64,000 nt of DNA from the NCBI GenBank assembly GCA_048941285.1, contig JBHLNS010000005.1, forward strand, positions 32,001 to 96,000. The letters run 5' to 3'. This document shows positions 1-64,000 of the stretch, in pieces. Each line of letters opens with the position of its first letter. The first letter of the stretch is position 1. The stretch comes from Promethearchaeota archaeon (GTDB taxonomy: Archaea > Asgardarchaeota > Lokiarchaeia > Sigyniarchaeales > SOKP01). The notes below the pieces were generated by a model. That model was not told the DNA's origin and did not search any database. It worked only from the letters and a program-made list of their open reading frames with translations. Both the position numbers and the translations under genes were made by a program.

Positions 1-1
1 T

Positions 2-415
2 ACAGTAGACACAGGTTCCTTTGAAGGAAGAGTTGGATTAGGAGTGATTAGCGAAGATTTTGAAGTTAATGGGATATATGTTTCAGCCAATACATATCGA
101 ACTCATCCAATTCAAATATTCTTTGAGCCCAAAATTCCTATCTATGAACAGAAATTATTGAAAAACTATTTTAATTTTATATTAGAGGTTTTTAGAAAGA
201 AATTGGATAGTGAATTCCTCACAACTTATAAATATTCTGATGCTCAGTACACGAGAAAATATTTAGGTTTAACTCAAGTAAGAAAATTGATCCAAACCTT
301 CCCTTATCATGAAAGAGATAATAAATTTAGGATTAAATTGAATGATTTAATTGAGAATAAAGATTTCATTGGTCTGTTAGAATTATTAAACGCTAGCCAG
401 GATAAAAGCAAATAA
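2..415 (+). CDS. hypothetical protein, 5'-truncated by window edge
   Basis: Frame of ORF 44..415 stays open back to position 2; no recognisable motif. Confidence 0.55.
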   Translation, partial: TVDTGSFEGRVGLGVISEDFEVNGIYVSANTYRTHPIQIFFEPKIPIYEQKLLKNYFNFILEVFRKKLDSEFLTTYKYSDAQYTRKYLGLTQVRKLIQTFPYHERDNKFRIKLNDLIENKDFIGLLELLNASQDKSK

Positions 416-1258
416 TCCAAGAAACATGGATACTTTTAATATCAAACTGATTTTTTTAAAGTCTTTTCTTGCTAAATTCCTTTTAAGCATTAATATTACT
501 GCATATGAAACTACTGCTAACCCAAAAACCATTGAAACTAAAAACAACATATGATTCATAATGTTAGTGAAATATGGTAATATGAAGAAAATTATAGCTA
601 AAAATGCAAATATCAGAGATAATATTGTCGCTTTTTTAATACCAATCCGAATTGCTAAGGTTTTAACGCCTTCTTTTTTATCTCCTTCAAGATCTTCACA
701 ACCTTTAATTACTTCTCGAGAAAGCAAAAGGAAAAATGACGTTAAAAAGAAGAAATATATATATGGGGGCACATTTGAATTGTTTAGAACAGCCCCATAA
801 ATAAGTCCAATTGAAAAGGAAATACTCACAATTATATTTCCAATGAATCCACTTTTTTTACCCCAAGCAGCGTATAACCATCCCATAAAAGCAAAAAAAA
901 CAGCTATAATAATATTCCAGTATCCAATATTAAATAAGATACTATGAAGTATTGCAAAACTAATCCCGATTAAAGAGGTCGCTATCCATAAAGTGATTGC
1001 TTGTTTTAATGTAATTGAACCTCTAGGTATTGGTCTTTCAGGACGATTTATTTTGTCGATTTCTATATCATAATAATCATTTATAACCATTCCTGAACCC
1101 GCTATAAAAAAGTATGTAATAACACCAAGAATTATATTTAAAATTAGGATTGTTGGATCGATGCCTGTTCTTGTATTTAAAATACCGATAATAACAGTTA
1201 AACTTCCCATAATATCATTAATAGGACGAAGAATTTCAATGGTGTCTTTAAGTTTCAT
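386..1258 (-). CDS. digeranylgeranylglyceryl phosphate synthase (UbiA prenyltransferase family)
   Basis: NDYYDIEIDKINRPERPIPRG and REVIKGCEDLEGD motifs, multiple TM helices, directly downstream of GGGP synthase. Confidence 0.9.
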   Translation of the reverse strand: MKLKDTIEILRPINDIMGSLTVIIGILNTRTGIDPTILILNIILGVITYFFIAGSGMVINDYYDIEIDKINRPERPIPRGSITLKQAITLWIATSLIGISFAILHSILFNIGYWNIIIAVFFAFMGWLYAAWGKKSGFIGNIIVSISFSIGLIYGAVLNNSNVPPYIYFFFLTSFFLLLSREVIKGCEDLEGDKKEGVKTLAIRIGIKKATILSLIFAFLAIIFFILPYFTNIMNHMLFLVSMVFGLAVVSYAVILMLKRNLARKDFKKISLILKVSMFLGLFAFILASV

Positions 1259-1271
1259 GATTATTTCATAT

Positions 1272-2090
1272 TTATTTTATTGAATACTTCTTTTTTTTAG
1301 TTTGACCCGCATCTTTAATCTCATTAATTATATCCTTTAATGTATTTCCATTATCTTTTAGTACGTTATTCTCTATGAAAGTGCCCATAACGACAATATC
1401 AGCCCCTGCTTCAACAAAAGCTCTCGCATCTTCCTCATTTTCAACTCCACCTCCAGCAATTATTGGTATATTTAAGATTGAGGAACATGTTTTAATGTGT
1501 TCGATTGGAATCTTTTCACTACCAGACCCCGCTTCTAAATATAGGAGCTTAAAACCCATCATTTCAGCGGCTAAAGCGTATGCAAGGGTTAATTTAGGTT
1601 TTTTTCTAGGTAATAAATTTGCTTTTCCAATCCAACCTGCCGTTGCTCCAGGTTCAATTATTAAGTAAGCCATTGAAATATATTCTAAATTATAGGATTT
1701 AATTGTATAAGAAGCAAGAGCTTGTTGACCAATAATAAAATATGGATCAGATGAATTTAACAATGACATGAAAAAAATAGCATCAGCATATTGAGATATA
1801 TTACTAATACCCCCGGGAAAAATAATAATAGGTACTTTTACTTGACTTTTTATTGCTAGAATTGTTTTGTCAACGAAATTTTGATCAAACACAGTACTAC
1901 CTCCAATTAAGATCCCATCCGTTCCGGCATCTTCAGCATATTTTGCCATCTTTGCTGCTTTACTTGGACCTTGTCTTAAAGGATCTGGATCTATTAGAGA
2001 AAAATGTAAAGCGCCCTCATTATTGATCTTTTTAATTAGATACTCATATGTACTTCTCTCAATATATTCATCAATTACAATATCAACCAT
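1272..2090 (-). CDS. geranylgeranylglyceryl phosphate synthase (PcrB/GGGPS group II)
   Basis: HFSLIDPD, GGST, YLEAGSG, IAGGG motifs. Confidence 0.92.
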   Translation of the reverse strand: MVDIVIDEYIERSTYEYLIKKINNEGALHFSLIDPDPLRQGPSKAAKMAKYAEDAGTDGILIGGSTVFDQNFVDKTILAIKSQVKVPIIIFPGGISNISQYADAIFFMSLLNSSDPYFIIGQQALASYTIKSYNLEYISMAYLIIEPGATAGWIGKANLLPRKKPKLTLAYALAAEMMGFKLLYLEAGSGSEKIPIEHIKTCSSILNIPIIAGGGVENEEDARAFVEAGADIVVMGTFIENNVLKDNGNTLKDIINEIKDAGQTKKKKYSIK

Positions 2091-2095
2091 TTATT

Positions 2096-3499
2096 TCACA
2101 TATTTATGCTTATTTGTTTTTTTTGTATAGCCAGTTTTTTAATTTTATTATAGATTTCAATTACTTTTTCTTTCCAAACTGGAAATAATTCTAATGTTCG
2201 GGGAAAATTTTTATATAGCTTAGAGATTTCTTTCATTTTTATTCTTAGAAAGTTTAAATCCAATAACAAATTTGGACGAGAAATCCCTTTAAATGCTTTA
2301 ACCGCCATATCAAATATAGACAAATTTAAACCTCCAGTTGAAGAGATTTCTAAAATTTCTTCTCCATTTAATAAATCACGTTCTAAACCAAAATTCAAAT
2401 CTTCATTAGAAAGAGACTGAAGAACAATTCTTAATAAGTCTAATGAGGCAAATTCTGCTCCAAAACTTGACATTACGTTATAGTTATAATCCCATAAATG
2501 GTCTTTTGAATTATTATCAATCTCTATAGCATGAATGGCTGAATTTGCTGCGTGATATCCTGCTCTCATTGAGGGATCTATCCCACCACCATGAAGTGGG
2601 TTAACTTGACATGCCGCATCACCGACAAGTATAAATCCATTATCAATACATGACCATAATGGCCTCCTTACAGGAACAACACCTCCACCTGAAGATAGAA
2701 TATTAAAATTTTGAGTTTTCACAAACTCTTGAAATACATTTTTTTTATAGAGATCTTTTACTTTACCTCGATATTCCATAAAAGTTCCGATTCCGATATT
2801 AATAGCAGACTTACTTTTTGGAAAATACCAAATATATCCTCCCGGGGCTTTCTCTTGATCAAGAATTATTGTTATATATTCAGGATCTTGAACTTGTTGT
2901 TCTTTTGATGAAAATTTTACAATTTCACGATAACATAATATGCTATCTTCCTTCTGAACTTGGTTTTCAATTAAAGAACTTTTTACTTTCTTTCTTAAAG
3001 GAGAATAAAAACCGGTAGCATCAATTAAGATTTTTGCTTTTAGATTTATTTTTTCACCATTTTTCAACTTAGCTCGAAGCCCAATAATATTTCCATTTTT
3101 GTACAATAAATCTAAAGCCATAGTATTATCCAAGAATTGGCTTACTCCAGCATCGAGAGCCTCATTTAATAATCTTTGTCCAAATTCTAATCTATTTACG
3201 ATATACCCTGCTTGTTTTGGGTCTATTAAAGAAATACACTTTTTAAGATTTGGTGAGTATAGTTTCGCTCCTTTTATATGACATGAGAGTTCTTCATTTT
3301 TAGGGTGATTAATCTTTAAAAAATCAAAAATTTCATTTCCTACAGCATCACCACATATTTTATCTCCAATCTTCTCTCTCTGTTTTCCATCAATTAAACA
3401 TACATTTAAACCCTTTTTTGAAGCAAATCTAGCAGCAGTTGTACCACCCGTTCCAGCACCAGCTACTATTACATCAAAGGATTTTTGTATATTTTCCAT
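2096..3499 (-). CDS. geranylgeranyl reductase family FAD oxidoreductase
   Basis: GAGTGG Rossmann motif, KICGDA, GYIWYFPK, GDAACQVNPLHGGGI. Confidence 0.9.
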   Translation of the reverse strand: MENIQKSFDVIVAGAGTGGTTAARFASKKGLNVCLIDGKQREKIGDKICGDAVGNEIFDFLKINHPKNEELSCHIKGAKLYSPNLKKCISLIDPKQAGYIVNRLEFGQRLLNEALDAGVSQFLDNTMALDLLYKNGNIIGLRAKLKNGEKINLKAKILIDATGFYSPLRKKVKSSLIENQVQKEDSILCYREIVKFSSKEQQVQDPEYITIILDQEKAPGGYIWYFPKSKSAINIGIGTFMEYRGKVKDLYKKNVFQEFVKTQNFNILSSGGGVVPVRRPLWSCIDNGFILVGDAACQVNPLHGGGIDPSMRAGYHAANSAIHAIEIDNNSKDHLWDYNYNVMSSFGAEFASLDLLRIVLQSLSNEDLNFGLERDLLNGEEILEISSTGGLNLSIFDMAVKAFKGISRPNLLLDLNFLRIKMKEISKLYKNFPRTLELFPVWKEKVIEIYNKIKKLAIQKKQISINM

Positions 3500-3545
3500 G
3501 ATTAGTGATTTTGTGATTTTGAATAGTTATTAGGATATAATAATG

Positions 3546-4295
3546 TTAAAGTAAAGTTAGAAGATATATTATAATTGTACTACCTAAAGGAACTGTCAAA
3601 TCATCGTAAGTGCTAGGTGAAAATAGTTCGATTATTGTTGCTATTGCACCTGTAATTAAAGAATAAATTAAAATAGTAGGCAATGGTAAAGGATCTTGAA
3701 AAGTAGGAATTAAAAGACCGAATAAGAAAAACGAAAGGAAACATAACAAAAATGCTGTTACAAAAAAGGTTAACGACCCCTCAAGTGTTCTTTTTGAATT
3801 AGTCCAATGTAAACTTATACTTATCTTTCCCCAACGTTTTCCTATAACTGAAGCTAAAGTATCGGCAACTATCATTAATAATATTCCTGCTATTGGAAAA
3901 TAAAATTGATTTGGAGCAAAAACTCCGAAAATTAATACTAAGGATGTAATAGAAAGACAATAAAAAAATGGACCTTGAAGAAAAGCTCGTTTTAGACTTT
4001 CTTCTTGTTCTTCAGAGATTGCATTGTAAAGATCTTTAAGTTGCTTCACTTTTGATTTTTTTGAACTAAAATATACAAACACAGTTAAAGTGCCTGCTAT
4101 AATTGTTGGCCAAAATGGCCAAAAATAAAAGGGTGAGGTTAAGATCGCTAATCCCGCAAACATATGAATTGCTTTTCGAGCAGCAAACTTAGTGATTTTT
4201 TCTTTCTTATATAAAATCACGGGGATGAATATTGTTAAAAGTACATAAAAGTATGCAATACCGACAATTCCAAGGTCAGTAAAAATATTAACCAT
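3546..4295 (-). CDS. CTP-dependent polyprenol/phytol/dolichol kinase family membrane protein
   Basis: ARKAIH, ADTLASVIGKRWG, KRTLEGS, IELFSP..DDLTVP motifs. Confidence 0.8.
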   Translation of the reverse strand: MVNIFTDLGIVGIAYFYVLLTIFIPVILYKKEKITKFAARKAIHMFAGLAILTSPFYFWPFWPTIIAGTLTVFVYFSSKKSKVKQLKDLYNAISEEQEESLKRAFLQGPFFYCLSITSLVLIFGVFAPNQFYFPIAGILLMIVADTLASVIGKRWGKISISLHWTNSKRTLEGSLTFFVTAFLLCFLSFFLFGLLIPTFQDPLPLPTILIYSLITGAIATIIELFSPSTYDDLTVPLGSTIIIYLLTLL

Positions 4296-4470
4296 TTTAG
4301 TATCAATTCCTTTAATTAATAAAGCAAAAAAGTATTCTTACTTTAAAGACTTTATTAACACGTAAGATTTTATTACAAATAAGAATATGAAAATTCTTAT
4401 AATTACGGGATTTAACTATAGAGCTTTTAATAACATTACTTTAAAAAAATTAATTGTCAAAAATCCTTTA

Positions 4471-5679
4471 TTAATTCATACAACAATTTTTATACTTCTT
4501 TCCACTCCCACAGGGACATAAAGAATTACGTCCAATCTTTTTTGTTCTTATTTGGGTTGATATAACTATTCGATTTTGATTTTTTATTTTTTCTGCAATT
4601 ATTTTTAACTGAGGTAAGGCATGTGTAAAAAATTTTTTCCAACCTTTACATAAAACACTGGAACTTTGTGATTTTTGATGGTTTCCAATACGGAATTTCT
4701 GGCAATCTCCATGACACAAATCAGTGAAATTACAAATTCGACAATTTGTATGCCAATCAGATTTATTATGACCAAATTTACGATAAATTGGTGAATTAAG
4801 GATATCTTCCCAATTATCTTCAAGTACATTTCCTAATAATAGATCCTCCTCAACAAAAAAATCGCATGGATAGATATTTCCATCATATTCAATAACAAAA
4901 TATTGACAACAATTTTTTCCCATATGGCAAACGTTATACCTTCCGTAAACTAAATATTCCAAGATTGAATCAAATAGTCTTATTGATATTCGATTTATAT
5001 CTTCTTTTATCCATTCATCAAATAAATTACAAAGAAAAGCGCCCCATTCTTCTCCTTTTATCGAAAAGGATTTAGGATTATTAAACATATCAAATTCTAC
5101 ACAAGGGATATACTGCTGAAAATAAAACCCTTCATCACGGAAATAATGATAAATTTCAGAAGCTTTTCTGACATTCTGATTATTAACTAAGATAAGAATA
5201 TTAAACTCAACATTAGATTCCTTAAGAAGTTCTATACCACGCATTACTAAATTATGAGTTGGTTTTTGATCATATGTTTTCCTATAACAGTCATGGAGAT
5301 AAGGAGGTCCATCTAAGCTAACTCCAAGGAGAAATTTATATTTAGCAAAAAATTTTGCCAAATCAGGTGTTATAAGAGTTCCGTTAGTTTGAAGTCCGTT
5401 ACTTATGATTGCTCCTTTAGGAGCGTACTGTTTCTGAAGATTTATTACTTTTTCCCAAAATTTTAGTCCAAATAAGGTTGGTTCTCCTCCTTGCCATCCA
5501 AAGTTAAATAAATTATTTTGATATGTTTGCATATAACCTGCTATCAAAGCCTCTAAAACTTTATCTGACATTCGAGGCTTCTTCTCAACTCTTTTTAGAT
5601 GATTGATATAAAAACAATAATCGCATCTCAAATTACAGTCCGCAGAAGCAGGTTTTATCAATAATGAAAAAGAATCCAT
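4471..5679 (-). CDS. anaerobic sulfatase maturase-type radical SAM/SPASM protein with C-terminal SEC-C motif
   Basis: CNLRCDYC, WQGGEPTL, SPASM cysteines, GRNSLCPCGSGKKYKNCC. Confidence 0.88.
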   Translation of the reverse strand: MDSFSLLIKPASADCNLRCDYCFYINHLKRVEKKPRMSDKVLEALIAGYMQTYQNNLFNFGWQGGEPTLFGLKFWEKVINLQKQYAPKGAIISNGLQTNGTLITPDLAKFFAKYKFLLGVSLDGPPYLHDCYRKTYDQKPTHNLVMRGIELLKESNVEFNILILVNNQNVRKASEIYHYFRDEGFYFQQYIPCVEFDMFNNPKSFSIKGEEWGAFLCNLFDEWIKEDINRISIRLFDSILEYLVYGRYNVCHMGKNCCQYFVIEYDGNIYPCDFFVEEDLLLGNVLEDNWEDILNSPIYRKFGHNKSDWHTNCRICNFTDLCHGDCQKFRIGNHQKSQSSSVLCKGWKKFFTHALPQLKIIAEKIKNQNRIVISTQIRTKKIGRNSLCPCGSGKKYKNCCMN

Positions 5680-5921
5680 AATAACAATTTTAAATTTATA
5701 CGTTTTACCTTTCTATCTTTAGCAACCATGTCATTTAGTAAGATAATTGATAAAAAGTTTATTCTTACAATAGATTGCGTTTTTTTATGAATAAAATAAA
5801 GGATTTAGATACTAAATCAATTAAAATTATATTTTTGAAAAATAAGTATAAAATCTTATAAAGATTTATAATTCTGAGTCGATTTAATAGAATATTATAT
5901 AAAAATTGTTGATTTTGAATT

Positions 5922-7187
5922 GTGCTTAGAGTTGGATTAATTGGATGTGGGGGTATTGCAAATTTAAATATATTAGGATATCTTCACTCACAAGATGCAG
6001 AAATCGTTGCTGTAACAGATACAAATACTAAAATCGCCGCTGAAAAAATTGAACGTTGGGGATTAAGAACATTAAAAATTTATACAGATTATCGTAAAAT
6101 GATCGATCACGAAGAACTAGATATTGTGGAAATCCTAACTCCTCACCATCTTCATGCAACAATGACAGAATATTGCGCTAAAGCGAGAGTTCCAGGGATT
6201 TCAGTACAAAAACCATTGGCGCATACTATTTCTGATTGTGAAAAAATAATCCAAGTTTGTAAAGAAGAAAGTGTCAAATTGAAGCTTTATGAGAATTTTA
6301 GATTTTACCCGGTATTCATAAAAGCAAAGGAATTATTAGAACAAGGTGTAATAGGACAACTTTTAAATTTTAGATTAATTACGATAGGAACTGGAGGTCC
6401 TAGTATGCCAAGAGATCTCAAAGCCCTTATCTGGCGCCGTAAAACTGACCTATGTGGAGGAGGTCCCTGGATCTATGATGATGGAATCCATAAATTTTCT
6501 ATGGCATTATGGCTAATGGGTGAAGAAAAGGTTGAAACCGTATATTCCTGGATTGATTTCTTTTCTACCGTACAAGATGCACCATGTATCATTTTTTGGA
6601 AATATCCAAGGAAAAACCTGAACGAAGCACCTAAATACGGTTCCATGCAATTCACACTCGCCCCAAATTTATATTATCCAAGCAATTATTATGATTGTGA
6701 TGAATTTATAGAGATTTCAGGAACAAAAGGTATAATGTGGATAAATCAATGCACTTCTGGAGGCAATTTTGTATCTAAAGCACCTCAATTCTCACCAATT
6801 ATAGTAAACACGGGGAATGAAGTTAAAACTTATGGTGAAGATTTACCGCGAGATTGGAGATATTCATTTATTAATTCAACCGAACATTTTATTAAAATTA
6901 TAAAAAATGGAGGAGAACCAATATATACAGGCGAACAAGGTAGAGATTTGTGCATATTTGCTAAAATGCCATATATATCTTATCAACAAAATCGGACTGT
7001 TTTATGGGAAGATATTTCAGTTAAAAGCGAAAAGGATCAATCCTGCATTGTAGAAGACCAAACGGAAGTTGATGGTACTATATACAGGAAATTTTTAAAA
7101 AAAATAAGATTAGATTTCAAAGAAGGCCTGAAACAAGGATTAGAGCACAAAATGTTGAAATATGATAAAGATATATTATTGGAGTGA
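5922..7187 (+). CDS. Gfo/Idh/MocA family oxidoreductase
   Basis: GLIGCGGI, ILTPHHLH, QKP, ENFRF, DDGIH motifs. Confidence 0.85.
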   Translation: MLRVGLIGCGGIANLNILGYLHSQDAEIVAVTDTNTKIAAEKIERWGLRTLKIYTDYRKMIDHEELDIVEILTPHHLHATMTEYCAKARVPGISVQKPLAHTISDCEKIIQVCKEESVKLKLYENFRFYPVFIKAKELLEQGVIGQLLNFRLITIGTGGPSMPRDLKALIWRRKTDLCGGGPWIYDDGIHKFSMALWLMGEEKVETVYSWIDFFSTVQDAPCIIFWKYPRKNLNEAPKYGSMQFTLAPNLYYPSNYYDCDEFIEISGTKGIMWINQCTSGGNFVSKAPQFSPIIVNTGNEVKTYGEDLPRDWRYSFINSTEHFIKIIKNGGEPIYTGEQGRDLCIFAKMPYISYQQNRTVLWEDISVKSEKDQSCIVEDQTEVDGTIYRKFLKKIRLDFKEGLKQGLEHKMLKYDKDILLE

Positions 7188-7192
7188 TTTAT

Positions 7193-8299
7193 CTAATCAA
7201 GATATATCTCTTTATTTTGTTCTACAGATTTTATTGCTCCTAAATTAAATTTTAATATATATCTTGCTTGTTCACCAGACAATAATGGTTTTTTATTATT
7301 TCTTATCGCATCAATAAAATAATTTGTTGAATTTATAAAACTGAATTTCCAATCTTTTTCAAAATCCCTATAAGTTTCTACTTTACCATCTCTGATAATG
7401 ACAATAGGAGGAAAAATATCAGAACTTGAGATCTTATTTCCTATCGATGTACCTTGATTTATTTTCATTAGCCCACGACTAGCAATGATTTCAATGAATT
7501 CATCTACGGGATAATACTTTGATTCTGAAAAGTCCATCTCTGGCATTAATGAGAATTCCATATTCCCATATTGTGGAACGATATGTTCTTCACTTTGCTT
7601 GTATTTAAACATTACATAAGCGGGGGCATCTAAGCCTTGATAATTATCTGTCCATGCAAAGACTTTTTCAATTTCTTCATTAAAAAACCAATATGCCAGG
7701 GAAAAAGCATGCCATCCATTATCAAATAGAATTGGTGACCCTTCTTGTGCTCCCCCAAGTTTCTTTGGATCTTTTCTCCATAATTCGGCAGTTTCTGAGA
7801 TTTCCCAACCCCCTCTAGTCCCTATTGCAGTCTTAATTCGAATTGATGAGGGATCACCAATATAATCGTTATCTAGCAATTTTTTAGCTCTCATAATATG
7901 TGGTGCGAATATAAAATTTTCATAAATTGATAATACTGACCCTGATTTTTCACATGCAGTAATCATATTATCTGCTTCTACTAAATTTAATGCCATTGGT
8001 TTTTGAACTGAAATTCCTTTAACACCTTTCTTAGCAGCATAAATAGTTGCATCTGCATGAAGGTGGTGGGGTAAAAGTATTTCTATAAGATCCAAATCCT
8101 CTTTATCTAACATTTCCTTATAATCAGAATAAATCGGAATATTTTCTTTTAAATTAAAATTCTTAACTTTTTGCTGAGCTTTTTCAATAGTCCTATTACA
8201 TAAACAAGTAATTTCCACATCTTCTCTATTTAAATACCCTAATATATTAAGGTCAAAGATAACACCTGTTCCTATAAACCCTGCTTTTAATTTTTCCAT
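7193..8299 (-). CDS. Gfo/Idh/MocA family oxidoreductase (paralog of convergent neighbour)
   Basis: GFIGTG, LLPHHLH, QKPM, DNGWH; clear similarity to 5922..7187. Confidence 0.85.
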   Translation of the reverse strand: MEKLKAGFIGTGVIFDLNILGYLNREDVEITCLCNRTIEKAQQKVKNFNLKENIPIYSDYKEMLDKEDLDLIEILLPHHLHADATIYAAKKGVKGISVQKPMALNLVEADNMITACEKSGSVLSIYENFIFAPHIMRAKKLLDNDYIGDPSSIRIKTAIGTRGGWEISETAELWRKDPKKLGGAQEGSPILFDNGWHAFSLAYWFFNEEIEKVFAWTDNYQGLDAPAYVMFKYKQSEEHIVPQYGNMEFSLMPEMDFSESKYYPVDEFIEIIASRGLMKINQGTSIGNKISSSDIFPPIVIIRDGKVETYRDFEKDWKFSFINSTNYFIDAIRNNKKPLLSGEQARYILKFNLGAIKSVEQNKEIYLD

Positions 8300-8351
8300 A
8301 TTTAATCAGTATAATATTATCTTTTCTTGGACTCTAAATTATTAAATAGAC

Positions 8352-9275
8352 TCATGAAATAAAATAGAAAATTAAAGATATCATGCCTAAAATAAAAATT
8401 ACAAGTCCTACTCCCCTTCCCATTGTTTTAGCAGATAATTTCTGTACATATATTGATACTATTATTCCTGTTATAATTGATCCTATTGCTAAGTAAATAG
8501 AAATTTCTAAATCAAAAAAAAATTGACCTTTTATCATAATTCCTAGTATTTGATAAATTATGAATGTACCTAGGCACATTATAATGCTTAAAATTAGAGC
8601 TGTTCCAACACCTTTTTTAATTGGATATCCATAAATTATAACCAAAGCAAGTACAATTATAAATCCCGAATTTGCTCCAAATAAACCAGAATTAATGCCA
8701 ATAATAATTCCAAAAATAAGTGTTAAAATATAGAAAAGTTGTGATCCAATAGGTATAATTCCTTTGATATCTTCCGCGGTAGTGAGATGTTCTTCATTAA
8801 ATTTTAGTAATTCTTCGCTATAGGTTTCCAGATTAGGATTTTTTTTTATATATTTGTGAGATAATTTATACGCAGTTTTTTTTAATGATTCTTTAGTAGG
8901 AAATCCACGATAAAGGAAAATGATACCCAAGATTGTTATAAAAAGAGGAATAAACCATCCATAAATATTTCCTATTGGGGTAGTTAATAATATAAAAACA
9001 CCTATAAGTGAAATTAACATTGCTATAAATATAATTATTAATGTATCTTTCCTAACCTTAAACTGCCCTTTTCTTATATATCCAATACTAACAACAGCAG
9101 AAGTTATCAAGTCATTTAATAAATTTACGGCAATTGCCAGAAAAGCATCCATGGTCAACAGAAGCACGATAGGAAGAACAACACCTTGACCTGTTTGACC
9201 CACAAAACTAATACTTATTCCTACAAGTGCCCCTATTAATAATAAAATGATGATTTGAAAACTTTCTAAACTCAA
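8352..9275 (-). CDS. TauE/SafE (TSUP) family membrane transporter
   Basis: Two-repeat TM architecture with GxxSGLFGxxSG-like motif. Confidence 0.7.
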   Translation of the reverse strand: MSLESFQIIILLLIGALVGISISFVGQTGQGVVLPIVLLLTMDAFLAIAVNLLNDLITSAVVSIGYIRKGQFKVRKDTLIIIFIAMLISLIGVFILLTTPIGNIYGWFIPLFITILGIIFLYRGFPTKESLKKTAYKLSHKYIKKNPNLETYSEELLKFNEEHLTTAEDIKGIIPIGSQLFYILTLIFGIIIGINSGLFGANSGFIIVLALVIIYGYPIKKGVGTALILSIIMCLGTFIIYQILGIMIKGQFFFDLEISIYLAIGSIITGIIVSIYVQKLSAKTMGRGVGLVIFILGMISLIFYFIS

Positions 9276-9423
9276 TGAGATTCATTCTCCTAACTTTTTT
9301 ACAGATAATAAAATATTTGTTAGGTGAGCATAAATAGTTAATATTTTTGTCTTAGAGATATATTTATATTTTTTAAGAACAAATCTCATTTAAAAGTTAA
9401 ACATTAAATAGAGAACAACAATA

Positions 9424-10698
9424 ATGGATTTAGAAATTTCAAAAGAACACGCGGATTATATGTATAATTTAGTAGAGAGAATAATTGAGGAAGTTGGCCC
9501 CCGTATACCTTGTAGCTCGCAAGAAGCTGAGGGATCAAAAGCCATAAAAGTCGAGTTTGAGCGAACATGTGATGAAGTATTGGTAGAGTTCTTTTCATGC
9601 CATCCAAAAGCATTTCTTGGATGGATTAAAATAATTATAATCATGACTGTTGTTTCGATGTTGTTTTACTTATTTATGCAGTGGATATCAAATTCTTTAA
9701 TAATAACATTTAGTTTAATCTCTTTTATTTTAACATCACTTTCCTTTTTAATAATTTGGGAGGAATTTTTCAATTATAATGAGTTTATTGACCCGTTATT
9801 CCGTAAAAAAAAATCCCAGAATGTCATTGGAAAGTTTAAAACTAAAGGTGATCTTAAAAAGATAATAATTTTTTCAAGCCATATTGATTCTGCATTTCAA
9901 TTTAATTTACTTAAATTGATTGGTTGGGGTTTTATTCCACTAGCATTTTTGGGAATATTGATAATATTAACATGGTTAATCATCTCATTTATTAATTTGA
10001 TAATTGTATTGATTGGATTCTTGGCCATTAAGGGAATATTTTTTTGGGCAGCAATTTGGTTATTAATTATTGGTAGTCCTTGCTTTGTAGGACTTTTTTT
10101 TTTTGTACCGATGGGTGATAAAGGAAATGTTGTGCCAGGTGCAGTTGATAACTTAAGTAGCTGTTCTGTTGTAGTAGGTTTAAGTAGATATATAAAAGAT
10201 CATAAAGAAATAATTCCTAATAATACTGAAATTAGGCTAATAAGTTTTGGGTGTGAAGAAAGTGGATTACGTGGATCCCGTCACTATTGTTCTGCTCATT
10301 TAGAAGAGTTAAAAAATTATGATACTGTTGTAGTAAATATGGATGGTTTAGAGACTCCAGATGATTTCCATATTATAGAATATGAACCTACAACTCGGAC
10401 AAGACACTCAGAAGTAGTAATCCAAAAACTACTTAAAGCTGCAGGATTAGCTGGGATTCAAGCAAAAAAGTTTGGTGCAGGAAAAGTAGAAAAAACTGTT
10501 GGTAGATTAAGTGGTGGATCAGATGCTGCTTCATTTTCAAAGGTAAATGTTAAGGCAGGGTTCTTAAATTCAGCGGATTGGAAACATCGTTCAAGCTATT
10601 ATCATCAAGATACTGATACACTAGATAAAATTAAACCGGGAACTCTAGAAAATGCTTTAAAAATATGTATTGTATTTCTATTAAATGAAGCAAAATGA
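9424..10698 (+). CDS. membrane-embedded M28 family peptidase
   Basis: SHID, GAVDNLS, CEESG, NMD, SDAASF, YH motifs with inserted TM helices. Confidence 0.82.
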   Translation: MDLEISKEHADYMYNLVERIIEEVGPRIPCSSQEAEGSKAIKVEFERTCDEVLVEFFSCHPKAFLGWIKIIIIMTVVSMLFYLFMQWISNSLIITFSLISFILTSLSFLIIWEEFFNYNEFIDPLFRKKKSQNVIGKFKTKGDLKKIIIFSSHIDSAFQFNLLKLIGWGFIPLAFLGILIILTWLIISFINLIIVLIGFLAIKGIFFWAAIWLLIIGSPCFVGLFFFVPMGDKGNVVPGAVDNLSSCSVVVGLSRYIKDHKEIIPNNTEIRLISFGCEESGLRGSRHYCSAHLEELKNYDTVVVNMDGLETPDDFHIIEYEPTTRTRHSEVVIQKLLKAAGLAGIQAKKFGAGKVEKTVGRLSGGSDAASFSKVNVKAGFLNSADWKHRSSYYHQDTDTLDKIKPGTLENALKICIVFLLNEAK

Positions 10699-11623
10699 AA
10701 ATGTTTTAGAATTTACTATGAATGAAGAAATTTCTCAATTTTTACTAAATTTTTTTGAAACAAGTAAACTAAATCGCCTTCCAGATAAATATGGTGGAGA
10801 TATGATATTTTCTTCTCCTTTAATAGGTGTTGCCAGAGGAGATGACCCAATTTTTGACAGGTTCAAACAAATAATAGGATTAGAACACTTAACTCCAATA
10901 GAATTATGGTTATCAGAGGGATACGATACTTTACCAACTTCAAATCTACGAGTTATTTCAATTGTATTTCCATTTGATGATAAGATTCGAAAGGAGAGCA
11001 AGAATGTAGAAAAATTATTACGTGTAACTCTCCCTGCTGAGAAATATTGTATAGGGCGAAATTATGCAAATGCTTTTAAAGAGGAAGTATGTAGGCGAAT
11101 TATTGAATTTTTTAAATTCAAGGGGTATAGGGCAGTTGCTGCCATGCTAAGCAAGTCATTTAGCCTTATTTATAAAGAAAAAATCTATTCAACGTGGTCA
11201 GAACGTCATATAGCGTTTGCGACAGGTTTGGGAAGTTTTAGCTTACATGAAGGATTAATTACTGAGATTGGGTGTAATATAAGATTAGCTTCTGTTGTAA
11301 CCGATGCTTCATTAGAAATCACTCCAAGAAGAAATGAAAATCCTTATGCAAATTGCCTATATTATTCAAAAGGCACTTGTAGAAAATGCGAAGCGAGATG
11401 CCCTGCCAATGCAATTGATGAAAATGGTCATAATAAAATCAAATGTCAAGAATATGGTAAAAGAATAGAAAGAAAAATGATAAATCGTATTGGTTCATTT
11501 TTGAAACCTCATCAGCGTCGTATTAATTGGAAATTAAGACCCCCTAGTTTTCCAGTGGGATGTGCTTTTTGTCAATTTGAAGTACCATGTATGGATAAAA
11601 ATCCAATGGCTGTAAAAAGCTAA
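10685..11623 (+). CDS. epoxyqueuosine reductase/reductive dehalogenase-like 4Fe-4S protein
   Basis: WSERHIAFATGLG, RLASVVT, CxxCxxxCP and C-terminal CAFCQFEVPC. Confidence 0.7.
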   Translation: MKQNENVLEFTMNEEISQFLLNFFETSKLNRLPDKYGGDMIFSSPLIGVARGDDPIFDRFKQIIGLEHLTPIELWLSEGYDTLPTSNLRVISIVFPFDDKIRKESKNVEKLLRVTLPAEKYCIGRNYANAFKEEVCRRIIEFFKFKGYRAVAAMLSKSFSLIYKEKIYSTWSERHIAFATGLGSFSLHEGLITEIGCNIRLASVVTDASLEITPRRNENPYANCLYYSKGTCRKCEARCPANAIDENGHNKIKCQEYGKRIERKMINRIGSFLKPHQRRINWKLRPPSFPVGCAFCQFEVPCMDKNPMAVKS

Positions 11624-11643
11624 AAAAAAAAAAAATTTTGGAA

Positions 11644-12465
11644 TTAAGAATCTCCAAGGAAGTCGTCCATCACTTTAATATATTCATCTTTAGCCTCAAA
11701 ATTTACCATATGACCTATTTTCGGTGAGAATATTACTAACTTAGAATCAGGGATTAATTGATGCATTCTTTTTGATTCTTCAGGAAGGATAAAAATATCT
11801 TTATCACCTGTGAGGATTAGAGTTGGAACATAAATACTGTCGATTTTATCTTCAATATTATAATTATTAACTATAGAATTCATTGTCTTTATACCGACAA
11901 ATTCTTCATTTTCAAGGGTCTTTTCCACAAATTCCTTAATTAATAATGGATTTTTTCTTTGATACTTTCGATTGAAACATAGATTAATGAATATTGTTTC
12001 AATTACCTCACGATCCTTTATCCTCATTTTTCCTGCTCTTAGATCTTCAATGTACTGAACTAAGCCGGGATTTTTAAGTTTTGGTGCTGTAGCCATCAAT
12101 ATTAACTTTTCTAATCTGTTTGATAAACTGGGTGTAGTAGCATAAATTAAAGCAATCATTCCTCCCATACTATGTCCATGTAATATAATTTTTTCATCTC
12201 CTATTATTTTAGAAAGACTTTTTTCAAGATAATTAGCTAAATCTTTTAATTCATAATTTTCAGATTCAGGTTTATCACTTTTGCCATGGCCAAGATGATC
12301 GATTGCGATAACACGATAATTTTTGGAGAAATAATTTATAAGTTCTTCATATATCCATGAACTTCCTAAAAATCCATGTATATAAACAAGAATTTTTCCT
12401 TTTCCTTTATCTATATAATGAATTTTATATCCATTATCAAGTTCTATATAGGGCATAATAATCAT
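11644..12465 (-). CDS. alpha/beta hydrolase
   Basis: HGF, GHGKS, GHSMGG nucleophile elbow, C-terminal GH. Confidence 0.9.
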   Translation of the reverse strand: MIIMPYIELDNGYKIHYIDKGKGKILVYIHGFLGSSWIYEELINYFSKNYRVIAIDHLGHGKSDKPESENYELKDLANYLEKSLSKIIGDEKIILHGHSMGGMIALIYATTPSLSNRLEKLILMATAPKLKNPGLVQYIEDLRAGKMRIKDREVIETIFINLCFNRKYQRKNPLLIKEFVEKTLENEEFVGIKTMNSIVNNYNIEDKIDSIYVPTLILTGDKDIFILPEESKRMHQLIPDSKLVIFSPKIGHMVNFEAKDEYIKVMDDFLGDS

Positions 12466-12630
12466 TTCTGCATATTAGATAAATTCCTTTAATTTTGAAA
12501 TTCAATTATTTGGAACATTATCAAAAGATTGAATATAGTTCAATTATAAACTTTATAAAGATTTAATTAGTTCTTTGGGAATTGATTTATTATAGGAAAT
12601 TTCATTAATTAACTAAATTTATGCAACTCA

Positions 12631-14298
12631 ATGTCAACACACAGAAATGAATTAGATCCCAGAAAAGCATATGAAAGAGCCCTATTTCATGGTTGCGGTT
12701 ATTCTTACGAAGATTTACAGAAACCAAAGATAGCAATTGTTAATTCTTGGAATGAAATTAATCCAGGGCATATACATTTACGTAAATTAGCTGAATTTGC
12801 TAAAGAAGGTGTGATAGAAACTGGTGGTATCCCAATGGAATTTAATACGATTGCTTTATGTGATGGAATCGCTAATTCTGGAAATTATTCAAATTATGTA
12901 TTACCTTCGAGAGAAATAATTGCTGCATCAATAGAATCTTCAATTAAAGCATATGAATTTAAGGGGATGATAATGTTATGTTCCTGTGACAAAATTATAC
13001 CAGGAATGCTATTAGCAGCTGCAAGATGTAATATTCCAACAATTTTTTTAACAGGGGGTATTATGCGTCCTAAAACGTTTCAAGAGGGTTCATTAAAAGG
13101 AAAGACTTATGTTACTTCTGATATAAAAGAATCGATTGGAAAATTTAATGCAGGATTAATTACAAAAGAAGAATTGTATCTTATTGAATCAGAAACTTGT
13201 TGTTCTCCCGGAGCGTGTAATATGATGGGAACTGCAAATACAATGGCCTGTATTGTAGAAGCCATGGGACTTTCTTTGCCAAATTGTGCCACATTAAGCG
13301 CGGTAGCTAAGGAACGAGAAATAATTTGCAAAGAATCTGGAAAAATTATAATGAATTTAATTGAAAAGGATGTAAAAGCTTTAGATTTAATCACACACGA
13401 TTCAATAGAAAATGCTATTAAAGTTGCACTTTCTTTTGGTGGGTCAACTAATATGATACTTCATCTATGTGCATTATCGCATGAAATAGGTGGTAATTTA
13501 ACTCATTTTGATTTTGATAGAATTAGTAAGTCTGTACCATTATTAGCCAAATTCAAACCTAGTTCGGAGTATAATATCACAGAATTTCACGAAGCTGGTG
13601 GTGTTAAGGTTCTAATGAAAAAATTATTAAAATTGCTGAACTTATCTACTAAAACAGTCTTGGGTTTAACTCTTAAGGAATATCTTAAGGATATTGAATA
13701 TAATGATTACCAGATTATAAGGGAAATAAAAGATCCGATCTCAAATGAAGGATGTATTGCTGTTTTAAAAGGAAATTTGGCACCTGAGGGGGCTGTAGTT
13801 AAGCAGAGTGCTGTTAATCCAAAAATGAGATATCATAAAGGCCCCGCTAAAGTATTTGAATGCGAAGAAGATGTAGCTGGTGCTTTATTATCAAAAAAGA
13901 TTGAAGAAGGAGATGTTTTAGTTATAAGATACGAAGGTCCGAAAGGATCTCCAGGTATGAGAGAGTTATCAATTCCTGTAGCTATTTTAGTTGGTATGGG
14001 TTTAGGAGATTCAGTGGCAATGATAACTGATGGAAGATATTCTGGAGCTACAAGAGGTACTTGCATTGGTCATGTCTGTCCTGAAGCTATAGATGGAGGA
14101 CCTATAGCAATCATTCAAGATGGAGATTTAATCGAAATTGATATTAATAATCGACAATTAAACGTATTAATCTCTAATATTGAAATAGAAAGAAGATTAA
14201 AAGAATGGAAAAAACCTGAAGGAAAGATTGGGAAAGGTTTTTTAAATGCTTATAGGAAATTAGTAAGCTCTGCGAAATATGGAGCGTATTTACAATAA
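12631..14298 (+). CDS. ilvD: dihydroxy-acid dehydratase (IlvD/Edd family)
   Basis: [38 protein letters not shown] motifs. Confidence 0.9.
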
Positions 14299-14309
14299 AT
14301 TTTTAAATT

Positions 14310-15482
14310 ATGATTGATAAACATCGAATATTGGAAAATTTAAATGAACTTTCTTTTCCAAGATTATCTGGAACCAAATTTGAGAAGAAGATATTCCTTA
14401 TTGTAAAGAAAAAAATAGAAGACCTAGATCTTCAACCAAGTTTTCAAGAATTCTCTTTTAGTACTTTTTTTTCAAGAATTTATCCAAAATTAGCTTTATC
14501 CTTATTAAGTTGGCTGCTTTTCATGCTATTTTTAAATTTAAATGTTATTTTTAACTTAGCAAACTTAAGTTTGATCTTGATGTTTATTTTAATATTGATC
14601 AAACTTACAAGGAATCCAGAGAAAATAAAAATAGGACACATATATCACTCTCAGAATTTATTTATAAAATTATCATCAAATAATAATACGAAGACCTCTG
14701 AAAACAATATTTTACTCTTTTCACACTTAGATTCAAAAGGACAAACATTCTCAATTAAATTCCGTATCCGAATTTATTACCTGTGGGTAAGCACTTTTCC
14801 TTTAGGGCTTTCAATTGCAATCTTGAATTTAATTTTATTACCCAATAATTACTTATTATTACAAATTTTGGGAAATTTGATTATATATTTGAATATTATA
14901 GCTACAATTATGCTTTGGACAAATAGAACTAATAATAAATCAAAGGGAGCAATAGATAATGCTTCTGGAATATGTTGCCTTTTAGAATTGCTAAACTATT
15001 TTTCTGATCAAAATAACATGCCAAAGAATTATAATTTGTGGTTTGTATTTACTGGTGCTGAAGAATCTGGTACTATGGGCGTAAGAAATTTCTATCAATA
15101 TATAAGAGATTTTGACAGAAACACAACGTTTATATCTAATTTCGATTCATTTGCTAATAAAATAAATTTATGGGATCATGGTCTTCTTAATAATAAAAAT
15201 TATAAAGCTCTCAATTATATCTTAGAAAATGAAGATATAATGATTTTGGAGAATAAAACTCATCGATTTTATATTGGTTTATATAGTGATGGATTATTTC
15301 TTTACAATAAAAACTTCAAAGGACTAGGTACTGGCGATAGAAGCGTTCATAGTTATGTACATTCTATTCATGATGATGTAGATAAAATAGATATTAAAAT
15401 TCTGAAAAAATTGTGTGAGTTTTATACGATTTTATTAACTGAAGTTGATAGTAATATAAAAAATGCTGAGAGTGTGGATTAA
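14310..15482 (+). CDS. membrane-embedded M28 family peptidase
   Basis: SHLDSK, GAIDNASG, GAEESG, HS motifs; TM insertions. Confidence 0.8.
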   Translation: MIDKHRILENLNELSFPRLSGTKFEKKIFLIVKKKIEDLDLQPSFQEFSFSTFFSRIYPKLALSLLSWLLFMLFLNLNVIFNLANLSLILMFILILIKLTRNPEKIKIGHIYHSQNLFIKLSSNNNTKTSENNILLFSHLDSKGQTFSIKFRIRIYYLWVSTFPLGLSIAILNLILLPNNYLLLQILGNLIIYLNIIATIMLWTNRTNNKSKGAIDNASGICCLLELLNYFSDQNNMPKNYNLWFVFTGAEESGTMGVRNFYQYIRDFDRNTTFISNFDSFANKINLWDHGLLNNKNYKALNYILENEDIMILENKTHRFYIGLYSDGLFLYNKNFKGLGTGDRSVHSYVHSIHDDVDKIDIKILKKLCEFYTILLTEVDSNIKNAESVD

Positions 15483-15484
15483 AA

Positions 15485-17023
15485 ATTGAATTCAAGAATA
15501 AGGACTTAGGGGTAGTTCTAACACCTCCAAAAACAGTAGAATATATAATATCAAGATTAGGGGAGATCAAAGAGGGACAAATTATTTTAGATCCATGTGT
15601 TGGGCCAGGTATCTTCATTAAAAAACTACTAGAAACCGGAATTGATAAAAATCAAATTTTTGCTTATGATATAAATCCAAGTTTCTTAAGTGACATTGAA
15701 AAGTTGGGAATCTCAACTAAATTACAGGACACTTTGATATCAATATACCCAGATTCTTATAATAAATTTGATTTTATTGTAGGAAATCCGCCATATCTAA
15801 ATAAAGCTAGTGCTTATGTTCGAAAAAACAAAATAAAATTAAGAAAAATCTATGGTAGGATAAATGCTCATGAAACATATGCTATGTTTATTATAAATAG
15901 CATTTGGAGATTAAAGGAAGGAGGAAAATTAGGTTTTATAACAAGCGATTCCTTCTTAACGTTAAGTACTCATAAAAAGCTAAGGAAATTTATCCTTAAT
16001 AATTGTAAAATAAATGAAATTCTATTCGCGCCCAAAAATTTGTTTTCTAATCAAAATGTAAGTACAAGTCCAGTCATTATTATTTTAACGAAATGCCCAG
16101 GACAGAAAAATGTAAAGATGAGAGAAAATACTATAATGAGAATAATTCCTAGAATAGAAAGTGAAGATGATTATAATTCTCCTAAGATTATTAATAAAAT
16201 AATTCAAAAAAAATATAATTCTTTACCTTATAACATATTTTATATTGATGTTGAGGAAGAAGTCATTAATTTATTCGAAGAAGGGGTTAAATTGGAAAAA
16301 TTCTTGAAGGGTTTTATAGGAATGCATACCCATAATAACAGAAAATATGTAGCTGCTATTGAAGGTACCGAACTTGCCGAAATTTTTAAAAAAAGAAATA
16401 CAAAAGTTAGTGATTCAAACAAAAAACACAAGATAATTAAAGAAGAAAATTTAAAATCAGGTAATTGGTGCCCCTATTTAAAACGTGGTGGTGCGGATCA
16501 ATATTATCGCCCCATTATGGAAGCGTTAGATTGGAATAAAGAATCAATATCTAATTATGATATTCCGAAAAATGTCCCATTTAAGGAAGAAGGGATAGTT
16601 ATAAGTGGTGTTAGTTCAAATTTGGCAGCACGCTATATGCCAAGAGGGTGTTATTGGGATTCAAACAAAGCAATTGGTTTTATAACTAAAAATGATTCAA
16701 TCTCAATTCTCTACATGTTAGGCCTATTAAATAGTTCTTTATATAACTACCTCGCTAAAGGAATTATTAATAATACTAATAGTATTCAGATTACTGGAAT
16801 TCATGCTTTGCCTTTTATTGAGCCAGAAAAAGAAATTAAAGAAGAAATAGAAAACTTAGTTTTTTCAATTATTAAAAATAAAAAGAAAAATTTAGAGTAT
16901 AATTATATTAAAGAACAAAAAATGATTGATGATATAATATTTCGCTATTATGCTGAAAGATTTAAACTATCTAGTGATTTAAAGAAAAAATTAAATAATA
17001 AATATTCAATTTATCGAAATTAA
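15485..17023 (+). CDS. N6-adenine DNA methyltransferase (TaqI/Eco57I-like); probable ATT start upstream of the ORF-track start
   Basis: Frame is open from 15470. The upstream part encodes GVVLTPP and motif I LDPCVGPGIF; motif IV VGNPPY lies after 15704; C-terminal LLNS target-recognition region. Confidence 0.82.
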   Translation: MEFKNKDLGVVLTPPKTVEYIISRLGEIKEGQIILDPCVGPGIFIKKLLETGIDKNQIFAYDINPSFLSDIEKLGISTKLQDTLISIYPDSYNKFDFIVGNPPYLNKASAYVRKNKIKLRKIYGRINAHETYAMFIINSIWRLKEGGKLGFITSDSFLTLSTHKKLRKFILNNCKINEILFAPKNLFSNQNVSTSPVIIILTKCPGQKNVKMRENTIMRIIPRIESEDDYNSPKIINKIIQKKYNSLPYNIFYIDVEEEVINLFEEGVKLEKFLKGFIGMHTHNNRKYVAAIEGTELAEIFKKRNTKVSDSNKKHKIIKEENLKSGNWCPYLKRGGADQYYRPIMEALDWNKESISNYDIPKNVPFKEEGIVISGVSSNLAARYMPRGCYWDSNKAIGFITKNDSISILYMLGLLNSSLYNYLAKGIINNTNSIQITGIHALPFIEPEKEIKEEIENLVFSIIKNKKKNLEYNYIKEQKMIDDIIFRYYAERFKLSSDLKKKLNNKYSIYRN

Positions 17024-18837
17024 ATTTTTTCTCCCTTAATTTCTTCCTCATATTTTTTCCTTTTACTTGTTAGATAATCTGGAATGGGAACATCCCACCA
17101 TCCCATTGCTGGGGATCCAGTGTAAGGATATTCCCTTTGAACTTTTATTTCTATGACTGCTGGCTTTTTCGATTTTGCAGCTTTTTCTAAAGCAGGAATA
17201 ATTTCTTCTTTTTTGGAAATTTGTTCAGCATAACACCCAAATGCTTCTCCAATTCGAGCAAAATCAGGAGAGTAACTTTTACCATATTGATCTTCAAAAG
17301 TAGTTCCATACCCTCGATCTTCTCCAAAAGCAGCTTGTTGTAAATCCTTAATCGCAATCCACCCATGATTGTTAAGCACAATAAAGAAAATATTTTTCAA
17401 TCCAAGTTGTACTGCCATAGATAATTCGGAAATGGTCATCATGAAATCTCCATCTCCAACAAGAGCAACCACTTGTTGATTTGGATTACCAATATCAATA
17501 ACACCTAACTTAGCCCCGATGGCCGCGGGAACACTATATCCCATGGTTGAAAAACCACCTGCGGTAAGACATGTTTTAGGTTTAAAAAATTCTAATTCCT
17601 GGAGCATCTGAGCTTGTACATTTCCAGAACTAGTAACAATAATTGTATCTTTTTCAAAAAACTTTCTAATTTCTTTTAATACAGTAGAAATCATTACTGG
17701 AACTTTAGTATCATCCCGATAATCTTCAAGAAATTTAAACCATTTATTTTTCTCTTCTTGAATTTCTTTAAAATAATCAGAGCTCTTATAATCCCTTGAA
17801 TAATCGGATAATTCTTCTAAAATTTGAATTAAACAAGCTTTAGCATCTCCAACGATACCTACACTAATGGGGTAATTTTTTCCAATTTCGTGAGGGTCTA
17901 TATCTATATGAATCAATTTCGTTGGCGGAATCGAAAAACTAACTCCTTCTTTATATGAACTCGCAGTTTCATCTGCAAATCTACAACCAACTGCGATAAT
18001 AACATCAGCATTAGAGGTCATTTTCAATCCTACTGTCGTACCTTTCGAACCCGCTGACCAGCAATAAAGCGGATGAGTATTATCTATAATATCCTTTCCC
18101 ATCATAGTAACCACTACAGCTGCCCCGACTTTTTCAGCTAATTCTTTAACTTCTTCACTAGCATTTGACGTGATTGCGCCTCCACCAATAAATAAAACTG
18201 GTCTTTTGGAATCCTTAATTAACTGTGCTGCTTTCTTTATAATCTCAGGATCTCCCCTTATACGTCCAATTGATCTTCTTTCTAAGGGTTCTGGAATTTG
18301 TATTTCGATAGCTTTCGCTTGGACATCCATAGGAAGATCGATATGAACAGGTCCTCTTCTTCCGGTTAACATTATATTAAAAGCTCTTTGGATAATTGTT
18401 GGTAATTGCTCTACAGTATCGACTTCGAAACTGCGTTTTACAATGGGTTCTAGAATTTTAGGCATACTAGAATCCTTTTTTCTTTCAATTTCTTGTAATA
18501 CACCCTTCCCTCTCATATGAACATGTGTATCTCCAGTTATGACAAGACAAGGAAAAGAATCTACAAAGGCATCGGCAACACCGATTGCTGTATTAATTGC
18601 GCCAGGTCCGATTGATGTAAAAACGCATTGAGGTTGTCCGGTAATTCTATAATACCCCACAGCTAGATGAACCCCGGACATTTCTTGTTTAGGTTGGATT
18701 AATTGAATTTTATCTTTGTCTCTGAAGAATGCATCTACGAGAGGCAGATTTCCGTGGCCAGGAATTCCAATCACATATTTTACTCCTTCCTTTATTAAAT
18801 ATTTGGAGATTATCTCCCCACCAGTATATTTAGGCAT
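17020..18837 (-). CDS. TPP-dependent enzyme, acetolactate synthase large subunit-like
   Basis: GIPG, SIGPGAIN, TMGY, GDGDF...NN TPP-binding motif. Confidence 0.85.
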   Translation of the reverse strand: MPKYTGGEIISKYLIKEGVKYVIGIPGHGNLPLVDAFFRDKDKIQLIQPKQEMSGVHLAVGYYRITGQPQCVFTSIGPGAINTAIGVADAFVDSFPCLVITGDTHVHMRGKGVLQEIERKKDSSMPKILEPIVKRSFEVDTVEQLPTIIQRAFNIMLTGRRGPVHIDLPMDVQAKAIEIQIPEPLERRSIGRIRGDPEIIKKAAQLIKDSKRPVLFIGGGAITSNASEEVKELAEKVGAAVVVTMMGKDIIDNTHPLYCWSAGSKGTTVGLKMTSNADVIIAVGCRFADETASSYKEGVSFSIPPTKLIHIDIDPHEIGKNYPISVGIVGDAKACLIQILEELSDYSRDYKSSDYFKEIQEEKNKWFKFLEDYRDDTKVPVMISTVLKEIRKFFEKDTIIVTSSGNVQAQMLQELEFFKPKTCLTAGGFSTMGYSVPAAIGAKLGVIDIGNPNQQVVALVGDGDFMMTISELSMAVQLGLKNIFFIVLNNHGWIAIKDLQQAAFGEDRGYGTTFEDQYGKSYSPDFARIGEAFGCYAEQISKKEEIIPALEKAAKSKKPAVIEIKVQREYPYTGSPAMGWWDVPIPDYLTSKRKKYEEEIKGEKI

Positions 18838-19044
18838 TTTAGATTCTTTTAAATTTGTTTATTTTTATTAAATATAATCTGATAAAATAAAAATAGATTT
18901 AAGTTTGTTTATAAGTGGGATTTTTGATTAGATTATTTATTATGCATATAGAATTATTTTAAAAATTCTATATCCCCCTCCTTTTATAAGTTAAATATCA
19001 AGATTTAAACTTATATACCTAATTAGGTATTTTATTATACTTAG

Positions 19045-20346
19045 TTGATGGGTAAAGTGCCTTCTGTTTTAGAAAAGATACGTATTTTAGGAGAAAATTC
19101 AAAATATGATATATGTGCTAGCACAGCATCCAGTCGTACCGATAAATACCCAAAACTTTTTGAAGAATCAAAAAAATGGATTGGGGCTACTGAAAGCGGG
19201 GGTATTTGTCATAGCTATACTCCTGATGGGCGATGTATGAGTCTTTTTAAAACTCTTTATACAAATAAATGTATATATAATTGTAAATACTGTTTTTCTC
19301 ATAATTGCAAGAAAAAATTGAGCTTTACACCAGAAGAATATGCACGTACATTTATGAAACTCTATTCAATGAATGTAGCTGAGGGTGTATTCATATCATC
19401 AGGAGTGTGTGGTAGCGCGGATGCAACAACAGAAGAAATGTTGGAAGCAATTCGGCTTCTTCGATTCAAATATAAATTTCAAGGGTATGTACATTTTAAG
19501 TGTCTACCAGGTGTAAGTCAATCTCTCCTTAAAGAGGCGGTTACTCTTTCTGATCGCATTTCAATAAATATGGAAGCTTCTTCTAAAACCCATCTCGCTG
19601 AGATTGCTGATCAAAAAGATTTTTATAATGATATAATAACTCGTCAGAGGTGGCTAAAGCAGATTCGGACTACACATAATGAAGAAACAATTAAACTCAT
19701 GAAAGATTTAAAGCAAGATAAAAAGCTAAAATTCCAAGAGAAAATGATTAAAGATCGACGAGAAAATGGGTATAAAAAATTTAGGTGGGATGGAGCACCT
19801 ATACTTAATAGTGGGCAAACAACTCAATTTGTATTAGGAGCTGCTGAAAATGAAACTGATTATGAACTACTTAAACGGATAGACTGGGGATATAAACAGA
19901 TTGATCTAAGAAGAGCATACTTCTCATCATTTATACCTATTGAGGGGACTCCTTTAAGCAGTAAACAAGCAGCACCGTTAGCCAGAGAACATCAACTATA
20001 TCAAAGCGATTGGTTATTACGAATTTATCATTATAGACTACAGGATCTTAAGGATATATTAAACGATGAAGGAAATTTACCATATGGTGATCCAAAAATG
20101 CACTTAGCGCGCAAATATTTTAAGGAACATAATCGTGTAAATCCTAATGAAGCATCTTATCATGAATTGTTAAAAGTTCCAGGAATTGGTCCAATTTCAG
20201 CAAAACGAATAATAAACTTAAGAGCTAAAAAATTTGTATTTAGGAAAAGAAAGGATCTTCAATCTGTTGGTGTTATATTAAAACGAGCAGACCCTTTTCT
20301 TAAAATTAACGGGAATTTACAAACAACGCTTCAAAAATTTTCATAA
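19045..20346 (+). CDS. putative DNA modification/repair radical SAM protein with helix-hairpin-helix
   Basis: KYDICAS, GICHSYTPDGRC, CIYNCKYC, REHQLYQSDWLLR, KVPGIG HhH. Confidence 0.88.
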   Translation: MMGKVPSVLEKIRILGENSKYDICASTASSRTDKYPKLFEESKKWIGATESGGICHSYTPDGRCMSLFKTLYTNKCIYNCKYCFSHNCKKKLSFTPEEYARTFMKLYSMNVAEGVFISSGVCGSADATTEEMLEAIRLLRFKYKFQGYVHFKCLPGVSQSLLKEAVTLSDRISINMEASSKTHLAEIADQKDFYNDIITRQRWLKQIRTTHNEETIKLMKDLKQDKKLKFQEKMIKDRRENGYKKFRWDGAPILNSGQTTQFVLGAAENETDYELLKRIDWGYKQIDLRRAYFSSFIPIEGTPLSSKQAAPLAREHQLYQSDWLLRIYHYRLQDLKDILNDEGNLPYGDPKMHLARKYFKEHNRVNPNEASYHELLKVPGIGPISAKRIINLRAKKFVFRKRKDLQSVGVILKRADPFLKINGNLQTTLQKFS

Positions 20347-20374
20347 TTATATCTATAACATTAAGCTAAAAGCC

Positions 20375-21034
20375 ATGAAAAATAATTGTAAAAAAGATCC
20401 AATGGAAGTTATAGGAAGAGCTAAAGGATTTTCTCACGAAGAAATAATTCAAAATTTATCACGTCATAAAGATTTTTCTCCTTATCTTATTTCACAGGTA
20501 AAAAAAATACCAGAAGTAATTTTTCGTAATTCAGGATCATTATTTGCTAAAAAAATTAATCGAATGATGCGAGAAATCGGAACTGAAGCTTATCGTGCAA
20601 AACAATTCACTCGTACTGGAATTAATAATCGTGGCGTGTTGCATGGTGTGGTTTTACTTAGACATAGAGTCATGGATAGAGTTTTACACTACTTTCATGA
20701 AAGATGGCCACAATGTATAATATGTTTATATAATGAACATGATAAAAAGACTAGTATTATCAATGAAAGAGGAAAAATACATGAAATGGAATTATCACTA
20801 AAAGAAGTAGTTAGAAAAGTAAGCAAAAATAGGCCAATAGTTCCATATTTCGAAGATATCCAATTTTCTGGCGAAAAAATATTTGAAACTTTATATAATT
20901 CTCAGTTCATTTCTGAAAGAGAAAATCGTGAATTCTTCAAAAATATGATTCCAGATAAGTGTTTTGAACTACCAGGGATGAGAGGTGGTGTAGAAAAGCG
21001 TTTTCGAAATAAAAAAATTAATGATTATCTATAG
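20375..21034 (+). CDS. DUF4130-like partner of the radical SAM protein
   Basis: EAYRAKQFTR, HFxxRW, ERENxxxxxxMIP pattern, and the typical position downstream of this radical SAM family. Confidence 0.65.
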   Translation: MKNNCKKDPMEVIGRAKGFSHEEIIQNLSRHKDFSPYLISQVKKIPEVIFRNSGSLFAKKINRMMREIGTEAYRAKQFTRTGINNRGVLHGVVLLRHRVMDRVLHYFHERWPQCIICLYNEHDKKTSIINERGKIHEMELSLKEVVRKVSKNRPIVPYFEDIQFSGEKIFETLYNSQFISERENREFFKNMIPDKCFELPGMRGGVEKRFRNKKINDYL

Positions 21035-21140
21035 AATCATAAGATTTCAATGAGTAGTTATTTTATGGATTAATAAGTTTTGCTTTGCTAAGTCAAATCT
21101 AAGAGATTTGTCCTAGATTAATTTTATAAATTTTTACTAA

Positions 21141-21617
21141 TTAGGTAGGTTTTCTTTCCCAAATTTTTATCGATTCAAAAATAAATACAAAAGTGCTAAA
21201 AATCAGGAAAAATAATAAAAGTAAACTCCCTGGATTGGTAATAAACACATCACCATATATAAAAGCTAGAAATACGTATCCTACAACCCCCAGAATATTA
21301 ACAATTAAGTATAAAGAATATCGGGGGATCATAAAAGGTCCTAAGCGAAAAAAGAAACCTAATACACCTTTTTTTACATCTTCTTTCACATAATATTTAC
21401 CATCTTCATCATTTTTGGAAATTATCCCTGCCTTCATCAATTTATTTAATTGATAAGCTACCGTTCCAGAAGACAGTATTTTTAATGCCTTCTGAATTTC
21501 CCTAACTCCCGCGCGATTATGTGTCATAATATACCAATATACTTGGAGACTCCTACCTTGCAATACTTTTTTCCGATTACCTTCAATATTATTTGTTTCC
21601 ATATCAGGATCTGACAT
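21141..21617 (-). CDS. membrane-anchored winged-helix transcription regulator
   Basis: GVREIQKALxxxSxGTVAYQLNKL wHTH followed by two TM helices. Confidence 0.75.
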   Translation of the reverse strand: MSDPDMETNNIEGNRKKVLQGRSLQVYWYIMTHNRAGVREIQKALKILSSGTVAYQLNKLMKAGIISKNDEDGKYYVKEDVKKGVLGFFFRLGPFMIPRYSLYLIVNILGVVGYVFLAFIYGDVFITNPGSLLLLFFLIFSTFVFIFESIKIWERKPT

Positions 21618-21702
21618 TGTAAAGTAAAGTTCTATTTTTTTGATTTCGAGGACCTATATATAATTGTAAGTCCTTGCTTTTTATACTTTCTTCCTCTTCG
21701 TG

Positions 21703-22890
21703 TCATAAGAAATCTAAATCCTCTTGAGGTCTTTTAAATTTTTTAGCATTTTGATGTATCATAAATACAGAAACTCCAATGATGGTGATACTTATAATGA
21801 GAATAATTGAAAAGTAATTCAATGATGGCGCAAGTGTACAATCATTATCGTGAATTACGTTTCCTTGGCAATCTATTTCAATGATGCATTCATCATTTCC
21901 TATTACTTTATTTCCTGAAACGACGTTATTATAGCTATTATAAAGAATTATCCCCCACCGGTTATAATTTACAGTGTTTACTAAAATTGTGTTATAATTG
22001 CTATGGAAAAGGACTATCCCACATTCTCCATTATAAGTTGCTGTGTTTCCCGAGATGATATTATAACTACTATCTATTAGGCATATACCACTGAAATTAT
22101 TGTTATTCATAATATTTCCCGAGATGGTATTGTTAAAACTTTCATCCATCCATAATCCTTGCATGTTATTATCGCTAATAATGTTTCCCGAGACGATAAG
22201 GTTATTATAACCACCACCTATATTTATCCCACACATTTTATTATGTTTCATAGTGTTTCCCGAGACGATGGTGTAATTACTGGCTATTAAATAGATCCCA
22301 CTCCATGTATTGTTATTTGCAGTGTTACCCGAGAGGGTATTATTATAGCTATCTAATAAATATATCCCACCCCTATTGTTATTTACGATATTTCCAGTTA
22401 TTGTGTTGTTATTACAACCCCCACTATAATCCCTAACATCACCTAATACTATCCCCAACTGACTATATGAACAATCATTACCAATCAATTGGGAATTATT
22501 AACATTCAGTAGTCGGATTCCAGCATCTGCTCCCCATTCCACATTGTAGATGGAACAATTTTCGATTTTAAAATACACATTGGAATTTTCAATCGATATA
22601 CCATATCCAGAACATCCACCATCTATTATCAAATCTTCTATAATATAAGGATCTGAATAAGTACCACTTCCTGTGCAATTTCCCGCATATCTAAAATCAA
22701 CCCACCCAGAATTATTTATTATACGAATTTTTCCCGATAATGTTGCGATTTTTAGTTTTTTAACATCAAAATTAATTACATTATTGGTTCCCTTATTCAG
22801 ACTTGAGTAAATGGTCATCATTGGGTCTAGAACGAAAAGGATTCCTAAAGTGATTAAAATTATTATTTGTAATTTTACATTTGATTTAAT
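21703..22890 (-). CDS. secreted NosD/CASH right-handed beta-helix protein with C-terminal TM anchor; probable ATT start
   Basis: Tandem ISGNxxxNNxxGIxL repeats. In-frame upstream extension (I)KSNVKLQIIILITLGILF looks like a signal peptide and is preceded by a GGTGA SD. Confidence 0.8.
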   Translation of the reverse strand: MKSNVKLQIIILITLGILFVLDPMMTIYSSLNKGTNNVINFDVKKLKIATLSGKIRIINNSGWVDFRYAGNCTGSGTYSDPYIIEDLIIDGGCSGYGISIENSNVYFKIENCSIYNVEWGADAGIRLLNVNNSQLIGNDCSYSQLGIVLGDVRDYSGGCNNNTITGNIVNNNRGGIYLLDSYNNTLSGNTANNNTWSGIYLIASNYTIVSGNTMKHNKMCGINIGGGYNNLIVSGNIISDNNMQGLWMDESFNNTISGNIMNNNNFSGICLIDSSYNIISGNTATYNGECGIVLFHSNYNTILVNTVNYNRWGIILYNSYNNVVSGNKVIGNDECIIEIDCQGNVIHDNDCTLAPSLNYFSIILIISITIIGVSVFMIHQNAKKFKRPQEDLDFL

Positions 22891-22993
22891 ATTGGTTTCA
22901 CCATTATAGGCAAAATTTAAAATTTGATTTGTAATACATATTTGTCAAATAATCAATTATTTCGATATCTTAAATAAGTATTTTTTGAACACT

Positions 22994-23013
22994 TTGTTCA
23001 GAGATCTGAACAA
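22994..23013. promoter_or_regulatory. perfect 9-bp inverted repeat, candidate operator
   Basis: TTGTTCAGA-GA-TCTGAACAA, about 100 bp upstream of the NosD/wHTH gene pair. Confidence 0.5.
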
Positions 23014-23071
23014 TTCAAAATTATCTTATGATTTTTTATAAGAGCGGGTGCTTTCAAGCAAAGAAAGTTAA

Positions 23072-23344
23072 ATTCCTTTTTCCTCAATAAAACTACAAGA
23101 AGAAAAATACCATAGAGTATACGAAGACCTAGTAGACCAGCAGGAAAGTGACAGAGTAAAATCGGAATTGTGTTATAAAATCAATTTTACCCTAATTTTT
23201 GTTCCATATACGATAGATTATGATGAGTTTTAGAATTATATCGTGGAAGAGTATGAAAAGTTTACAGGGAAGGAAATAAGAATCAGCCATAAATATGATT
23301 GGAAAACATTTAAGAAAGAAAACTTAGGTTTATCTGAGTTCTGA
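23072..23344 (+). pseudogene. decayed gene fragment (possible C-terminus of a nuclease-like protein) with internal stop
   Basis: Protein-like frame YHRVYEDLVDQQESDRVKSELCYKINFTLIFVPYTIDYDEF*NYIVEEYEKFTG, with TAG at 23231 and no start codon. Confidence 0.45.
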
Positions 23345-23362
23345 TAGTATTTCTTATAAATC

Positions 23363-24142
23363 CTAAACAATAGAAGAAAATAATTGCTTTGCAGTTTTAT
23401 ATGCTTTAGTCTCTGTAGGTAGTTGCAGCAAATTTTCCCCCACAATATTCATTCTACTAATTTCATCACTGTTATCAATAAACCCAAGAAGCTTTACATG
23501 ATCTTCTTTGATTGATAAAACTTCTTTTTGTAAAATGTCTCTTATGGAATTTTCTGGGAACCTGTTACCGAGTATCCAGATATTTTCAAATTGTAAATCA
23601 ACTTCTTTAGTTATTTCTAATATGCGTTTCATAGTATGTATGCCCATCTTACTCGGATCAGATACTATTACTAAATCCGTTACCTTTTGGCCCGTTTTCC
23701 GAGAAAAATATTCAAGCCCCGCTGGAGCATCAATGAGAACGAAGTTATAGTTTTTCGCTAATATGTCAATAATATGTTTCAAATAATTGTTAATACTGCA
23801 ATAGCATCCCTCTCCTTCCGCTCGACCCATTTCTAAAATATCAAAGTGATCCATTTCGATTAATGAATCAAAAACCTCGGATTCAACGATTTGATCCTTA
23901 GATACGTCGAGAGGTATTAATCTTTTTTGGATTTTATGCTTAAACTCAGCCATTTTTCCGCCAATGGTTTCTTTAAAGTGGATTTCTTTGCCGATTATAT
24001 CCCCAATATTCGCATCAGGATCGGCATCTATTACGAGAATGTCGAGATTTTTTGATTTTTCAAGGAGATATTTCAGCATTAAGACGAGGAGTGTAGATTT
24101 CCCTACCCCACCTTTACCAGAAAAAGATATTATTTTTTTCAT
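23363..24142 (-). CDS. cooC: CooC/AcsF family CO-dehydrogenase nickel-insertion ATPase
   Basis: GKGGVGKS, DADPDAN, GEGCYC, DAPAGLE motifs. Confidence 0.85.
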   Translation of the reverse strand: MKKIISFSGKGGVGKSTLLVLMLKYLLEKSKNLDILVIDADPDANIGDIIGKEIHFKETIGGKMAEFKHKIQKRLIPLDVSKDQIVESEVFDSLIEMDHFDILEMGRAEGEGCYCSINNYLKHIIDILAKNYNFVLIDAPAGLEYFSRKTGQKVTDLVIVSDPSKMGIHTMKRILEITKEVDLQFENIWILGNRFPENSIRDILQKEVLSIKEDHVKLLGFIDNSDEISRMNIVGENLLQLPTETKAYKTAKQLFSSIV

Positions 24143-24299
24143 TAGAATAGATTTAAATTAATGTTTTATCCTCAAGTAATGAAAATTGAATTAAGAATAA
24201 AAATTTATTATAAATAATTCAAAAGGCAAAGGAGGTTTCTTTTAAAATGTTGAAATCTTATTGCGAAAGAAATTAATATTTAATAATCTATTAAAAGTA

Positions 24300-24380
24300 A
24301 TGGTGAATTCTATCAAGATTAAGGGACTGATTAAATCATATAAAAGGGGGAAAATAAATGGAGAAAACCAATCTTATTAA
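24300..24380 (+). pseudogene. short ORF resembling the N-terminus of an ABC ATP-binding protein (remnant)
   Basis: MVNSIKIKGLIKSYKRGKI then stop after 26 codons. Confidence 0.3.
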
Positions 24381-24420
24381 AATTAAATCTTCAAGATCTC
24401 ATGGAATTTAGAAAATAAAA

Positions 24421-24888
24421 GTGATAATTTTGAAAGAGGAATATATAACAAAATTAAAGAGATTCATTCCTTTTCTAATTTTAGACAGTTTGATTGCGAC
24501 TGGAAGTTTTTTGATGGCTTTTTTTGTAATTATAAATAAAATCTATATAATTAACATAATATTCATTGTTATTTTTATCGCTTCTTCTTTTGGTTTCGGA
24601 TTGATTATTACCGCTGATGCTGTTATTATTAAAGGAAAAATAGGAAATTGGTATAAAAATGTGCTTTTTGGTTTCATGTTAATTGGTGGAATCTTCTTTT
24701 TTGTTTTGCTTTTAGAAATTTTCGCGCCAAATTTTATATTTGAATTTCCATATGGAGGGGCCTTCTCTCTAGAATACATATATTTTGATTTCATGGGATT
24801 TATCTCTGTTTTGATAGTATTTGGAGTAGGAACTTTATCAATTTGTTTAGGTAAACTTATACAAATGAAATTTATTAAAAAAAATTGA
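24421..24888 (+). CDS. hypothetical 4-TM membrane protein
   Basis: Hydrophobic ORF. Confidence 0.6.
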   Translation: MIILKEEYITKLKRFIPFLILDSLIATGSFLMAFFVIINKIYIINIIFIVIFIASSFGFGLIITADAVIIKGKIGNWYKNVLFGFMLIGGIFFFVLLLEIFAPNFIFEFPYGGAFSLEYIYFDFMGFISVLIVFGVGTLSICLGKLIQMKFIKKN

Positions 24889-25054
24889 TTTTTTAAAAAA
24901 TTGATAAATAAAAGAACAATTAAAGAAAGAAATTACATCTATGAGGAATTTTCTATAAATATTTCTTATAAAAAAGTTCTAAGAGCACTCATCCTACCTA
25001 AGAGAGAGAATAATTAATAGACTTTAATTAGGTAAATATTTTAATTCGATATAA

Positions 25055-25864
25055 TTATTGGTCTTGCCGATATACAGGAACAATATTAGAAGTAAATTCG
25101 TCTAACGTATATGGAAATTCTTCTTCGCTCGATATTTTACCCAGATCTAACATTATCTGTCTTGCTAAAAGCCAAAATGCTAAACCTAATGCTTTTTTGC
25201 CTCGATTATTTGCTGGAACTGCAAGATCAATTCCATCAAGTGTATCATCAGTATCAAATAAAGACACAACAGGGATTCGAGCTAATTTCGCTTCTCGTAA
25301 AATGACTTTATCAGCATGAGGATCTACAATTAAAACTACACTTGCATCTTTAATATAAGTATCAATTATAGGATTTGTAAGGGAGCCCGGTATAAATCTC
25401 GAAGTGACTGCTCTACATCCTAATACTTCACAAAATTTTTTTACAGGTTCTTTCCCATATCGTCGAACCGAAGTAACAATGACTCTATCACTTCCTTCTT
25501 CAACATATTTACTCAAAAATTTTGCTGCAATCTTAAGTCGATCATCTGTTTGAGTTAAATCAATAACGTATAGTCCATAATTGGTTTGTCTATAAATAAA
25601 TCGTCTTGCATCACCAGTTAATAATTTTGTGCCTATATGAATACCACAGCTTAAGTAAAGTTGTTTTCTTTCTTCATCTTTATCAATTAATTTATCCTTT
25701 AATTCAAGCCCCGCTTCAATATCTTCTGTATCTAATAGGTCAAGTTCTTCTTCCAAATCAAGATCTTCTTCAAAATCAATATCAAGATCTTCGGGAAAGT
25801 CCTCTAAATCCTCGAGTTTTTTGTTGTCTTCCGCTTCTTCGGTCTTCTTTTTCTTTCGAGCCAA
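25055..25864 (-). CDS. rps2: 30S ribosomal protein S2 (uS2) with acidic N-terminal extension
   Basis: GIHIGT, RFIPGSLTNP, DTD, PANNRG motifs. Confidence 0.95.
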   Translation of the reverse strand: MARKKKKTEEAEDNKKLEDLEDFPEDLDIDFEEDLDLEEELDLLDTEDIEAGLELKDKLIDKDEERKQLYLSCGIHIGTKLLTGDARRFIYRQTNYGLYVIDLTQTDDRLKIAAKFLSKYVEEGSDRVIVTSVRRYGKEPVKKFCEVLGCRAVTSRFIPGSLTNPIIDTYIKDASVVLIVDPHADKVILREAKLARIPVVSLFDTDDTLDGIDLAVPANNRGKKALGLAFWLLARQIMLDLGKISSEEEFPYTLDEFTSNIVPVYRQDQ

Positions 25865-26088
25865 TATTGTAGCCTTATTTTTTATTCTGACGTAGATATA
25901 ATTAAAATATTTTAGAATTCAAAGAATTCAAGAATATAATATTGAATACATGATAACTTTAATATTTTATTGAGTGGATTTTTGTAAAACCTTAAGAACT
26001 AAAGTATTAATATAGCAAAATAATTTTTATTATTAATAAAAAGCGTAGACTATAATTATTAAATATTAATTATAAAGTGGCTTAGATA

Positions 26089-26577
26089 ATGGCTTCTTAT
26101 CGATTAGTTATTAGCATTATTGTAGGGGTTATATTAAGTTTTTTTACTGTATTTTTCTTTAATATGATGGTTATTTTAAATCAAATTGAATTAGAGGCTG
26201 GAAGTAATTTACTAAGAATAGCTTCTTTACTAGTTGGTGCAAATTTCGATTTTGATATGATTTCGTTTATTATTGGTTCGCCTTCAGTACTTGGTTTTTT
26301 TGCCCCAGAGATCTTAGCTTGGGTTTTTATTAGCTATATTTCTGGTACAATAGCAAAGGGTTTCAGAAGAGGTGTAATCGCCAGTATACTAGTTGTTGTA
26401 ATAGTTTTATTAATTTGGATTCTATTAAGCATATTTTCTGGAGAGGATTTAATGGCGTTATTTCAAGGAAATCAATTAATTGAGACATTAGGGGGTATAA
26501 TTAGTGCATTTGTAGGGGGATTGATAGGTGGAACAATTGGTGGCCTAATAAGTGGCCCTTATGAGGAATTCTATTAA
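26089..26577 (+). CDS. hypothetical membrane protein (Gly-rich TM helices)
   Basis: Four TM segments, GxxGGxIGG repeat. Confidence 0.65.
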   Translation: MASYRLVISIIVGVILSFFTVFFFNMMVILNQIELEAGSNLLRIASLLVGANFDFDMISFIIGSPSVLGFFAPEILAWVFISYISGTIAKGFRRGVIASILVVVIVLLIWILLSIFSGEDLMALFQGNQLIETLGGIISAFVGGLIGGTIGGLISGPYEEFY

Positions 26578-26709
26578 TATACTTCCTTCTTTTCTTTTCA
26601 ATTTATATTTTTTTAGCCTTAATTATTGTAGAGCTCTCGATAAGATTTGCTTTACAATAATTATACTAATATCTAAAACTTAAAGTTAATTGGTTAATTA
26701 TAAAAACTA

Positions 26710-27246
26710 ATGGCTAATAAAGAAGAATTTTTACCCGATCGAGAGTTTGCATTAGATCTATTAAAGAAAATGAAAATTCCGCTTTCGATTAGACGGCATT
26801 CAGAAAAAGTTGCTGAAAAAGCTCTAGAGATAGCACATAAAATAAAAAAAGCTAAAGTAGATATGAATTTAATTGAAATCGGTGCTTTATTGCATGATAT
26901 TGGACGAACTAGAACACATGATTTTAAACATGCATTAATAGGAGGTAAAATCTTAAAACAAAGAGGTTTTTCAGATAAGCTTGCTAGAATATGTGAAACC
27001 CATATATTGGGTGGTTTAGATAATGAAGATGCAAAAAAAGTTGGTCTACCTGAAAAGGATTATTTGCCATTAACTTTAGAAGAAAAAATTATTTGTCTAG
27101 CAGATAAATGTATGGCTGGTACAAGAGAAGTTTCAATTCAAGAAAGATTTAATAGATGGTTTCGTAAATATGGTAAGAGTAAAATCTTATTAAAATCTAA
27201 GATAAGAATTGAAAGAATTCAAAAAGAAATCGAAGACTTAATGTAA
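26710..27246 (+). CDS. HD-domain (HDIG) phosphohydrolase
   Basis: H...ALLHDIGR...H...ETH...LADK. Confidence 0.88.
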   Translation: MANKEEFLPDREFALDLLKKMKIPLSIRRHSEKVAEKALEIAHKIKKAKVDMNLIEIGALLHDIGRTRTHDFKHALIGGKILKQRGFSDKLARICETHILGGLDNEDAKKVGLPEKDYLPLTLEEKIICLADKCMAGTREVSIQERFNRWFRKYGKSKILLKSKIRIERIQKEIEDLM

Positions 27247-27274
27247 AATCTAAGATTAATATATCCTTGATTAA

Positions 27275-28564
27275 TTAACTAATCTCACAAATTAGTTCTT
27301 GATTTTTACATAATATTTCATAATCCGTATCCAAGGAAACTACGACCCTGTAAATTATTAAACAAGCTTCTAAAAGTACTTGAGGATCAACTTTATCAGG
27401 TTTATCAATCTTATTATGTGAAAATTTAGCTCCTGCTCTTGTTACAATATCAACAGAATCATAACCCCTTAAATGAAATGGAACAGAGTCAGTATGAGCT
27501 CCCGTTGATAAATGAAATCCTTTGATTTTCACATTTTCTTCAATTGCAGCCTTTTCTAAGTATTTACTAAGGAGTGGAGCAATTTTTTTCCGAGGTAGAA
27601 TCCCATATGATTTTAGATATTCTACCTGATTTCTAGATTGATTTTTACAGGAAATCATATCTAAATTAATTTGAAATACTCTACCCTTGATAAATTCTTG
27701 TTCATGATCATTTACAAAGAATCTAGAACCCATTGTTCCTAATTCTTCAGCTGAAAATTGACAGATCCAGACATTAAAGTTATCAAGCGGCTTTTTTCTT
27801 AAGATTTCACTTAATTCAAAAACTATGGACATACCAGAAGCATTATCTAACGCTCCCGGAGAAAAATTATGAGTATTTAAAAATATTAGAAATAAATTTG
27901 AAATTGATATTATTATAGTAAAAATCCATATACCAAGCCCTAATATCAAGAGATCGATGTTTATTATAGTATAAGTATGAATAAATAGAGTAATCAAAAG
28001 CCCTGCTAAAAAAACTCCACTATATAGCCACATTTTATAAAAGAACACTCTCCAATAAGTTTTAAAAGTTTGTGATTTAGAATCTAAATGTGCTGAAATT
28101 ATAATATTTCCTGCATTATCAGTCTTTAGTTTCTTTGCGGGTATCTTAACACAGACATTGGTAGCTGAAATAACCTTTCCATAATATTCTCCCCAAAAAC
28201 CAGGAATTTCAGGATGTTTTAGCCCCTTAACTAATAAAAAAATGAAGATAAGCATTATTATACCTATAAAGATCGTAAGAAATAAATTTATATACACAAA
28301 CATCAAGATAAATAAGGAAAAAGTTAAGTTAATGACCATTATTAACTTTATAAGAGTGGTAGAATAAAAATCAGAAAATTTAAAAGGTTGTTTTACAATT
28401 TGTTGCTCATTGAAACCAAGATCTTTAAACGTTTTTATAGTTAAATCAACAGCTTTTTCTTCTCCACTTGTCCCAACTAGGCGAGGAAAGCTAAAATTTT
28501 TGACATAATTATACAGTCTATCAACATTAAAAGAGTGATCTTGTGGGGAAATTTCAGTTCTCAA
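27275..28564 (-). CDS. membrane-embedded M28 family peptidase
   Basis: SAHLDSK, GALDNASG, AEELG, HTDS motifs. Confidence 0.82.
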   Translation of the reverse strand: MRTEISPQDHSFNVDRLYNYVKNFSFPRLVGTSGEEKAVDLTIKTFKDLGFNEQQIVKQPFKFSDFYSTTLIKLIMVINLTFSLFILMFVYINLFLTIFIGIIMLIFIFLLVKGLKHPEIPGFWGEYYGKVISATNVCVKIPAKKLKTDNAGNIIISAHLDSKSQTFKTYWRVFFYKMWLYSGVFLAGLLITLFIHTYTIINIDLLILGLGIWIFTIIISISNLFLIFLNTHNFSPGALDNASGMSIVFELSEILRKKPLDNFNVWICQFSAEELGTMGSRFFVNDHEQEFIKGRVFQINLDMISCKNQSRNQVEYLKSYGILPRKKIAPLLSKYLEKAAIEENVKIKGFHLSTGAHTDSVPFHLRGYDSVDIVTRAGAKFSHNKIDKPDKVDPQVLLEACLIIYRVVVSLDTDYEILCKNQELICEIS

Positions 28565-28661
28565 TGTTGTAATAAAAAATATATGATTTCTGTTTAAATT
28601 TACTATATTTCAGTTATAGAATTAGTAATATAATGTTTTAAGATTTAAATCTATAATTAAC

Positions 28662-29261
28662 CTATTTTTTTAATTTGGACATAATAATTTCTTGAATTCT
28701 CTCTTGAACAATTTCAATAATATCATCAGAGTTAATTATATAATAACCTTCTTCTTCAGCACGTTTAAGATAAAGATTCCTTACTTTATCTAAGAATGTA
28801 ATATGCTCAAATTTTTCTAAATTTTCATTCTTTTTTCTAGCCAGCGCGATTTTTGGGTCAATGTCTAATATAATTGTTATATCAGGCAATTCTACAAACT
28901 TATTTATTTCTTTAACCCATTCAACTGAAATATCCTCTGATTGGGCTGATTGATATACTATTGAAGATTCTATGTATCTATCAGAAATAACTATAAAACC
29001 TTCCTCAAGTTTTTTTTTAATTTCATTGTTATAATGGAGGTTTCTATCAGCAGCGAATAATAAAGCATCTGTACTAGGTGGAATATCTTTATTTTTTAAA
29101 AACTCTCTTATGAGTTTTCCAATTTTGCTTTGTGAAGGTTCTTGAGTTAAATAGACTTTGAAACTTTTGCTTTCTAGAAAATCTTTAAGAAGAAGGCTAT
29201 GAGTTGTTGTCCCTGCCGCATCTCCGCCTTCCAAAACAATAAAAAAAGGTTTTTGCATCAA
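28662..29261 (-). CDS. tmk: thymidylate kinase
   Basis: EGGDAAGTTT P-loop variant, LFAADR, SDRY, PD motifs. Confidence 0.9.
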   Translation of the reverse strand: MMQKPFFIVLEGGDAAGTTTHSLLLKDFLESKSFKVYLTQEPSQSKIGKLIREFLKNKDIPPSTDALLFAADRNLHYNNEIKKKLEEGFIVISDRYIESSIVYQSAQSEDISVEWVKEINKFVELPDITIILDIDPKIALARKKNENLEKFEHITFLDKVRNLYLKRAEEEGYYIINSDDIIEIVQERIQEIIMSKLKK

Positions 29262-29470
29262 ATTAATCTTAAAATAAGATTTTTTATTAAAAAAATTACA
29301 ACTTAAATTTATTAATAATTATCAATAAGGACTTATTTTTTTTATTTTTAATTAGTTTAAGTTATTAAATTTTTAACAAAATAAAGTAAAATGCAATATA
29401 TTTATAAAAAATGATAAATACTTATCAGAAAATTTAAATTGACTAAATTATCTTATTTAAAATTAGAGGT

Positions 29471-29848
29471 ATGAAGAAAAAATTCTTTTACTGTGAGAAT
29501 TGCGAAAAGGAAATATTAAAGCCAAAGAGAAAGCCTATAGATAGTATGTATTATAACGTTTGGATTCTTACTATCATTTCTTCATTAGGTTTTGCATTAA
29601 TTCCTTTTTTGATTTACCATTATTTAATCTTAAAAAGGAATCTTTGTCCTATTTGTCAACATAGATTAGAATTTTATAATTCCCGAGAGGAATTTCCAGA
29701 ACCAAGAGCCCAAATAGCCCGAATCCTTCAATCAATTGAAGATGAGAAAGCTCGAGAAGAATTAAGAATAATTTGCCCTTATTGTCGAGAAGATGTAAAT
29801 ACCCAAGAATCTATATGCCCTAATTGTGGATCTACTATCAAAGAATAG
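29471..29848 (+). CDS. small zinc-ribbon membrane protein (CxxC-hydrophobic-CxxC plus C-terminal ribbon)
   Basis: CENC...hydrophobic segment...CPIC, then CPYC/CPNC. Confidence 0.7.
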   Translation: MKKKFFYCENCEKEILKPKRKPIDSMYYNVWILTIISSLGFALIPFLIYHYLILKRNLCPICQHRLEFYNSREEFPEPRAQIARILQSIEDEKAREELRIICPYCREDVNTQESICPNCGSTIKE

Positions 29849-29908
29849 AAAGATATAATAATTAATTTTAATTATTAATAGAAATAAATTAAGCTGTAGG
29901 AAATTTAA

Positions 29909-30277
29909 ATGAATGATACTGCCTATTGCCCACGTTGTCAACAAAAAGTATTATTAACTCGTGAAAGGATTGACACTTGTCTAGCAATAATATTGTTAAT
30001 TTTTACAGGAGGAATTGGGTTGATAATATATCTCGCTCTTCACTATAATAAACCTAAACAACACTGTGTTCATTGTGGGACTAAAATAACTACATTACAA
30101 ACTTCAACGCCCTATGCTTATAATTCTCACCTTATGACACAAAATGCTTCAAATATTGCACCAATAAATACAACCGAAGAAGTAATGGGAATTATGCCTA
30201 ATTATTGCGCATTTTGTGGGGAAAAAATAGAAGCTGGTACAAAATTTTGTCAGAACTGTGGAATTAAGGTAATTTAA
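29909..30277 (+). CDS. small LITAF-like zinc-ribbon membrane protein
   Basis: CPRC...LAIILLIFTGGIGLIIY...HCVHCG, then CAFC/CQNC. Confidence 0.72.
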   Translation: MNDTAYCPRCQQKVLLTRERIDTCLAIILLIFTGGIGLIIYLALHYNKPKQHCVHCGTKITTLQTSTPYAYNSHLMTQNASNIAPINTTEEVMGIMPNYCAFCGEKIEAGTKFCQNCGIKVI

Positions 30278-30399
30278 TTGCAAACTTTTTTTTTTCAATT
30301 TACCGAAATAGCACTAAAATTCATCGATTTTAAAAATCGGACTCCACATTTTTTTAATTCATGTAAAATCTTCTTATATTTAAATAAAAATTAAATAAT

Positions 30400-30783
30400 T
30401 TGGAGTGTAATAAAATGTATTGTCCTACATGTAATATGAATGTGTATACGAAACCTAACGATTTCAATATTGGTTTAGCAATTATTCTAGCTATTTTCAC
30501 TGGTGGTATCGGATTATTAATTTATGTTGCTATTTATTTAGATAAATCACAAAAACCACGTTGCATTCACTGTAATTCAATTTGTTATAGTCAGAAGGAA
30601 GATAAGGAATCTATTTCAAAATATCAAATAATTGATGCTATAAATCAACCACAGAGTAAAGAAATTAGTAGAAAACAACAACAGATTGAAGAAAAGCCAC
30701 TATTTTGTTTTAATTGTGGATCTGAATTAGATAATAGTGCAAATGCTAAATTTTGCGCACTTTGTGGAACTTCAATTCAATAA
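30400..30783 (+). CDS. small LITAF-like zinc-ribbon membrane protein (paralog of 29909..30277)
   Basis: CPTC...LAIILAIFTGGIGLLIY...CIHC, then CFNC/CALC. Confidence 0.72.
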   Translation: MECNKMYCPTCNMNVYTKPNDFNIGLAIILAIFTGGIGLLIYVAIYLDKSQKPRCIHCNSICYSQKEDKESISKYQIIDAINQPQSKEISRKQQQIEEKPLFCFNCGSELDNSANAKFCALCGTSIQ

Positions 30784-30814
30784 TATATTAATTGCTTTTA
30801 TTTTTTTTAAAAAA

Positions 30815-31690
30815 CTAATATTTTTTCTTACTTAGAAATTCGATAATTTTGTTCTTCATTAAATTCACATTTGGTTTTTTATTAGTCCACCACTCAAATG
30901 CATAAGCACCTTGATTAACTAGCATATCTAGTCCACCTAATGTTTTACATCCTTTTTTAGTGGCATCTTTAATTAATTTAGTCTCTAGTGGGTTATAGAC
31001 TACATCAAAAACGAATAAGTCTTCGTGCAAAAATTCTCCAGGTATTGGTGATTTATCAATATTGGGAAACATACCTATAGGAGTTGTATTGATTAACATA
31101 TCAGCTTTCTTTGATTCTTCTTTTAAGATGTTTTTACTAAATATCTTCGGCTCAGCTTTTATTCCAAAGCTTTGTTTCAAATCATTTATAAGCTTTTCTG
31201 CTTTTTTTTCAGTTCTACTTGCTAGTACAATTTTACTTGCATCATTAGCGATGCTGTAACTTAATGCTCTTGCTGCGCCACCAGCTCCTAATAATAAGAC
31301 ATTCTTTCCAGAAATGTCATAACCTGCATTCATTATTGCTTTTTTCGCCCCTTCTGCATCTGTATTTCTACCAATTAAGCATCCATTATCATTTTTTATA
31401 GTATTTATTGCGCCGATTTTCTGTGCAACTTTGTCAATTTCATCTAAGTATTTCATAATTTCTTGCTTGAAAGGGATAGTTACATTGATTCCTTTAAAAT
31501 TTAATGCTCTAAATGCTTTTACTGCAACTTCCAAATTTTCAGGAATGATTTTGAATGCTAAATAAATAAAATTAAGCTTTAAGTCTTTGATAGCAGCATT
31601 GTGCATTATTGGACTTACAGAATGCCCAATAGGATAACCAATAATACATAAGATTTTTGTATGAGCGGTGACAAAATTGATATTATTCAT
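30815..31690 (-). CDS. aroE: shikimate dehydrogenase
   Basis: HSVSPIMHN, NVTIPFK, NTD, GAGGAA, DVVYNP motifs. Confidence 0.93.
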   Translation of the reverse strand: MNNINFVTAHTKILCIIGYPIGHSVSPIMHNAAIKDLKLNFIYLAFKIIPENLEVAVKAFRALNFKGINVTIPFKQEIMKYLDEIDKVAQKIGAINTIKNDNGCLIGRNTDAEGAKKAIMNAGYDISGKNVLLLGAGGAARALSYSIANDASKIVLASRTEKKAEKLINDLKQSFGIKAEPKIFSKNILKEESKKADMLINTTPIGMFPNIDKSPIPGEFLHEDLFVFDVVYNPLETKLIKDATKKGCKTLGGLDMLVNQGAYAFEWWTNKKPNVNLMKNKIIEFLSKKKY

Positions 31691-31716
31691 TTTAGCAAAT
31701 AAGATTTTTATTTGTC

Positions 31717-32340
31717 TTAACCTATTATCTCATCATTAAAATGGCTCTCAAATTCTTTTGATCTTACCTTTGTAGCTTGTCTATACCTTTCAAAGCGATT
31801 TTCCCAATTTGCATCAATATTAAATGCCACTTTCGCAAATTCAAGTGATTTAATTGCTTTAGCTAATGCTTCTTGATCTTTTGGACGATATATTTTGATA
31901 GGATCTCCAAGAGCAATGTTATTCGGAGGAATAAAAGAATTTGCTGGAACAATTGTATTTGCATGGACAAATGCTCCGACTGCAACTGCAGCACCAGATT
32001 GTATAATAGCACCTTGCAAAATAGTAACACCTGTCGCTATATATGAATTTGATTCAACTTTACACCCTATCAGAGTTGATTGGGGTGAAATAAAGACATG
32101 ATCACCAATAATTACAGGATGTTCACGATTTCCTGATGCGCTAGCTCTGAGAACTGCATTTTCACATATTATCGAACATGTACCAATTTCAATCTTAGAC
32201 CCCTCTGAATTAAGAACAGATCCATACATTATTCTTGTATCTTTACCAATTGAAACTTTACCGATAACTGCCGCTGTAGGAGCTATAAATACAGAGGAAT
32301 CAAATTTGGGTTCGAACCCCCGATGTTTTATTATTATTAT
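31717..32340 (-). CDS. gamma-carbonic anhydrase/hexapeptide-repeat protein; probable ATA start
   Basis: Frame extends 37 codons upstream of 32229 (IIIIKHRGFEPKFDSSVFIAPTAAVIGKVSIG), with AGGTGA SD directly upstream. Confidence 0.8.
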   Translation of the reverse strand: MIIIKHRGFEPKFDSSVFIAPTAAVIGKVSIGKDTRIMYGSVLNSEGSKIEIGTCSIICENAVLRASASGNREHPVIIGDHVFISPQSTLIGCKVESNSYIATGVTILQGAIIQSGAAVAVGAFVHANTIVPANSFIPPNNIALGDPIKIYRPKDQEALAKAIKSLEFAKVAFNIDANWENRFERYRQATKVRSKEFESHFNDEIIG

Positions 32341-32506
32341 ATTTCACCTAATTATTTTTACAAACGTGTTGATTATTATATCAATTCTTCATAATTTAAT
32401 AGTTTTATAGGAAAATATGAGATTGATCAAATTAAAATTATTTACTAAATTAAAATTAAAATAAACAATGATTCAAACGAAGATTAACTAATAAAAAGAT
32501 ATAAAA

Positions 32507-33061
32507 ATGAAAAAAATAGATTTAAGCCCAAAAATTTCAACTTTTCCGATGCCTACGGCAGTTATTTCTGTAGGTACGGGAGAAGAAGCAAACTTAATAA
32601 CCTTAGCATACGTAGGAAAGGTTTGTTTTGATCCTCCGATAATTGCTGTGTCTATACAACCTAAGCGACATTCTTATAAATTAATTGAAAAACTCGGTGA
32701 ATTTGTACTTAATTATCCAACTGTAGATCAATTGAAAGAAACTGATTATATTGGTACACGTTCAGGGAGAGATGTAAATAAATGGAAAATATTGAATTTA
32801 ACTAAAGAAAAAGCTTCTTTGGTGCAAGTTCCAATGATAAAAGAATTTCCATGGAACATGGAATGTAAAGTAGTAAAAAGGGTCGAATTTGGTTCACACA
32901 TATGTTATTTTGGGGAAGTAGTTGCAACACATTCTGATCCGTATTATGTAAAAAATGAAGTATTAGACCCAGAAAAATTCAACTTTCCAGCATATATAGC
33001 AGGTAATTATCTCGAATTAAATAGAGGTGCTTTAGCAAGACATGGTTTTACGGTAGAATAA
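32507..33061 (+). CDS. flavin reductase family protein
   Basis: FPMP, GEFVLN, SGRDVNK, MECKV, GSH motifs. Confidence 0.85.
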   Translation: MKKIDLSPKISTFPMPTAVISVGTGEEANLITLAYVGKVCFDPPIIAVSIQPKRHSYKLIEKLGEFVLNYPTVDQLKETDYIGTRSGRDVNKWKILNLTKEKASLVQVPMIKEFPWNMECKVVKRVEFGSHICYFGEVVATHSDPYYVKNEVLDPEKFNFPAYIAGNYLELNRGALARHGFTVE

Positions 33062-33116
33062 TCCCCGAAAAGAAAAAATGAGTAAATAATTAACAAAACT
33101 TTTAAACAAATTTAAA

Positions 33117-33647
33117 ATGTCTAAAGATTCAATTGCTCTTATTGGTTTTATGGGAACAGGAAAAACAACTGTTGCTAAGGGTTTAGTTAAACTTCTTGGA
33201 AGCGAATATAATTTAATAGAAACAGATGAGTTAATAATTCAAGAAGTTGGTAAATCTATTCCCGAAATTTTCGAGGAGGAGGGAGAAGCTAAATTTCGGG
33301 AATATGAAATTTCAGTTTGTGATAAAGTCTCAAAATTAAACAAAGTGGTTATTTCTTGTGGGGGAGGAATTGTATTAAATCCAGTAAATATTGATAATTT
33401 AAGAAGAAATTGTCATATTATATTATTAACTGCATCTATTGAAGAAATATACAAACGTATAATGAAAAATGGAGAAAAATTTCGACCTTTAATAAAAAAA
33501 GAAGAGCCTTTGGAAGAGATTAAAAAGATTTTGGCTTATAGACAACCTTTATATGAGTCTTCTGCAGATATTATTGTTGATACTTCAGGAAAATTAATAA
33601 GTAAAATTGTAACTATGATCTTATTTGAACTGAAAAAACTTGATTAA
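33117..33647 (+). CDS. aroK: shikimate kinase, bacterial AroK type
   Basis: GFMGTGKTT, GEAKFRE, SCGGG, RPL, R..LY. Confidence 0.9.
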   Translation: MSKDSIALIGFMGTGKTTVAKGLVKLLGSEYNLIETDELIIQEVGKSIPEIFEEEGEAKFREYEISVCDKVSKLNKVVISCGGGIVLNPVNIDNLRRNCHIILLTASIEEIYKRIMKNGEKFRPLIKKEEPLEEIKKILAYRQPLYESSADIIVDTSGKLISKIVTMILFELKKLD

Positions 33648-33709
33648 TATTGATAATTTTTATAAAATTTTATTGATACAAATTTCTAATTAAAGCCATA
33701 TTTGAAAAA

Positions 33710-34261
33710 TTAAATTATTAATGTTATGAAAATCATTAACAAAGAAATTGCAGTAATTAAAACTATCCATGACATATGATATTCTTTTTGCAGCCTTTTT
33801 CTCTGCGTACGGTCAATCTTACCTCCTTTTATATAGGTGGGTGTATCAGTACCTGGTTCTACAATTTTCCAAACACGTCCCGCGGATATACCTAATCTGG
33901 CTAATGAACTTGCTGAGCCTTTTATCATATCAGCGACGTATATAATATCTAAGATACCAATAATAAGAAATCCTGACCATAATAAAGACCCATGGACCTC
34001 CGGTAAGGTTAATAATCCGAAAGAGAGTACTAAACCAAACAATACAATTCCATAACCTGGTGAAATATAATAAGGATTTTTTCTTAAAAATATAATTATT
34101 AATAATCCCACAAGTACTGCAATAAAAATATGGTTAATAATACTTAGAATAATATTACTAGCAACAACCCAAGCCGCAAAAATCAATACAAAAACGTTTA
34201 AAATAGCAATAGAAATATCTATATATTGAATAAAAGCTCTTCTTTTTATACCAGATGCCAA
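33710..34261 (-). CDS. hypothetical membrane protein
   Basis: Five hydrophobic segments. Confidence 0.6.
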   Translation of the reverse strand: MASGIKRRAFIQYIDISIAILNVFVLIFAAWVVASNIILSIINHIFIAVLVGLLIIIFLRKNPYYISPGYGIVLFGLVLSFGLLTLPEVHGSLLWSGFLIIGILDIIYVADMIKGSASSLARLGISAGRVWKIVEPGTDTPTYIKGGKIDRTQRKRLQKEYHMSWIVLITAISLLMIFITLII

Positions 34262-34509
34262 TTTTCATTCACCTACTATATACAATAAATTTCATAATAA
34301 AAATCTTTTGATTGAAATCCTAATTTTAAATACTTAAAAAAATATAAAATGTGTTTAAGTTTTTGAAAGTTGTACTAATGAAAATAACTTTTGATAAAGA
34401 AATTGAGAAGATAGTTCGGGAGCTTGCTATATATACCCATTTAAAAACCTATATTTAAATTTGCCAACTCTATTAAATATTTATAATAACAATAACAGAG
34501 TTAAGGATT

Positions 34510-34739
34510 ATGACAGAATATAAAAGAGCAAAATGTCCCCAATGTGGCAATGAGAACCCACGCAAGCTTCATGAAGAACCGGATAAAAATAATGTGCTAT
34601 ACTACAGCATAGGTAAAGCTATTTCAGCATACCGCTGAGGCAGGGCACTCCGGTTTATGCAAAATTTAAATTTACATAAAATTTAGAGGCAACATCCATG
34701 AAATGCGGGGATTGCGGGAGTCTGTTCAAGAAGAACTAA
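34510..34739 (+). CDS. 56-aa zinc-ribbon protein, three exons (34510-34610, 34640-34663, 34694-34739)
   Basis: Spliced product MTEYKRAKCPQCGNENPRKLHEEPDKNNVLYYSMQGTPVYAKSMKCGDCGSLFKKN. The two CxxC halves join only after removing two BHB-bounded segments. Confidence 0.8.
34611..34639 (+). other. 29-nt BHB-type mRNA intron (intron 1 of zinc-ribbon gene)
   Basis: Central helix CAGC/GCTG, bulges ATA and AGG, intron stem GGTA/TACC, exon stems GTGCT/GGCAC and CCGGA/TCCGG. Confidence 0.8.
34664..34693 (+). other. 30-nt relaxed BHB-type mRNA intron (intron 2 of zinc-ribbon gene)
   Basis: Central TGCA/GGCA (3 of 4 pairs), bulges AAA and ACA, intron hairpin TTTAAATTT/AAATTTAGA; contains an in-frame TAA. 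Confidence 0.72.
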
Positions 34740-34826
34740 ATTGTAAAAGTTATAATTTAATTTTTTATTTTTATAATTTTTATGTTAGGTAGTTTCATTT
34801 ATTATCCAATTTCATTATTTCTTATA

Positions 34827-36053
34827 TTAGATTAAAGATAAAACTATTTTATTTTGAGCTTTCAACATATCTTCCATAATAAGTTCCATCGCATCTTTGA
34901 TATCCGGATTATTATCAGGAATACTACGTTTAGCATTCACACTTGCCATAAGGACTTCATTTAGTCCACGTAAAATCATATCTGGGCTATACCAAGGTCT
35001 TTGTGAAGCCCACCATTGTTGACATGAGTGAATTCCGCGATCTAACAAATTTCTTGCGTTATCAAAGATCCTTTTCTTTTCATTATCCATTCCATCTCGA
35101 TATTTTGATGCTAAATGAATTAAGGTGAGGGCATACATAAAAAATCTATGTTGTTCAATATGTATTTCATTTTGCGGGTTGAACCATAATGGGAAAGGCA
35201 CGTCAGTAGCAATGTCATATGGCATTGTTGACCAACTTGAATCACGTGGAATTTGAGTAAACCCTTTAGGAAATCTATCTACTATTTCTGATAAAGTAGA
35301 TATTTTTATATCATGTCGATGAGGGAGTGCTTGAAACAATGGGATTAAAAAGTTACTTATTGCATGTTTAACATGGTGTCCAAAAGTTTCACCATCCATA
35401 GCTAGTATAACATAATAGTCTTGAGATGTTTGCTTGTAATATAGACGTTTAATAAATGAATCTATATTATTAATTTTATCAAAAGCGCAGTCAATTGAAA
35501 TATAATCATCCCTAAAAAGTAGCTTAAGTCCATTAGGATGGACTGATATATAATTCGTAGGAAATTCTGCGGATGTGTTAGCAATTCCACTCATAATTAT
35601 CCAATCAAAACCAGCTTTTTTCACGATTTTGAATACTTCTTCAGATACAGCCATTTCAGGAGGAAAAAATCCACGAGGATTATAAAGCTTCCCAAAGAAA
35701 TGTCTATTAGTATCATTATTTAAAATTATTTGGCGCTTAACTTCGGGTTCTGGGATTAAAGGAAGCAGAGGATGAAACTTTCCAGACCCAGTAAATTCAA
35801 TTTGTCCTTTAGAGGCTAAAGTAATAATTGCTCCAATTAAATCGTCATATCCAAAATCATGTAATTGTTCGGTTAATGTTCCATTAATGTTTAAAGTAAT
35901 TTTCGCCAGAGGGTTATCCCTTAATGCATCGATTATTGGCTTATAGGATTCATTTACTATTTGTTTGATTACTATTGGGATTTGAACTGGAGGTTGATAA
36001 ATATGAAATAAAAAGGCAAAATAAACGACCATATAATAAATTAAAAAATCCAC
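34827..36053 (-). CDS. glycoside hydrolase family 57 protein
   Basis: HIYQP, HPLLPL, FFPPEM, DGETFGH, SSW motifs. Confidence 0.87.
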   Translation of the reverse strand: MDFLIYYMVVYFAFLFHIYQPPVQIPIVIKQIVNESYKPIIDALRDNPLAKITLNINGTLTEQLHDFGYDDLIGAIITLASKGQIEFTGSGKFHPLLPLIPEPEVKRQIILNNDTNRHFFGKLYNPRGFFPPEMAVSEEVFKIVKKAGFDWIIMSGIANTSAEFPTNYISVHPNGLKLLFRDDYISIDCAFDKINNIDSFIKRLYYKQTSQDYYVILAMDGETFGHHVKHAISNFLIPLFQALPHRHDIKISTLSEIVDRFPKGFTQIPRDSSWSTMPYDIATDVPFPLWFNPQNEIHIEQHRFFMYALTLIHLASKYRDGMDNEKKRIFDNARNLLDRGIHSCQQWWASQRPWYSPDMILRGLNEVLMASVNAKRSIPDNNPDIKDAMELIMEDMLKAQNKIVLSLI

Positions 36054-36095
36054 TTTTTTTAATCTTCATAATTCTTACGCGTAATGATCATAAAA

Positions 36096-36842
36096 TTATT
36101 TTAAAATTAGATCATAGATTTCTCTCATCCTTTCGACACTAATTTGCCCTTCTGCTGTCTTTTCTTCTAAGAAAGCATAAGTCAAATGAGAACCTACAAT
36201 AATACAATTAATTCTAGAGAAAATCCCTAATTCTCCCATACAGAATGAGATAATTCTTTTATTAGAACTAGAGAATTCTTTACATAGTCTCAAAGGAATT
36301 AGATTATCGTCAAAGGTTTGAGCCGTAAAAACAATTTTATAGATGCTGTCTCTAATTAAATTTAGATCTAGGTTTAACTCTTGAGTCAGCTTTTTATTGA
36401 AATTGTCTATATATTTTGTTGTTTCATCAAAGGATAATGTCCTTTCGAAATTGTGGTATGAAAAAATCAATTTAACTCCGTTTTGATAAGCCAAATTGAT
36501 TATTTCAACTAAAAATTTGTCTTCAGTATTCATTTCAAAGTCAACATAATTAGGTCTAGCAAAAATAAACATTTTATAAATTTTGAATCGATCGTCTTGT
36601 TTTAATTGAATTTGACCTCCTTCAGATATATTTCTGAGGGTAAAGATAACTGAAGCATGGGGGTGAATTATAATCAATAAATTTCTTATGAACTCCATTG
36701 AAATGCTTTCAATATTTTGAATATAATCAAATCTCAATTCAATTAGATTAACTTTTGATTTTATTGCTTTATCAATTACTGGTTTCAGTTCTTTAATACT
36801 TGAATATCTAATTGGAATTGGAATACATAGATTATATTTCAT
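36096..36842 (-). CDS. aroD: type I 3-dehydroquinate dehydratase
   Basis: IELRFD, FTLR..EGG, SYHNF, MGELGIFSR, TAEGQ. Confidence 0.88.
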   Translation of the reverse strand: MKYNLCIPIPIRYSSIKELKPVIDKAIKSKVNLIELRFDYIQNIESISMEFIRNLLIIIHPHASVIFTLRNISEGGQIQLKQDDRFKIYKMFIFARPNYVDFEMNTEDKFLVEIINLAYQNGVKLIFSYHNFERTLSFDETTKYIDNFNKKLTQELNLDLNLIRDSIYKIVFTAQTFDDNLIPLRLCKEFSSSNKRIISFCMGELGIFSRINCIIVGSHLTYAFLEEKTAEGQISVERMREIYDLILK

Positions 36843-36868
36843 GATTTAGAATAAATAAAAAAGAAATT

Positions 36869-37513
36869 TTATATTCCTATTATTTTTTTTATATCATCAT
36901 TTGTAAAACTCAATGTATCTTTAGCATCAACTTTTTTCAGTTTTCCTCTTTTTTTATAATATTTAATGATTGGTTTGGCATTTTTTTCATAAGCGTCTAA
37001 TCTACTTTTTAGTGTTTCTTCATTGTCATCACTTCTTTGTTCAAATTTAATCTCAGCACCACATTTATCACAAATACCTTCAACTCTAGTGGGGAGAGTA
37101 TATTTGTTATAGATTTCTCCACAGTTCTTACAGCTAAATCGACCTAAAATTCTTTTAAATATAATATCTCTAGACACATGTAATAATAGAAGCAAATCTA
37201 TTTCTGTTATATCTGATAATGCTTCGGCTTGATGTAATGTTCGAGGAAATCCATCAAGGATAAATCCATTTTTTTTAACATCTTCTTTATTCAATCTATC
37301 CCGTACCATTTCTATAGTTACGTCATCAGGGACTAATTCTCCCTTATCCATATAACTTTTTGCTTTCATTCCCAAAGTCGTTTCGCTTTTTAAATTTTCT
37401 CGAAATATATCTCCAGTACTAATATGTACAATTTCTGGTACTACTTTTTTTATCTGCCCTGAAAAAGTGCCTTTTCCTGCTCCTGGTGGGCCAAATAAGA
37501 TTAATTTTTTCAT
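36869..37513 (-). CDS. adk: adenylate kinase, bacterial-type with zinc lid
   Basis: GPPGAGKGT, STGDIFR, LDGFPRT, CxxC...CDKC lid, RSDD. Confidence 0.92.
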   Translation of the reverse strand: MKKLILFGPPGAGKGTFSGQIKKVVPEIVHISTGDIFRENLKSETTLGMKAKSYMDKGELVPDDVTIEMVRDRLNKEDVKKNGFILDGFPRTLHQAEALSDITEIDLLLLLHVSRDIIFKRILGRFSCKNCGEIYNKYTLPTRVEGICDKCGAEIKFEQRSDDNEETLKSRLDAYEKNAKPIIKYYKKRGKLKKVDAKDTLSFTNDDIKKIIGI

Positions 37514-37596
37514 GATTATTCAAAGTTTTTTTTATTTGTAGATAAGTTAATAGGACATTAGTTAAAATCATTTTGTCCCACAGTATTTTAATATTT

Positions 37597-38184
37597 CTAT
37601 CCTGTAAAAAGTGAATATTCTATTTTTTTAGTTAAATAGTCAACTATTCTCTTTTCTCTTAAGCCAAATACGTTGGAAAAATCGTTTTTTATAGAAGAAC
37701 CATAGTAAGAATTACCAAAAAATGTTTTTGATCTCTTTATTGATTCTAATAGTAGTTTTTTATTTCCTATGTGAAGATAAATTGATATATCATTAATAAT
37801 TAAAATCTTTGTTGGATTTTCAGTAAAAATTTTTAATACTTTAAAAGTTTTTTTAAAATTATTACAAGCAATTTCATAAAGTTCTTTTTTATTTCGTGCT
37901 TTAAGTCGAGGGGGAATAATTCCTCCTTCAAGAGATATATTATTACAAATAATAGAATTTTCGTAGAAATCTATTATCTTACCTCCAATTTTAACATTAT
38001 TAATTAGTTCTTTTACAGGGGCAAAATCTAGAATACTTATTTCCTTTGGGTTGAATTTTTTTGTTTCTATGAGAAATTGGACAAATTTAGCAGTATAATA
38101 TGTCTTTTTTGTATCAGTTTCTCCATATAAGAGAGTCTTACTACCAATAAAATTTTCAAAGCTAAAATTATTTTGAGATAACAT
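37597..38184 (-). CDS. hypothetical protein, degenerate P-loop NTPase fold
   Basis: LLYGETDTKKT Walker A-like, ILIIND Walker B-like. Confidence 0.6.
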   Translation of the reverse strand: MLSQNNFSFENFIGSKTLLYGETDTKKTYYTAKFVQFLIETKKFNPKEISILDFAPVKELINNVKIGGKIIDFYENSIICNNISLEGGIIPPRLKARNKKELYEIACNNFKKTFKVLKIFTENPTKILIINDISIYLHIGNKKLLLESIKRSKTFFGNSYYGSSIKNDFSNVFGLREKRIVDYLTKKIEYSLFTG

Positions 38185-38196
38185 AAGTTAATTAAA

Positions 38197-38766
38197 TTAT
38201 TTTTGAAAGAAATCTTTCCATGAAATCCCTTGATGTTTCAATAATTTTAACATTAGAAATCCTAAAATAGATCCAGGTATACTAGCAGCAGCGAATACTC
38301 CCCACCAGTAAAATAGAGTGACTGGTGAAATAAAATTGGCGATAGTTGCTGCGATAAATACAGTGCCTATGGGATCTGTTAAGGCGGCATATTCCACGTA
38401 TTGGGGCTTTTTTTTTCGCAAAATATAGGCTGTGATTCCAACGATAAAAGCACCTGAAATACCTCCATGAAAAGCATGGATTGAGCCAATTCCTAGAGGA
38501 TATCTAAAAATTGCGATACCTAGGGAAGTTGTGCAAGCAAATGATACCCCTATTAGAACTCCCGTCATTCCATTAATAAAATGGGCCATGGGAAAAATTT
38601 TTGGACCTCCTAAAATCTCAACAAATGCAAAGGGATTGAAAAGGGCTAAAACAATGCCAATACATATAAAAATAGCACTTGTGGCTACCCTTTTCGTAAG
38701 GTTAGCTTGAATTAAATATTTCTCTTTTTCTTCACTAAGTTTTAAGTCAGAATTTGATTCATTCAT
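38197..38766 (-). CDS. thiW: ECF transporter substrate component ThiW
   Basis: FPMAHFIN, GSIHAFxGG, xPIGT motifs. Confidence 0.75.
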   Translation of the reverse strand: MNESNSDLKLSEEKEKYLIQANLTKRVATSAIFICIGIVLALFNPFAFVEILGGPKIFPMAHFINGMTGVLIGVSFACTTSLGIAIFRYPLGIGSIHAFHGGISGAFIVGITAYILRKKKPQYVEYAALTDPIGTVFIAATIANFISPVTLFYWWGVFAAASIPGSILGFLMLKLLKHQGISWKDFFQK

Positions 38767-38870
38767 TTTTTTAGATTCTTTAAGATATCTATTTTAATAT
38801 TTAGGTTACAATAATCTGAAAGATAAATTTCTTTAAAGTTTAATCATATTTTAAATTAATTTATAAATCA

Positions 38871-39563
38871 TTGATAAGAAAGATAAAGACTATGAAGCTT
38901 GGAGATAATAGTATAGAACCAACAAAAATTTTATGTTTAGGGCGTAATTATTTGGAACATGCAAAGGAAATGAAAGCAATGATTCCAAAGGAGCCAGTAT
39001 TTTTTGTCAAAACGTTAAATACATTAGTAACTGATGGGAATCCGATAATATACCCGAAAATATTGTACGAGAATCAAGAGTACAATCAAGTAGATCATGA
39101 AGTAGAATTGGCATTTATAATATCTCAGACTTGTAAAAATATTCAAGCTGAGAACGCCTATAAATATATCGAAGGTTATACAATTTTTCTTGACATTACT
39201 GCTAGAAAAATGCAGATAAGTGATAGAAGTATTAATTTACCATGGTATAGAAGCAAAAATTTCGATACTTTTGGACCTATTGGCCCAAGAATAACTCCTT
39301 GTGCCAACATAGTAGATCCTCATAATTTAGAAATTCAATTAATGATCAATGGAAATATTCGTCAAAAATCAAATACAAAAAATATGATCTTCAAAATCCC
39401 TAAAATCTTAGCATTTCTATCTAAATTTATTACTTTGGTTCCCGGGGATATTATCGCAACAGGTACTCCAAGTGGAGTTGGACCTATCCAACCAGGAGAT
39501 ATTATTGAAGCTTCTATAGAAAAAATAGGAAAAATTATACATAGCGTTATTCTGGAAGAATAA
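38871..39563 (+). CDS. fumarylacetoacetate hydrolase family protein
   Basis: GRNYLEH, DHEVEL, DITAR, KNFDTF, GDIIATGTPSGVG. Confidence 0.92.
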   Translation: MIRKIKTMKLGDNSIEPTKILCLGRNYLEHAKEMKAMIPKEPVFFVKTLNTLVTDGNPIIYPKILYENQEYNQVDHEVELAFIISQTCKNIQAENAYKYIEGYTIFLDITARKMQISDRSINLPWYRSKNFDTFGPIGPRITPCANIVDPHNLEIQLMINGNIRQKSNTKNMIFKIPKILAFLSKFITLVPGDIIATGTPSGVGPIQPGDIIEASIEKIGKIIHSVILEE

Positions 39564-39741
39564 TTTGAAGCACATATTGTTTAAATTAGTTTAATTCTAA
39601 TTTGGCATTATTTTCTGTTGATAAAAATAAGAAAATAATACCAAAAAGTGCATTAATAGCTTCTGAATCCTATAAAATTATTGATGAAATCATAAAATTC
39701 GCGACTTAAAATTTATTAAGAAAAATCAATACTAAAACATA

Positions 39742-39927
39742 ATGAATATAGAAGTTAGTGAAGATACTAAGAAAAAAATCTGTGAATTGATCTCGATACC
39801 TGGGATTGAAATCGAGGAAATTGTTAAAAAAGTAAATTTAGATTATGATACCATAATAGAGATTTTATCTGAGGAGTATTTTAGATGTAATCTCGACCAT
39901 GGACGCAGACTTTGTTGTAGATTTTAA
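39742..39927 (+). CDS. small hypothetical protein (61 aa)
   Basis: Protein-like composition with an HTH-like segment; fills an intergenic gap. Confidence 0.5.
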   Translation: MNIEVSEDTKKKICELISIPGIEIEEIVKKVNLDYDTIIEILSEEYFRCNLDHGRRLCCRF

Positions 39928-40237
39928 AATCATCCTTTTTCTCCCACATGAACTTGGAGGAATGACATAATTAGATTATCAAATAGTTTTAAACATATAA
40001 GGATATGATATTTTGTTTTAGATATTACATATGAATGATTTTAATAAAATTTTTTAATATTGTTATATTCTAAATCACACTAAGTTTAAAATATATTTTT
40101 CTAAGAAACTTAGGACGCAAATTAAAGCGGTTTCAATATATAATAGATATTGAATAAGTAATTCACGATAATTACGCGTTCTTGATCTTAGGAATATTTT
40201 TTAAATTATAATGAGAAAAATAAAACGGTGAGTTTAT

Positions 40238-40768
40238 GTGAGTGAAAAAGGAAAAATAATTGTAAAGGCCCTTGTGACAGGTGGGAGAGTATAAATTATC
40301 AATCACATCGATTAAGCCCCGAATGCGTCAGGAGGACCTCCTATTGGCCCAGCTGTTGGCCCGACAGGGATAAATATTAAAGATGTAGTTGATGAGATCA
40401 ACAAGCAAACTACTGTCTTTAAGGGACTAACGGTACCAGTTAGAATTGAATGTGACGCAGAAACAAAACAGTTTGAAATTTTTATTGAAACACCATCTAC
40501 AGCATCACTTTTACTTAAAGAAGTTGGTGCCGAAAAAGGAAGTTCTGCTGCTTCAGAACAAAAAATTGGTAATTTAACGCTTGAACAAATTCAAAACGTT
40601 GTTGATGGTAAAAAAGAGAAATTTTTAGAAAAGACTTATAAAGCTGCTATAAAATCAGTGTTAGGAACAGCATTATCTGTAGGTTTAACAGTTGAAGGAG
40701 AAGATCCTAGAATCATCCAAAAAAGAATTGAAAATGGAGAATACGATGATAAAATAAGAGGTGAATAA
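40238..40768 (+). CDS. rpl11: 50S ribosomal protein L11 (uL11), two exons (40238-40287, 40324-40768)
   Basis: GTG start with GGTGA SD. Spliced protein [39 protein letters not shown]...LGTALSVG (164 aa). First gene of the L11-L1-P0-P1 operon; absent from the ORF track because of two in-frame TAA codons. Confidence 0.92.
40288..40323 (+). other. 36-nt BHB/BHL-type mRNA intron in rpl11
   Basis: Central helix TGGG/CCCG, bulges AGA and AAT, exon stem TGAC/GTCA, inner hairpin AATC/GATT; stops at 40292 and 40313. Confidence 0.85.
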
Positions 40769-40774
40769 TAGAAT

Positions 40775-41503
40775 TTGAAAGTAGATGATAAATTGTTAAA
40801 AAAATCACTAAACGCTGCTATAGATTTTTCTATAGTCAAAAAAAAGGGTTTTAAAGATAAAATAAGAAAATTTGATGAATCTATTGATCTTATTATAAAT
40901 ATTAAAGATGTTAATTTAAATGATCCAAAAAACCGTATCGATAAGGAAATTATTTTATCGAATGAAATCATTGCAAATGATAAACCGAATATATGTGTGA
41001 TTGCTTCTGACGAAATATTATTAGAAGCAAAAAAATTAGGGCTTGAAACAATCGATTCAGATGGTTTGGTAAAATTAAATAATGAGGAGAAAAAATATAA
41101 GAAAAAATTTGCGAAGAAATATGATTATTTTGTTGTAGAAGATAAAATGATGAGAGATGTGGCTCGATATTTAGCAAGATTTCTTGGACCTGTTGGTAAA
41201 ATGCCAAAACCTTTCCCTACAGGATATGGTATTATTTCTAGTACAGAAGATTTAAAAACTGCTTACGAACGATATAAGAAAATTATTAGGATTCAAATGA
41301 AAAAACAACCTATTATCTTCGTTAAAATTGGGAAAAAATCGATGAACAAGGACAAATTGTTTGAAAATATGAAGACTGTAGTAAATTTTATAGCAGAACA
41401 AATGCCTCATAGGTTCAATAATTTTAAATCAATGTATCTTAAATCTACAATGGGGAAACCTGTTAAAGTAACAGAAGAATTCCTGAAAACTATTGAGGTG
41501 TGA
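40775..41503 (+). CDS. rpl1: 50S ribosomal protein L1 (uL1)
   Basis: RKFDESIDL, LGPVGKMP, KSTMGKP. Confidence 0.95.
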   Translation: MKVDDKLLKKSLNAAIDFSIVKKKGFKDKIRKFDESIDLIINIKDVNLNDPKNRIDKEIILSNEIIANDKPNICVIASDEILLEAKKLGLETIDSDGLVKLNNEEKKYKKKFAKKYDYFVVEDKMMRDVARYLARFLGPVGKMPKPFPTGYGIISSTEDLKTAYERYKKIIRIQMKKQPIIFVKIGKKSMNKDKLFENMKTVVNFIAEQMPHRFNNFKSMYLKSTMGKPVKVTEEFLKTIEV

Positions 41504-41507
41504 AGTA

Positions 41508-42404
41508 ATGATCAAAAATAAACATATACCCAAATGGAAAATAAATGAAATTAATAAATTAGTTGATTTGTTTAGAAATTACAAAAATGTTGTTGTTATT
41601 GAAGTTGCTCATATTAATGATATGCAAATTCAGACTATGCGTAAAATATTAAGAGGAAAAGCCGTATTTAGAATGTCTAAAAAATCCCTTCAGGTCCGTG
41701 CTATAGATGAATATAAAAGTGAAACCAAAAAGAAAAATTTGGATCAATTAGCAGATCACATCCCCGGTCAATCAAGTCTAGTTTTTACTAATCTTGACAT
41801 TTTTGAATTAAAAAATATATTTTTAGAAAACGAGTGGATGGTTCCTGCCAAACCTAATGAAATCACTCCAGTAGATATCTGGGTTCCTGCTGGAGACACT
41901 GGATTACCAACGGGACAAGTTATTAGTGAACTAAATATGACACTACGTTTACCTACTAGAATTATGAATGATACTATATATATTCGAGAAGATACAAGAA
42001 CACACAAAGCGGGTGATGTAGTGGATGTAAAGCAAGCAGCGGTGTTGAAAAAATTAGGAATTACACCAATAGAATCTTTGATTAAAATCCATTTTGCCTG
42101 GAGTGATGGAGAAATTATCCCCGAGGAAATATTATACATGAATATAGATCAATTTAATCAAGATTTTGCAAAGGCTTATAGAGAATCACTTGCAATTTTA
42201 TTCGAAATGCCGTTCCTCGTTGAAGAAATGACAGAAGATTATGTTCAAAAAGCGGCTTCTGAAGCTAACATATTGAATTCTATCATTTTCGGGGAAGGAC
42301 TTAAGGTACCAAAAAAAGAAGAACCCCTTAAAGAAGAAGAAAAAGAACCTGAAGAAAAAGAAGAAGAATCAGAAAGTGTGGGGATTGGTGGATTATTTGG
42401 ATAA
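41508..42404 (+). CDS. rpl10: 50S ribosomal protein L10/P0 (uL10)
   Basis: IPKWK, MRKILRG, PAGDTGL, acidic tail ending GGLFG; ATG at 41508 preferred as start. Confidence 0.95.
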   Translation: MIKNKHIPKWKINEINKLVDLFRNYKNVVVIEVAHINDMQIQTMRKILRGKAVFRMSKKSLQVRAIDEYKSETKKKNLDQLADHIPGQSSLVFTNLDIFELKNIFLENEWMVPAKPNEITPVDIWVPAGDTGLPTGQVISELNMTLRLPTRIMNDTIYIREDTRTHKAGDVVDVKQAAVLKKLGITPIESLIKIHFAWSDGEIIPEEILYMNIDQFNQDFAKAYRESLAILFEMPFLVEEMTEDYVQKAASEANILNSIIFGEGLKVPKKEEPLKEEEKEPEEKEEESESVGIGGLFG

Positions 42405-42473
42405 AAAATTAACAATTTTTTGAAATAAAAAAAAATTTATAAAAATAATGATTAAAAAAAGAGGTTAGATAAA

Positions 42474-42764
42474 ATGGAAAGTATATATGCAGCTTTATTA
42501 CTCCACAAAGCTGGAGGTAAAATTAACGAAGCAAATGTAGAAAAGGTATTGACAGCGGCAGGCGCTAAAGTTGATAAATCAGAAATCTCAAAGCTAATTG
42601 CTGGTTTAAAACAGACAAAGATTGAGGATATTATAAAATCTGCTAGCGCTATGCCCGCAATTGCTGCTCCAAAAGAAGCTCCAGCAGAGAAGAAAAAAGA
42701 GGAAAAGAAGAAAAAAGAAGAACCCGAGGAAGAAGAGCCCACAGGGATTGGAAGTTTGTTTTAG
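42474..42764 (+). CDS. rpl12: ribosomal stalk protein P1 (archaeal L12)
   Basis: MESIYAALLLH, Ala-rich hinge, acidic tail ending GSLF. Confidence 0.95.
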   Translation: MESIYAALLLHKAGGKINEANVEKVLTAAGAKVDKSEISKLIAGLKQTKIEDIIKSASAMPAIAAPKEAPAEKKKEEKKKKEEPEEEEPTGIGSLF

Positions 42765-43090
42765 ATTAATTTAATTCAGTAATTTATCCAAAAATTTAAT
42801 GAATAGATTAAATAGAAGGAAAATTATTACGAATCAATTTCAAGATTAAATTAATCATATTAATTTCAATTTTCACCCCAAAAAAGATATAATTTTTTTA
42901 CACACTTTTTTTTATATTTTTTAACAAATTTACTAGTCTAAATCAATGTTAAATCAAATGCTTTTCCAAATAGCAAACTTTTTTTAAAATTCTTTTTTTT
43001 TTTAAATTACATGTCAAATTTTAGAATTTGAAAAAATTTCAAGAAGAGCTAAAATAAGACAATCGAAAATATTAACAATTCTGATTAAAA

Positions 43091-44584
43091 ATGGCTGGAA
43101 AGTTCCTTAAATTCTTCACTCCATTTGTAAAAGTAATGCCGGAAATTAAACAGCCGCAACGCGAAGTCAGTTTTAAAGAGAAATTTATCTGGACTGCTAT
43201 AGTCTTATTAATTTATTTGATAATGAGTAATGTTCCTCTATATGGGATAAAAATTGAAGAATCAACAGATTATTTTTATTGGTTAAGAGTTATCCTGGCT
43301 AGTCAGAGGGGAATGTTAACAGAATTAGGTATTGGCCCAATAGTAACAGCTGGTCTTATTATGCAATTACTTCTTGGTTCCCGAATAATTAATGTAAATA
43401 TGGCAGATCCATATGATAGAGCAATGTTTAGTGGAGCCCAAAAAGTCCTTGCTATCTTTTTAACAATTTTCAATTCTGTTGCTTATATTTTCGGCGGAGC
43501 ATTTGGTCAATTAGGAATTGCAGAAGGCTTTTTTGTTTTTTTCCAATTATTGTTTGCAGGAATAATTATTATTTTACTTGATGAAGTCCTCCAGAAGGGT
43601 TGGGGGCTTGGAAGTGGCGTATCATTATTCATAGCTGCAGGTGTTGCTGGACAAATCTTTTGGAATTGTTTTAGTCTTATACCTACCCCCCCTCCGACTG
43701 ATGGAGATGGGCTACCAAGAGGGATTGTTATAGCTTTCTTTTGGGCATTATTTGACAATAACCCTAGTACTGATGTGGGAGCGATTTTTTTCCGAAGTAT
43801 TGGTCAGGGTAGTTACCCATCACTTTTAGGAATAATTACTACAGTAAGTATATTCTTGATCGTAATTTGGTTCGAATCTACACGTGTTGAGATACCGTTA
43901 GCATATCGGGGTAGTCGAGGCTTTAAAAGTAAATATCCAATGAAATTACTTTATGTTTCCAACATTCCTGTTATTTTAGTCAATGCGTTATATGCAAATA
44001 TTTTATTCTTTGGCCAATTATTTGCTGGACCTGACTCTTGGTTGCGTTCAAAAAATGGTGGGCCTATCCCCGATTTCTGGGTTAATATAATAGGAGTGTT
44101 TGATTCTGTTGAAGGTGGAGCAGTTCAAGGCACTCAACTCGTCCCAACTGGGGGCTTGATATACTTACTCACCCCACCAACTTCTCTTGTACAATTGACA
44201 TCAGATCCTCTCAGGGCAGTTATATATTTAGTGATATTTATATTTTTGTGCATATTGCTCGGCCGTGTCTGGGTCGAAGTCTCAGGTCTAGCGCCACGCG
44301 ATATAGCTCAACAAATAATAGATTCAAAAATGCAAGTACCTGGATTTAGAAGCTCTGCAAAGATAATTGAAAGAATTCTTAAAAGATATATTCCAACCCT
44401 TGTTATATTAAACGGTTTTATCATAGCTTGCTTAAGTTTCGGAGCAGATACTTTAGGAGCGTTGACTTCAGGGACAGGTCTGCTTATAGCAATAGGCATT
44501 ATCCACAACTATGCCGAAACTATTAGCAAAGAGCTAGCGGCATCACAATATCCCGGTTTAAGAGCAATGCTTGGAATGGATTGA
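43091..44584 (+). CDS. secY: protein translocase SecY/Sec61alpha
   Basis: ELGIGPIVTAG, GWGLGSGVSLFI, LLYVSNIPVIL, PGFR, GTGLL. Confidence 0.96.
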   Translation: MAGKFLKFFTPFVKVMPEIKQPQREVSFKEKFIWTAIVLLIYLIMSNVPLYGIKIEESTDYFYWLRVILASQRGMLTELGIGPIVTAGLIMQLLLGSRIINVNMADPYDRAMFSGAQKVLAIFLTIFNSVAYIFGGAFGQLGIAEGFFVFFQLLFAGIIIILLDEVLQKGWGLGSGVSLFIAAGVAGQIFWNCFSLIPTPPPTDGDGLPRGIVIAFFWALFDNNPSTDVGAIFFRSIGQGSYPSLLGIITTVSIFLIVIWFESTRVEIPLAYRGSRGFKSKYPMKLLYVSNIPVILVNALYANILFFGQLFAGPDSWLRSKNGGPIPDFWVNIIGVFDSVEGGAVQGTQLVPTGGLIYLLTPPTSLVQLTSDPLRAVIYLVIFIFLCILLGRVWVEVSGLAPRDIAQQIIDSKMQVPGFRSSAKIIERILKRYIPTLVILNGFIIACLSFGADTLGALTSGTGLLIAIGIIHNYAETISKELAASQYPGLRAMLGMD

Positions 44585-44780
44585 TGGAAGTCCAGATTTT
44601 GAATAATCTTATAAATTTAACTGTAATTTATATATAATTTGAAAATTTCTATTTATCATAACACTTTTTATTTATCATATTATAATTTTTAATCCCATGG
44701 AATATATGACTTCGAAATTTAATTTTGACCGAATAGTATATGAAAACTTTATAAAAATTTTAATATAAATAAATATAGAG

Positions 44781-45383
44781 ATGTTGTTATTAATCTTTCA
44801 AAATGCCTTTTTAGATTTTATTACTAGACCTCCTGGTTCAATGCTTTTTGTTATACTATTAGCCTTAACCACAGCTTTAATTAGTGCAGGTTTAACTAAA
44901 TTATTAGTAGACAGTGAGGAAATAAATCGTAAGCAAAAACAAATTAAATCACATGAAGAAGATAAAGAAAAGATAATAGCCTTAGCAGAGATTGACCCTG
45001 AACGTTATAGAAAGGCCCGAAAAAAATGGGAACGTAAAGATGCTATGTTTAAACAATCGCAACAAAGGATGTCTTTGCAAAGGATGAAACCAACCTGTAT
45101 AACATTTCTTCCGATGATTATTATCTTTGGTATCGTGAATACAATGTTTGCTGGCAAACCGGTAGCGATGTCTCCTATGAACGCTAACGATGTTCCCTTA
45201 ATTGGTGGCTTCATTGCAGCAGGTAATCTTTTCATAAATTTTACAGCATGGTATTTTCTTTGTTCATTGGGATTTAATACTCTTGTTCAAAGGATCCTTA
45301 AACTTCAAAGTCAAGCTTCGGGTGGTATGGGAGGTATGTTTGCGGGTCAAAAAGCAAAATCTTTAGAATTTCCAGATGTATAG
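44781..45383 (+). CDS. EMC3/TMCO1 (DUF106, Oxa1 superfamily) membrane insertase
   Basis: TM-coiled coil-TM layout, MKPTCITFLPM, WYFLCS; position after secY. Confidence 0.85.
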   Translation: MLLLIFQNAFLDFITRPPGSMLFVILLALTTALISAGLTKLLVDSEEINRKQKQIKSHEEDKEKIIALAEIDPERYRKARKKWERKDAMFKQSQQRMSLQRMKPTCITFLPMIIIFGIVNTMFAGKPVAMSPMNANDVPLIGGFIAAGNLFINFTAWYFLCSLGFNTLVQRILKLQSQASGGMGGMFAGQKAKSLEFPDV

Positions 45384-45410
45384 CAAACTTAGTTTGTTTT
45401 AAAGAAAATA

Positions 45411-45541
45411 CGCAACGGGAGGGATTTATTCTTATAAGAAGTATTTTCTTATACATTGAACCCCCGAGTGCATTCACACACCGGCTTTCTGGGATAGCAT
45501 CCACTCCAAGCCGGCGCCGTACCGGGCTAGGCAACCGTTGC
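45411..45541 (-). tRNA. tRNA-Ser(GGA) with two introns (45487-45503 at 37/38; 45426-45455 in the T-loop)
   Basis: Acceptor GCAACGG/CCGTTGC, G73, anticodon stem CCGGC/GCCGG, long variable arm, TTCAAAT T-loop restored after splicing; 84 nt mature. Confidence 0.88.
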
Positions 45542-45594
45542 ATACAAAAAATTATAAAGAGTAAAAAGATTATTTAAGATTTTACAGATATAAA

Positions 45595-45867
45595 CTATTT
45601 TATTGGAATTGACAGTATTTCTTTCATTTTTTTTTCTAATTTAGCTTTTTTAATTGCAGCTTCGACTTCTTCATGTTTAGCCCCTTTTTTAATTTCTATT
45701 GTTTCTGTGATTGGTTCTACATGCTTATAATTTACTCGCCTTCTACGAATTTTTAAACCATCGATAAGTAAGTAATTTTTATCAATTATATCAACTATAA
45801 TACAATAATGTCCTGCTTCTCTTCCCATAGTTTTTACACATAATCTTCCAATATCATAAACGCTCAT
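45595..45867 (-). CDS. rpl14e: ribosomal protein L14e
   Basis: IGRLCVKTMGREAG...IVDIIDKNYLLIDG...RRRVN. Confidence 0.93.
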   Translation of the reverse strand: MSVYDIGRLCVKTMGREAGHYCIIVDIIDKNYLLIDGLKIRRRRVNYKHVEPITETIEIKKGAKHEEVEAAIKKAKLEKKMKEILSIPIK

Positions 45868-46006
45868 ATAATTTGTCACCAAATCATTTTTTATTATTTT
45901 ATAATTACTGGTTGTTTCATATATCCAGTAACCATTTCTAATTTTTAGTAATTTTTAAAATCAATATAAGCATAAAATTTTTTCGATTTTATAGATATAA
46001 AATTAA

Positions 46007-46540
46007 TTATGGTTTATTTAGAAAAGAAATAATTTGTTCTAAAATTTCTTCAACTGTAAGATATTCTGTATTTATAATTAAGTCAAATATTTGATTTGAT
46101 TGCTCTTGAACACTTAAATCAATATTATAAAGACGTTTAAACCGCTGTAATTCTGATTTTTCTCTCAATAAAGTCTCCGTTAACTTCTCTTCATAGTCAC
46201 TATCATCTCTTTCTAACATACGTTTTACTCGGGTTTCTAAAGAACAAGTTAATAATATATTGAAATCGGCTATAGTCTTGAGAAGATATCCACTTAGTTG
46301 ACTATCGATAATAATATTTCCTTGTCGAGCAATTTCAATAATTTTATTATCTAATTTTTTATCAATTTCAGGGTTTTTTTCTACATATTTTGTAAATTCC
46401 TTAAGAGTCATATTCATTTCTGACGCTAGATCTCTAAAAATTTGGCCAGTACTATAATATTGAAGCTTAAGTTTTTCAGCAATTAATTTTGCAATGGTAG
46501 ATTTGCCAGTTCCGTGGAGTCCTGAAATAGTTATAATCAT
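46007..46540 (-). CDS. cmk: cytidylate kinase (archaeal type)
   Basis: IITISGLHGTGKST, G.IFR, EID; lies between rpl34e and rpl14e. Confidence 0.9.
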   Translation of the reverse strand: MIITISGLHGTGKSTIAKLIAEKLKLQYYSTGQIFRDLASEMNMTLKEFTKYVEKNPEIDKKLDNKIIEIARQGNIIIDSQLSGYLLKTIADFNILLTCSLETRVKRMLERDDSDYEEKLTETLLREKSELQRFKRLYNIDLSVQEQSNQIFDLIINTEYLTVEEILEQIISFLNKP

Positions 46541-46631
46541 TTTATATTAATATTTTAAAGTGTAATAATTCAATTAAGATTTGATGTATTTATGATTATT
46601 ACTTTTAGAAACAAATAATTATAGTAATATT

Positions 46632-46910
46632 CTATGATGTCTTTTGACTCCAAACACTCTCTTTTATTAAAGTTTGAAGACATTTCGCACAATATCTCCC
46701 ACTTTCCACTCTATTTGCCCTTCTTGATGTAATATGAGTTTTAGTCATTTTAGAAGGTCTTAATCTTGGAATAGACTGAAGAGGTTTTTTACATATTGCA
46801 CAGTTTGCTCTCTTAGGTTTTTTTCTCCAATAGTGGGTAACATTTCTGTTCCCTGGTGTGCTGACAGATTTTCTTGCTTGAGTTTTAGAACGTAAACCTG
46901 GTCGTGGAAT
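46632..46910 (-). CDS. rpl34e: ribosomal protein L34e (92 aa), ATT start
   Basis: (I)PRPGLRSKTQARKSVSTPGNRNVTHYWRKKPKRANCAICKKPL...GRYCAKC; missed by the ORF track. Confidence 0.92.
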   Translation of the reverse strand: MPRPGLRSKTQARKSVSTPGNRNVTHYWRKKPKRANCAICKKPLQSIPRLRPSKMTKTHITSRRANRVESGRYCAKCLQTLIKESVWSQKTS

Positions 46911-47000
46911 TATAATTACCTTTTATATTATTGTTTGAGAGAATATTATTAATTTATATTAATTTAAATTACTGAAAAAATATTAATTTTATTATTTTGT

Positions 47001-47621
47001 TTAAGGTTTAAGATTTAATTTGTTTTGAAATTCTTTAAACATTTGATATAAATCTTCTATTAATTTTTCTCTGAATTTTGCATTTGAAAACAATTGATCA
47101 GTTTGATTTAGAGCATTTGTTTGAATTGATTTAACCTTGGATAAGATGTTATCTAATCCTGGAAACTTATCCAAATTATTGGTTAACTCTTCAAATAGAT
47201 TAAAAATCAGGTCATTTTTTGTTAAACCATTCAAAGTTAAAGCATCCATAAGTGTTATAAACGAAGTGGTTATTTCAGAAGTAATTCCAGGCAATTCTAA
47301 AAATGTGCGATTTTTTGTTGCTATGCTATTATCTGATAAATTTAAGGATGAAACTCGATTAATGATGTCTATAGCAGAGTTATAATCATGAGTCAAATCC
47401 ATTCTATTCAGAAGATCTGAAAGTTGAAGTTTATTTTCTTTCAAAGTAAAATTTAATTTCAATAAGTTATTCATAGTTGTTTTTAATGCCTTTTTAAAGA
47501 AATTTTGATTTACTATCCCTTTTTGATACTTAATGTTCAAATTTGTTATTGATTTTACCAATGCAAATAATTCAGATTCAATTTTGGATTCAATGTCAGG
47601 ATTATTATAATCTTCTGTCAT
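47001..47621 (-). CDS. vps28: Vps28-like ESCRT-I subunit
   Basis: N-terminal ELFALVKSITNL..KYQKG and C-terminal SEITTSFITLMDALTLN match the Vps28 ELYxII.../FITLMDALKLN signatures. Confidence 0.7.
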   Translation of the reverse strand: MTEDYNNPDIESKIESELFALVKSITNLNIKYQKGIVNQNFFKKALKTTMNNLLKLNFTLKENKLQLSDLLNRMDLTHDYNSAIDIINRVSSLNLSDNSIATKNRTFLELPGITSEITTSFITLMDALTLNGLTKNDLIFNLFEELTNNLDKFPGLDNILSKVKSIQTNALNQTDQLFSNAKFREKLIEDLYQMFKEFQNKLNLKP

Positions 47622-47686
47622 ATCGCGCTTTATTAAATAAAAATTTCAGAATTTTTATATAACGTTGGGATTGAGAGCTAATAAAT

Positions 47687-48589
47687 TTAACCAAATAATG
47701 TTGGGCGTAGGAAATAGAATAATATAGCGACTACTATACCAATAATAATATTAGGTATTAATACTCGGGTTGTTGAAGAATTACTTAATTCTCTAATAGC
47801 GAGAGTCATTAAAATAGGTACCCATGTGGCTAGGGTTATTGCATCGATTATATCTAAAGTAGCCCAAGTTGGTGCATCAAATATTTGATCTATATTAATT
47901 ACATCTACAGTTGGAAACCCAAAGACTACAATAAAGATCTTGATAGCATTTATTATTAGAAATGGAGTAAACGCACATAACATCATTCTGAATTTATATG
48001 CGCCTTCTAATTGTAGCATTGTACCGCCTTTATATATACTAAATGGACTTACATCAGTTTCCTTATATTTTTCTCTTTGTTCTTTAAGTCCTCCAAAACG
48101 TGTTTCCAACTTTTCTGTAAACCCTACAGCATAATTAGCTCCCTTACTAAATAACCATATTAAGAACCAAAACAAAAGTAATTGAAAACAAAATCCAAAT
48201 AGAAAAAATGTGCTAAAAAAACTTAAACCATATAAAAAGTGACCAAGTGAATATGGTGGAAGACCGGGAAAATTGAAATGTGAAAAGAATGCTAAGCCCA
48301 TTAATCCATATAATAAAGAACAAAATAGTAAAATTAACCATCCAGGAGCCTTACTTCTTTTATGATTAATATCGTGAAAAGCCTTTGGAGCATTTACAAA
48401 AAGATAAAAGATCTTCATATACCATCGATATGGGCTCGTCCATTCTGCCTCATATCTCCTAAAAAACCTAATATTTTCAATTCTTTCTATTTTTAATCTA
48501 AAACCACAGAAATTACAAGCATAACTATCAGCTGTATTCTCATTTCCACACCTAGGACACCGCTGAAATGCGGCAACTGTCTGAGACAT
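47687..48589 (-). CDS. zinc-ribbon + Yip1-like multi-pass membrane protein
   Basis: N-terminal CPRC/CNFC, then PxKAF followed by five TM helices. Confidence 0.6.
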   Translation of the reverse strand: MSQTVAAFQRCPRCGNENTADSYACNFCGFRLKIERIENIRFFRRYEAEWTSPYRWYMKIFYLFVNAPKAFHDINHKRSKAPGWLILLFCSLLYGLMGLAFFSHFNFPGLPPYSLGHFLYGLSFFSTFFLFGFCFQLLLFWFLIWLFSKGANYAVGFTEKLETRFGGLKEQREKYKETDVSPFSIYKGGTMLQLEGAYKFRMMLCAFTPFLIINAIKIFIVVFGFPTVDVINIDQIFDAPTWATLDIIDAITLATWVPILMTLAIRELSNSSTTRVLIPNIIIGIVVAILFYFLRPTLFG

Positions 48590-48713
48590 TATTATATGAA
48601 TATTTTAATAATTTTTATAATAAACATATAATAAAATAATCTTATAAAAATTTCTTCTAATCTTCACATGAATTCTTAATGAATTCTTCCTTTATATAAG
48701 AGATTTTTATTAA

Positions 48714-49757
48714 CTATATAAATTCAATTATAGAATGTGATTTCTTATTTTCGACTTGATAGTCTCTTTCTAAAAATAATTTAATCAATTCAAGATTAGT
48801 TTTAGTGTGATTTGTTATTTCAAGTACTTTTATTCTTGAAGGCTTTTTAATATAAGCCATGAAAGGAATTAATTGATCACTTAAATAATTATCAACGGGA
48901 ATTTGTTTTTTAATATAGGTTATAAGTTTATTAGCTGCTATAATTCCTAAATCTTCGGAAGTAATATTTCTCTCACCTAATATTGTTCCAGAAGAAATTA
49001 TAGCTCCTGTATCTGAATTTGCCCATAAACAAAGCCCTACTCCTGGACTTAGGGATTGTACATACTTATAAGTAATATTAGCTTCAATTCTTAAGCTTCT
49101 TTTTATTTGAAGAATTACCGTTTTTTTTATTCTTTCACATACTTTTTTATTAATTAGATGATTAGTACAGATAATTTCACCTTGAATTAAATCAATATCT
49201 CCTAATTCTGTTAAATTAAGTGATTTAAGCTTATTTTTAGGAGGATGTATAATACATTTTGTGACAGCCCCGCCTTTAGGATAAAAACCATGTTTTAAAA
49301 TATTTAAGTCAATATCAAAACCATGAGTTCTAAATATATTATATGTTACATGTTGAAGATAGTTAAGACCTGGGGCATATTTACCAAATGTCCCCCCACC
49401 ATTTACGAGAATTTCAATTTTTTCTACTCTATTAAAACCCAGACTTGCGATCTGAATGGGTTGGATTAATAACCCTATATTTCCTGCAGTTCCAACATCT
49501 ACTTCAATTCTAGTTTTTATTTTTTCTTTAGGGTATAATGTGATTTCTTTGGTCCCAACTTGACAATCAGATAATGAACTATCTGTCAGGATAGCCAAGG
49601 TCTCCAAGCCTTTTAGGTGTTGTAGACGTAAACCGGGCTTAGACCTATTTGCTCTTATATTCTTTATTCTAATTGGGCGTTTGCATAATATTGAAAATCC
49701 TGCTCCTATTCGAACTATAGCACCTCCACCTTCACCAAAAGCTCCATCTATTTCCAA
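48714..49757 (-). CDS. rtcA: RNA 3'-terminal phosphate cyclase
   Basis: IDGAFGEGGG, IRANR.KPGL..QHL, GFYPKGG, DQLI, TNHTKTN. Confidence 0.9.
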   Translation of the reverse strand: MEIDGAFGEGGGAIVRIGAGFSILCKRPIRIKNIRANRSKPGLRLQHLKGLETLAILTDSSLSDCQVGTKEITLYPKEKIKTRIEVDVGTAGNIGLLIQPIQIASLGFNRVEKIEILVNGGGTFGKYAPGLNYLQHVTYNIFRTHGFDIDLNILKHGFYPKGGAVTKCIIHPPKNKLKSLNLTELGDIDLIQGEIICTNHLINKKVCERIKKTVILQIKRSLRIEANITYKYVQSLSPGVGLCLWANSDTGAIISSGTILGERNITSEDLGIIAANKLITYIKKQIPVDNYLSDQLIPFMAYIKKPSRIKVLEITNHTKTNLELIKLFLERDYQVENKKSHSIIEFI

Positions 49758-49786
49758 GATTTTATCTGAGGTGATGAATTATCCCC

Positions 49787-50902
49787 TTATTTTATTGTTT
49801 TTATTCTATTTACTCCATTGAATTCTTCCATAAGGTTAATAACTTCATTAGGTACTAAATTTTTCCACTTTTTATCATTCCTTAGAATTAAATTTCTAAT
49901 ATTATTTCCATTGAATTTTTTTTTAAAAATGGTTATTTTCTTTTCAACTTTAATTCCTTTATTAGTAAATAATTCTCTTACCCAATCACTATTTGAATAG
50001 ACTGAATCAAGTTCCCCTACTTTTGAGAGTACGTGATCTACCCATTCATTTGCATTAAAAATATCAGGGATATTATAAATTTGATATACCTTTGAGGAGA
50101 TGCCTCTTTTTTCTAAAGCAGCGATTATAAATTTTTTTCTTTCATCACTCGTAAATGGATCATTTATAGTATGTGATAATTGAGAACTTCCTATAGCAAT
50201 TTTAATTTTTTTATAAGATTTTAAGATTTGTTTAATAACATATATATGACCATGATGAAGAGGTTGAAATCTTCCAATAAATAGAGCAGTCTCGTTTTCA
50301 CGTTCAATTGATTGTTCTATTTTTTTCTCGAAGATTGAATAAACGTTTGTATTTAAAAGTTTTTCCCAAATCTTTTTAGAATAATCTATATATTTTTCAT
50401 TTTCTAACAATTTTTCAAGTTCAGCTTTATTATAGAATCTACTATATCTAGGGTCTAATTCATTTAAATTTGGAATTAACGCAACTGAATATTCTACGCA
50501 TCCGATAAAAATATATGCTATTTCATTGCCTTCTGAATTTAAATCATAAAATCGGACTTTTTTAACTTTATTTCGAGGAATCCCAAATTCTTCTTCAAGT
50601 TCTCTCAAAGCATTATTCTTAATTTTATTTAGATTTAATTTTTTTTCCCAATTTATATGTCCTGAAGATGAATCTGTAAAATAATCTGGGAATGCTTTTT
50701 TATTTTTTCCACGTTTTTGGACTAAAAATAATGTAGAGCCATCTGGAGCTACTGATAGTATAAAAAGTCGCGTAATTAGATGACTAATATTTTTCTTGTG
50801 GGCTTCAATTCTTTCCATTGGAAAAATATATTTAGAAATCTGCCCCGATTGTAAATATTTTTTATTTTTTTTATCAATACAAGCTAAAATTTCTCTTTCC
50901 AT
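49787..50902 (-). CDS. Nudix domain + nicotinamide-nucleotide adenylyltransferase (NadM) fusion
   Basis: N-terminal ALRELEEEFG Nudix box; C-terminal GRFQPLHHGH and DPFTSDER. Confidence 0.85.
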   Translation of the reverse strand: MEREILACIDKKNKKYLQSGQISKYIFPMERIEAHKKNISHLITRLFILSVAPDGSTLFLVQKRGKNKKAFPDYFTDSSSGHINWEKKLNLNKIKNNALRELEEEFGIPRNKVKKVRFYDLNSEGNEIAYIFIGCVEYSVALIPNLNELDPRYSRFYNKAELEKLLENEKYIDYSKKIWEKLLNTNVYSIFEKKIEQSIERENETALFIGRFQPLHHGHIYVIKQILKSYKKIKIAIGSSQLSHTINDPFTSDERKKFIIAALEKRGISSKVYQIYNIPDIFNANEWVDHVLSKVGELDSVYSNSDWVRELFTNKGIKVEKKITIFKKKFNGNNIRNLILRNDKKWKNLVPNEVINLMEEFNGVNRIKTIK

Positions 50903-50918
50903 ATCTACGCACTTTTTT

Positions 50919-51761
50919 CTATAATTCTATAGTTATAGTATCCCCTATTTTAAATCCCAATTCCTTAGATGCATTTCCTTGATTGATTGATAACTCAAGA
51001 AAACCAGTTGAACCAACAAGAAACAAAATTGATCCAATAGGGAGACTTGAGAAGCTTAATGTAAAAAAAATTTTATATTTTTTATCGTTTATCTTGACTA
51101 AAATTTCTGAATCTTCGTTTATGATAATGTCACTATTCTTAATTATATTACCTACCATTTTTATATTAGTTGTTCCATTTCCAAAAGAATCTATATACTG
51201 AATTGAACATTGGACAACTTTTTTTTCAAAATCAATATCATAAATAATCTGGGATTCTTTTAAATTATTAAGGTTAAACTTAGGTCCAAAACTCCTTAAT
51301 GGAATACCAGATACTAAGTGTGCCGCAACTGGTGCCATAATATCCCTTCCATGAAATGTATTTGAAATAGGTATATTAAAGAATTCATTGTTTTGTATTT
51401 CAAAACATTCTTCTATATTAATAGTAGAAATTCCAGAAAAGATTCCATTATTAGGCCCAATAAAATAATGGTTTGATTTAGTTTTTAATAATAAAATTTC
51501 TCGAGAGCCTCCAACACCAGGATCTACTACGATTATAAAAGTTGTTCCTTTAGGAAAGTATATATATGTGGTTTCTAATATATATGATGCTTCAATTATA
51601 GAAAAAGGGGTAATGTTATGGGTGATATCTATTATTCTTATATTAGGGTTAATCTTTAAAATTACACCTTTCATACTAGCTACATAATGTTGACCTTTTA
51701 AGCCAAAATCAGTAAGTAAGCATATTAATTTTTGATTAAAATCCGCCATTTCAGAAAGCAA
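50919..51761 (-). CDS. SAM hydroxide adenosyltransferase/chlorinase family (DUF62)
   Basis: LLTDFG, VVDPGVG, GPNNG, TFHGRDIMAP, IDSFGN. Confidence 0.9.
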   Translation of the reverse strand: MLSEMADFNQKLICLLTDFGLKGQHYVASMKGVILKINPNIRIIDITHNITPFSIIEASYILETTYIYFPKGTTFIIVVDPGVGGSREILLLKTKSNHYFIGPNNGIFSGISTINIEECFEIQNNEFFNIPISNTFHGRDIMAPVAAHLVSGIPLRSFGPKFNLNNLKESQIIYDIDFEKKVVQCSIQYIDSFGNGTTNIKMVGNIIKNSDIIINEDSEILVKINDKKYKIFFTLSFSSLPIGSILFLVGSTGFLELSINQGNASKELGFKIGDTITIEL

Positions 51762-51809
51762 ACAAGTAATTTAATGGATAATATTTATGAAAAATAAAGC
51801 AAGAGATGT

Positions 51810-52715
51810 TTATTTATTTTTTCTATATTTTTCATCGATTTTATAAAAATCTTCCAAAGCTTTTGATTTTAGCCTATATTCCTCTTCTTTATCAAATTGA
51901 ACTAATTTTTTAGAAATCTCACTTGCTCTTCTATATGAGGTGTAAGCTGTATGGAAATCCTCATTTCTAAGTGCATTTCTAGCTTCTTGTACAATTTTAT
52001 CTCTCTCTCTTGATAGTTCGGGAATTTGCTCAGAGAAATTTCCCTTTTCTTTAAGAGAAGCCGCTATATCCATTATATATAGACCTTCTGCGATTTCTGC
52101 TGCTTTAGTATAAAATTTTGCTGCTTTCTCATAGTCTAAAGATTTCATTGCGCTTTCAGCGGTATTATAATATTCTGATATTTTATCATGTTCTCCGTTT
52201 TCGACTTTTTCTAAAAGATCCTGAGCAATTTTTCTTTCTTTTTTTCCGCCGCTAAGCATAAATTTAGTAATGTTAATAATACTACTTTTCAATGCTTCAG
52301 GCTGAAGTATATCAATTAAAGGCTCTAGATGTTCTAAATATATATCCTTTAATAATACTTCAAATTCTTCCTTCGTTTTCTTAAGAATGTTAAGGCTTGG
52401 AATCTCAAAGGCTTCTGCTGCTTCTTTTAGGGATGAGCGAAATTTCTCTGGTTTGTCATTCTCATTTAATAACATACCTATTATTATCCCCGATGCGTTT
52501 CGAATAAGCTTTCCTGTAAATTTATGAATATATGAAAAAATTTGAAGATTTTTAACTTTTAATAAATTATACTCATTTCTGGAGTGGTCAAGATTTAATC
52601 TTAGAAATAAATCATTTGTAATATCAAAAACAGCTGTACCCTCTTTAAAATAATATCCCAAAATCTTGTAATCTGAATCTGTAGGAAGTAATATAACAAA
52701 ACAGCCTTCTGGCAT
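51810..52715 (-). CDS. hypothetical protein: alpha/beta N-domain plus TPR/MIT-like helical repeats
   Basis: Two helical repeats (A...DYEKAAKFYTKAAEIA; A...EDFHTAYTSYRRASEIS). Confidence 0.65.
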   Translation of the reverse strand: MPEGCFVILLPTDSDYKILGYYFKEGTAVFDITNDLFLRLNLDHSRNEYNLLKVKNLQIFSYIHKFTGKLIRNASGIIIGMLLNENDKPEKFRSSLKEAAEAFEIPSLNILKKTKEEFEVLLKDIYLEHLEPLIDILQPEALKSSIINITKFMLSGGKKERKIAQDLLEKVENGEHDKISEYYNTAESAMKSLDYEKAAKFYTKAAEIAEGLYIMDIAASLKEKGNFSEQIPELSRERDKIVQEARNALRNEDFHTAYTSYRRASEISKKLVQFDKEEEYRLKSKALEDFYKIDEKYRKNK

Positions 52716-52788
52716 TTAAGTTTTTACACCTTTTAGATAAATATTTTTAAGCTAAATTAAGACTAAATTCAATTAGACTAAAAATTTT

Positions 52789-53208
52789 TTATTGACTAGC
52801 ACTAATGATTCTATTTGTCTCTTCTCTTATACTTTGGATTATATTCAGTAATTGTGCAAAATAGAGATTGTCAGTTACCGCCTTAGATGCTTTTTTTATT
52901 ATGTCAATTGCTTTCTTTTCTTCTTCTGTTATCGCTTCAATAGATTTCTTATCCCATAGTTCTTTTAGTTTTTGATTAAAATCATCAGACAAGTCTGTAA
53001 GACTTTTTGTTGACTGCACCCTGAATTGCTTTAAAACTTCTACTATTAATCTAATATTTTCTGTCATAGCTACTGTTTGTTCAGAAAAATTTTGACTCAT
53101 TTGATTTATTGCACCCCTCATTTGATTAATCTGAGCTATCGTTCCATCTAAAGAAGCCATAATTTGATTTATTTTTTGAATCATCTCATCCAATAACTTC
53201 TCTGCCAT
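52789..53208 (-). CDS. coiled-coil hypothetical protein
   Basis: Heptad pattern; its start overlaps the stop of the upstream gene. Confidence 0.7.
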   Translation of the reverse strand: MAEKLLDEMIQKINQIMASLDGTIAQINQMRGAINQMSQNFSEQTVAMTENIRLIVEVLKQFRVQSTKSLTDLSDDFNQKLKELWDKKSIEAITEEEKKAIDIIKKASKAVTDNLYFAQLLNIIQSIREETNRIISASQ

Positions 53209-53621
53209 TATTCTAATACCTCTTCTTCTTTAATAGATTTTTTAAGAATTTTAACAGAATCAATTGCTTCTGATAACAATAAATTTACAGTATCCTGATT
53301 GAGAACTCCTTCTGAAAGCTTAGAGAAATCTTCAAGTTTCTTTATAAGATTTTTAAGCGCATCTAAACCTAAACCTTCTTGAATTACTTTTAATTCGGTT
53401 GTTGTTCCTGCTCCAATTTCCTTAACAACATCGATATGTTTAGTTTGAGTGACATTTATTTCATTTGAGAATTCCTCTAATTTTGCAGTTAAATTTGAAA
53501 TCTTATTTTCAATATTTTGATTAAGGCTATCGATAGAAGTCTTTAGCTCTTGTATAGCTTGACCTAGTTGTGCTATTCTTTTATAAATATTCTGAAGGAG
53601 ATCTGTTAACATTTCAGCCAT
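53208..53621 (-). CDS. coiled-coil hypothetical protein (probable distant paralog of 52789..53208)
   Basis: MAExLxDxxQxI N-terminus, similar length, heptad pattern. Confidence 0.7.
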   Translation of the reverse strand: MAEMLTDLLQNIYKRIAQLGQAIQELKTSIDSLNQNIENKISNLTAKLEEFSNEINVTQTKHIDVVKEIGAGTTTELKVIQEGLGLDALKNLIKKLEDFSKLSEGVLNQDTVNLLLSEAIDSVKILKKSIKEEEVLE

Positions 53622-53763
53622 TGCATATCAACTTATTCAATAATTTTTTATTAATTAACTAAAGTCTCTTTTTATTATTTCAATTATAAATTAAAAAGAT
53701 AAAAATTTTTATCTTTTTTCTGATTTAATTAGTTTATAATAATTAATCATTTTCAATTTACTT

Positions 53764-53909
53764 GGGCCATTAGCTCAGATTGGTTAACAAGTTTTTATAT
53801 GCTTGGTCAACAAGCGCAGGTCTTATAAATGACTATCGGACATACAGTAAATAGAACTGTCCGATAAAGTAAAAACCTGAGATCCGGGGTTCAAATCCCC
53901 GATGGCCCA
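53764..53909 (+). tRNA. tRNA-Ile(UAU) with two introns (53787-53811 in the D-loop; 53829-53874 at 38/39)
   Basis: Acceptor GGGCCAT/ATGGCCC, A73, anticodon stem CAGGT/ACCTG with loop CT-TAT-AA, T-arm CGGGG-TTCAAAT-CCCCG; 75 nt mature, CCA not encoded. Confidence 0.85.
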
Positions 53910-54066
53910 TTTTCAATAGATTTTTTAAGAAATAATTTTGATATTTAGACTAATATTCGTGAAACATCTATTTTACGCTTATTCATATATACCTTAAGGA
54001 TATGTCTAGATATATTTGCATAATATTATTGATTAAAATTAGGAGTAAAAATATTAGAAAGAAGTT

Positions 54067-54759
54067 TTATTTATCTAAATTTGAACTGATTAAATCAAGA
54101 AGCCATTTTTTTATTTGTGTAAGATTTTTAAGAATTCCAGGTACAAGATTATCAGGAAAAGTGTGTTCTTGTTCCAATCTTTGAGCAGTTTCCATCCACT
54201 TATTTAGAGCTAATTGTACTAAGCTAGCACCCTCAGCTTCCATAAATATTGGGACAACAGCTGCAGATTCTCTAGCATCACCTATAGCAAAATAAATTTT
54301 TCTATTTATTCCTTTTAACATCACTAAGTTAGCACATTCATCAAGTTTTCTTTCAACTAATATGCTTTTTAAAATCTGATTTTTTAATTGAGTGTCCTTC
54401 TTAGTGAATAGATTTTTGCGCTTTTTTAGTAACGGTTGAATTTCTGATATTACTTTATCACCAGTGGTTCCCTCACTAAAATATTTAGTGATTTTTAAAG
54501 ATTTATCTAAAGCTTCTATAGAAATGAATTTTTTGCTATTTGAATAAAATACTGCTTTAGATCCACCCTCATCTTCACTTGAAGATAGTTTTATATAGAT
54601 ATTTCTCATAGTTACTGAATTACATGTATGATAGGCTAATTCAAATAACTCTCGAGGAATTAGAGCCTCATATTCTTCTTCTATTTTTTTAGAAAGCCAT
54701 TGAGAAGTAATAACATTATTAAATTGGGTTAAAAGCCTGTTTTCCATTACAAACCCCAA
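54067..54759 (-). CDS. hypothetical protein
   Basis: Long ORF with typical composition; no motif recognised. Confidence 0.7.
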   Translation of the reverse strand: MGFVMENRLLTQFNNVITSQWLSKKIEEEYEALIPRELFELAYHTCNSVTMRNIYIKLSSSEDEGGSKAVFYSNSKKFISIEALDKSLKITKYFSEGTTGDKVISEIQPLLKKRKNLFTKKDTQLKNQILKSILVERKLDECANLVMLKGINRKIYFAIGDARESAAVVPIFMEAEGASLVQLALNKWMETAQRLEQEHTFPDNLVPGILKNLTQIKKWLLDLISSNLDK

Positions 54760-54866
54760 CGCACGATTTTGAATCCTTCAAATAATTTTTATTTAAATAT
54801 AATACTTCTAGTTTTTATTTATTTTTATTTCTGTTCAAATAGAATATTGAAAAATGTGAAATATTT

Positions 54867-56243
54867 TTATTTTTTGACTATTTGATTATAAGCTTTTTCA
54901 AATCTCTCCACGGCAGAAACGATATTTTTTTCAGTTGCTCCAATTGCAGCGTTCATTACAATATAAGGGGTTGGATAATTTTTACAACATGTCCCAAATA
55001 CATTTTCTTTTGGATTGTATACTCTTGGTCCGGTGACTCGTAAATTATATAATGCTCCGCCAAGAGCGTATAATTGTTCTTTTTTCAAATTATTTAATGA
55101 TAATGCTACAGCTACTGGATTATAAATATCAAGAACTTTTTCATTTATTTTTTCAGCAACTTCTCTGAGTTTCACATCTAAAATTTTCCGGTTTTTCTGT
55201 TGTTCTACAATTAATTTTTGATAACCAGAAATACCCAAAGACAACATTGAAATTAAAAAGTTCACAACTGGTGTAGCTGAGGCACGACCGGCATATGCTT
55301 GGCTGATTTTTTTTATATTTTCTTTTAAAGGGGATGCTATAACTGCCCCGCCGACAGGTGTAAGAAAATTCTTATCTGTCGATTGAATAATAGCATCTAT
55401 TCTTCCTGCATCAATTCCAGATCGAATTATTTTCATCCATTCTGGACTTTGGACGCCATATGCGTTTATAACGATGTGAACGAGGTTATTCTCTTTTGCA
55501 AATTTACTTATTTCTTTAATATTATCATGTTCTCGTGGTGGAAAAAAGCTAGTAATTGAAATTATGCCAAAACAATCACTATCCAAAGTATTTTTTATAT
55601 CCTCAATCGGTATTCTAACGGCGTCTCCAAAAATCTGTCCTGGAACAATTTTAGCATTAAATCCCATGAGAGCAATTGATTTTAAAAGAGATTTATGATC
55701 AATCTGAGGAACTAAGACTGTTCGTTTATCAGTCGAATTCTTCTCACTCTGATTTGGCCTTAACGCGCCTAATGCTAAGGATAATGACATTCCTGTGCAT
55801 AATGGGACTACAATTGCATCCTCTATGTTAGGTAACCCAGCATTTCTTAAGATACTTCGAGCTAAATAGTTGGATATTTCATACATTATAGATCCTCCTG
55901 GTGCTTTTGGTTGAGGAGCTGTTAAAAAGCCGCTTCTTCCAACACCATGACAAAACCCGGCAGAAGTCTTTAAATGTAGTTTTGATGCGATTCTCGCTTC
56001 TCTTTCGCCTACTCTAGCGGCATTATAATCTTTATCCGTATCCATATTCGAAAGGGTTTGAAGCAGAAACTCAATTTGTTCATCAGTCCAAGGTTCAATA
56101 GGTACAGATCTTTGCTCAAAAAGGATTTTAATAGGTTTCAAGAACTCATTTAAAACAAGTTGACCCCTATTCAGCATATTTTCAGGAATATTTGAATTTT
56201 CAAAAAAATCTATAATTTTGTTAAAATCAACCATTAAAAACAC
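54867..56243 (-). CDS. spcS: O-phosphoseryl-tRNA(Sec) selenium transferase (SepSecS)
   Basis: GEREAR, HGVGRSG...QPKAPG, TGMSL, DHKS, NAYG, QSTDKNF, YAGRAS. Confidence 0.95.
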   Translation of the reverse strand: MFLMVDFNKIIDFFENSNIPENMLNRGQLVLNEFLKPIKILFEQRSVPIEPWTDEQIEFLLQTLSNMDTDKDYNAARVGEREARIASKLHLKTSAGFCHGVGRSGFLTAPQPKAPGGSIMYEISNYLARSILRNAGLPNIEDAIVVPLCTGMSLSLALGALRPNQSEKNSTDKRTVLVPQIDHKSLLKSIALMGFNAKIVPGQIFGDAVRIPIEDIKNTLDSDCFGIISITSFFPPREHDNIKEISKFAKENNLVHIVINAYGVQSPEWMKIIRSGIDAGRIDAIIQSTDKNFLTPVGGAVIASPLKENIKKISQAYAGRASATPVVNFLISMLSLGISGYQKLIVEQQKNRKILDVKLREVAEKINEKVLDIYNPVAVALSLNNLKKEQLYALGGALYNLRVTGPRVYNPKENVFGTCCKNYPTPYIVMNAAIGATEKNIVSAVERFEKAYNQIVKK

Positions 56244-56256
56244 TTTATCTATAATT

Positions 56257-56349
56257 TGGCGGCCCTCGAGGGGAATCGAACCCCTACCCCTCCGCAGGAT
56301 AACTGGGTTTGAAGCCCAGCGTCAGAGACCACTCCAACCGTCAAGGGCC
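56257..56349 (-). tRNA. selC: tRNA-Sec (anticodon UCA), 9/4 fold, CCA encoded
   Basis: 9-bp acceptor GGCCCTTGA/TCGAGGGCC, 7-bp D stem, CTGGG-CTTCAAA-CCCAG anticodon arm, long variable arm, 4-bp T stem, GCCA end; directly upstream of SepSecS. Confidence 0.95.
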
Positions 56350-56422
56350 ATAAAAACTTCTTGCTGCTAATTCAATTTATTTATCTTTTTAAAATAAGTT
56401 TTTGGTTATATATAATCATAAT

Positions 56423-57637
56423 TTAAAAAAATTCTGAGATATCTTTTCCTTCTTCAAAGATAGCATTAATTTTCTCCATAAAATTAGGAATGTCTATTTG
56501 TTGAGGACATTTATCGAGACATTCACCACATTTTGTACATAAATTAGCAGCTCCATCTGCTTCATCTCCATCAGACAACATTGTTTCCAAATCTTCTGAG
56601 GTTTTTGCCATCCTATTGTAAAAGAACATAAGTCTCTCTTTACGCTCATTACCCCAATAACCTATTTCATTTAGTAATCTGAACACCCATGGAATTGAAA
56701 CCCCATTTGGACAGGGTATACAATATTTGCACCCAGTACAAGGTACAAGGTTGTATTTTCTATATGCTTTACGTAATTCAGTAATTGTTTTTAATTCTTT
56801 TTCAGTTAAATGTTTTATCCCTGATCGATCTGCCGATTCTATATTTTCTTTTACCTGTTGCATTTTACTCATGCCACTTAGGACAACTGAAACTTCAGGA
56901 TGACTCCAAACGAATTGTAAGGCTAATTCAGCCATTGTTCTCTCAGTTTTATTCTTTTTTAGAATTTCGTTAATTTCAGGTTTTGAATCTAATTTTTCTA
57001 CAGGAATAGCTAACTGGCCTCCTCGAATCGGCTCCATAATAATTAATGCTATATTCTTTTCACCAGCATATTTTACTCCTTTTATTCCTGCTTGATATTC
57101 AACATCTAAATAATTAAATTGGATTTGACAGCAGTCCCATTTATAAAAATCAATAGCCTCTTTGAACACTTCAAATGTATCATGAAATGAAAAACCTACA
57201 TACTTAATCAATCCACTATTCCTTGCTTCTTCCATTTTCTCGATTAATTTGAATTTTTTGATCTTTTCTAATCGTTCTTTATTTAACCCATGGAATAGAT
57301 ATATATCAGGTTTGGATTGTAATCTTTCAATTTGTTCATGTAAGAATTCATCAAAATCCTCTCTTTTTTTAACTAACCACAAAGGTAATTTTGTTGTAAG
57401 ATGAACTTTCTCACGATACCCCTCTTGGAGTGCTTTTCCCACAATTACTTCACTCTGCCCATTGTGGTAAGGATATGCTGTGTCGATATAATTTATCCCA
57501 TTATCAATAGCGTAACGAAGCATTTTAATTGCCTGTTCTTCATCAACAGTCTTTTGATCCACTATAGGAAATCTCATTGCTCCGAATCCAAGAACAGATA
57601 CATCCCAGTTAAGAGAACCCATTCTTCTATATTTCAT
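56423..57637 (-). CDS. aldo/keto reductase with C-terminal 4Fe-4S dicluster
   Basis: LGFGAMR, DTAYPY, GFSFH, MEP, CTGCKYCIPCP, CTKCGECLDKCPQ. Confidence 0.9.
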   Translation of the reverse strand: MKYRRMGSLNWDVSVLGFGAMRFPIVDQKTVDEEQAIKMLRYAIDNGINYIDTAYPYHNGQSEVIVGKALQEGYREKVHLTTKLPLWLVKKREDFDEFLHEQIERLQSKPDIYLFHGLNKERLEKIKKFKLIEKMEEARNSGLIKYVGFSFHDTFEVFKEAIDFYKWDCCQIQFNYLDVEYQAGIKGVKYAGEKNIALIIMEPIRGGQLAIPVEKLDSKPEINEILKKNKTERTMAELALQFVWSHPEVSVVLSGMSKMQQVKENIESADRSGIKHLTEKELKTITELRKAYRKYNLVPCTGCKYCIPCPNGVSIPWVFRLLNEIGYWGNERKERLMFFYNRMAKTSEDLETMLSDGDEADGAANLCTKCGECLDKCPQQIDIPNFMEKINAIFEEGKDISEFF

Positions 57638-57893
57638 ATTAATCCTATAATTTTTATGATAGATATTCTAAAGTAAAAATAATAATTGAAATTTTTTATT
57701 ATTTTCAATCTAGAATCAAATTTTCATGTTTATTGAGAAAATTAGATCATATAGATAAAAGAAATTTTATTGAAATAACTATTTCAAAAGTCAAGTTTTT
57801 TTAATAATGAATTAGTAAATTTTGACTGTTTTTCTCTTTATAAATATGTAACTGTTATCTATTTAAAAGAAAGTTATAAAAAAGTGAAATTTT

Positions 57894-58049
57894 ATGAGTA
57901 GCGAAGGAGAATTCTTAATCAAATTACAATTAATCGAATGCCCTTTTTTTCCATCATGTAGACTTCCAAAAATACAATTTTTATGTAAAATCCCAGAATG
58001 TAAAAACTGTCCTGATTATATTTCTAAACTACAAAAAATTAGGACATAA
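57894..58049 (+). CDS. small Cys-rich hypothetical protein (51 aa)
   Basis: MSSEGEFLIKLQLIECPFFPSCRLPKIQFLCKIPECKNCPDYISKLQKIRT; below the ORF-track cutoff. Confidence 0.55.
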   Translation: MSSEGEFLIKLQLIECPFFPSCRLPKIQFLCKIPECKNCPDYISKLQKIRT

Positions 58050-58053
58050 AAAA

Positions 58054-58776
58054 CTAAAATTTACTAGTAATTTGGTTTCTATATTTAATATATTCCTTCA
58101 GATGTTTAATTTTTTCAAGTTTAAAGCGTTTTATTCCCAATTCTGACATTGTAATATCATAAATCTTTTCAATAAAAGTAACAATTAGGAATGCTGTAGC
58201 ACCCCATACAGTGTATTTCTGAGTATTTTCATTGTCTATGTAATTAAAATAAAAAATTGGAAACTTCCTGTTTTCTATATCTACAGCTTGTTCTCTAAAA
58301 TTAATTTTACTTGTGAAAAAGTTAATTGGAATTTTTAAGATTCTCTGAACTTCTCTGTCATCTTTTACTAAAACTTGATCTTTATCAATAACTCCTAAAA
58401 ATGGGGTTATAATATATCGTGTCATTGTGGGAAAATCATCTAAGCATCCCAAAATACTAATATTTTTCCTATGTACTCCAATTTCTTCTTCTGTTTCCCT
58501 TAATACGGTATCTTTTAAATGTTTATCAAGCTTAGGGTCAAATTTTCCTCCAGGAAATGACATTTCCCCACTATGCCTTGTTCCTTTTTCTGAACGATGA
58601 ATTAAAACTAATTCATACGGTTTATCTCGATAGGGAATTATTGTAAAAAGAACAGCAGAACTAGTAAAAAAAGCATCTTTAATAGAGACTCTTAATGGAG
58701 AATCACAAGGATATAGAGCTTTTCTAATTAAATCTCTATCAAAAATAAAGGTTGCTGTATCCATTTCTTTTAGCAA
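58054..58776 (-). CDS. CoA pyrophosphatase-type Nudix hydrolase
   Basis: SAVL, RHSGEMSFPGG, LRETEEEIG, VWGATA. Confidence 0.88.
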   Translation of the reverse strand: MLKEMDTATFIFDRDLIRKALYPCDSPLRVSIKDAFFTSSAVLFTIIPYRDKPYELVLIHRSEKGTRHSGEMSFPGGKFDPKLDKHLKDTVLRETEEEIGVHRKNISILGCLDDFPTMTRYIITPFLGVIDKDQVLVKDDREVQRILKIPINFFTSKINFREQAVDIENRKFPIFYFNYIDNENTQKYTVWGATAFLIVTFIEKIYDITMSELGIKRFKLEKIKHLKEYIKYRNQITSKF

Positions 58777-58847
58777 AAATTTTAAGATATTATGTATTTA
58801 AAAAACATAATATTCTATTCTAATAAAGTTTTTACAAGTGTTTAGCT

Positions 58848-59147
58848 ATGAAACTTCCGAAGGAGATTAAAGATAAAAAAGAATTAACTAGATTAACTAA
58901 AAGTAAAAAGTGCTCTATAAAAGGTTGCGGAGAAATTGCCATACGTTCACTTTCAGAAAATACTTGGAAAAATTACATTGAAAAAGCAGGTCTACAATTT
59001 AATAACAATTCTTTTCATAAGATTTATTTATGTAAAGCCCATTATAATCAATCCAATAAATATAGGAAATCACAAGAAAAGATTTTTCAGAAAAAAGGAT
59101 TTTTAGATAATTCAGAAGCAGCAAAAAAAGGAAAATGGGATTATTAA
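58848..59147 (+). CDS. small basic zinc-finger protein
   Basis: CSIKGC...LCKAH, Lys-rich. Confidence 0.65.
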   Translation: MKLPKEIKDKKELTRLTKSKKCSIKGCGEIAIRSLSENTWKNYIEKAGLQFNNNSFHKIYLCKAHYNQSNKYRKSQEKIFQKKGFLDNSEAAKKGKWDY

Positions 59148-59269
59148 GGAATTAATGCCATTTCTTCATAAATAGAATTTAACAATAGATGTTGTCCTTG
59201 AATTATTCCTATCACCAAAAGTGATAATGCAACTAGAAAGATTATAATTGCAATTAGTTTATTTCTCAT
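59144..59269 (-). CDS. small single-pass membrane protein (41 aa)
   Basis: MRNKLIAIIIFLVALSLLVIGIIQGQHLLLNSIYEEMALIP; fills the gap between neighbouring genes. Confidence 0.5.
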   Translation of the reverse strand: MRNKLIAIIIFLVALSLLVIGIIQGQHLLLNSIYEEMALIP

Positions 59270-59319
59270 CTTTATCAAGTTTTAAAATATTTGATAATAA
59301 AATATTTTTACGAAAAAAC

Positions 59320-60189
59320 TTACTTTGTCAAATCTTCTAAAGTTTTAATTTTGGTTTCAATTTTTTTTAATCTTAAATCAAATTCTTTATCCTTTTCTTC
59401 GTATTCATCTTCGCTTATTTCTTTTGCGTGAAATCTCCCTTTACTAAGTTTTCGTTCACTGTTGACCTCAGCTTTTTCCAATTTTAAATCTTGAATCCAA
59501 AGTTTCATTCCAGCTATTAAATCATCTTTTTCTTTTTCTAAATCAGATTTTTCTTGTTTATATTTATCTCTTAGTTTTTCAAAAGTTTCATCATCAACTT
59601 TGTGCAATTTATGTTCTTTTGATAGATTTTCTAGTTGAAATACTTTAGTCTCAATATCACTTGTGATCCTTTGAACTATAAAAGGTTCCTCTAAATTTTG
59701 CTTAATAACACTCTCCTTTTGTTTCAATTCGTTTATAAGAGTTTTTAAAGCTTCCAATTTTAGAGTTATTTCTTTTTTAAAATTAGGGTCGTATTCATAT
59801 TTAGGATCTTTCGTAGATTTAGAAAGTTCAGTTAATTTCTCAATAAGAACTTTTTTATTTAGTTGAATGTCATTGTATTCAATGTAATAAACCATTTGTT
59901 CCTTCACTTCTTCTGGTAGTGGTTTAAAATCTCCAGTTTCTTTTGATTTCGTGAATAATTTTTTCTTTATATATTTTGGTTCTTCATCAAAACCTTCTTC
60001 AATCCTTTCTTCTTTTACTTCTTCAGCTTTCTTTTCAACTTGTTTAACTTTTTCTTCTTTAACAGGTTCTGGACGTTTTGGTTTTACTTCTCTCTTAGAA
60101 ATATCAGTGAGTAGGGGCTTTCCACAAATTATGCAGTATTTATCATTCTCTTTTACAGGATTCCCACAATAGGGACAAAATTTACTCAT
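59320..60189 (-). CDS. zinc-ribbon + coiled-coil protein, CdvA-like coiled region
   Basis: CPYC/CIIC N-terminus; repeated KVDDETFEKL and EISEDEYEEK helical hairpins. Confidence 0.65.
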   Translation of the reverse strand: MSKFCPYCGNPVKENDKYCIICGKPLLTDISKREVKPKRPEPVKEEKVKQVEKKAEEVKEERIEEGFDEEPKYIKKKLFTKSKETGDFKPLPEEVKEQMVYYIEYNDIQLNKKVLIEKLTELSKSTKDPKYEYDPNFKKEITLKLEALKTLINELKQKESVIKQNLEEPFIVQRITSDIETKVFQLENLSKEHKLHKVDDETFEKLRDKYKQEKSDLEKEKDDLIAGMKLWIQDLKLEKAEVNSERKLSKGRFHAKEISEDEYEEKDKEFDLRLKKIETKIKTLEDLTK

Positions 60190-60432
60190 AAGTTCATCAA
60201 TTTATAGATGTTTTAATATCCTTTAACTAAAATAAATGAAACTTTAATTATAAGTCTATTAGAGTCCAATATTTAAAAGAATTATTATGTTAATCCTTAT
60301 GTTGCTTTCTTTTTAGATTGTTAAAAAAGCTAGAAAAGCCATAAAAAGTAAATAATCTCTTGAAAAAAGTAAAATTATTTATTATATTCAATAAAAATGT
60401 ATAAATTTTGTAGATTTTTTTAGATATTAGAT

Positions 60433-61851
60433 ATGGAAATTGAAAAGAAAATCCCAATTCACATTGGTTTATTTGGACATATTGACTCTGGGAAGACAAA
60501 AATAGCAGAAGGACTCAGTCAAATCATTTCCACTGCAGGTATTGACGCACATCCTCAAAGCAAAGAACGAGGTATTACAATTGATTTAGGTTTTACTAGT
60601 TTTTTACTTGATAAATACCTGGTAACATTAGTTGATGGCCCAGGTCATGCTGATTTAATAAAGATCAGTGCTTCCTCTGTAGAAATAATAGATTGTGGTT
60701 TAATTGTTATCGATATTAATAAAGGTCCTCAAGTTCAAACTGGAGAACATCTAATTATGATTGAATCTCTCAAGATAAATAAACTCATTGTAGTTCTCAA
60801 TAAAATTGATCTATATAGTGGTAGCATTGAAGAAGAAATAAAAAAAACAAGAGAATTTTTTAACTCAACCTCTTTTGGCTATGATGTGCCTATTTTTGCT
60901 GTTTCTGCTAAAAAAAAGATCGGATTTGAAGAATTGAAAGAAGGAATTCTAAAAACTATAGATTCATTAAAAATTGAGAGAAATATAGAAGGAGATCTCA
61001 TTATTCCAGTTGATCACCATTTTCCTATTAGAGGTATGGGTGTGATATTAACTGGCACTATACTGAATGGCTCTCTGAAAAGGAATCAAAATTTAGATAT
61101 ATTACCGATAAAAGTCTCAGGTAGAGTTAAAAATATTCAGATTTTTCACCAAGATGTTCATTCAGCAAAAGCAGGTGATAGGGTTGGGATTAATCTAAGG
61201 GGAATTGATTGGAAAAAAATTTTTCGGGGATGTTATGTTACTTCTAATCCTAAAACTTTTGAAAATTGTAATATAATCGAAGTTAAAGTAAATAATAATC
61301 CATTATTTAAACCTAAAACAAGTTTCGGAACTCAAATGCACATTACTATTGGAATGTTTACTTCTACCGGAAATATTTATCCTTATTATGAATTGGATGG
61401 AAAACGGATACAAACAACAGTATCCAACAAAGATCAAGGGTTTAAAGCAATAATCTTATTCAAAGAAAAAGTCTTAATCAGGAAAAAGAATTTGATTATG
61501 TTACTCAGCCGATTGGATTTACCTCCAACTACTTTAAGAATATTGGGATCAGCAGAATTATTAAAAATATATGATGAACCACCAATATTTTATAAATATA
61601 AAACCAAAAAAGGAATTATTAAAAATCCAGATCACCCCGAAGGAATTATATGTACTGGTTTAGCACAAAGTGCTATTGGCGCAAAAAAACTCATTGGGAA
61701 AGTTTTAGAACCACCGTTTACAAAAATTTTAAATACTTTTGGGACCAAAGGTGCTGTGATAATTGGTTCTAAAGAACAAAAAAAAAGGGCAAAGAGAGGA
61801 GATTCAGTATATCTCAAAGAATTAAGAAGTTTTAAACTAAAAAACATTTAA
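60433..61851 (+). CDS. selB: selenocysteine-specific elongation factor SelB/EFSec
   Basis: GHIDSGKT, ERGITIDLGF, DGPGHADL, NKID, DHHF; close to tRNA-Sec and SepSecS. Confidence 0.88.
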   Translation: MEIEKKIPIHIGLFGHIDSGKTKIAEGLSQIISTAGIDAHPQSKERGITIDLGFTSFLLDKYLVTLVDGPGHADLIKISASSVEIIDCGLIVIDINKGPQVQTGEHLIMIESLKINKLIVVLNKIDLYSGSIEEEIKKTREFFNSTSFGYDVPIFAVSAKKKIGFEELKEGILKTIDSLKIERNIEGDLIIPVDHHFPIRGMGVILTGTILNGSLKRNQNLDILPIKVSGRVKNIQIFHQDVHSAKAGDRVGINLRGIDWKKIFRGCYVTSNPKTFENCNIIEVKVNNNPLFKPKTSFGTQMHITIGMFTSTGNIYPYYELDGKRIQTTVSNKDQGFKAIILFKEKVLIRKKNLIMLLSRLDLPPTTLRILGSAELLKIYDEPPIFYKYKTKKGIIKNPDHPEGIICTGLAQSAIGAKKLIGKVLEPPFTKILNTFGTKGAVIIGSKEQKKRAKRGDSVYLKELRSFKLKNI

Positions 61852-61891
61852 ATTTTTGAAAATTAATATTATCTTAAGTGAGGTGTTTAAA

Positions 61892-62326
61892 TTGGAAAAA
61901 GCAAAAGAATCTGAAATTAATATCAGCCAAGAAATACTAGATGAGTTGATGCGGAGTCTAGAAAATTTAGAAGCATCAACAGACTTAGAAGGAACCGCAG
62001 TAGTTTCAAAAACCGGGTTACGTATTGCAAGTTCTGAAACTGCTGATGTTGTATGGGATATTTATAGCGCCAGTCCAGCTACATTAATCTCTTTAGGAGA
62101 GAAGATTAGTCAAGGGTTAGAACAAGGAGAGTTAAGAGATATTGTAATTAGAGGAACTAAAGGCTACACTATTATTCTGGTTGGATCTGCTGATAATAAT
62201 TTCATGTTATTTACAAATTGCAAAAAAGGGTATAAACTAGGTTATTATTTTCATAAAATTAGGAAAGCCTTTAGAGAAATGGAATCTGTTCTGAAAAAAA
62301 TTGAAACAAAAGAATTGAGATATTAA
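61892..62326 (+). CDS. roadblock/LC7 domain protein
   Basis: LEGTAVVSKTGLRIAS...IVIRGTKGY...KLG; TTG at 61892 follows a GAGGTG SD. Confidence 0.85.
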   Translation: MEKAKESEINISQEILDELMRSLENLEASTDLEGTAVVSKTGLRIASSETADVVWDIYSASPATLISLGEKISQGLEQGELRDIVIRGTKGYTIILVGSADNNFMLFTNCKKGYKLGYYFHKIRKAFREMESVLKKIETKELRY

Positions 62327-62382
62327 AATTAATTATTATGTTTCATACTAAAATTCATGAAGGGTAAAGAAAAACATTTTCT

Positions 62383-63999
62383 TTATCCATAAATCCATTT
62401 TACTATATCTTGATTTTGTAAATTATATTTATTAGCTGAAACACCGGGAAATTTTGCGTTGATTGAATAACGCCAATTTCCTACTATATTATCAACAGAT
62501 TCTACTAGGACTCCCATATCTCCATAATCAGTATATTCTATATTACACCACCTTTGTAAAGCATCAAAAGCAGTAGTATTATAGTTGCTCAATTCAAAGT
62601 TTTCCCACGTTCTTATTGTACCATTTCCATAGTCAACAATTAATGAAATATCTTGAACATTTCTCAAAGGATCATTTATTTCTCCTATTTCAATACTAAA
62701 TGTAAAGACCAATAATGAAGTAAAGCTAGCACCTGCCAATATTGCGATCAAGGCAAATTTATTAAATTTCTTGAATTTTGTATTTACCCTTGAAATAATT
62801 ATTGATGTTGCCATTAAGATCATGCTAATTGAAGAGATAATTATGTAGGGAATAGCCTTTAACAGGAGATTATTTGGAGCTCCATTATTTTCTCCTTCAG
62901 ACTCCCAAGGTGTATAATCACCAATAGCCATCTCTATTAGATAGCTCCCCACAAATGTTTCTACCCAGAGTAAAATTCCTGTTCTTTTTTCATAAATAAT
63001 ATAAGTACCTTGACCTCCTCCATTTTGATCAAATGTAATTTTAATAGTTAATTCTGTTTCTTCAACTGTAACTAATCCATTAACGAATCCTGATGCTTCT
63101 TCTAAGGCTAATTTCTTTACTCGAGTCAAGTTATTAATGATATGAAGGAGAAAACCTGGTTGAAAATTGTTATAACCAAGAGTAAGAGCCCAACTTAACT
63201 CACTATTTGATCTATTGCTAAGTGTAAAATTTGTTAATAAGATACTGGAAATGTTTTCAACTATTTCAATATCAAACCATGGAATGGGATCATCAATAAT
63301 ATTACCCCAATCGTTCGGATCTTTGTTGTAATAACCTGTAAATTTCACAATTATTTGTCCTCCGGAATTAGTTTTCCAATCACCTTCATATGAATTTCCT
63401 GGCCATTGTGTAAAATTATACCATCCAACTGCTCCACCAAAATTATCTACATTATAAATGAAGCTTGACGTATAATCACTGGTAAAGTTTAAGGATTGAA
63501 TTTCAAGTAAGTATCCAAAAATACTCGTTTTTGCCCAGACTAACAGCCCAGAGCTTTTATCATATATTAAATCAGTCTGTTGACCATCACCTATTTGGCT
63601 AAAACCAATATATAGGAAATTGTAAGTTTCTTCTATTTCAATTTCACCAACAATATCATATAATCCCCCTGGATCGGCTTGCTGTGTTGCCAATTCTTTA
63701 ATTTGTGTGAGGTTCTCATTTGGGATTAAAAAACCCGATTGAAAACTATTAAAACCAAGAGTTAATGCGCGTGCGACTTCACTATTGGATCTATTATTTA
63801 AAGTGAAGTTTAAATTAAGAATGCCTAGGTTGTTTTCTAATATACAAATATCGTACCAAGGGATAGGATCTTCAAACACACTCCCCCAGTCATTTAAATC
63901 CTTTTCATAAAATCCAGTTAGATTAATCCGTATTTGACCATCAATATTAGACTTCCAGTTTCCTTCATAGGAATTACTAGGCCAGGGGGTGAAGTTGTA
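62383..63999 (-). CDS. large extracellular repeat protein with two TM helices and a C-terminal DUF4430-like domain; 5'-truncated by window edge
   Basis: Frame is open to the window end. At least two ~190-aa repeats (DPIPW.DI...NFTL.NRSNSE...ALTLG.N.FQ.GFL); C-terminal GVLVESVD...WRYSIN. Confidence 0.75.
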   Translation of the reverse strand, partial: YNFTPWPSNSYEGNWKSNIDGQIRINLTGFYEKDLNDWGSVFEDPIPWYDICILENNLGILNLNFTLNNRSNSEVARALTLGFNSFQSGFLIPNENLTQIKELATQQADPGGLYDIVGEIEIEETYNFLYIGFSQIGDGQQTDLIYDKSSGLLVWAKTSIFGYLLEIQSLNFTSDYTSSFIYNVDNFGGAVGWYNFTQWPGNSYEGDWKTNSGGQIIVKFTGYYNKDPNDWGNIIDDPIPWFDIEIVENISSILLTNFTLSNRSNSELSWALTLGYNNFQPGFLLHIINNLTRVKKLALEEASGFVNGLVTVEETELTIKITFDQNGGGQGTYIIYEKRTGILLWVETFVGSYLIEMAIGDYTPWESEGENNGAPNNLLLKAIPYIIISSISMILMATSIIISRVNTKFKKFNKFALIAILAGASFTSLLVFTFSIEIGEINDPLRNVQDISLIVDYGNGTIRTWENFELSNYNTTAFDALQRWCNIEYTDYGDMGVLVESVDNIVGNWRYSINAKFPGVSANKYNLQNQDIVKWIYG

Positions 64000-64000
64000 C

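What the first reader, a model, noticed from the sequence alone, without database searches (positions are those of the whole stretch)
34510..53909. Candidate system: tRNA-type (EndA/RtcB) splicing extended to mRNAs, with high intron density
Seen: seven short (17-46 nt) hairpin introns within about 20 kb, three in mRNAs and four in tRNAs. All have a 4-nt central helix and two 3-nt bulges, and all restore the gene when cut by the same rule. Established: EndA cleaves BHB motifs independent of the tRNA body, and the classic archaeal mRNA case is the single cbf5 intron of some crenarchaea. Inference: this lineage has a broad-specificity endonuclease and an active intron-gain process affecting protein genes. 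Many of its apparently missing or pseudogenised genes may really be spliced, which bears on intron-containing mRNAs in the archaeal relatives of eukaryotes.
Basis: partly seen in the sequence, partly recalled or inferred. Interest (0 to 1): 0.9.

Follow-up and report, generated by a model that had tools for sequence, protein, structure and literature searches.

The report
Short tRNA-type introns inside protein genes

Summary
The window (a 30% GC Promethearchaeota MAG) has seven short inserts. Four lie in two tRNA genes: Ser-GGA (17 and 30 nt) and Ile-UAU (25 and 46 nt). Three lie in mRNAs: ribosomal protein L11 (36 nt) and a small zinc-ribbon gene (29 and 30 nt).

All seven have a 4-bp helix and two 3-nt bulges at one fixed cut register. 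The chance rate for that helix is 0.025 per register.

Cutting by that rule gives the exact uninterrupted sequence found in relatives for L11 and the first zinc-ribbon intron. It also makes both tRNAs detectable.

The phenomenon extends beyond the window:
- The same genome has a 30-nt insert in its only RNA polymerase A' gene.
- A relative has nine such inserts in 2.65 Mb.
- L11 has three intron sites among 54 relatives.
- Exon and intron bases covary.

The genome encodes an alpha/beta EndA with the broad-specificity loop, and RtcB.

No RNA data could be obtained, so splicing itself is inferred. mRNA introns are few per genome: five were found here. Only the crenarchaeal cbf5 intron and one Haloferax 5' UTR intron turned up in eight literature searches. 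I rate this a new variant of a known kind.

The parts
34510..34610 (+). Zinc-ribbon gene, exon 1 (33 codons plus 2 nt)
   Evidence: Translation. Orthologues found in 61 of 61 family genomes.
34611..34639 (+). Zinc-ribbon intron 1. 29 nt, frameshifting. Central helix CAGC/GCUG, bulges AUA and AGG, inner hairpin of 4+3 bp.
   Evidence: The unique best cut restores the ..YYS-M-QGTPVY.. of the uninterrupted orthologues, 21/21. Present in 8 of 30 loci, all of genus g1; absent in 22. Structure paired in 100% of cells in 8 sequences, with G-C to A-U changes.
34640..34659 (+). Zinc-ribbon exon 2 (ends at 34659 or 34663, depending on the register of intron 2)
34660..34693 (+). Zinc-ribbon intron 2. 30 nt, in frame, with a TAA. 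Either 34660-34689 (helix UUUA/UAGA, 4/4) or 34664-34693 (3/4 helix plus a 9-bp hairpin).
   Evidence: Lacking in the 7 other intron-1-bearing same-genus loci, which read VYA(R/K)N-MKC without it. 11 equivalent cuts; structure.
34694..34739 (+). Zinc-ribbon exon 3, with the second CxxC and the stop (starts at 34690 in the other register)
40238..40287 (+). Ribosomal protein L11, exon 1 (GTG start)
40288..40323 (+). L11 intron. 36 nt, in frame, with two TAA. Central helix UGGG/CCCG, bulges AGA and AAU.
   Evidence: The unique best cut gives 35/35 identity to a typed intronless-type reference peptide, which carries the GG-S-ASGG motif of the relatives. The insert is absent in most of the 54 relatives and present at the same site in L010, L013, L014, L019, L026, L028 and L030. 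97% of cells paired; U-A, A-U and U-G at one helix pair. L11 is single copy.
40324..40768 (+). L11 exon 2
   Evidence: Pfam Ribosomal_L11_N matched only from profile position 10 onward, plus Ribosomal_L11.
45411..45541 (-). tRNA-Ser(GGA) gene with two introns
   Evidence: ARAGORN finds it only after both inserts are removed in silico.
45487..45503 (-). tRNA-Ser intron at 37/38. 17 nt, canonical hBHBh' (helix UUGG/CCAG, outer helix 8 bp).
45426..45455 (-). tRNA-Ser T-loop intron. 30 nt (helix GUUC/GAAU, 8-bp inner hairpin after one mismatch).
53764..53909 (+). tRNA-Ile(UAU) gene with two introns
   Evidence: ARAGORN finds it only after both inserts are removed in silico.
53787..53811 (+). tRNA-Ile D-loop intron. 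25 nt (helix UGGU/GUCA, inner helix 5 bp).
53829..53874 (+). tRNA-Ile anticodon-loop intron. 46 nt (helix UUAU/GUAA; 9-bp inner hairpin behind an internal loop).

Best explanation
These are archaeal bulge-helix-bulge (BHB) introns, and they sit in protein-coding genes as well as in tRNA genes.

Proposed mechanism, in order:
1. In the primary transcript, four exon bases just upstream of the insert pair with four bases near the 3' end of the insert. This leaves a 3-nt bulge on each strand. The rest of the insert folds into a hairpin.
2. The alpha/beta splicing endonuclease EndA cuts after the second base of each bulge.
3. RtcB joins the exons and probably circularises the intron.
4. Only the spliced mRNA encodes L11, the zinc-ribbon protein or RNA polymerase A', because the inserts carry stop codons or shift the frame.

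Shown here: the inserts, their structure and covariation, exact in-silico restoration of the genes, their patchy distribution among relatives, and the presence of the enzymes.

Inferred: that cleavage and ligation happen in the cell, and that EndA and RtcB do it.
For: 1. Exact restoration. Where comparison with an uninterrupted sequence fixes a single best cut, that cut has all four helix pairs in 6 of 7 cases:
- L11 and zinc-ribbon intron 1.
- RNA polymerase A', and G025 inserts RC6:165897, RC6:188697 and RC9:269071.
- The miss is RC6:862902.
The per-register background is 0.025. By my own arithmetic the binomial tail is about 2e-9.

2. Same rule for tRNAs. Removing the four tRNA inserts by the same rule turns two undetectable loci into tRNA-Ser(GGA) and tRNA-Ile(UAU).

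3. Covariation.
- RNA polymerase A' intron in six genomes: 97% of cells paired, 6 pairs with changes on both sides, score 0.685 against 0.25 in shuffles (0 of 500 reach it), slid controls at most 51.5%.
- In that intron the wobble base of the exon Gly codon (G, A or U) pairs with the intron base opposite (C or U, U, and G respectively).
- L11: 97.1% of cells paired, with U-A, A-U and U-G at one helix pair.
- Zinc-ribbon intron 1: 100% of cells paired.

4. Essential single-copy genes. The interrupted L11 and RNA polymerase A' genes are the only copies in a 94% complete genome.

5. Independent assemblies. The same sites are occupied in MAGs of different isolates.
- L11 has three sites, in at least 25 of 54 relatives' loci.
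- In the RNA polymerase A' stretch, 9 of 58 family genomes with a match have a resolved insert and one more (G045) is cut by contig ends. 14 of the 100 family genomes with a match in the class-level sample are interrupted, and 0 of the 16 genomes with a match from other families. There are three sites.

6. Machinery. Two EndA paralogues of 198 and 201 aa are present.
- One aligns with the A. pernix catalytic subunit, including the loop K44 and R46 and the Y/H/K positions as I read them.
- The other lacks the His.
- RtcB is intact, 567.7 bits.

7. A relative sampled at 2.65 Mb has nine further inserts, eight of them exactly 30 nt.
Against: - No RNA-level observation. No listed run holds the stretch, and nothing of these genes was laid.
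- The three mRNA introns in the window lack the outer exon-exon helix (h = 0), so they are relaxed motifs.
- Some inserts show only 3 of 4 helix pairs at the register that fits the protein: the thioredoxin insert RC6:1128441, G108 and G127, and G041 and G134. For RC6:862902 the best protein-fitting cut has 1 of 4 pairs. Its 4/4 cuts change one residue.
- The register of zinc-ribbon intron 2 is not determined.
- A genome-wide scan for the motif joined to ORF merging gave equal counts for real and decoy pairing. The motif by itself therefore has no predictive power in this AT-rich genome.
- The intron sequences have no other copies in the genome.
Confidence: 0.85

Rival explanations
1. Programmed translational bypassing. 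The ribosome hops over the hairpin insert, as in phage T4 gene 60 or the mitochondrial 'byp' elements of some yeasts (both recalled, not looked up here). The RNA would never be cut.
For: The inserts are short hairpins inside ORFs. Many carry a stop codon near their 5' end, and any length could be tolerated.
Against: - Inserts of the same architecture and cut register sit in two tRNA genes, which are not translated.
- No matching take-off and landing triplets: no 3-nt repeat at the ends in 7 of 8 registers tested. The best cut is unique in most cases.
- The conserved, covarying feature is a helix between exon and intron with 3-nt bulges. That is the EndA substrate and is not needed for hopping.
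Confidence: 0.04
2. The interrupted genes are pseudogenes, population variants or assembly artefacts, and the cell uses no product from them.
For: Standard gene callers would flag them as broken. MAGs can carry errors. Contigs C19 and C97 of this assembly duplicate one region.
Against: - L11 and RNA polymerase A' are single copy in a 94% complete genome.
- The same inserts recur at the same codon in MAGs of different isolates, with diverged sequence and compensatory changes.
- The flanking coding sequence stays highly conserved: 85% identity over 991 aligned residues for RNA polymerase A'.
Confidence: 0.03
3. EndA cleaves these sites, but the purpose is regulation or mRNA inactivation. Splicing would be partial or conditional, so the inserts act as switches that gate how much functional mRNA is made.
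For: - In-frame stops make unspliced mRNA yield truncated product.
- Many sites lie near the 5' end of genes (L11 codon 17; RNA polymerase A' about codon 85).
- In Haloferax a BHB intron in the 5' UTR of HVO_1309 affects expression (PMC7714728, abstract and passages).
Against: - Nothing here speaks to efficiency or conditions.
- The patchy presence among close relatives argues against a conserved regulatory role at any one site.
Confidence: 0.08

Closest known systems
cbf5 pre-mRNA intron of Crenarchaeota (Desulfurococcales, Sulfolobales)
   Same: A BHB-type intron inside a protein-coding gene, thought to be removed by the tRNA splicing endonuclease in organisms with a hetero-oligomeric EndA. 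It shows lineage-specific loss (PMC2738675, abstract; PMC7714728, passages).
   Different: That case is one gene at one site in Crenarchaeota. Here at least five genes are interrupted in this genome and nine more in one relative. Several sites occur per gene: three in L11, and three in a 91-aa stretch of RNA polymerase A'. There is a dominant 30-nt size class, and the host is a Loki-type Asgard lineage. The cbf5 intron was shown by RT-PCR; these were not.
Multiple non-canonical tRNA introns of Asgard archaea and Thermoproteales
   Same: The four tRNA introns of the window are of this kind, at D-loop, T-loop and 37/38 positions, with two per gene. Standard finders miss them. High tRNA intron load in Asgard genomes is in print (PMC11291895, passages; bioRxiv 10.64898/2026.10.13.758758, abstract and passages).
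   Different: In what I read, those papers treat tRNA genes only. The preprint has 0 occurrences of 'mRNA' in its main text. Its supplements could not be seen.
BHB intron in the 5' UTR of Haloferax volcanii HVO_1309
   Same: An mRNA substrate of EndA, confirmed there by circRNA-seq and in vitro cleavage (PMC7714728, abstract and passages).
   Different: It lies in a UTR and does not interrupt the reading frame. It is a single case, in a euryarchaeon with a homodimeric enzyme.
Unconventional HAC1/XBP1 mRNA splicing in eukaryotes (IRE1 plus RtcB or Trl1)
   Same: Protein-only, non-spliceosomal excision of a short intron from an mRNA at paired stem-loops, with tRNA-ligase joining. This is recalled; only a reference title in PMC5829648 was seen.
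   Different: A different nuclease (IRE1), a different motif, one regulated substrate, and cytoplasmic stress signalling.
Alpha/beta EndA with the crenarchaeal-specific loop (A. pernix, P. aerophilum)
   Same: The best solved match of the catalytic paralogue is A. pernix 3p1z_B (E 9e-35), with K44 and R46 of the loop conserved. Asgard EndA was already predicted to be of this type (PMC5829648, passages).
   Different: Neither the assembly state nor the substrate range of this enzyme has been tested.

Membership tests
Archaeal BHB intron (EndA substrate) | 4-bp central helix flanked by two 3-nt bulges on opposite strands | tested here: met
   7 of 7 window inserts at one fixed register. Background is 0.025 per register.
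Archaeal BHB intron (EndA substrate) | Outer (exon-exon) and inner (intron) helices, i.e. the strict hBHBh' form | tested here: not met
   Outer helix h = 0 for all three mRNA introns and for the tRNA-Ile anticodon intron. It is met only by the tRNA-Ser introns (h = 8 and 4). Inner helix is 0-5 bp at the junction (9 in the alternative zn2 register), with longer hairpins behind a mismatch in some. The mRNA introns are therefore relaxed HBh'-like forms.
Archaeal BHB intron (EndA substrate) | Cutting within the bulges and joining yields the functional RNA | tested here: met
   In silico only. L11 35/35 and zinc-ribbon 21/21 identity to typed intronless-type reference peptides. RNA polymerase A' 24/24 to the uninterrupted G025 orthologue. 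Both tRNAs recognised after removal.
Archaeal BHB intron (EndA substrate) | Excision in vivo, 2',3'-cyclic phosphate ends, circular intron | not testable with these tools
   No RNA holder was listed for the stretch.
Archaeal BHB intron (EndA substrate) | Host encodes EndA and an RtcB-type ligase | tested here: met
   PF01974 twice (104.3 and 69.1 bits). PF01139 once (567.7 bits, no stops).
Alpha/beta (heterotetrameric) EndA with broad specificity | Two distinct subunits, of which only one is catalytic | tested here: met
   ORFs of 198 and 201 aa. The first aligns over its length with catalytic chain 3p1z_B, with Y, H and K kept as I read the alignment. In the second the His position is not His. 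Assembly itself was not tested.
Alpha/beta (heterotetrameric) EndA with broad specificity | Crenarchaeal-specific (L1) loop with the RNA-binding Lys | tested here: met
   The query's KPR aligns with K44-P-R46 of A. pernix EndA. The role of K44 is from PMC3241643 (abstract and passages).
cbf5-type archaeal pre-mRNA intron | BHB intron interrupting a protein reading frame | tested here: met
cbf5-type archaeal pre-mRNA intron | Located in cbf5 of Crenarchaeota | tested here: not met
   The host is Promethearchaeota. The genes are L11, a zinc-ribbon protein, RNA polymerase A' and a GH57-like gene. The cbf5 gene of this genome was not examined.
Translational bypass elements | Matching take-off and landing codons; found only in translated RNA | tested here: not met
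   No 3-nt repeat at the ends in 7 of 8 registers. The same architecture occurs in tRNA genes.
Self-splicing group I or II introns | Ribozyme core of hundreds of nucleotides | tested here: not met
   The inserts are 17-46 nt. No Rfam intron family matched in the window or region.

The most novel reading that the evidence does not exclude
The roughly 30-nt hairpin inserts are a class of mobile mini-introns that spread among protein and tRNA genes of Loki-type Asgard archaea.

The proposed route is that a copy settles wherever its 3' four bases can pair with exon bases just upstream. This could happen by reversal of the EndA/RtcB reaction followed by reverse transcription, or by recombination. 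The insert is then tolerated because the host's broad-specificity EndA removes it. This would be an ongoing, protein-catalysed invasion of coding sequence by introns in the archaeal sister group of eukaryotes.

Hints:
- One relative (G053) has a second zinc-ribbon intron 24/31 identical to its first. It sits behind the same exon hexamer, 20 nt downstream.
- The second intron of the window's zinc-ribbon gene is lacking in the 7 other intron-1-bearing congeners.
- Eight of nine inserts in G025 are exactly 30 nt.
- Sites cluster in G/C-rich codons of conserved motifs.

Against: there is no repeated intron sequence family within this genome. Patchiness could be loss only.
Probability: 0.3. Interest if true: 0.95.

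Novelty: new variant of a known kind. Interest (0 to 1): 0.82.

Why it matters
- Scale. Protein-only (EndA/RtcB) splicing of mRNAs was documented, in what I could find, for one crenarchaeal gene and one haloarchaeal UTR. Here it appears to serve several essential genes: the largest RNA polymerase subunit and ribosomal protein L11 in this genome, and further genes (adenylate kinase, thioredoxin and an eS26-like gene by my reading of sequence motifs) in relatives. It does so at many sites, with turnover between close relatives, in a family of Asgard archaea.
- Intron biology. This gives a living system in which to study how introns enter and persist in coding sequence without a spliceosome, in the lineage closest to eukaryotes.
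- Annotation. Such genes are called truncated or pseudogenes, and universal markers are mis-scored. Most tRNA genes are missed too: ARAGORN found 13 without introns, and 30 when it allowed anticodon-loop introns.
- Testability. The predicted junctions are concrete enough for RT-PCR, circRNA-seq, proteomics or an in vitro EndA assay.

Tried and rejected
RNA evidence:
- The look-up of sequencing runs: no RNA holder listed. Three metatranscriptome runs of the same study held next to none of the words.
- Read laying on those three runs: only three short low-identity pieces on a low-complexity stretch at 42331-42368. Nothing was laid on the genes. This says nothing about expression.

Genome-wide de novo scans:
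- BHB motif plus ORF merging gave 1,294,686 real and 1,276,464 decoy candidates. There was no enrichment at any stringency, and no peak at 30 nt. The method is uninformative here, because adjacent genes and AT-rich hairpins swamp it. The first version timed out.

Census candidates dropped as not introns:
- G000 C19 and C97 (upstream region of a gene, on two duplicate contigs).
- G000 C10:47043 (15 nt, no motif).
- G000 C30:82974 (42 nt, 3/4 pairs).
- G000 C54:36604-36658 (two genes, with a Shine-Dalgarno-like run and GTG between them).
- G025 RC6:457474 (9 nt), RC7:17897 (27 nt), RC9:266496 (15 nt) and RC9:269043 (the antisense image of 269071).
- Two split matches with 158 and 192 extra bases.
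- The GH57-like insert passed only the looser first filter and rests on a 35% identical orthologue. I count it as probable.

Other negatives:
- Intron sequence families: blastn-short of nine introns against the genome found only self hits and low-complexity matches.
- Literature: eight full-text searches found no report of BHB introns in Asgard protein genes. Supplements were closed and may hold such data.
- Not examined: cbf5 of this genome, rRNA introns, and intron sites on a species tree.

Full report
SETTING

The window is G000:C52:32001-96000 of a 3.55-Mb, 101-contig assembly, 94% complete. It has about 30% G+C. The relatives found with its L11 protein are titled Promethearchaeota or other Asgard MAGs.

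The region holds these genes:
- an L11-L1-L10 ribosomal gene cluster
- SecY
- adenylate and cytidylate kinases
- L14e and L34e
- RNA 3'-phosphate cyclase

THE OBSERVATION

ARAGORN and Rfam find no tRNA between 33.5 and 55 kb. Reading the G+C-rich islands shows two tRNA genes, each broken twice.

After in-silico removal of 45487-45503 and 45426-45455 (minus strand), ARAGORN calls tRNA-Ser(GGA). After removal of 53787-53811 and 53829-53874 it calls tRNA-Ile(UAU). It finds nothing in the unspliced sequences or in the one single-removal construct tried per gene.

The L11 gene (40238-40768) is interrupted after codon 17 by 36 nt carrying two TAA codons. A 56-codon zinc-ribbon gene starting at 34510 is interrupted by 29 nt, which shifts the frame. 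It is interrupted again by 30 nt with a TAA.

One rule fits all seven inserts. Four exon bases pair with four intron bases, each followed by a 3-nt bulge, and the cut falls after the second bulge base. All seven show 4 of 4 pairs under this rule. Arbitrary registers in the window do so in 2777 of 109,464 trials.

The loose motif is nevertheless common. The mRNA introns lack the outer helix.

COMPARATIVE TEST OF THE WINDOW'S mRNA INTRONS

L11:
- Most of the 54 relatives' loci read ..TGG-S-ASGGPPIGP.. without interruption.
- The single cut that best matches a reference peptide typed after this uninterrupted form (35/35) is the BHB cut.
- Seven loci (L010, L013, L014, L019, L026, L028, and partial L030) carry an insert at the same codon, of 36, 37 or 28 nt.
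- In seven aligned sequences the structure is paired in 97.1% of cells. The outermost helix pair occurs as U-A, A-U and U-G.

Zinc-ribbon gene:
- Orthologues exist in 61 of 61 family genomes.
- Of 30 loci read, 22 are uninterrupted (..YYSMQGTPVY..). Eight, all of the window's genus, carry the 29-nt insert.
- The unique best cut (21/21) is again the BHB cut.
- All cells pair in eight sequences, with G-C to A-U and U-G to U-A changes.
- The second, 30-nt insert is lacking in the 7 other intron-1-bearing loci. Its register is ambiguous between 34660-34689 and 34664-34693.

BEYOND THE WINDOW

I fetched 2.65 Mb (57%) of one relative of another genus, G025. I then compared open frames of at least 70 codons with tblastn in both directions.

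About 1670 frames had strong matches each way. This genome showed two clean inserts with stops: L11, and a 30-nt insert in RNA polymerase A' between HFGH and IELARP (C1:98368-98397). A probable 30-nt insert in a GH57-like gene came from a looser pass.

G025 showed eight in-frame inserts, all of 30 nt, and one 29-nt frameshifting insert in what I read as an eS26-like gene. Gene names given here for G025 inserts are my reading of sequence motifs, not Pfam results.

Nearly all follow one plan: four exon bases, two bulge bases, cut, one base, a hairpin of about 23 nt, four pairing bases, two bulge bases, cut. The 30-nt T-loop intron of tRNA-Ser has the same plan.

Counting only cases where the comparison fixes one best cut, 6 of 7 have 4/4 helix pairs.

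L11 has three intron sites among the 54 relatives (after GG, after GGPPI, after GIN). Lengths are 28 to 37 nt, and at least 25 loci are affected. One locus has a 30-nt insert in the P-loop of adenylate kinase.

RNA POLYMERASE A'

In the 91-aa stretch searched, 58 of 61 family genomes matched. Nine had a resolved insert and one more (G045) was cut by contig ends.

In a class-level sample, 14 of the 100 family genomes with a match were interrupted. None of the 16 genomes with a match from five other families was.

Three sites occur:
- after ..DEDG (30 nt)
- after HFGH (30, 31, 40 or 65 nt)
- one codon later (50 or 85 nt)

Within the window's genus, G096 and G124 carry introns visibly homologous to this genome's, with compensatory stem changes. 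Most congeners have none.

In six genomes with the 30-nt form the structure is paired in 97% of cells, with 6 pairs changed on both sides. No shuffle of 500 reaches the score. The third base of the exon Gly codon covaries with the intron base opposite.

L11 and RNA polymerase A' are single copy here.

MACHINERY

Two EndA paralogues are present, of 198 and 201 aa.
- The first aligns end to end with the catalytic chain of A. pernix EndA. This includes K44 and R46 of the loop that gives broad specificity (PMC3241643, abstract and passages).
- The second has lost the catalytic His as I read the alignment.

This fits the alpha/beta type predicted for Asgard archaea (PMC5829648, passages). RtcB is intact. 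An RNA 3'-phosphate cyclase gene lies in the window.

RIVALS

- Ribosomal bypassing does not explain the same inserts in tRNA genes. It also does not explain the missing take-off and landing repeats, or the conserved exon-intron helix.
- Pseudogenes or artefacts do not fit single-copy essential genes. They also do not fit recurrence in independent MAGs with compensatory change.
- A regulatory reading (partial splicing) cannot be judged without RNA.

WHAT IS NOT SHOWN

No RNA data were available (see Tried and rejected). Several inserts have only 3 of 4 helix pairs. One (RC6:862902) fits poorly at its best protein register.

The motif has no genome-wide predictive power. mRNA introns are few: five were found in this genome. 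The three in this window are therefore a local cluster and do not reflect a genome-wide density.

The tRNA load is high. ARAGORN finds 13 tRNAs without introns, and 30 when it allows anticodon-loop introns.

COMPARISON WITH WHAT IS KNOWN

BHB introns in mRNA are in print for crenarchaeal cbf5 (PMC2738675, abstract). One is also reported for a Haloferax 5' UTR. That 2020 paper states that cbf5 was the only other case (PMC7714728, passages).

Heavy tRNA intron loads in Asgard archaea are in print (PMC11291895, passages; bioRxiv 10.64898/2026.10.13.758758, abstract and passages).

Eight searches found nothing on BHB introns in Asgard protein genes. Supplements were closed.

I therefore file the tRNA introns as known. 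The mRNA introns I file as a new variant of a known kind: the same presumed mechanism, but many genes and sites, a 30-nt class, turnover among relatives, and a new lineage.

Noticed in passing
window 56257-56349 (-): A tRNA-Sec gene (ARAGORN; Rfam RF01852, 59.4 bits). It is the only tRNA that the standard tools see in the whole window.
   Followed up: no
window 46644-46910 (-): The ribosomal protein L34e gene (Pfam PF01199) has no ATG, GTG or TTG at its 5' end. Where the G025 orthologue reads I-F-M-P-R-P, the window reads I-I-I-P-R-P. The start is therefore ATA or ATT, or lies elsewhere.
   Followed up: partly
window 48714-49757 (-): An RNA 3'-terminal phosphate cyclase (RtcA) gene lies between the interrupted genes. 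It makes the cyclic-phosphate ends that RtcB ligates. A link to the introns is only a thought.
   Followed up: no
window 53764-53909 (+): The spliced tRNA carries anticodon UAU (Ile). From memory, archaea mostly decode AUA with a modified CAU tRNA, so a UAU tRNA-Ile is uncommon.
   Followed up: no
L063 (G053), zinc-ribbon gene: This relative has a different second intron of 31 nt. It is 24/31 identical to its own first intron and sits 20 nt downstream behind the same exon hexamer. It looks like an intron duplication.
   Followed up: partly
G025 contigs C6, C9, C10; L018:615: Insert sites fall in the most conserved, G/C-rich motifs: WCGPC of a thioredoxin, NPEE|GELRPQ of a chelatase-like ATPase, the GPPGAG|KGT P-loop of adenylate kinase, and HFGH of RNA polymerase. 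My filter required conserved flanks, which biases this.
   Followed up: partly
G025, 2.65 Mb sampled: Eight of nine accepted inserts are exactly 30 nt. The RNA polymerase site also shows 31, 40, 50, 65 and 85 nt in other genomes.
   Followed up: partly
G000 contigs C19:5564 and C97:4030: The same 377-residue alignment and identical flanking DNA occur on two contigs. The assembly therefore holds a duplicated region.
   Followed up: no
G000 C54:36604-36658: A gene that is one long frame in G025 (784-residue query) is two adjacent frames here. A purine-rich run and GTG lie between them. This is a split or fusion difference, not an intron.
   Followed up: partly

What the first reader, a model, noticed from the sequence alone, without database searches (positions are those of the whole stretch)
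40238..40768. Ribosomal protein gene rpl11 interrupted by a 36-nt stop-containing BHB intron
Seen: rpl11 reads ...ALVTGG, then [10 protein letters not shown], then [14 protein letters not shown]... in the same frame. The insert boundaries fold as TGGG-AG^A-GT...GC-CCCG-AA^T, with an exon-exon stem TGAC/GTCA. Cleavage after the second bulge nucleotide removes exactly 36 nt (40288-40323) and gives [11 protein letters not shown], matching the conserved uL11 spacing GGxAxxGPP. No downstream start could rescue the protein, and the rest of the gene is undecayed. Inference: expression requires splicing by the tRNA endonuclease. As this is the first gene of the L11-L1-P0-P1 operon, splicing could also tie ribosomal protein output to tRNA-processing capacity.
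Basis: partly seen in the sequence, partly recalled or inferred. Interest (0 to 1): 0.95.

Follow-up and report, generated by a model that had tools for sequence, protein, structure and literature searches.

The report
Mini-intron splits archaeal ribosomal protein gene
The only gene for ribosomal protein uL11 in this Lokiarchaeal (Asgard) genome is interrupted by a 36-base insert with two stop codons that has the shape of a tRNA-type intron and must be cut out of the messenger RNA, a kind of splicing shown so far for a single archaeal protein gene.

Summary
rpl11 (40238-40768, +) carries a 36-nt insert (40288-40323) with two in-frame TAA codons. It is the only uL11 gene in a 94%-complete genome. 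DNA contigs from three studies bridge the insert.

The insert has a 4-bp helix between two 3-nt bulges plus an inner stem, which is a relaxed bulge-helix-bulge (BHB) motif. Cutting after the second bulge base restores the frame for all length variants (28, 36, 37 nt).

Relatives carry two more BHB mini-introns in the same gene (35/36/31 nt and 28 nt, mostly frame-shifting). One genome has all three. Exons are under strong purifying selection (dN/dS 0.04-0.16).

The genome encodes two EndA paralogues, consistent with an alpha/beta enzyme, and RtcB. It also has similar introns in gyrB (53 nt) and RNA polymerase A' (30 nt).

No RNA data were available, so splicing itself is inferred. The proposed regulatory coupling to tRNA processing is untested.

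Searched literature reports such splicing inside a coding sequence only for crenarchaeal cbf5. This is a new member of a known kind, in Asgard archaea.

The parts
40227..40232 (+). GGTGAG, Shine-Dalgarno-like motif 5 nt upstream of the GTG start
   Evidence: Read. The same GGTGA(G) precedes the start in several orthologues. Its function is inferred.
40238..40287 (+). rpl11 exon 1 (GTG start; encodes [16 protein letters not shown] plus the first two bases of the Ser codon)
   Evidence: Orthologues align from the start codon.
40275..40278 (+). UGAC, 5' half of a short exon-exon stem (pairs with 40327-40330)
   Evidence: In the MFE fold. 3 of its 4 pairs are invariant; the fourth is unpaired in 8 of 10 orthologues.
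40282..40285 (+). UGGG, exon strand of the 4-bp central helix H of the BHB motif
   Evidence: Pairs with CCCG at 40318-40321. H is paired in 40 of 40 cells across 10 orthologues, with one both-sided change U-A to A-U.
40286..40288 (+). 5' bulge AGA; predicted cut between 40287 and 40288
   Evidence: Sequence. This register reproduces the orthologues' Ser codon.
40288..40323 (+). 36-nt BHB mini-intron with in-frame TAA at 40292-40294 and 40313-40315
   Evidence: Absent from 52 of 62 distinct orthologous 5' regions, of which L065 is cut by a contig end and may carry it, and present in 10. Bridged by DNA contigs of three runs. Single copy in the genome.
40289..40294 (+). 5' strand of inner stem h' (GUAUAA), pairs with 40312-40317 (UUAAGC): G-C, U.G, A.A mismatch, U-A, A-U, A-U
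   Evidence: Sequence. Helix 3 has 80.4% of cells paired, with one both-sided change.
40318..40321 (+). CCCG, intron strand of central helix H
40322..40324 (+). 3' bulge AAU; predicted cut between 40323 and 40324
   Evidence: Sequence. The register is fixed by the orthologues.
40324..40768 (+). rpl11 exon 2 (third base of the Ser codon, then ASGGPPIGP... to TAA)
   Evidence: Pfam Ribosomal_L11_N (E 3.4e-17) and Ribosomal_L11 (E 3.8e-17). dN/dS is 0.06-0.15 against orthologues.
40775..41503 (+). rpl1 (uL1), next gene of the cluster
   Evidence: Pfam Ribosomal_L1, E 2.4e-43.
41493..42404 (+). rplP0 (uL10/P0)
   Evidence: Pfam Ribosomal_L10 and RL10P_insert.
42474..42764 (+). rplP1 (acidic stalk protein P1)
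   Evidence: Pfam Ribosomal_60s, E 1e-13.

Best explanation
Bases 40288-40323 are a bulge-helix-bulge (BHB) mini-intron inside the coding sequence of the single uL11 gene of a Lokiarchaeal (Promethearchaeota, Asgard) genome. In the transcript, four exon bases (UGGG) pair with the last four bases before the 3' bulge (CCCG). This helix is flanked by two 3-nt bulges and continued by an inner intron stem, giving a relaxed HBh' motif. The archaeal splicing endonuclease is expected to cut after the second base of each bulge. In this genome it is two EndA paralogues, consistent with an alpha2-beta2 enzyme. RtcB is expected to join the exons, creating the Ser codon AGU and an open frame that reads ...[16 protein letters not shown].... 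Shown here: the insert, its structure, its conservation and covariation, the exact match of the predicted product to intron-less orthologues, purifying selection on the exons, and the presence of the enzymes. Inferred: cleavage and ligation themselves. The intron is one of a set. The same gene has two further BHB intron sites in sister species, and in this genome gyrB and the RNA polymerase A' gene carry the same kind of insert.
For: 1. Predicted product: intron-less orthologues in the genus read [27 protein letters not shown].
2. One rule fits all lengths. Cutting after the second base of each 3-nt bulge flanking a 4-bp helix restores the frame for site-A inserts of 28, 36 and 37 nt. It also does so for site-B inserts of 31, 35 and 36 nt and site-C inserts of 28 nt. 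Most of these lengths are not multiples of 3, so stop-codon readthrough cannot rescue them.
3. Structure counts:
- Site A: H paired in 40/40 cells, one U-A to A-U swap, 89.2% of all cells paired against 27-61% when the partner is slid.
- Site B: 91.9% against 23-57%, 6 pairs with both-sided changes, 0 of 500 shuffles reach the score.
- Site C: 93.0% against 26-48%, H paired in 44/44 cells.
- L060 (site B) is a perfect hBHBh' motif, and L061 (site A) has an 8-bp inner stem.
4. Chance: the motif occurs at about 0.0009 of positions for a fixed length.
5. The gene is needed and alive. It is the only match to both uL11 Pfam domains in a 94%-complete genome. dN/dS is 0.04-0.16 among intron-bearing genes, with no stop in the 127 codons after site C in any sequence.
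6. The DNA is real.
7. Machinery: two EndA-family genes. One aligns full-length to the A. pernix EndA chain 3p1z_B (E 9e-35) and keeps the Tyr/His/Lys positions. The other lacks the His. There is one RtcB.
8. tRNA introns called by aragorn in this genome show the same architecture at the called boundaries, for example tRNA-Asp, tRNA-Ser and tRNA-Gln.
9. Other genes in this genome:
- gyrB has a 53-nt frame-shifting insert. Removing it gives ...LEGV|RRRPAMYIG, contiguous in 13 of 20 genus loci. 5 loci carry the insert and 2 were unreadable.
- rpoA' has a 30-nt insert with two stops, H GGGC/GCCU and a 7-bp inner stem. Removing it gives GHFGH|IELARPV, contiguous in 21 of 24 genus loci.
Against: No RNA evidence: no listed run is on record as RNA, so no junction read, circular intron or peptide was seen. 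The single-sequence fold is no more stable than shuffles. The outer exon-exon helix does not abut the central helix, so the motif is relaxed, and the inner stem of this copy has an A.A mismatch. Cleavage therefore depends on a broad-specificity EndA, which is inferred from homology only. Covariation is modest for site A (2 pairs with both-sided changes; 11 of 500 shuffles reach that count), and the sequences are close kin. A fourth insert found by the same census (GH57 gene) does not show a canonical BHB at the needed register. Not every such insert in this genome is therefore explained by the rule.
Confidence: 0.88

Rival explanations
1. The insert is removed or skipped at the RNA or translation level, but not by EndA/RtcB. 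Candidates are an unknown nuclease and ligase, or ribosomal bypassing (hopping) over the 36 nt as in phage T4 gene 60.
For: No direct evidence of EndA cleavage exists. The motif is relaxed. The GH57 insert lacks a canonical BHB at the right register, so another route may exist in this genome.
Against: The BHB cut rule predicts the exact junction for seven length classes at three rpl11 sites, and also in gyrB and rpoA'. No matching take-off and landing codons flank the insert; the requirement for such codons is recalled knowledge about gene 60. Bypassing would not explain the conserved 4-bp helix between two 3-nt bulges or the compensatory changes.
Confidence: 0.06
2. rpl11 is a pseudogene, or a gene recently broken by an insertion, and the organism lacks functional uL11 or the bin misses the real copy.
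For: The frame is closed by two stops. The genome is a 101-contig assembly, 94% complete, so a second copy could be unassembled.
Against: Only one match to either uL11 domain was found. The insert is conserved at the same site in 10 distinct genomes, with exons at dN/dS 0.06-0.15 and dS up to about 1.6. That would not hold for a dead gene. 28 of 62 distinct orthologues carry at least one such insert, and none shows other damage.
Confidence: 0.03
3. The insert is an assembly or sequencing artefact, or it is excised at the DNA level in the cells that express the gene.
For: The genome is metagenome-assembled. Contigs cannot show rare DNA variants (note).
Against: Contigs from three runs of three studies bridge the insert with 0-1 differences. 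No joint skipping 40288-40323 was listed (table 5). The only joined forms seen were loose ends on records with about 5 other letters, which are intron-less relatives. Homologous inserts are present in many independent assemblies.
Confidence: 0.01

Closest known systems
cbf5 pre-mRNA BHB intron of Crenarchaeota (Watanabe 2002; Yoshinari 2006; Yokobori 2009, PMC2738675: passages read)
   Same: A short intron inside a protein-coding sequence, bounded by a (relaxed) BHB motif. It occurs in organisms with a hetero-oligomeric EndA and shows lineage-specific presence and absence. Some cbf5 introns are also 36 nt (passage).
   Different: The gene (ribosomal protein uL11, not a pseudouridine synthase) and the phylum (Asgard/Promethearchaeota) differ. 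There are three alternative sites within about 60 nt of one gene, up to three introns in one gene, and very patchy distribution among close relatives. cbf5 of this genome is a single open frame with no intron. cbf5 splicing was shown experimentally; this one was not.
BHB intron in the 5' UTR of HVO_1309 mRNA, Haloferax volcanii (Schwarz et al. 2020, PMC7714728: passages read)
   Same: An mRNA is a substrate of the tRNA splicing endonuclease.
   Different: That intron lies in the untranslated leader and does not interrupt the reading frame. It was confirmed in vivo and in vitro.
Non-canonical tRNA introns of Asgard and Thermoproteales archaea (PMC5829648; PMC11291895; bioRxiv 10.64898/2026.10.13.758758, abstract and one passage)
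   Same: Same motif and presumably the same enzymes. Asgard archaea are reported to have (alpha-beta)2 EndA with the L1 loop and very intron-rich tRNA genes. In this genome aragorn calls introns in 19 of 31 tRNAs.
   Different: The host RNA is a messenger, so the intron must be removed before or during translation, and the exon bases of the motif are also constrained by coding.
Unconventional HAC1/XBP1 mRNA splicing in eukaryotes (Ire1 cut, tRNA ligase/RtcB joining; recalled, and named in the abstract of PMC8718801 listed)
   Same: Spliceosome-independent, protein-catalysed removal of a short intron from an mRNA. The reading frame changes or opens, and a tRNA-type ligase does the joining.
   Different: A different nuclease (Ire1 rather than EndA) and a different RNA motif are used, and the splicing is a regulated stress response. 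No regulation is shown here.
Inteins and homing introns in conserved motifs of essential genes (recalled)
   Same: The inserts sit in the most conserved motifs of essential genes (uL11 N-terminus, GyrB, RNA polymerase A') with patchy distribution among relatives.
   Different: Removal is at the RNA level, the inserts are only 28-53 nt, and there is no encoded endonuclease or protein-splicing domain.

Membership tests
Archaeal BHB intron (substrate of splicing endonuclease EndA) | Two 3-nt bulges on opposite strands separated by a 4-bp helix | tested here: met
   UGGG/CCCG lies between AGA and AAU. H is paired in 40/40 cells over 10 orthologues.
Archaeal BHB intron (substrate of splicing endonuclease EndA) | At least one flanking helix (h or h') stacked on the central helix; both in the strict hBHBh' form | tested here: met
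   The inner stem h' has 5 of 6 pairs in this copy, and 80.4% of cells are paired across orthologues. The outer helix h is not contiguous (3 and 5 unpaired bases), so only the relaxed HBh' form is met. The strict form is met by relatives at site B (L060).
Archaeal BHB intron (substrate of splicing endonuclease EndA) | Cuts after the second base of each bulge give the functional mature RNA | tested here: met
   The predicted junction equals the intron-less orthologues' sequence, for inserts of 28, 36 and 37 nt at this site. The position of the cut within the bulge is recalled knowledge. It was checked against aragorn-called tRNA introns of this genome (9 of 18 tested have a 4/4 helix within 3 nt of the called boundary).
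Archaeal BHB intron (substrate of splicing endonuclease EndA) | Structure maintained by compensatory change | tested here: inconclusive
   Site A has 2 pairs with both-sided changes (11 of 500 shuffles reach this). Sites B and C are clearer. The sequences are close kin, so the shuffle controls overstate.
Archaeal BHB intron (substrate of splicing endonuclease EndA) | Host encodes an EndA able to cut relaxed motifs, and an RtcB ligase | tested here: met
   Two EndA-family genes are present (PF01974; TIGR00324 above cut-off for both). One aligns to the A. pernix EndA chain 3p1z_B over its whole length, including the loop region. RtcB scores E 1.6e-170. Broad specificity is inferred from homology and from PMC5829648.
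Archaeal BHB intron (substrate of splicing endonuclease EndA) | Cleavage and exon ligation observed in RNA | not testable with these tools
   No RNA run was listed.
Ribosomal protein uL11 | N-terminal and RNA-binding Pfam domains above the curated cut-offs | tested here: met
   PF03946 62.4 bits (cut-off 32.9; model positions 10-58 in exon 2) and PF00298 62.9 bits (cut-off 21.4). Model positions before about 8 lie in exon 1.

The most novel reading that the evidence does not exclude
In a genus-level clade of Lokiarchaeia (Asgard archaea), BHB mini-introns behave as small selfish or mobile elements. They repeatedly enter and leave the most conserved motifs of essential protein-coding genes. There are three sites in rpl11, one in gyrB, one or more in RNA polymerase A', and a non-canonical insert in a GH57 gene. 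EndA/RtcB splicing of messenger RNA would then be a routine part of gene expression in close relatives of eukaryotes. The starred sister pairs that differ in intron content would reflect recombination-driven gain and loss at conserved flanks.
Probability: 0.55. Interest if true: 0.9.

Novelty: new member of a known kind. Interest (0 to 1): 0.8.

Why it matters
The papers searched here report protein-catalysed splicing inside an archaeal coding sequence for one gene only, cbf5 of Crenarchaeota. Passages from a 2020 paper say so, and the reference list of a 2025 paper still cites only the cbf5 work.

This report adds a ribosomal protein gene, and in the same genome a gyrase gene and an RNA polymerase gene. 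[quoted passage not shown] Several things follow if the reading holds:
- Gene callers will annotate these essential genes as truncated or as pseudogenes, which affects marker-gene phylogenies and completeness estimates that use uL11, GyrB and RpoA'.
- mRNA and tRNA maturation share one enzyme pair in these cells.
- The system has many natural presence/absence pairs, so it can be used to ask how BHB introns arrive and leave. A 2026 preprint on Asgard tRNA introns calls this question open (abstract).

The intron is short and sits near the 5' end of the first gene of the stalk operon, so it is easy to test by RT-PCR or in vitro cleavage.

Tried and rejected
1. Single-sequence folding as evidence. 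The fold contains the proposed helices but is no better than shuffles, so I relied on comparison instead.

2. Rfam (gathering) and ARAGORN on the window found only tRNA-Sec. No family covers the insert.

3. RNA evidence. No RNA holder was listed among 20 runs. The one read-laying run was used on DNA contigs.

5. A motif-plus-ORF scan of the whole genome for further mRNA introns.
- It gave 97,764 raw candidates, then 16,908 after a start-codon filter, and 112 loci in the last listing.
- Nearly all were gene junctions or antisense frames.
- Only rpl11 and gyrB were convincing. One hit looked like a selenocysteine TGA in an MvhD-like gene (that name is my recollection).
- The scan is both noisy and lossy and gives no count.

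6. A first DNA-level gapped alignment to catalogue inserts was too noisy. I replaced it with peptide anchors.

7. Comparative census.
- All stop-to-stop ORFs of 70 aa or more of G022's single contig were searched against G000.
- Part 1 had 571 ORFs with a hit. Parts 2-6 had 2,241 ORFs with a best hit of 50% identity or more.
- 41 rows were flagged. rpl11 was recovered (sense and antisense), and GH57 and rpoA' were new.
- The rest were ordinary indels, upstream non-coding sequence or shadow ORFs. Three of the 24 rows of part 1 were inspected in detail. The other flagged rows were judged from the printed context only.
- The census misses introns shared by both genomes, genes absent from G022 (gyrB) and very short exons.

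8. GH57 insert. No canonical BHB sits at the register that restores the protein. It is left unexplained.

9. Intron copies elsewhere in the genome. blastn-short found only the introns themselves, so there is no sign of a repeat family.

10. cbf5 of this genome has no intron.

11. Literature. Searches found no report of BHB introns in Asgard protein-coding genes. The library holds only CC-licensed PMC papers and bioRxiv, and supplements were not available. The supplementary tables of the Asgard tRNA-intron papers could bear on this.

12. The regulatory-coupling idea was not testable.

Full report
**What is there.** The + strand of the window carries a gene that starts with GTG at 40238 and ends with TAA at 40768. 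Translated in one frame it reads [16 protein letters not shown], then [10 protein letters not shown], then [20 protein letters not shown]... to the end. The two stops are TAA at 40292-40294 and 40313-40315.
- Downstream of the insert, the protein matches both Pfam domains of ribosomal protein uL11 above their cut-offs.
- The next three genes are uL1, P0 and P1.
- No ATG/GTG/TTG ORF of 40 aa or more exists in the uL11 frame after the insert.

**Is the DNA real, and is this the only copy?**
- The window lies in a 3.55-Mb, 101-contig genome that is 94% complete. Each of the two uL11 domains has exactly one match in it, at this locus.
- Contigs of three public DNA runs from three studies bridge the insert with 0, 1 and 0 differences (records 2, 16 and 27). 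One of these runs may be the source sample.
- No joint skipping the 36 nt was listed.
- No run on record as RNA holds the region, so expression could not be examined.

**What the relatives show.** A search with exon 2 found the gene in 39 of 41 related genomes. Record titles from a second collection place the clade in Promethearchaeota/Lokiarchaeia, that is, Asgard archaea.
- Intron-less orthologues of the same genus read ...[27 protein letters not shown]....
- I compared 62 distinct 5' regions: 56 close relatives and 6 from other families of the order. Four further loci lacked the anchors.
- Inserts occur at three sites:
  - Site A (GG^S) in 10 sequences, at 28, 36 or 37 nt.
  - Site B (PPI^GP) in 13 sequences, at 31, 35 or 36 nt.
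  - Site C (GIN^IKD) in 12 sequences, at 28 nt.
- 28 of the 62 carry at least one insert. Two carry all three. The six sequences from other families carry none.
- One more sequence (L065) is cut by a contig end inside what looks like a site-A insert.
- Most lengths are not multiples of three, so these genes cannot be read without removing the insert.

**Structure.** In this copy, UGGG (40282-40285) pairs with CCCG (40318-40321).
- The helix is flanked by the 3-nt bulges AGA and AAU.
- It is continued inward by a 6-position stem with one A.A mismatch.
- The outer exon-exon helix UGAC/GUCA exists but is separated from the central helix by unpaired bases. The motif is therefore the relaxed HBh' form.
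- The single-sequence fold is no more stable than shuffles (z = +0.61) and proves nothing alone.

Across orthologues the picture is clearer:

| Site | Central helix | All cells paired | When partner is slid | Other |
|---|---|---|---|---|
| A | 40 of 40 cells, one U-A to A-U swap | 89% | 27-61% | |
| B | | 92% | 23-57% | six pairs changed on both sides; no shuffle reaches the score |
| C | 44 of 44 cells | 93% | 26-48% | |

- One relative at site B has a perfect hBHBh' motif, and one at site A has an 8-bp inner stem.
- Cutting after the second base of each bulge gives the orthologues' reading frame for every length class. I recall this cut position from the literature. I also checked it on aragorn-called tRNA introns of this genome.
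- A 4/4 helix plus an inner stem of at least 5/6 pairs occurs at about 0.09% of positions for a fixed length in this genome. Finding it at the required register in several independent inserts is far beyond chance.

**Is the gene alive?** Between intron-bearing genes, dN/dS over the 127 codons after site C is 0.04-0.16, with dS up to about 1.6. No sequence has a stop there. A dead gene would not look like this.

**Machinery.**
- The genome has two EndA-family genes of about 200 aa.
- One aligns end to end with the Aeropyrum pernix EndA chain 3p1z_B. It keeps the Tyr, His and Lys that I recall as the catalytic triad, and has no deletion in the loop region.
- The other lacks that His and matches a beta-subunit model only weakly.
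- This fits the (alpha-beta)2 type, which the literature links to relaxed BHB motifs, to cbf5 pre-mRNA splicing and to Asgard archaea (PMC5829648, passages).
- There is one RtcB.
- Aragorn calls introns in 19 of 31 tRNA genes.

**Beyond rpl11.** A noisy motif-plus-ORF scan and a comparative census against the single-contig relative G022 found further inserts in this genome.
- **gyrB (G000:C66, minus strand).** It carries a 53-nt frame-shifting insert with H GGCG/CGCU, bulges UAA and AAA and a 5-bp inner stem.
  - Removing it gives ...LEGV|RRRPAMYIG....
  - Of 20 genus loci, 5 carry the insert, 13 are contiguous and 2 could not be read. All 10 loci from other families are contiguous.
  - One orthologue shows a compensatory change in the inner stem.
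- **RNA polymerase A' (G000:C1).** It carries a 30-nt insert with two stops, H GGGC/GCCU and a 7-bp inner stem.
  - Removing it gives ...GHFGH|IELARPV....
  - 21 of 24 genus loci are contiguous. Two others carry longer inserts (65 and 85 nt) at that place.
- **GH57 gene.** It carries a 30-nt in-frame insert with a stop, shared with one other species. I could not place a canonical BHB at the needed register. This one stays unexplained.
- The inserts have no other copies in the genome.
- cbf5, the classical host gene, is uninterrupted here.

**Dynamics.** On a maximum-likelihood tree of the 390 nt after site C (61 rows, L088 left out as truncated), several well-supported sister pairs with short branches differ in intron content. 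Examples are none versus B, none versus C, A versus C, and C versus A+B.
- The tree rests on one short gene that may itself recombine, so I read this only as a sign of fast turnover or recombination.
- It is not an order of events.

**Comparison with what is known.** The closest case is the cbf5 pre-mRNA intron of Crenarchaeota.
- A 2009 paper states that no other archaeal pre-mRNA splicing was confirmed (PMC2738675, passage).
- A 2020 paper says cbf5 is the only reported coding case and adds a 5'-UTR intron in Haloferax (PMC7714728, passages).
- The reference list of a 2025 EndA paper still cites only the cbf5 work.
- Papers on Asgard tRNA introns do not mention protein genes in the text I could search.
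- Eight full-text searches found no report of such introns in Asgard protein genes.
- The library is limited and supplements were closed.

**Verdict.**
- The mechanism is the known BHB/EndA/RtcB pathway applied to a new host gene in a new phylum, so this is a new member of a known kind.
- It is unusually rich: three sites in one gene and further genes in the same genome.
- Splicing itself, and any regulatory role, remain to be shown.

Noticed in passing
G000:C66:35060-35112 (minus strand; outside the window): gyrB is interrupted by a 53-nt frame-shifting BHB-type insert between ...LEGV and RRRPAMYIG.... 5 of 20 genus loci carry it, 13 are contiguous and 2 were unreadable.
   Followed up: yes
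G000:C1:98368-98397 (plus strand; outside the window): The RNA polymerase A' gene carries a 30-nt insert with two stops inside GHFGH^IEL. It has a textbook central helix, 3-nt bulges and a 7-bp inner stem. G024 and G021 have 65 and 85 extra nt at that place.
   Followed up: partly
G000:C70:13809-13838 (plus strand; outside the window): A GH57 glycoside hydrolase gene has a 30-nt in-frame insert with TAA, shared with G014. The inner hairpin covaries, but no canonical BHB fits the register that restores the protein.
   Followed up: partly
Loci L016-L026, L045-L085 (rpl11 orthologues): There are two further mini-intron sites in rpl11 of sister species: PPI^GP at 31/35/36 nt and GIN^IKD at 28 nt. 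G005 (L026) and L081 carry all three introns within about 60 nt of coding sequence.
   Followed up: yes
window 56257-56349 (-): tRNA-Sec (anticodon TCA) was found by ARAGORN and by Rfam RF01852 (59.4 bits), so the organism probably uses selenocysteine. One hit of my genome scan (G000:C43, MvhD-like by recollection) looked like a Sec TGA and not an intron.
   Followed up: no
window 53763-53910 (+) (G000:C52:85763-85910): aragorn in intron mode calls a tRNA-Asp(GTC) with a 58-nt intron here. The default tRNA tool did not list it, and the call has weak flanking helices in my check.
   Followed up: no
G000:C70:1987-2211 (-) and G000:C68:24269-24508 (+): There are two separate EndA-family genes of about 200 aa. 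One keeps the catalytic Tyr/His/Lys and the other lacks the His, which fits an alpha/beta heterotetramer.
   Followed up: partly
rpl11 gene tree: Some record titles label near-identical rpl11 sequences as Odin-, Thor-, Hermod- or Hodarchaeota although they nest inside the Promethearchaeota clade. These are probably mislabelled bins.
   Followed up: no
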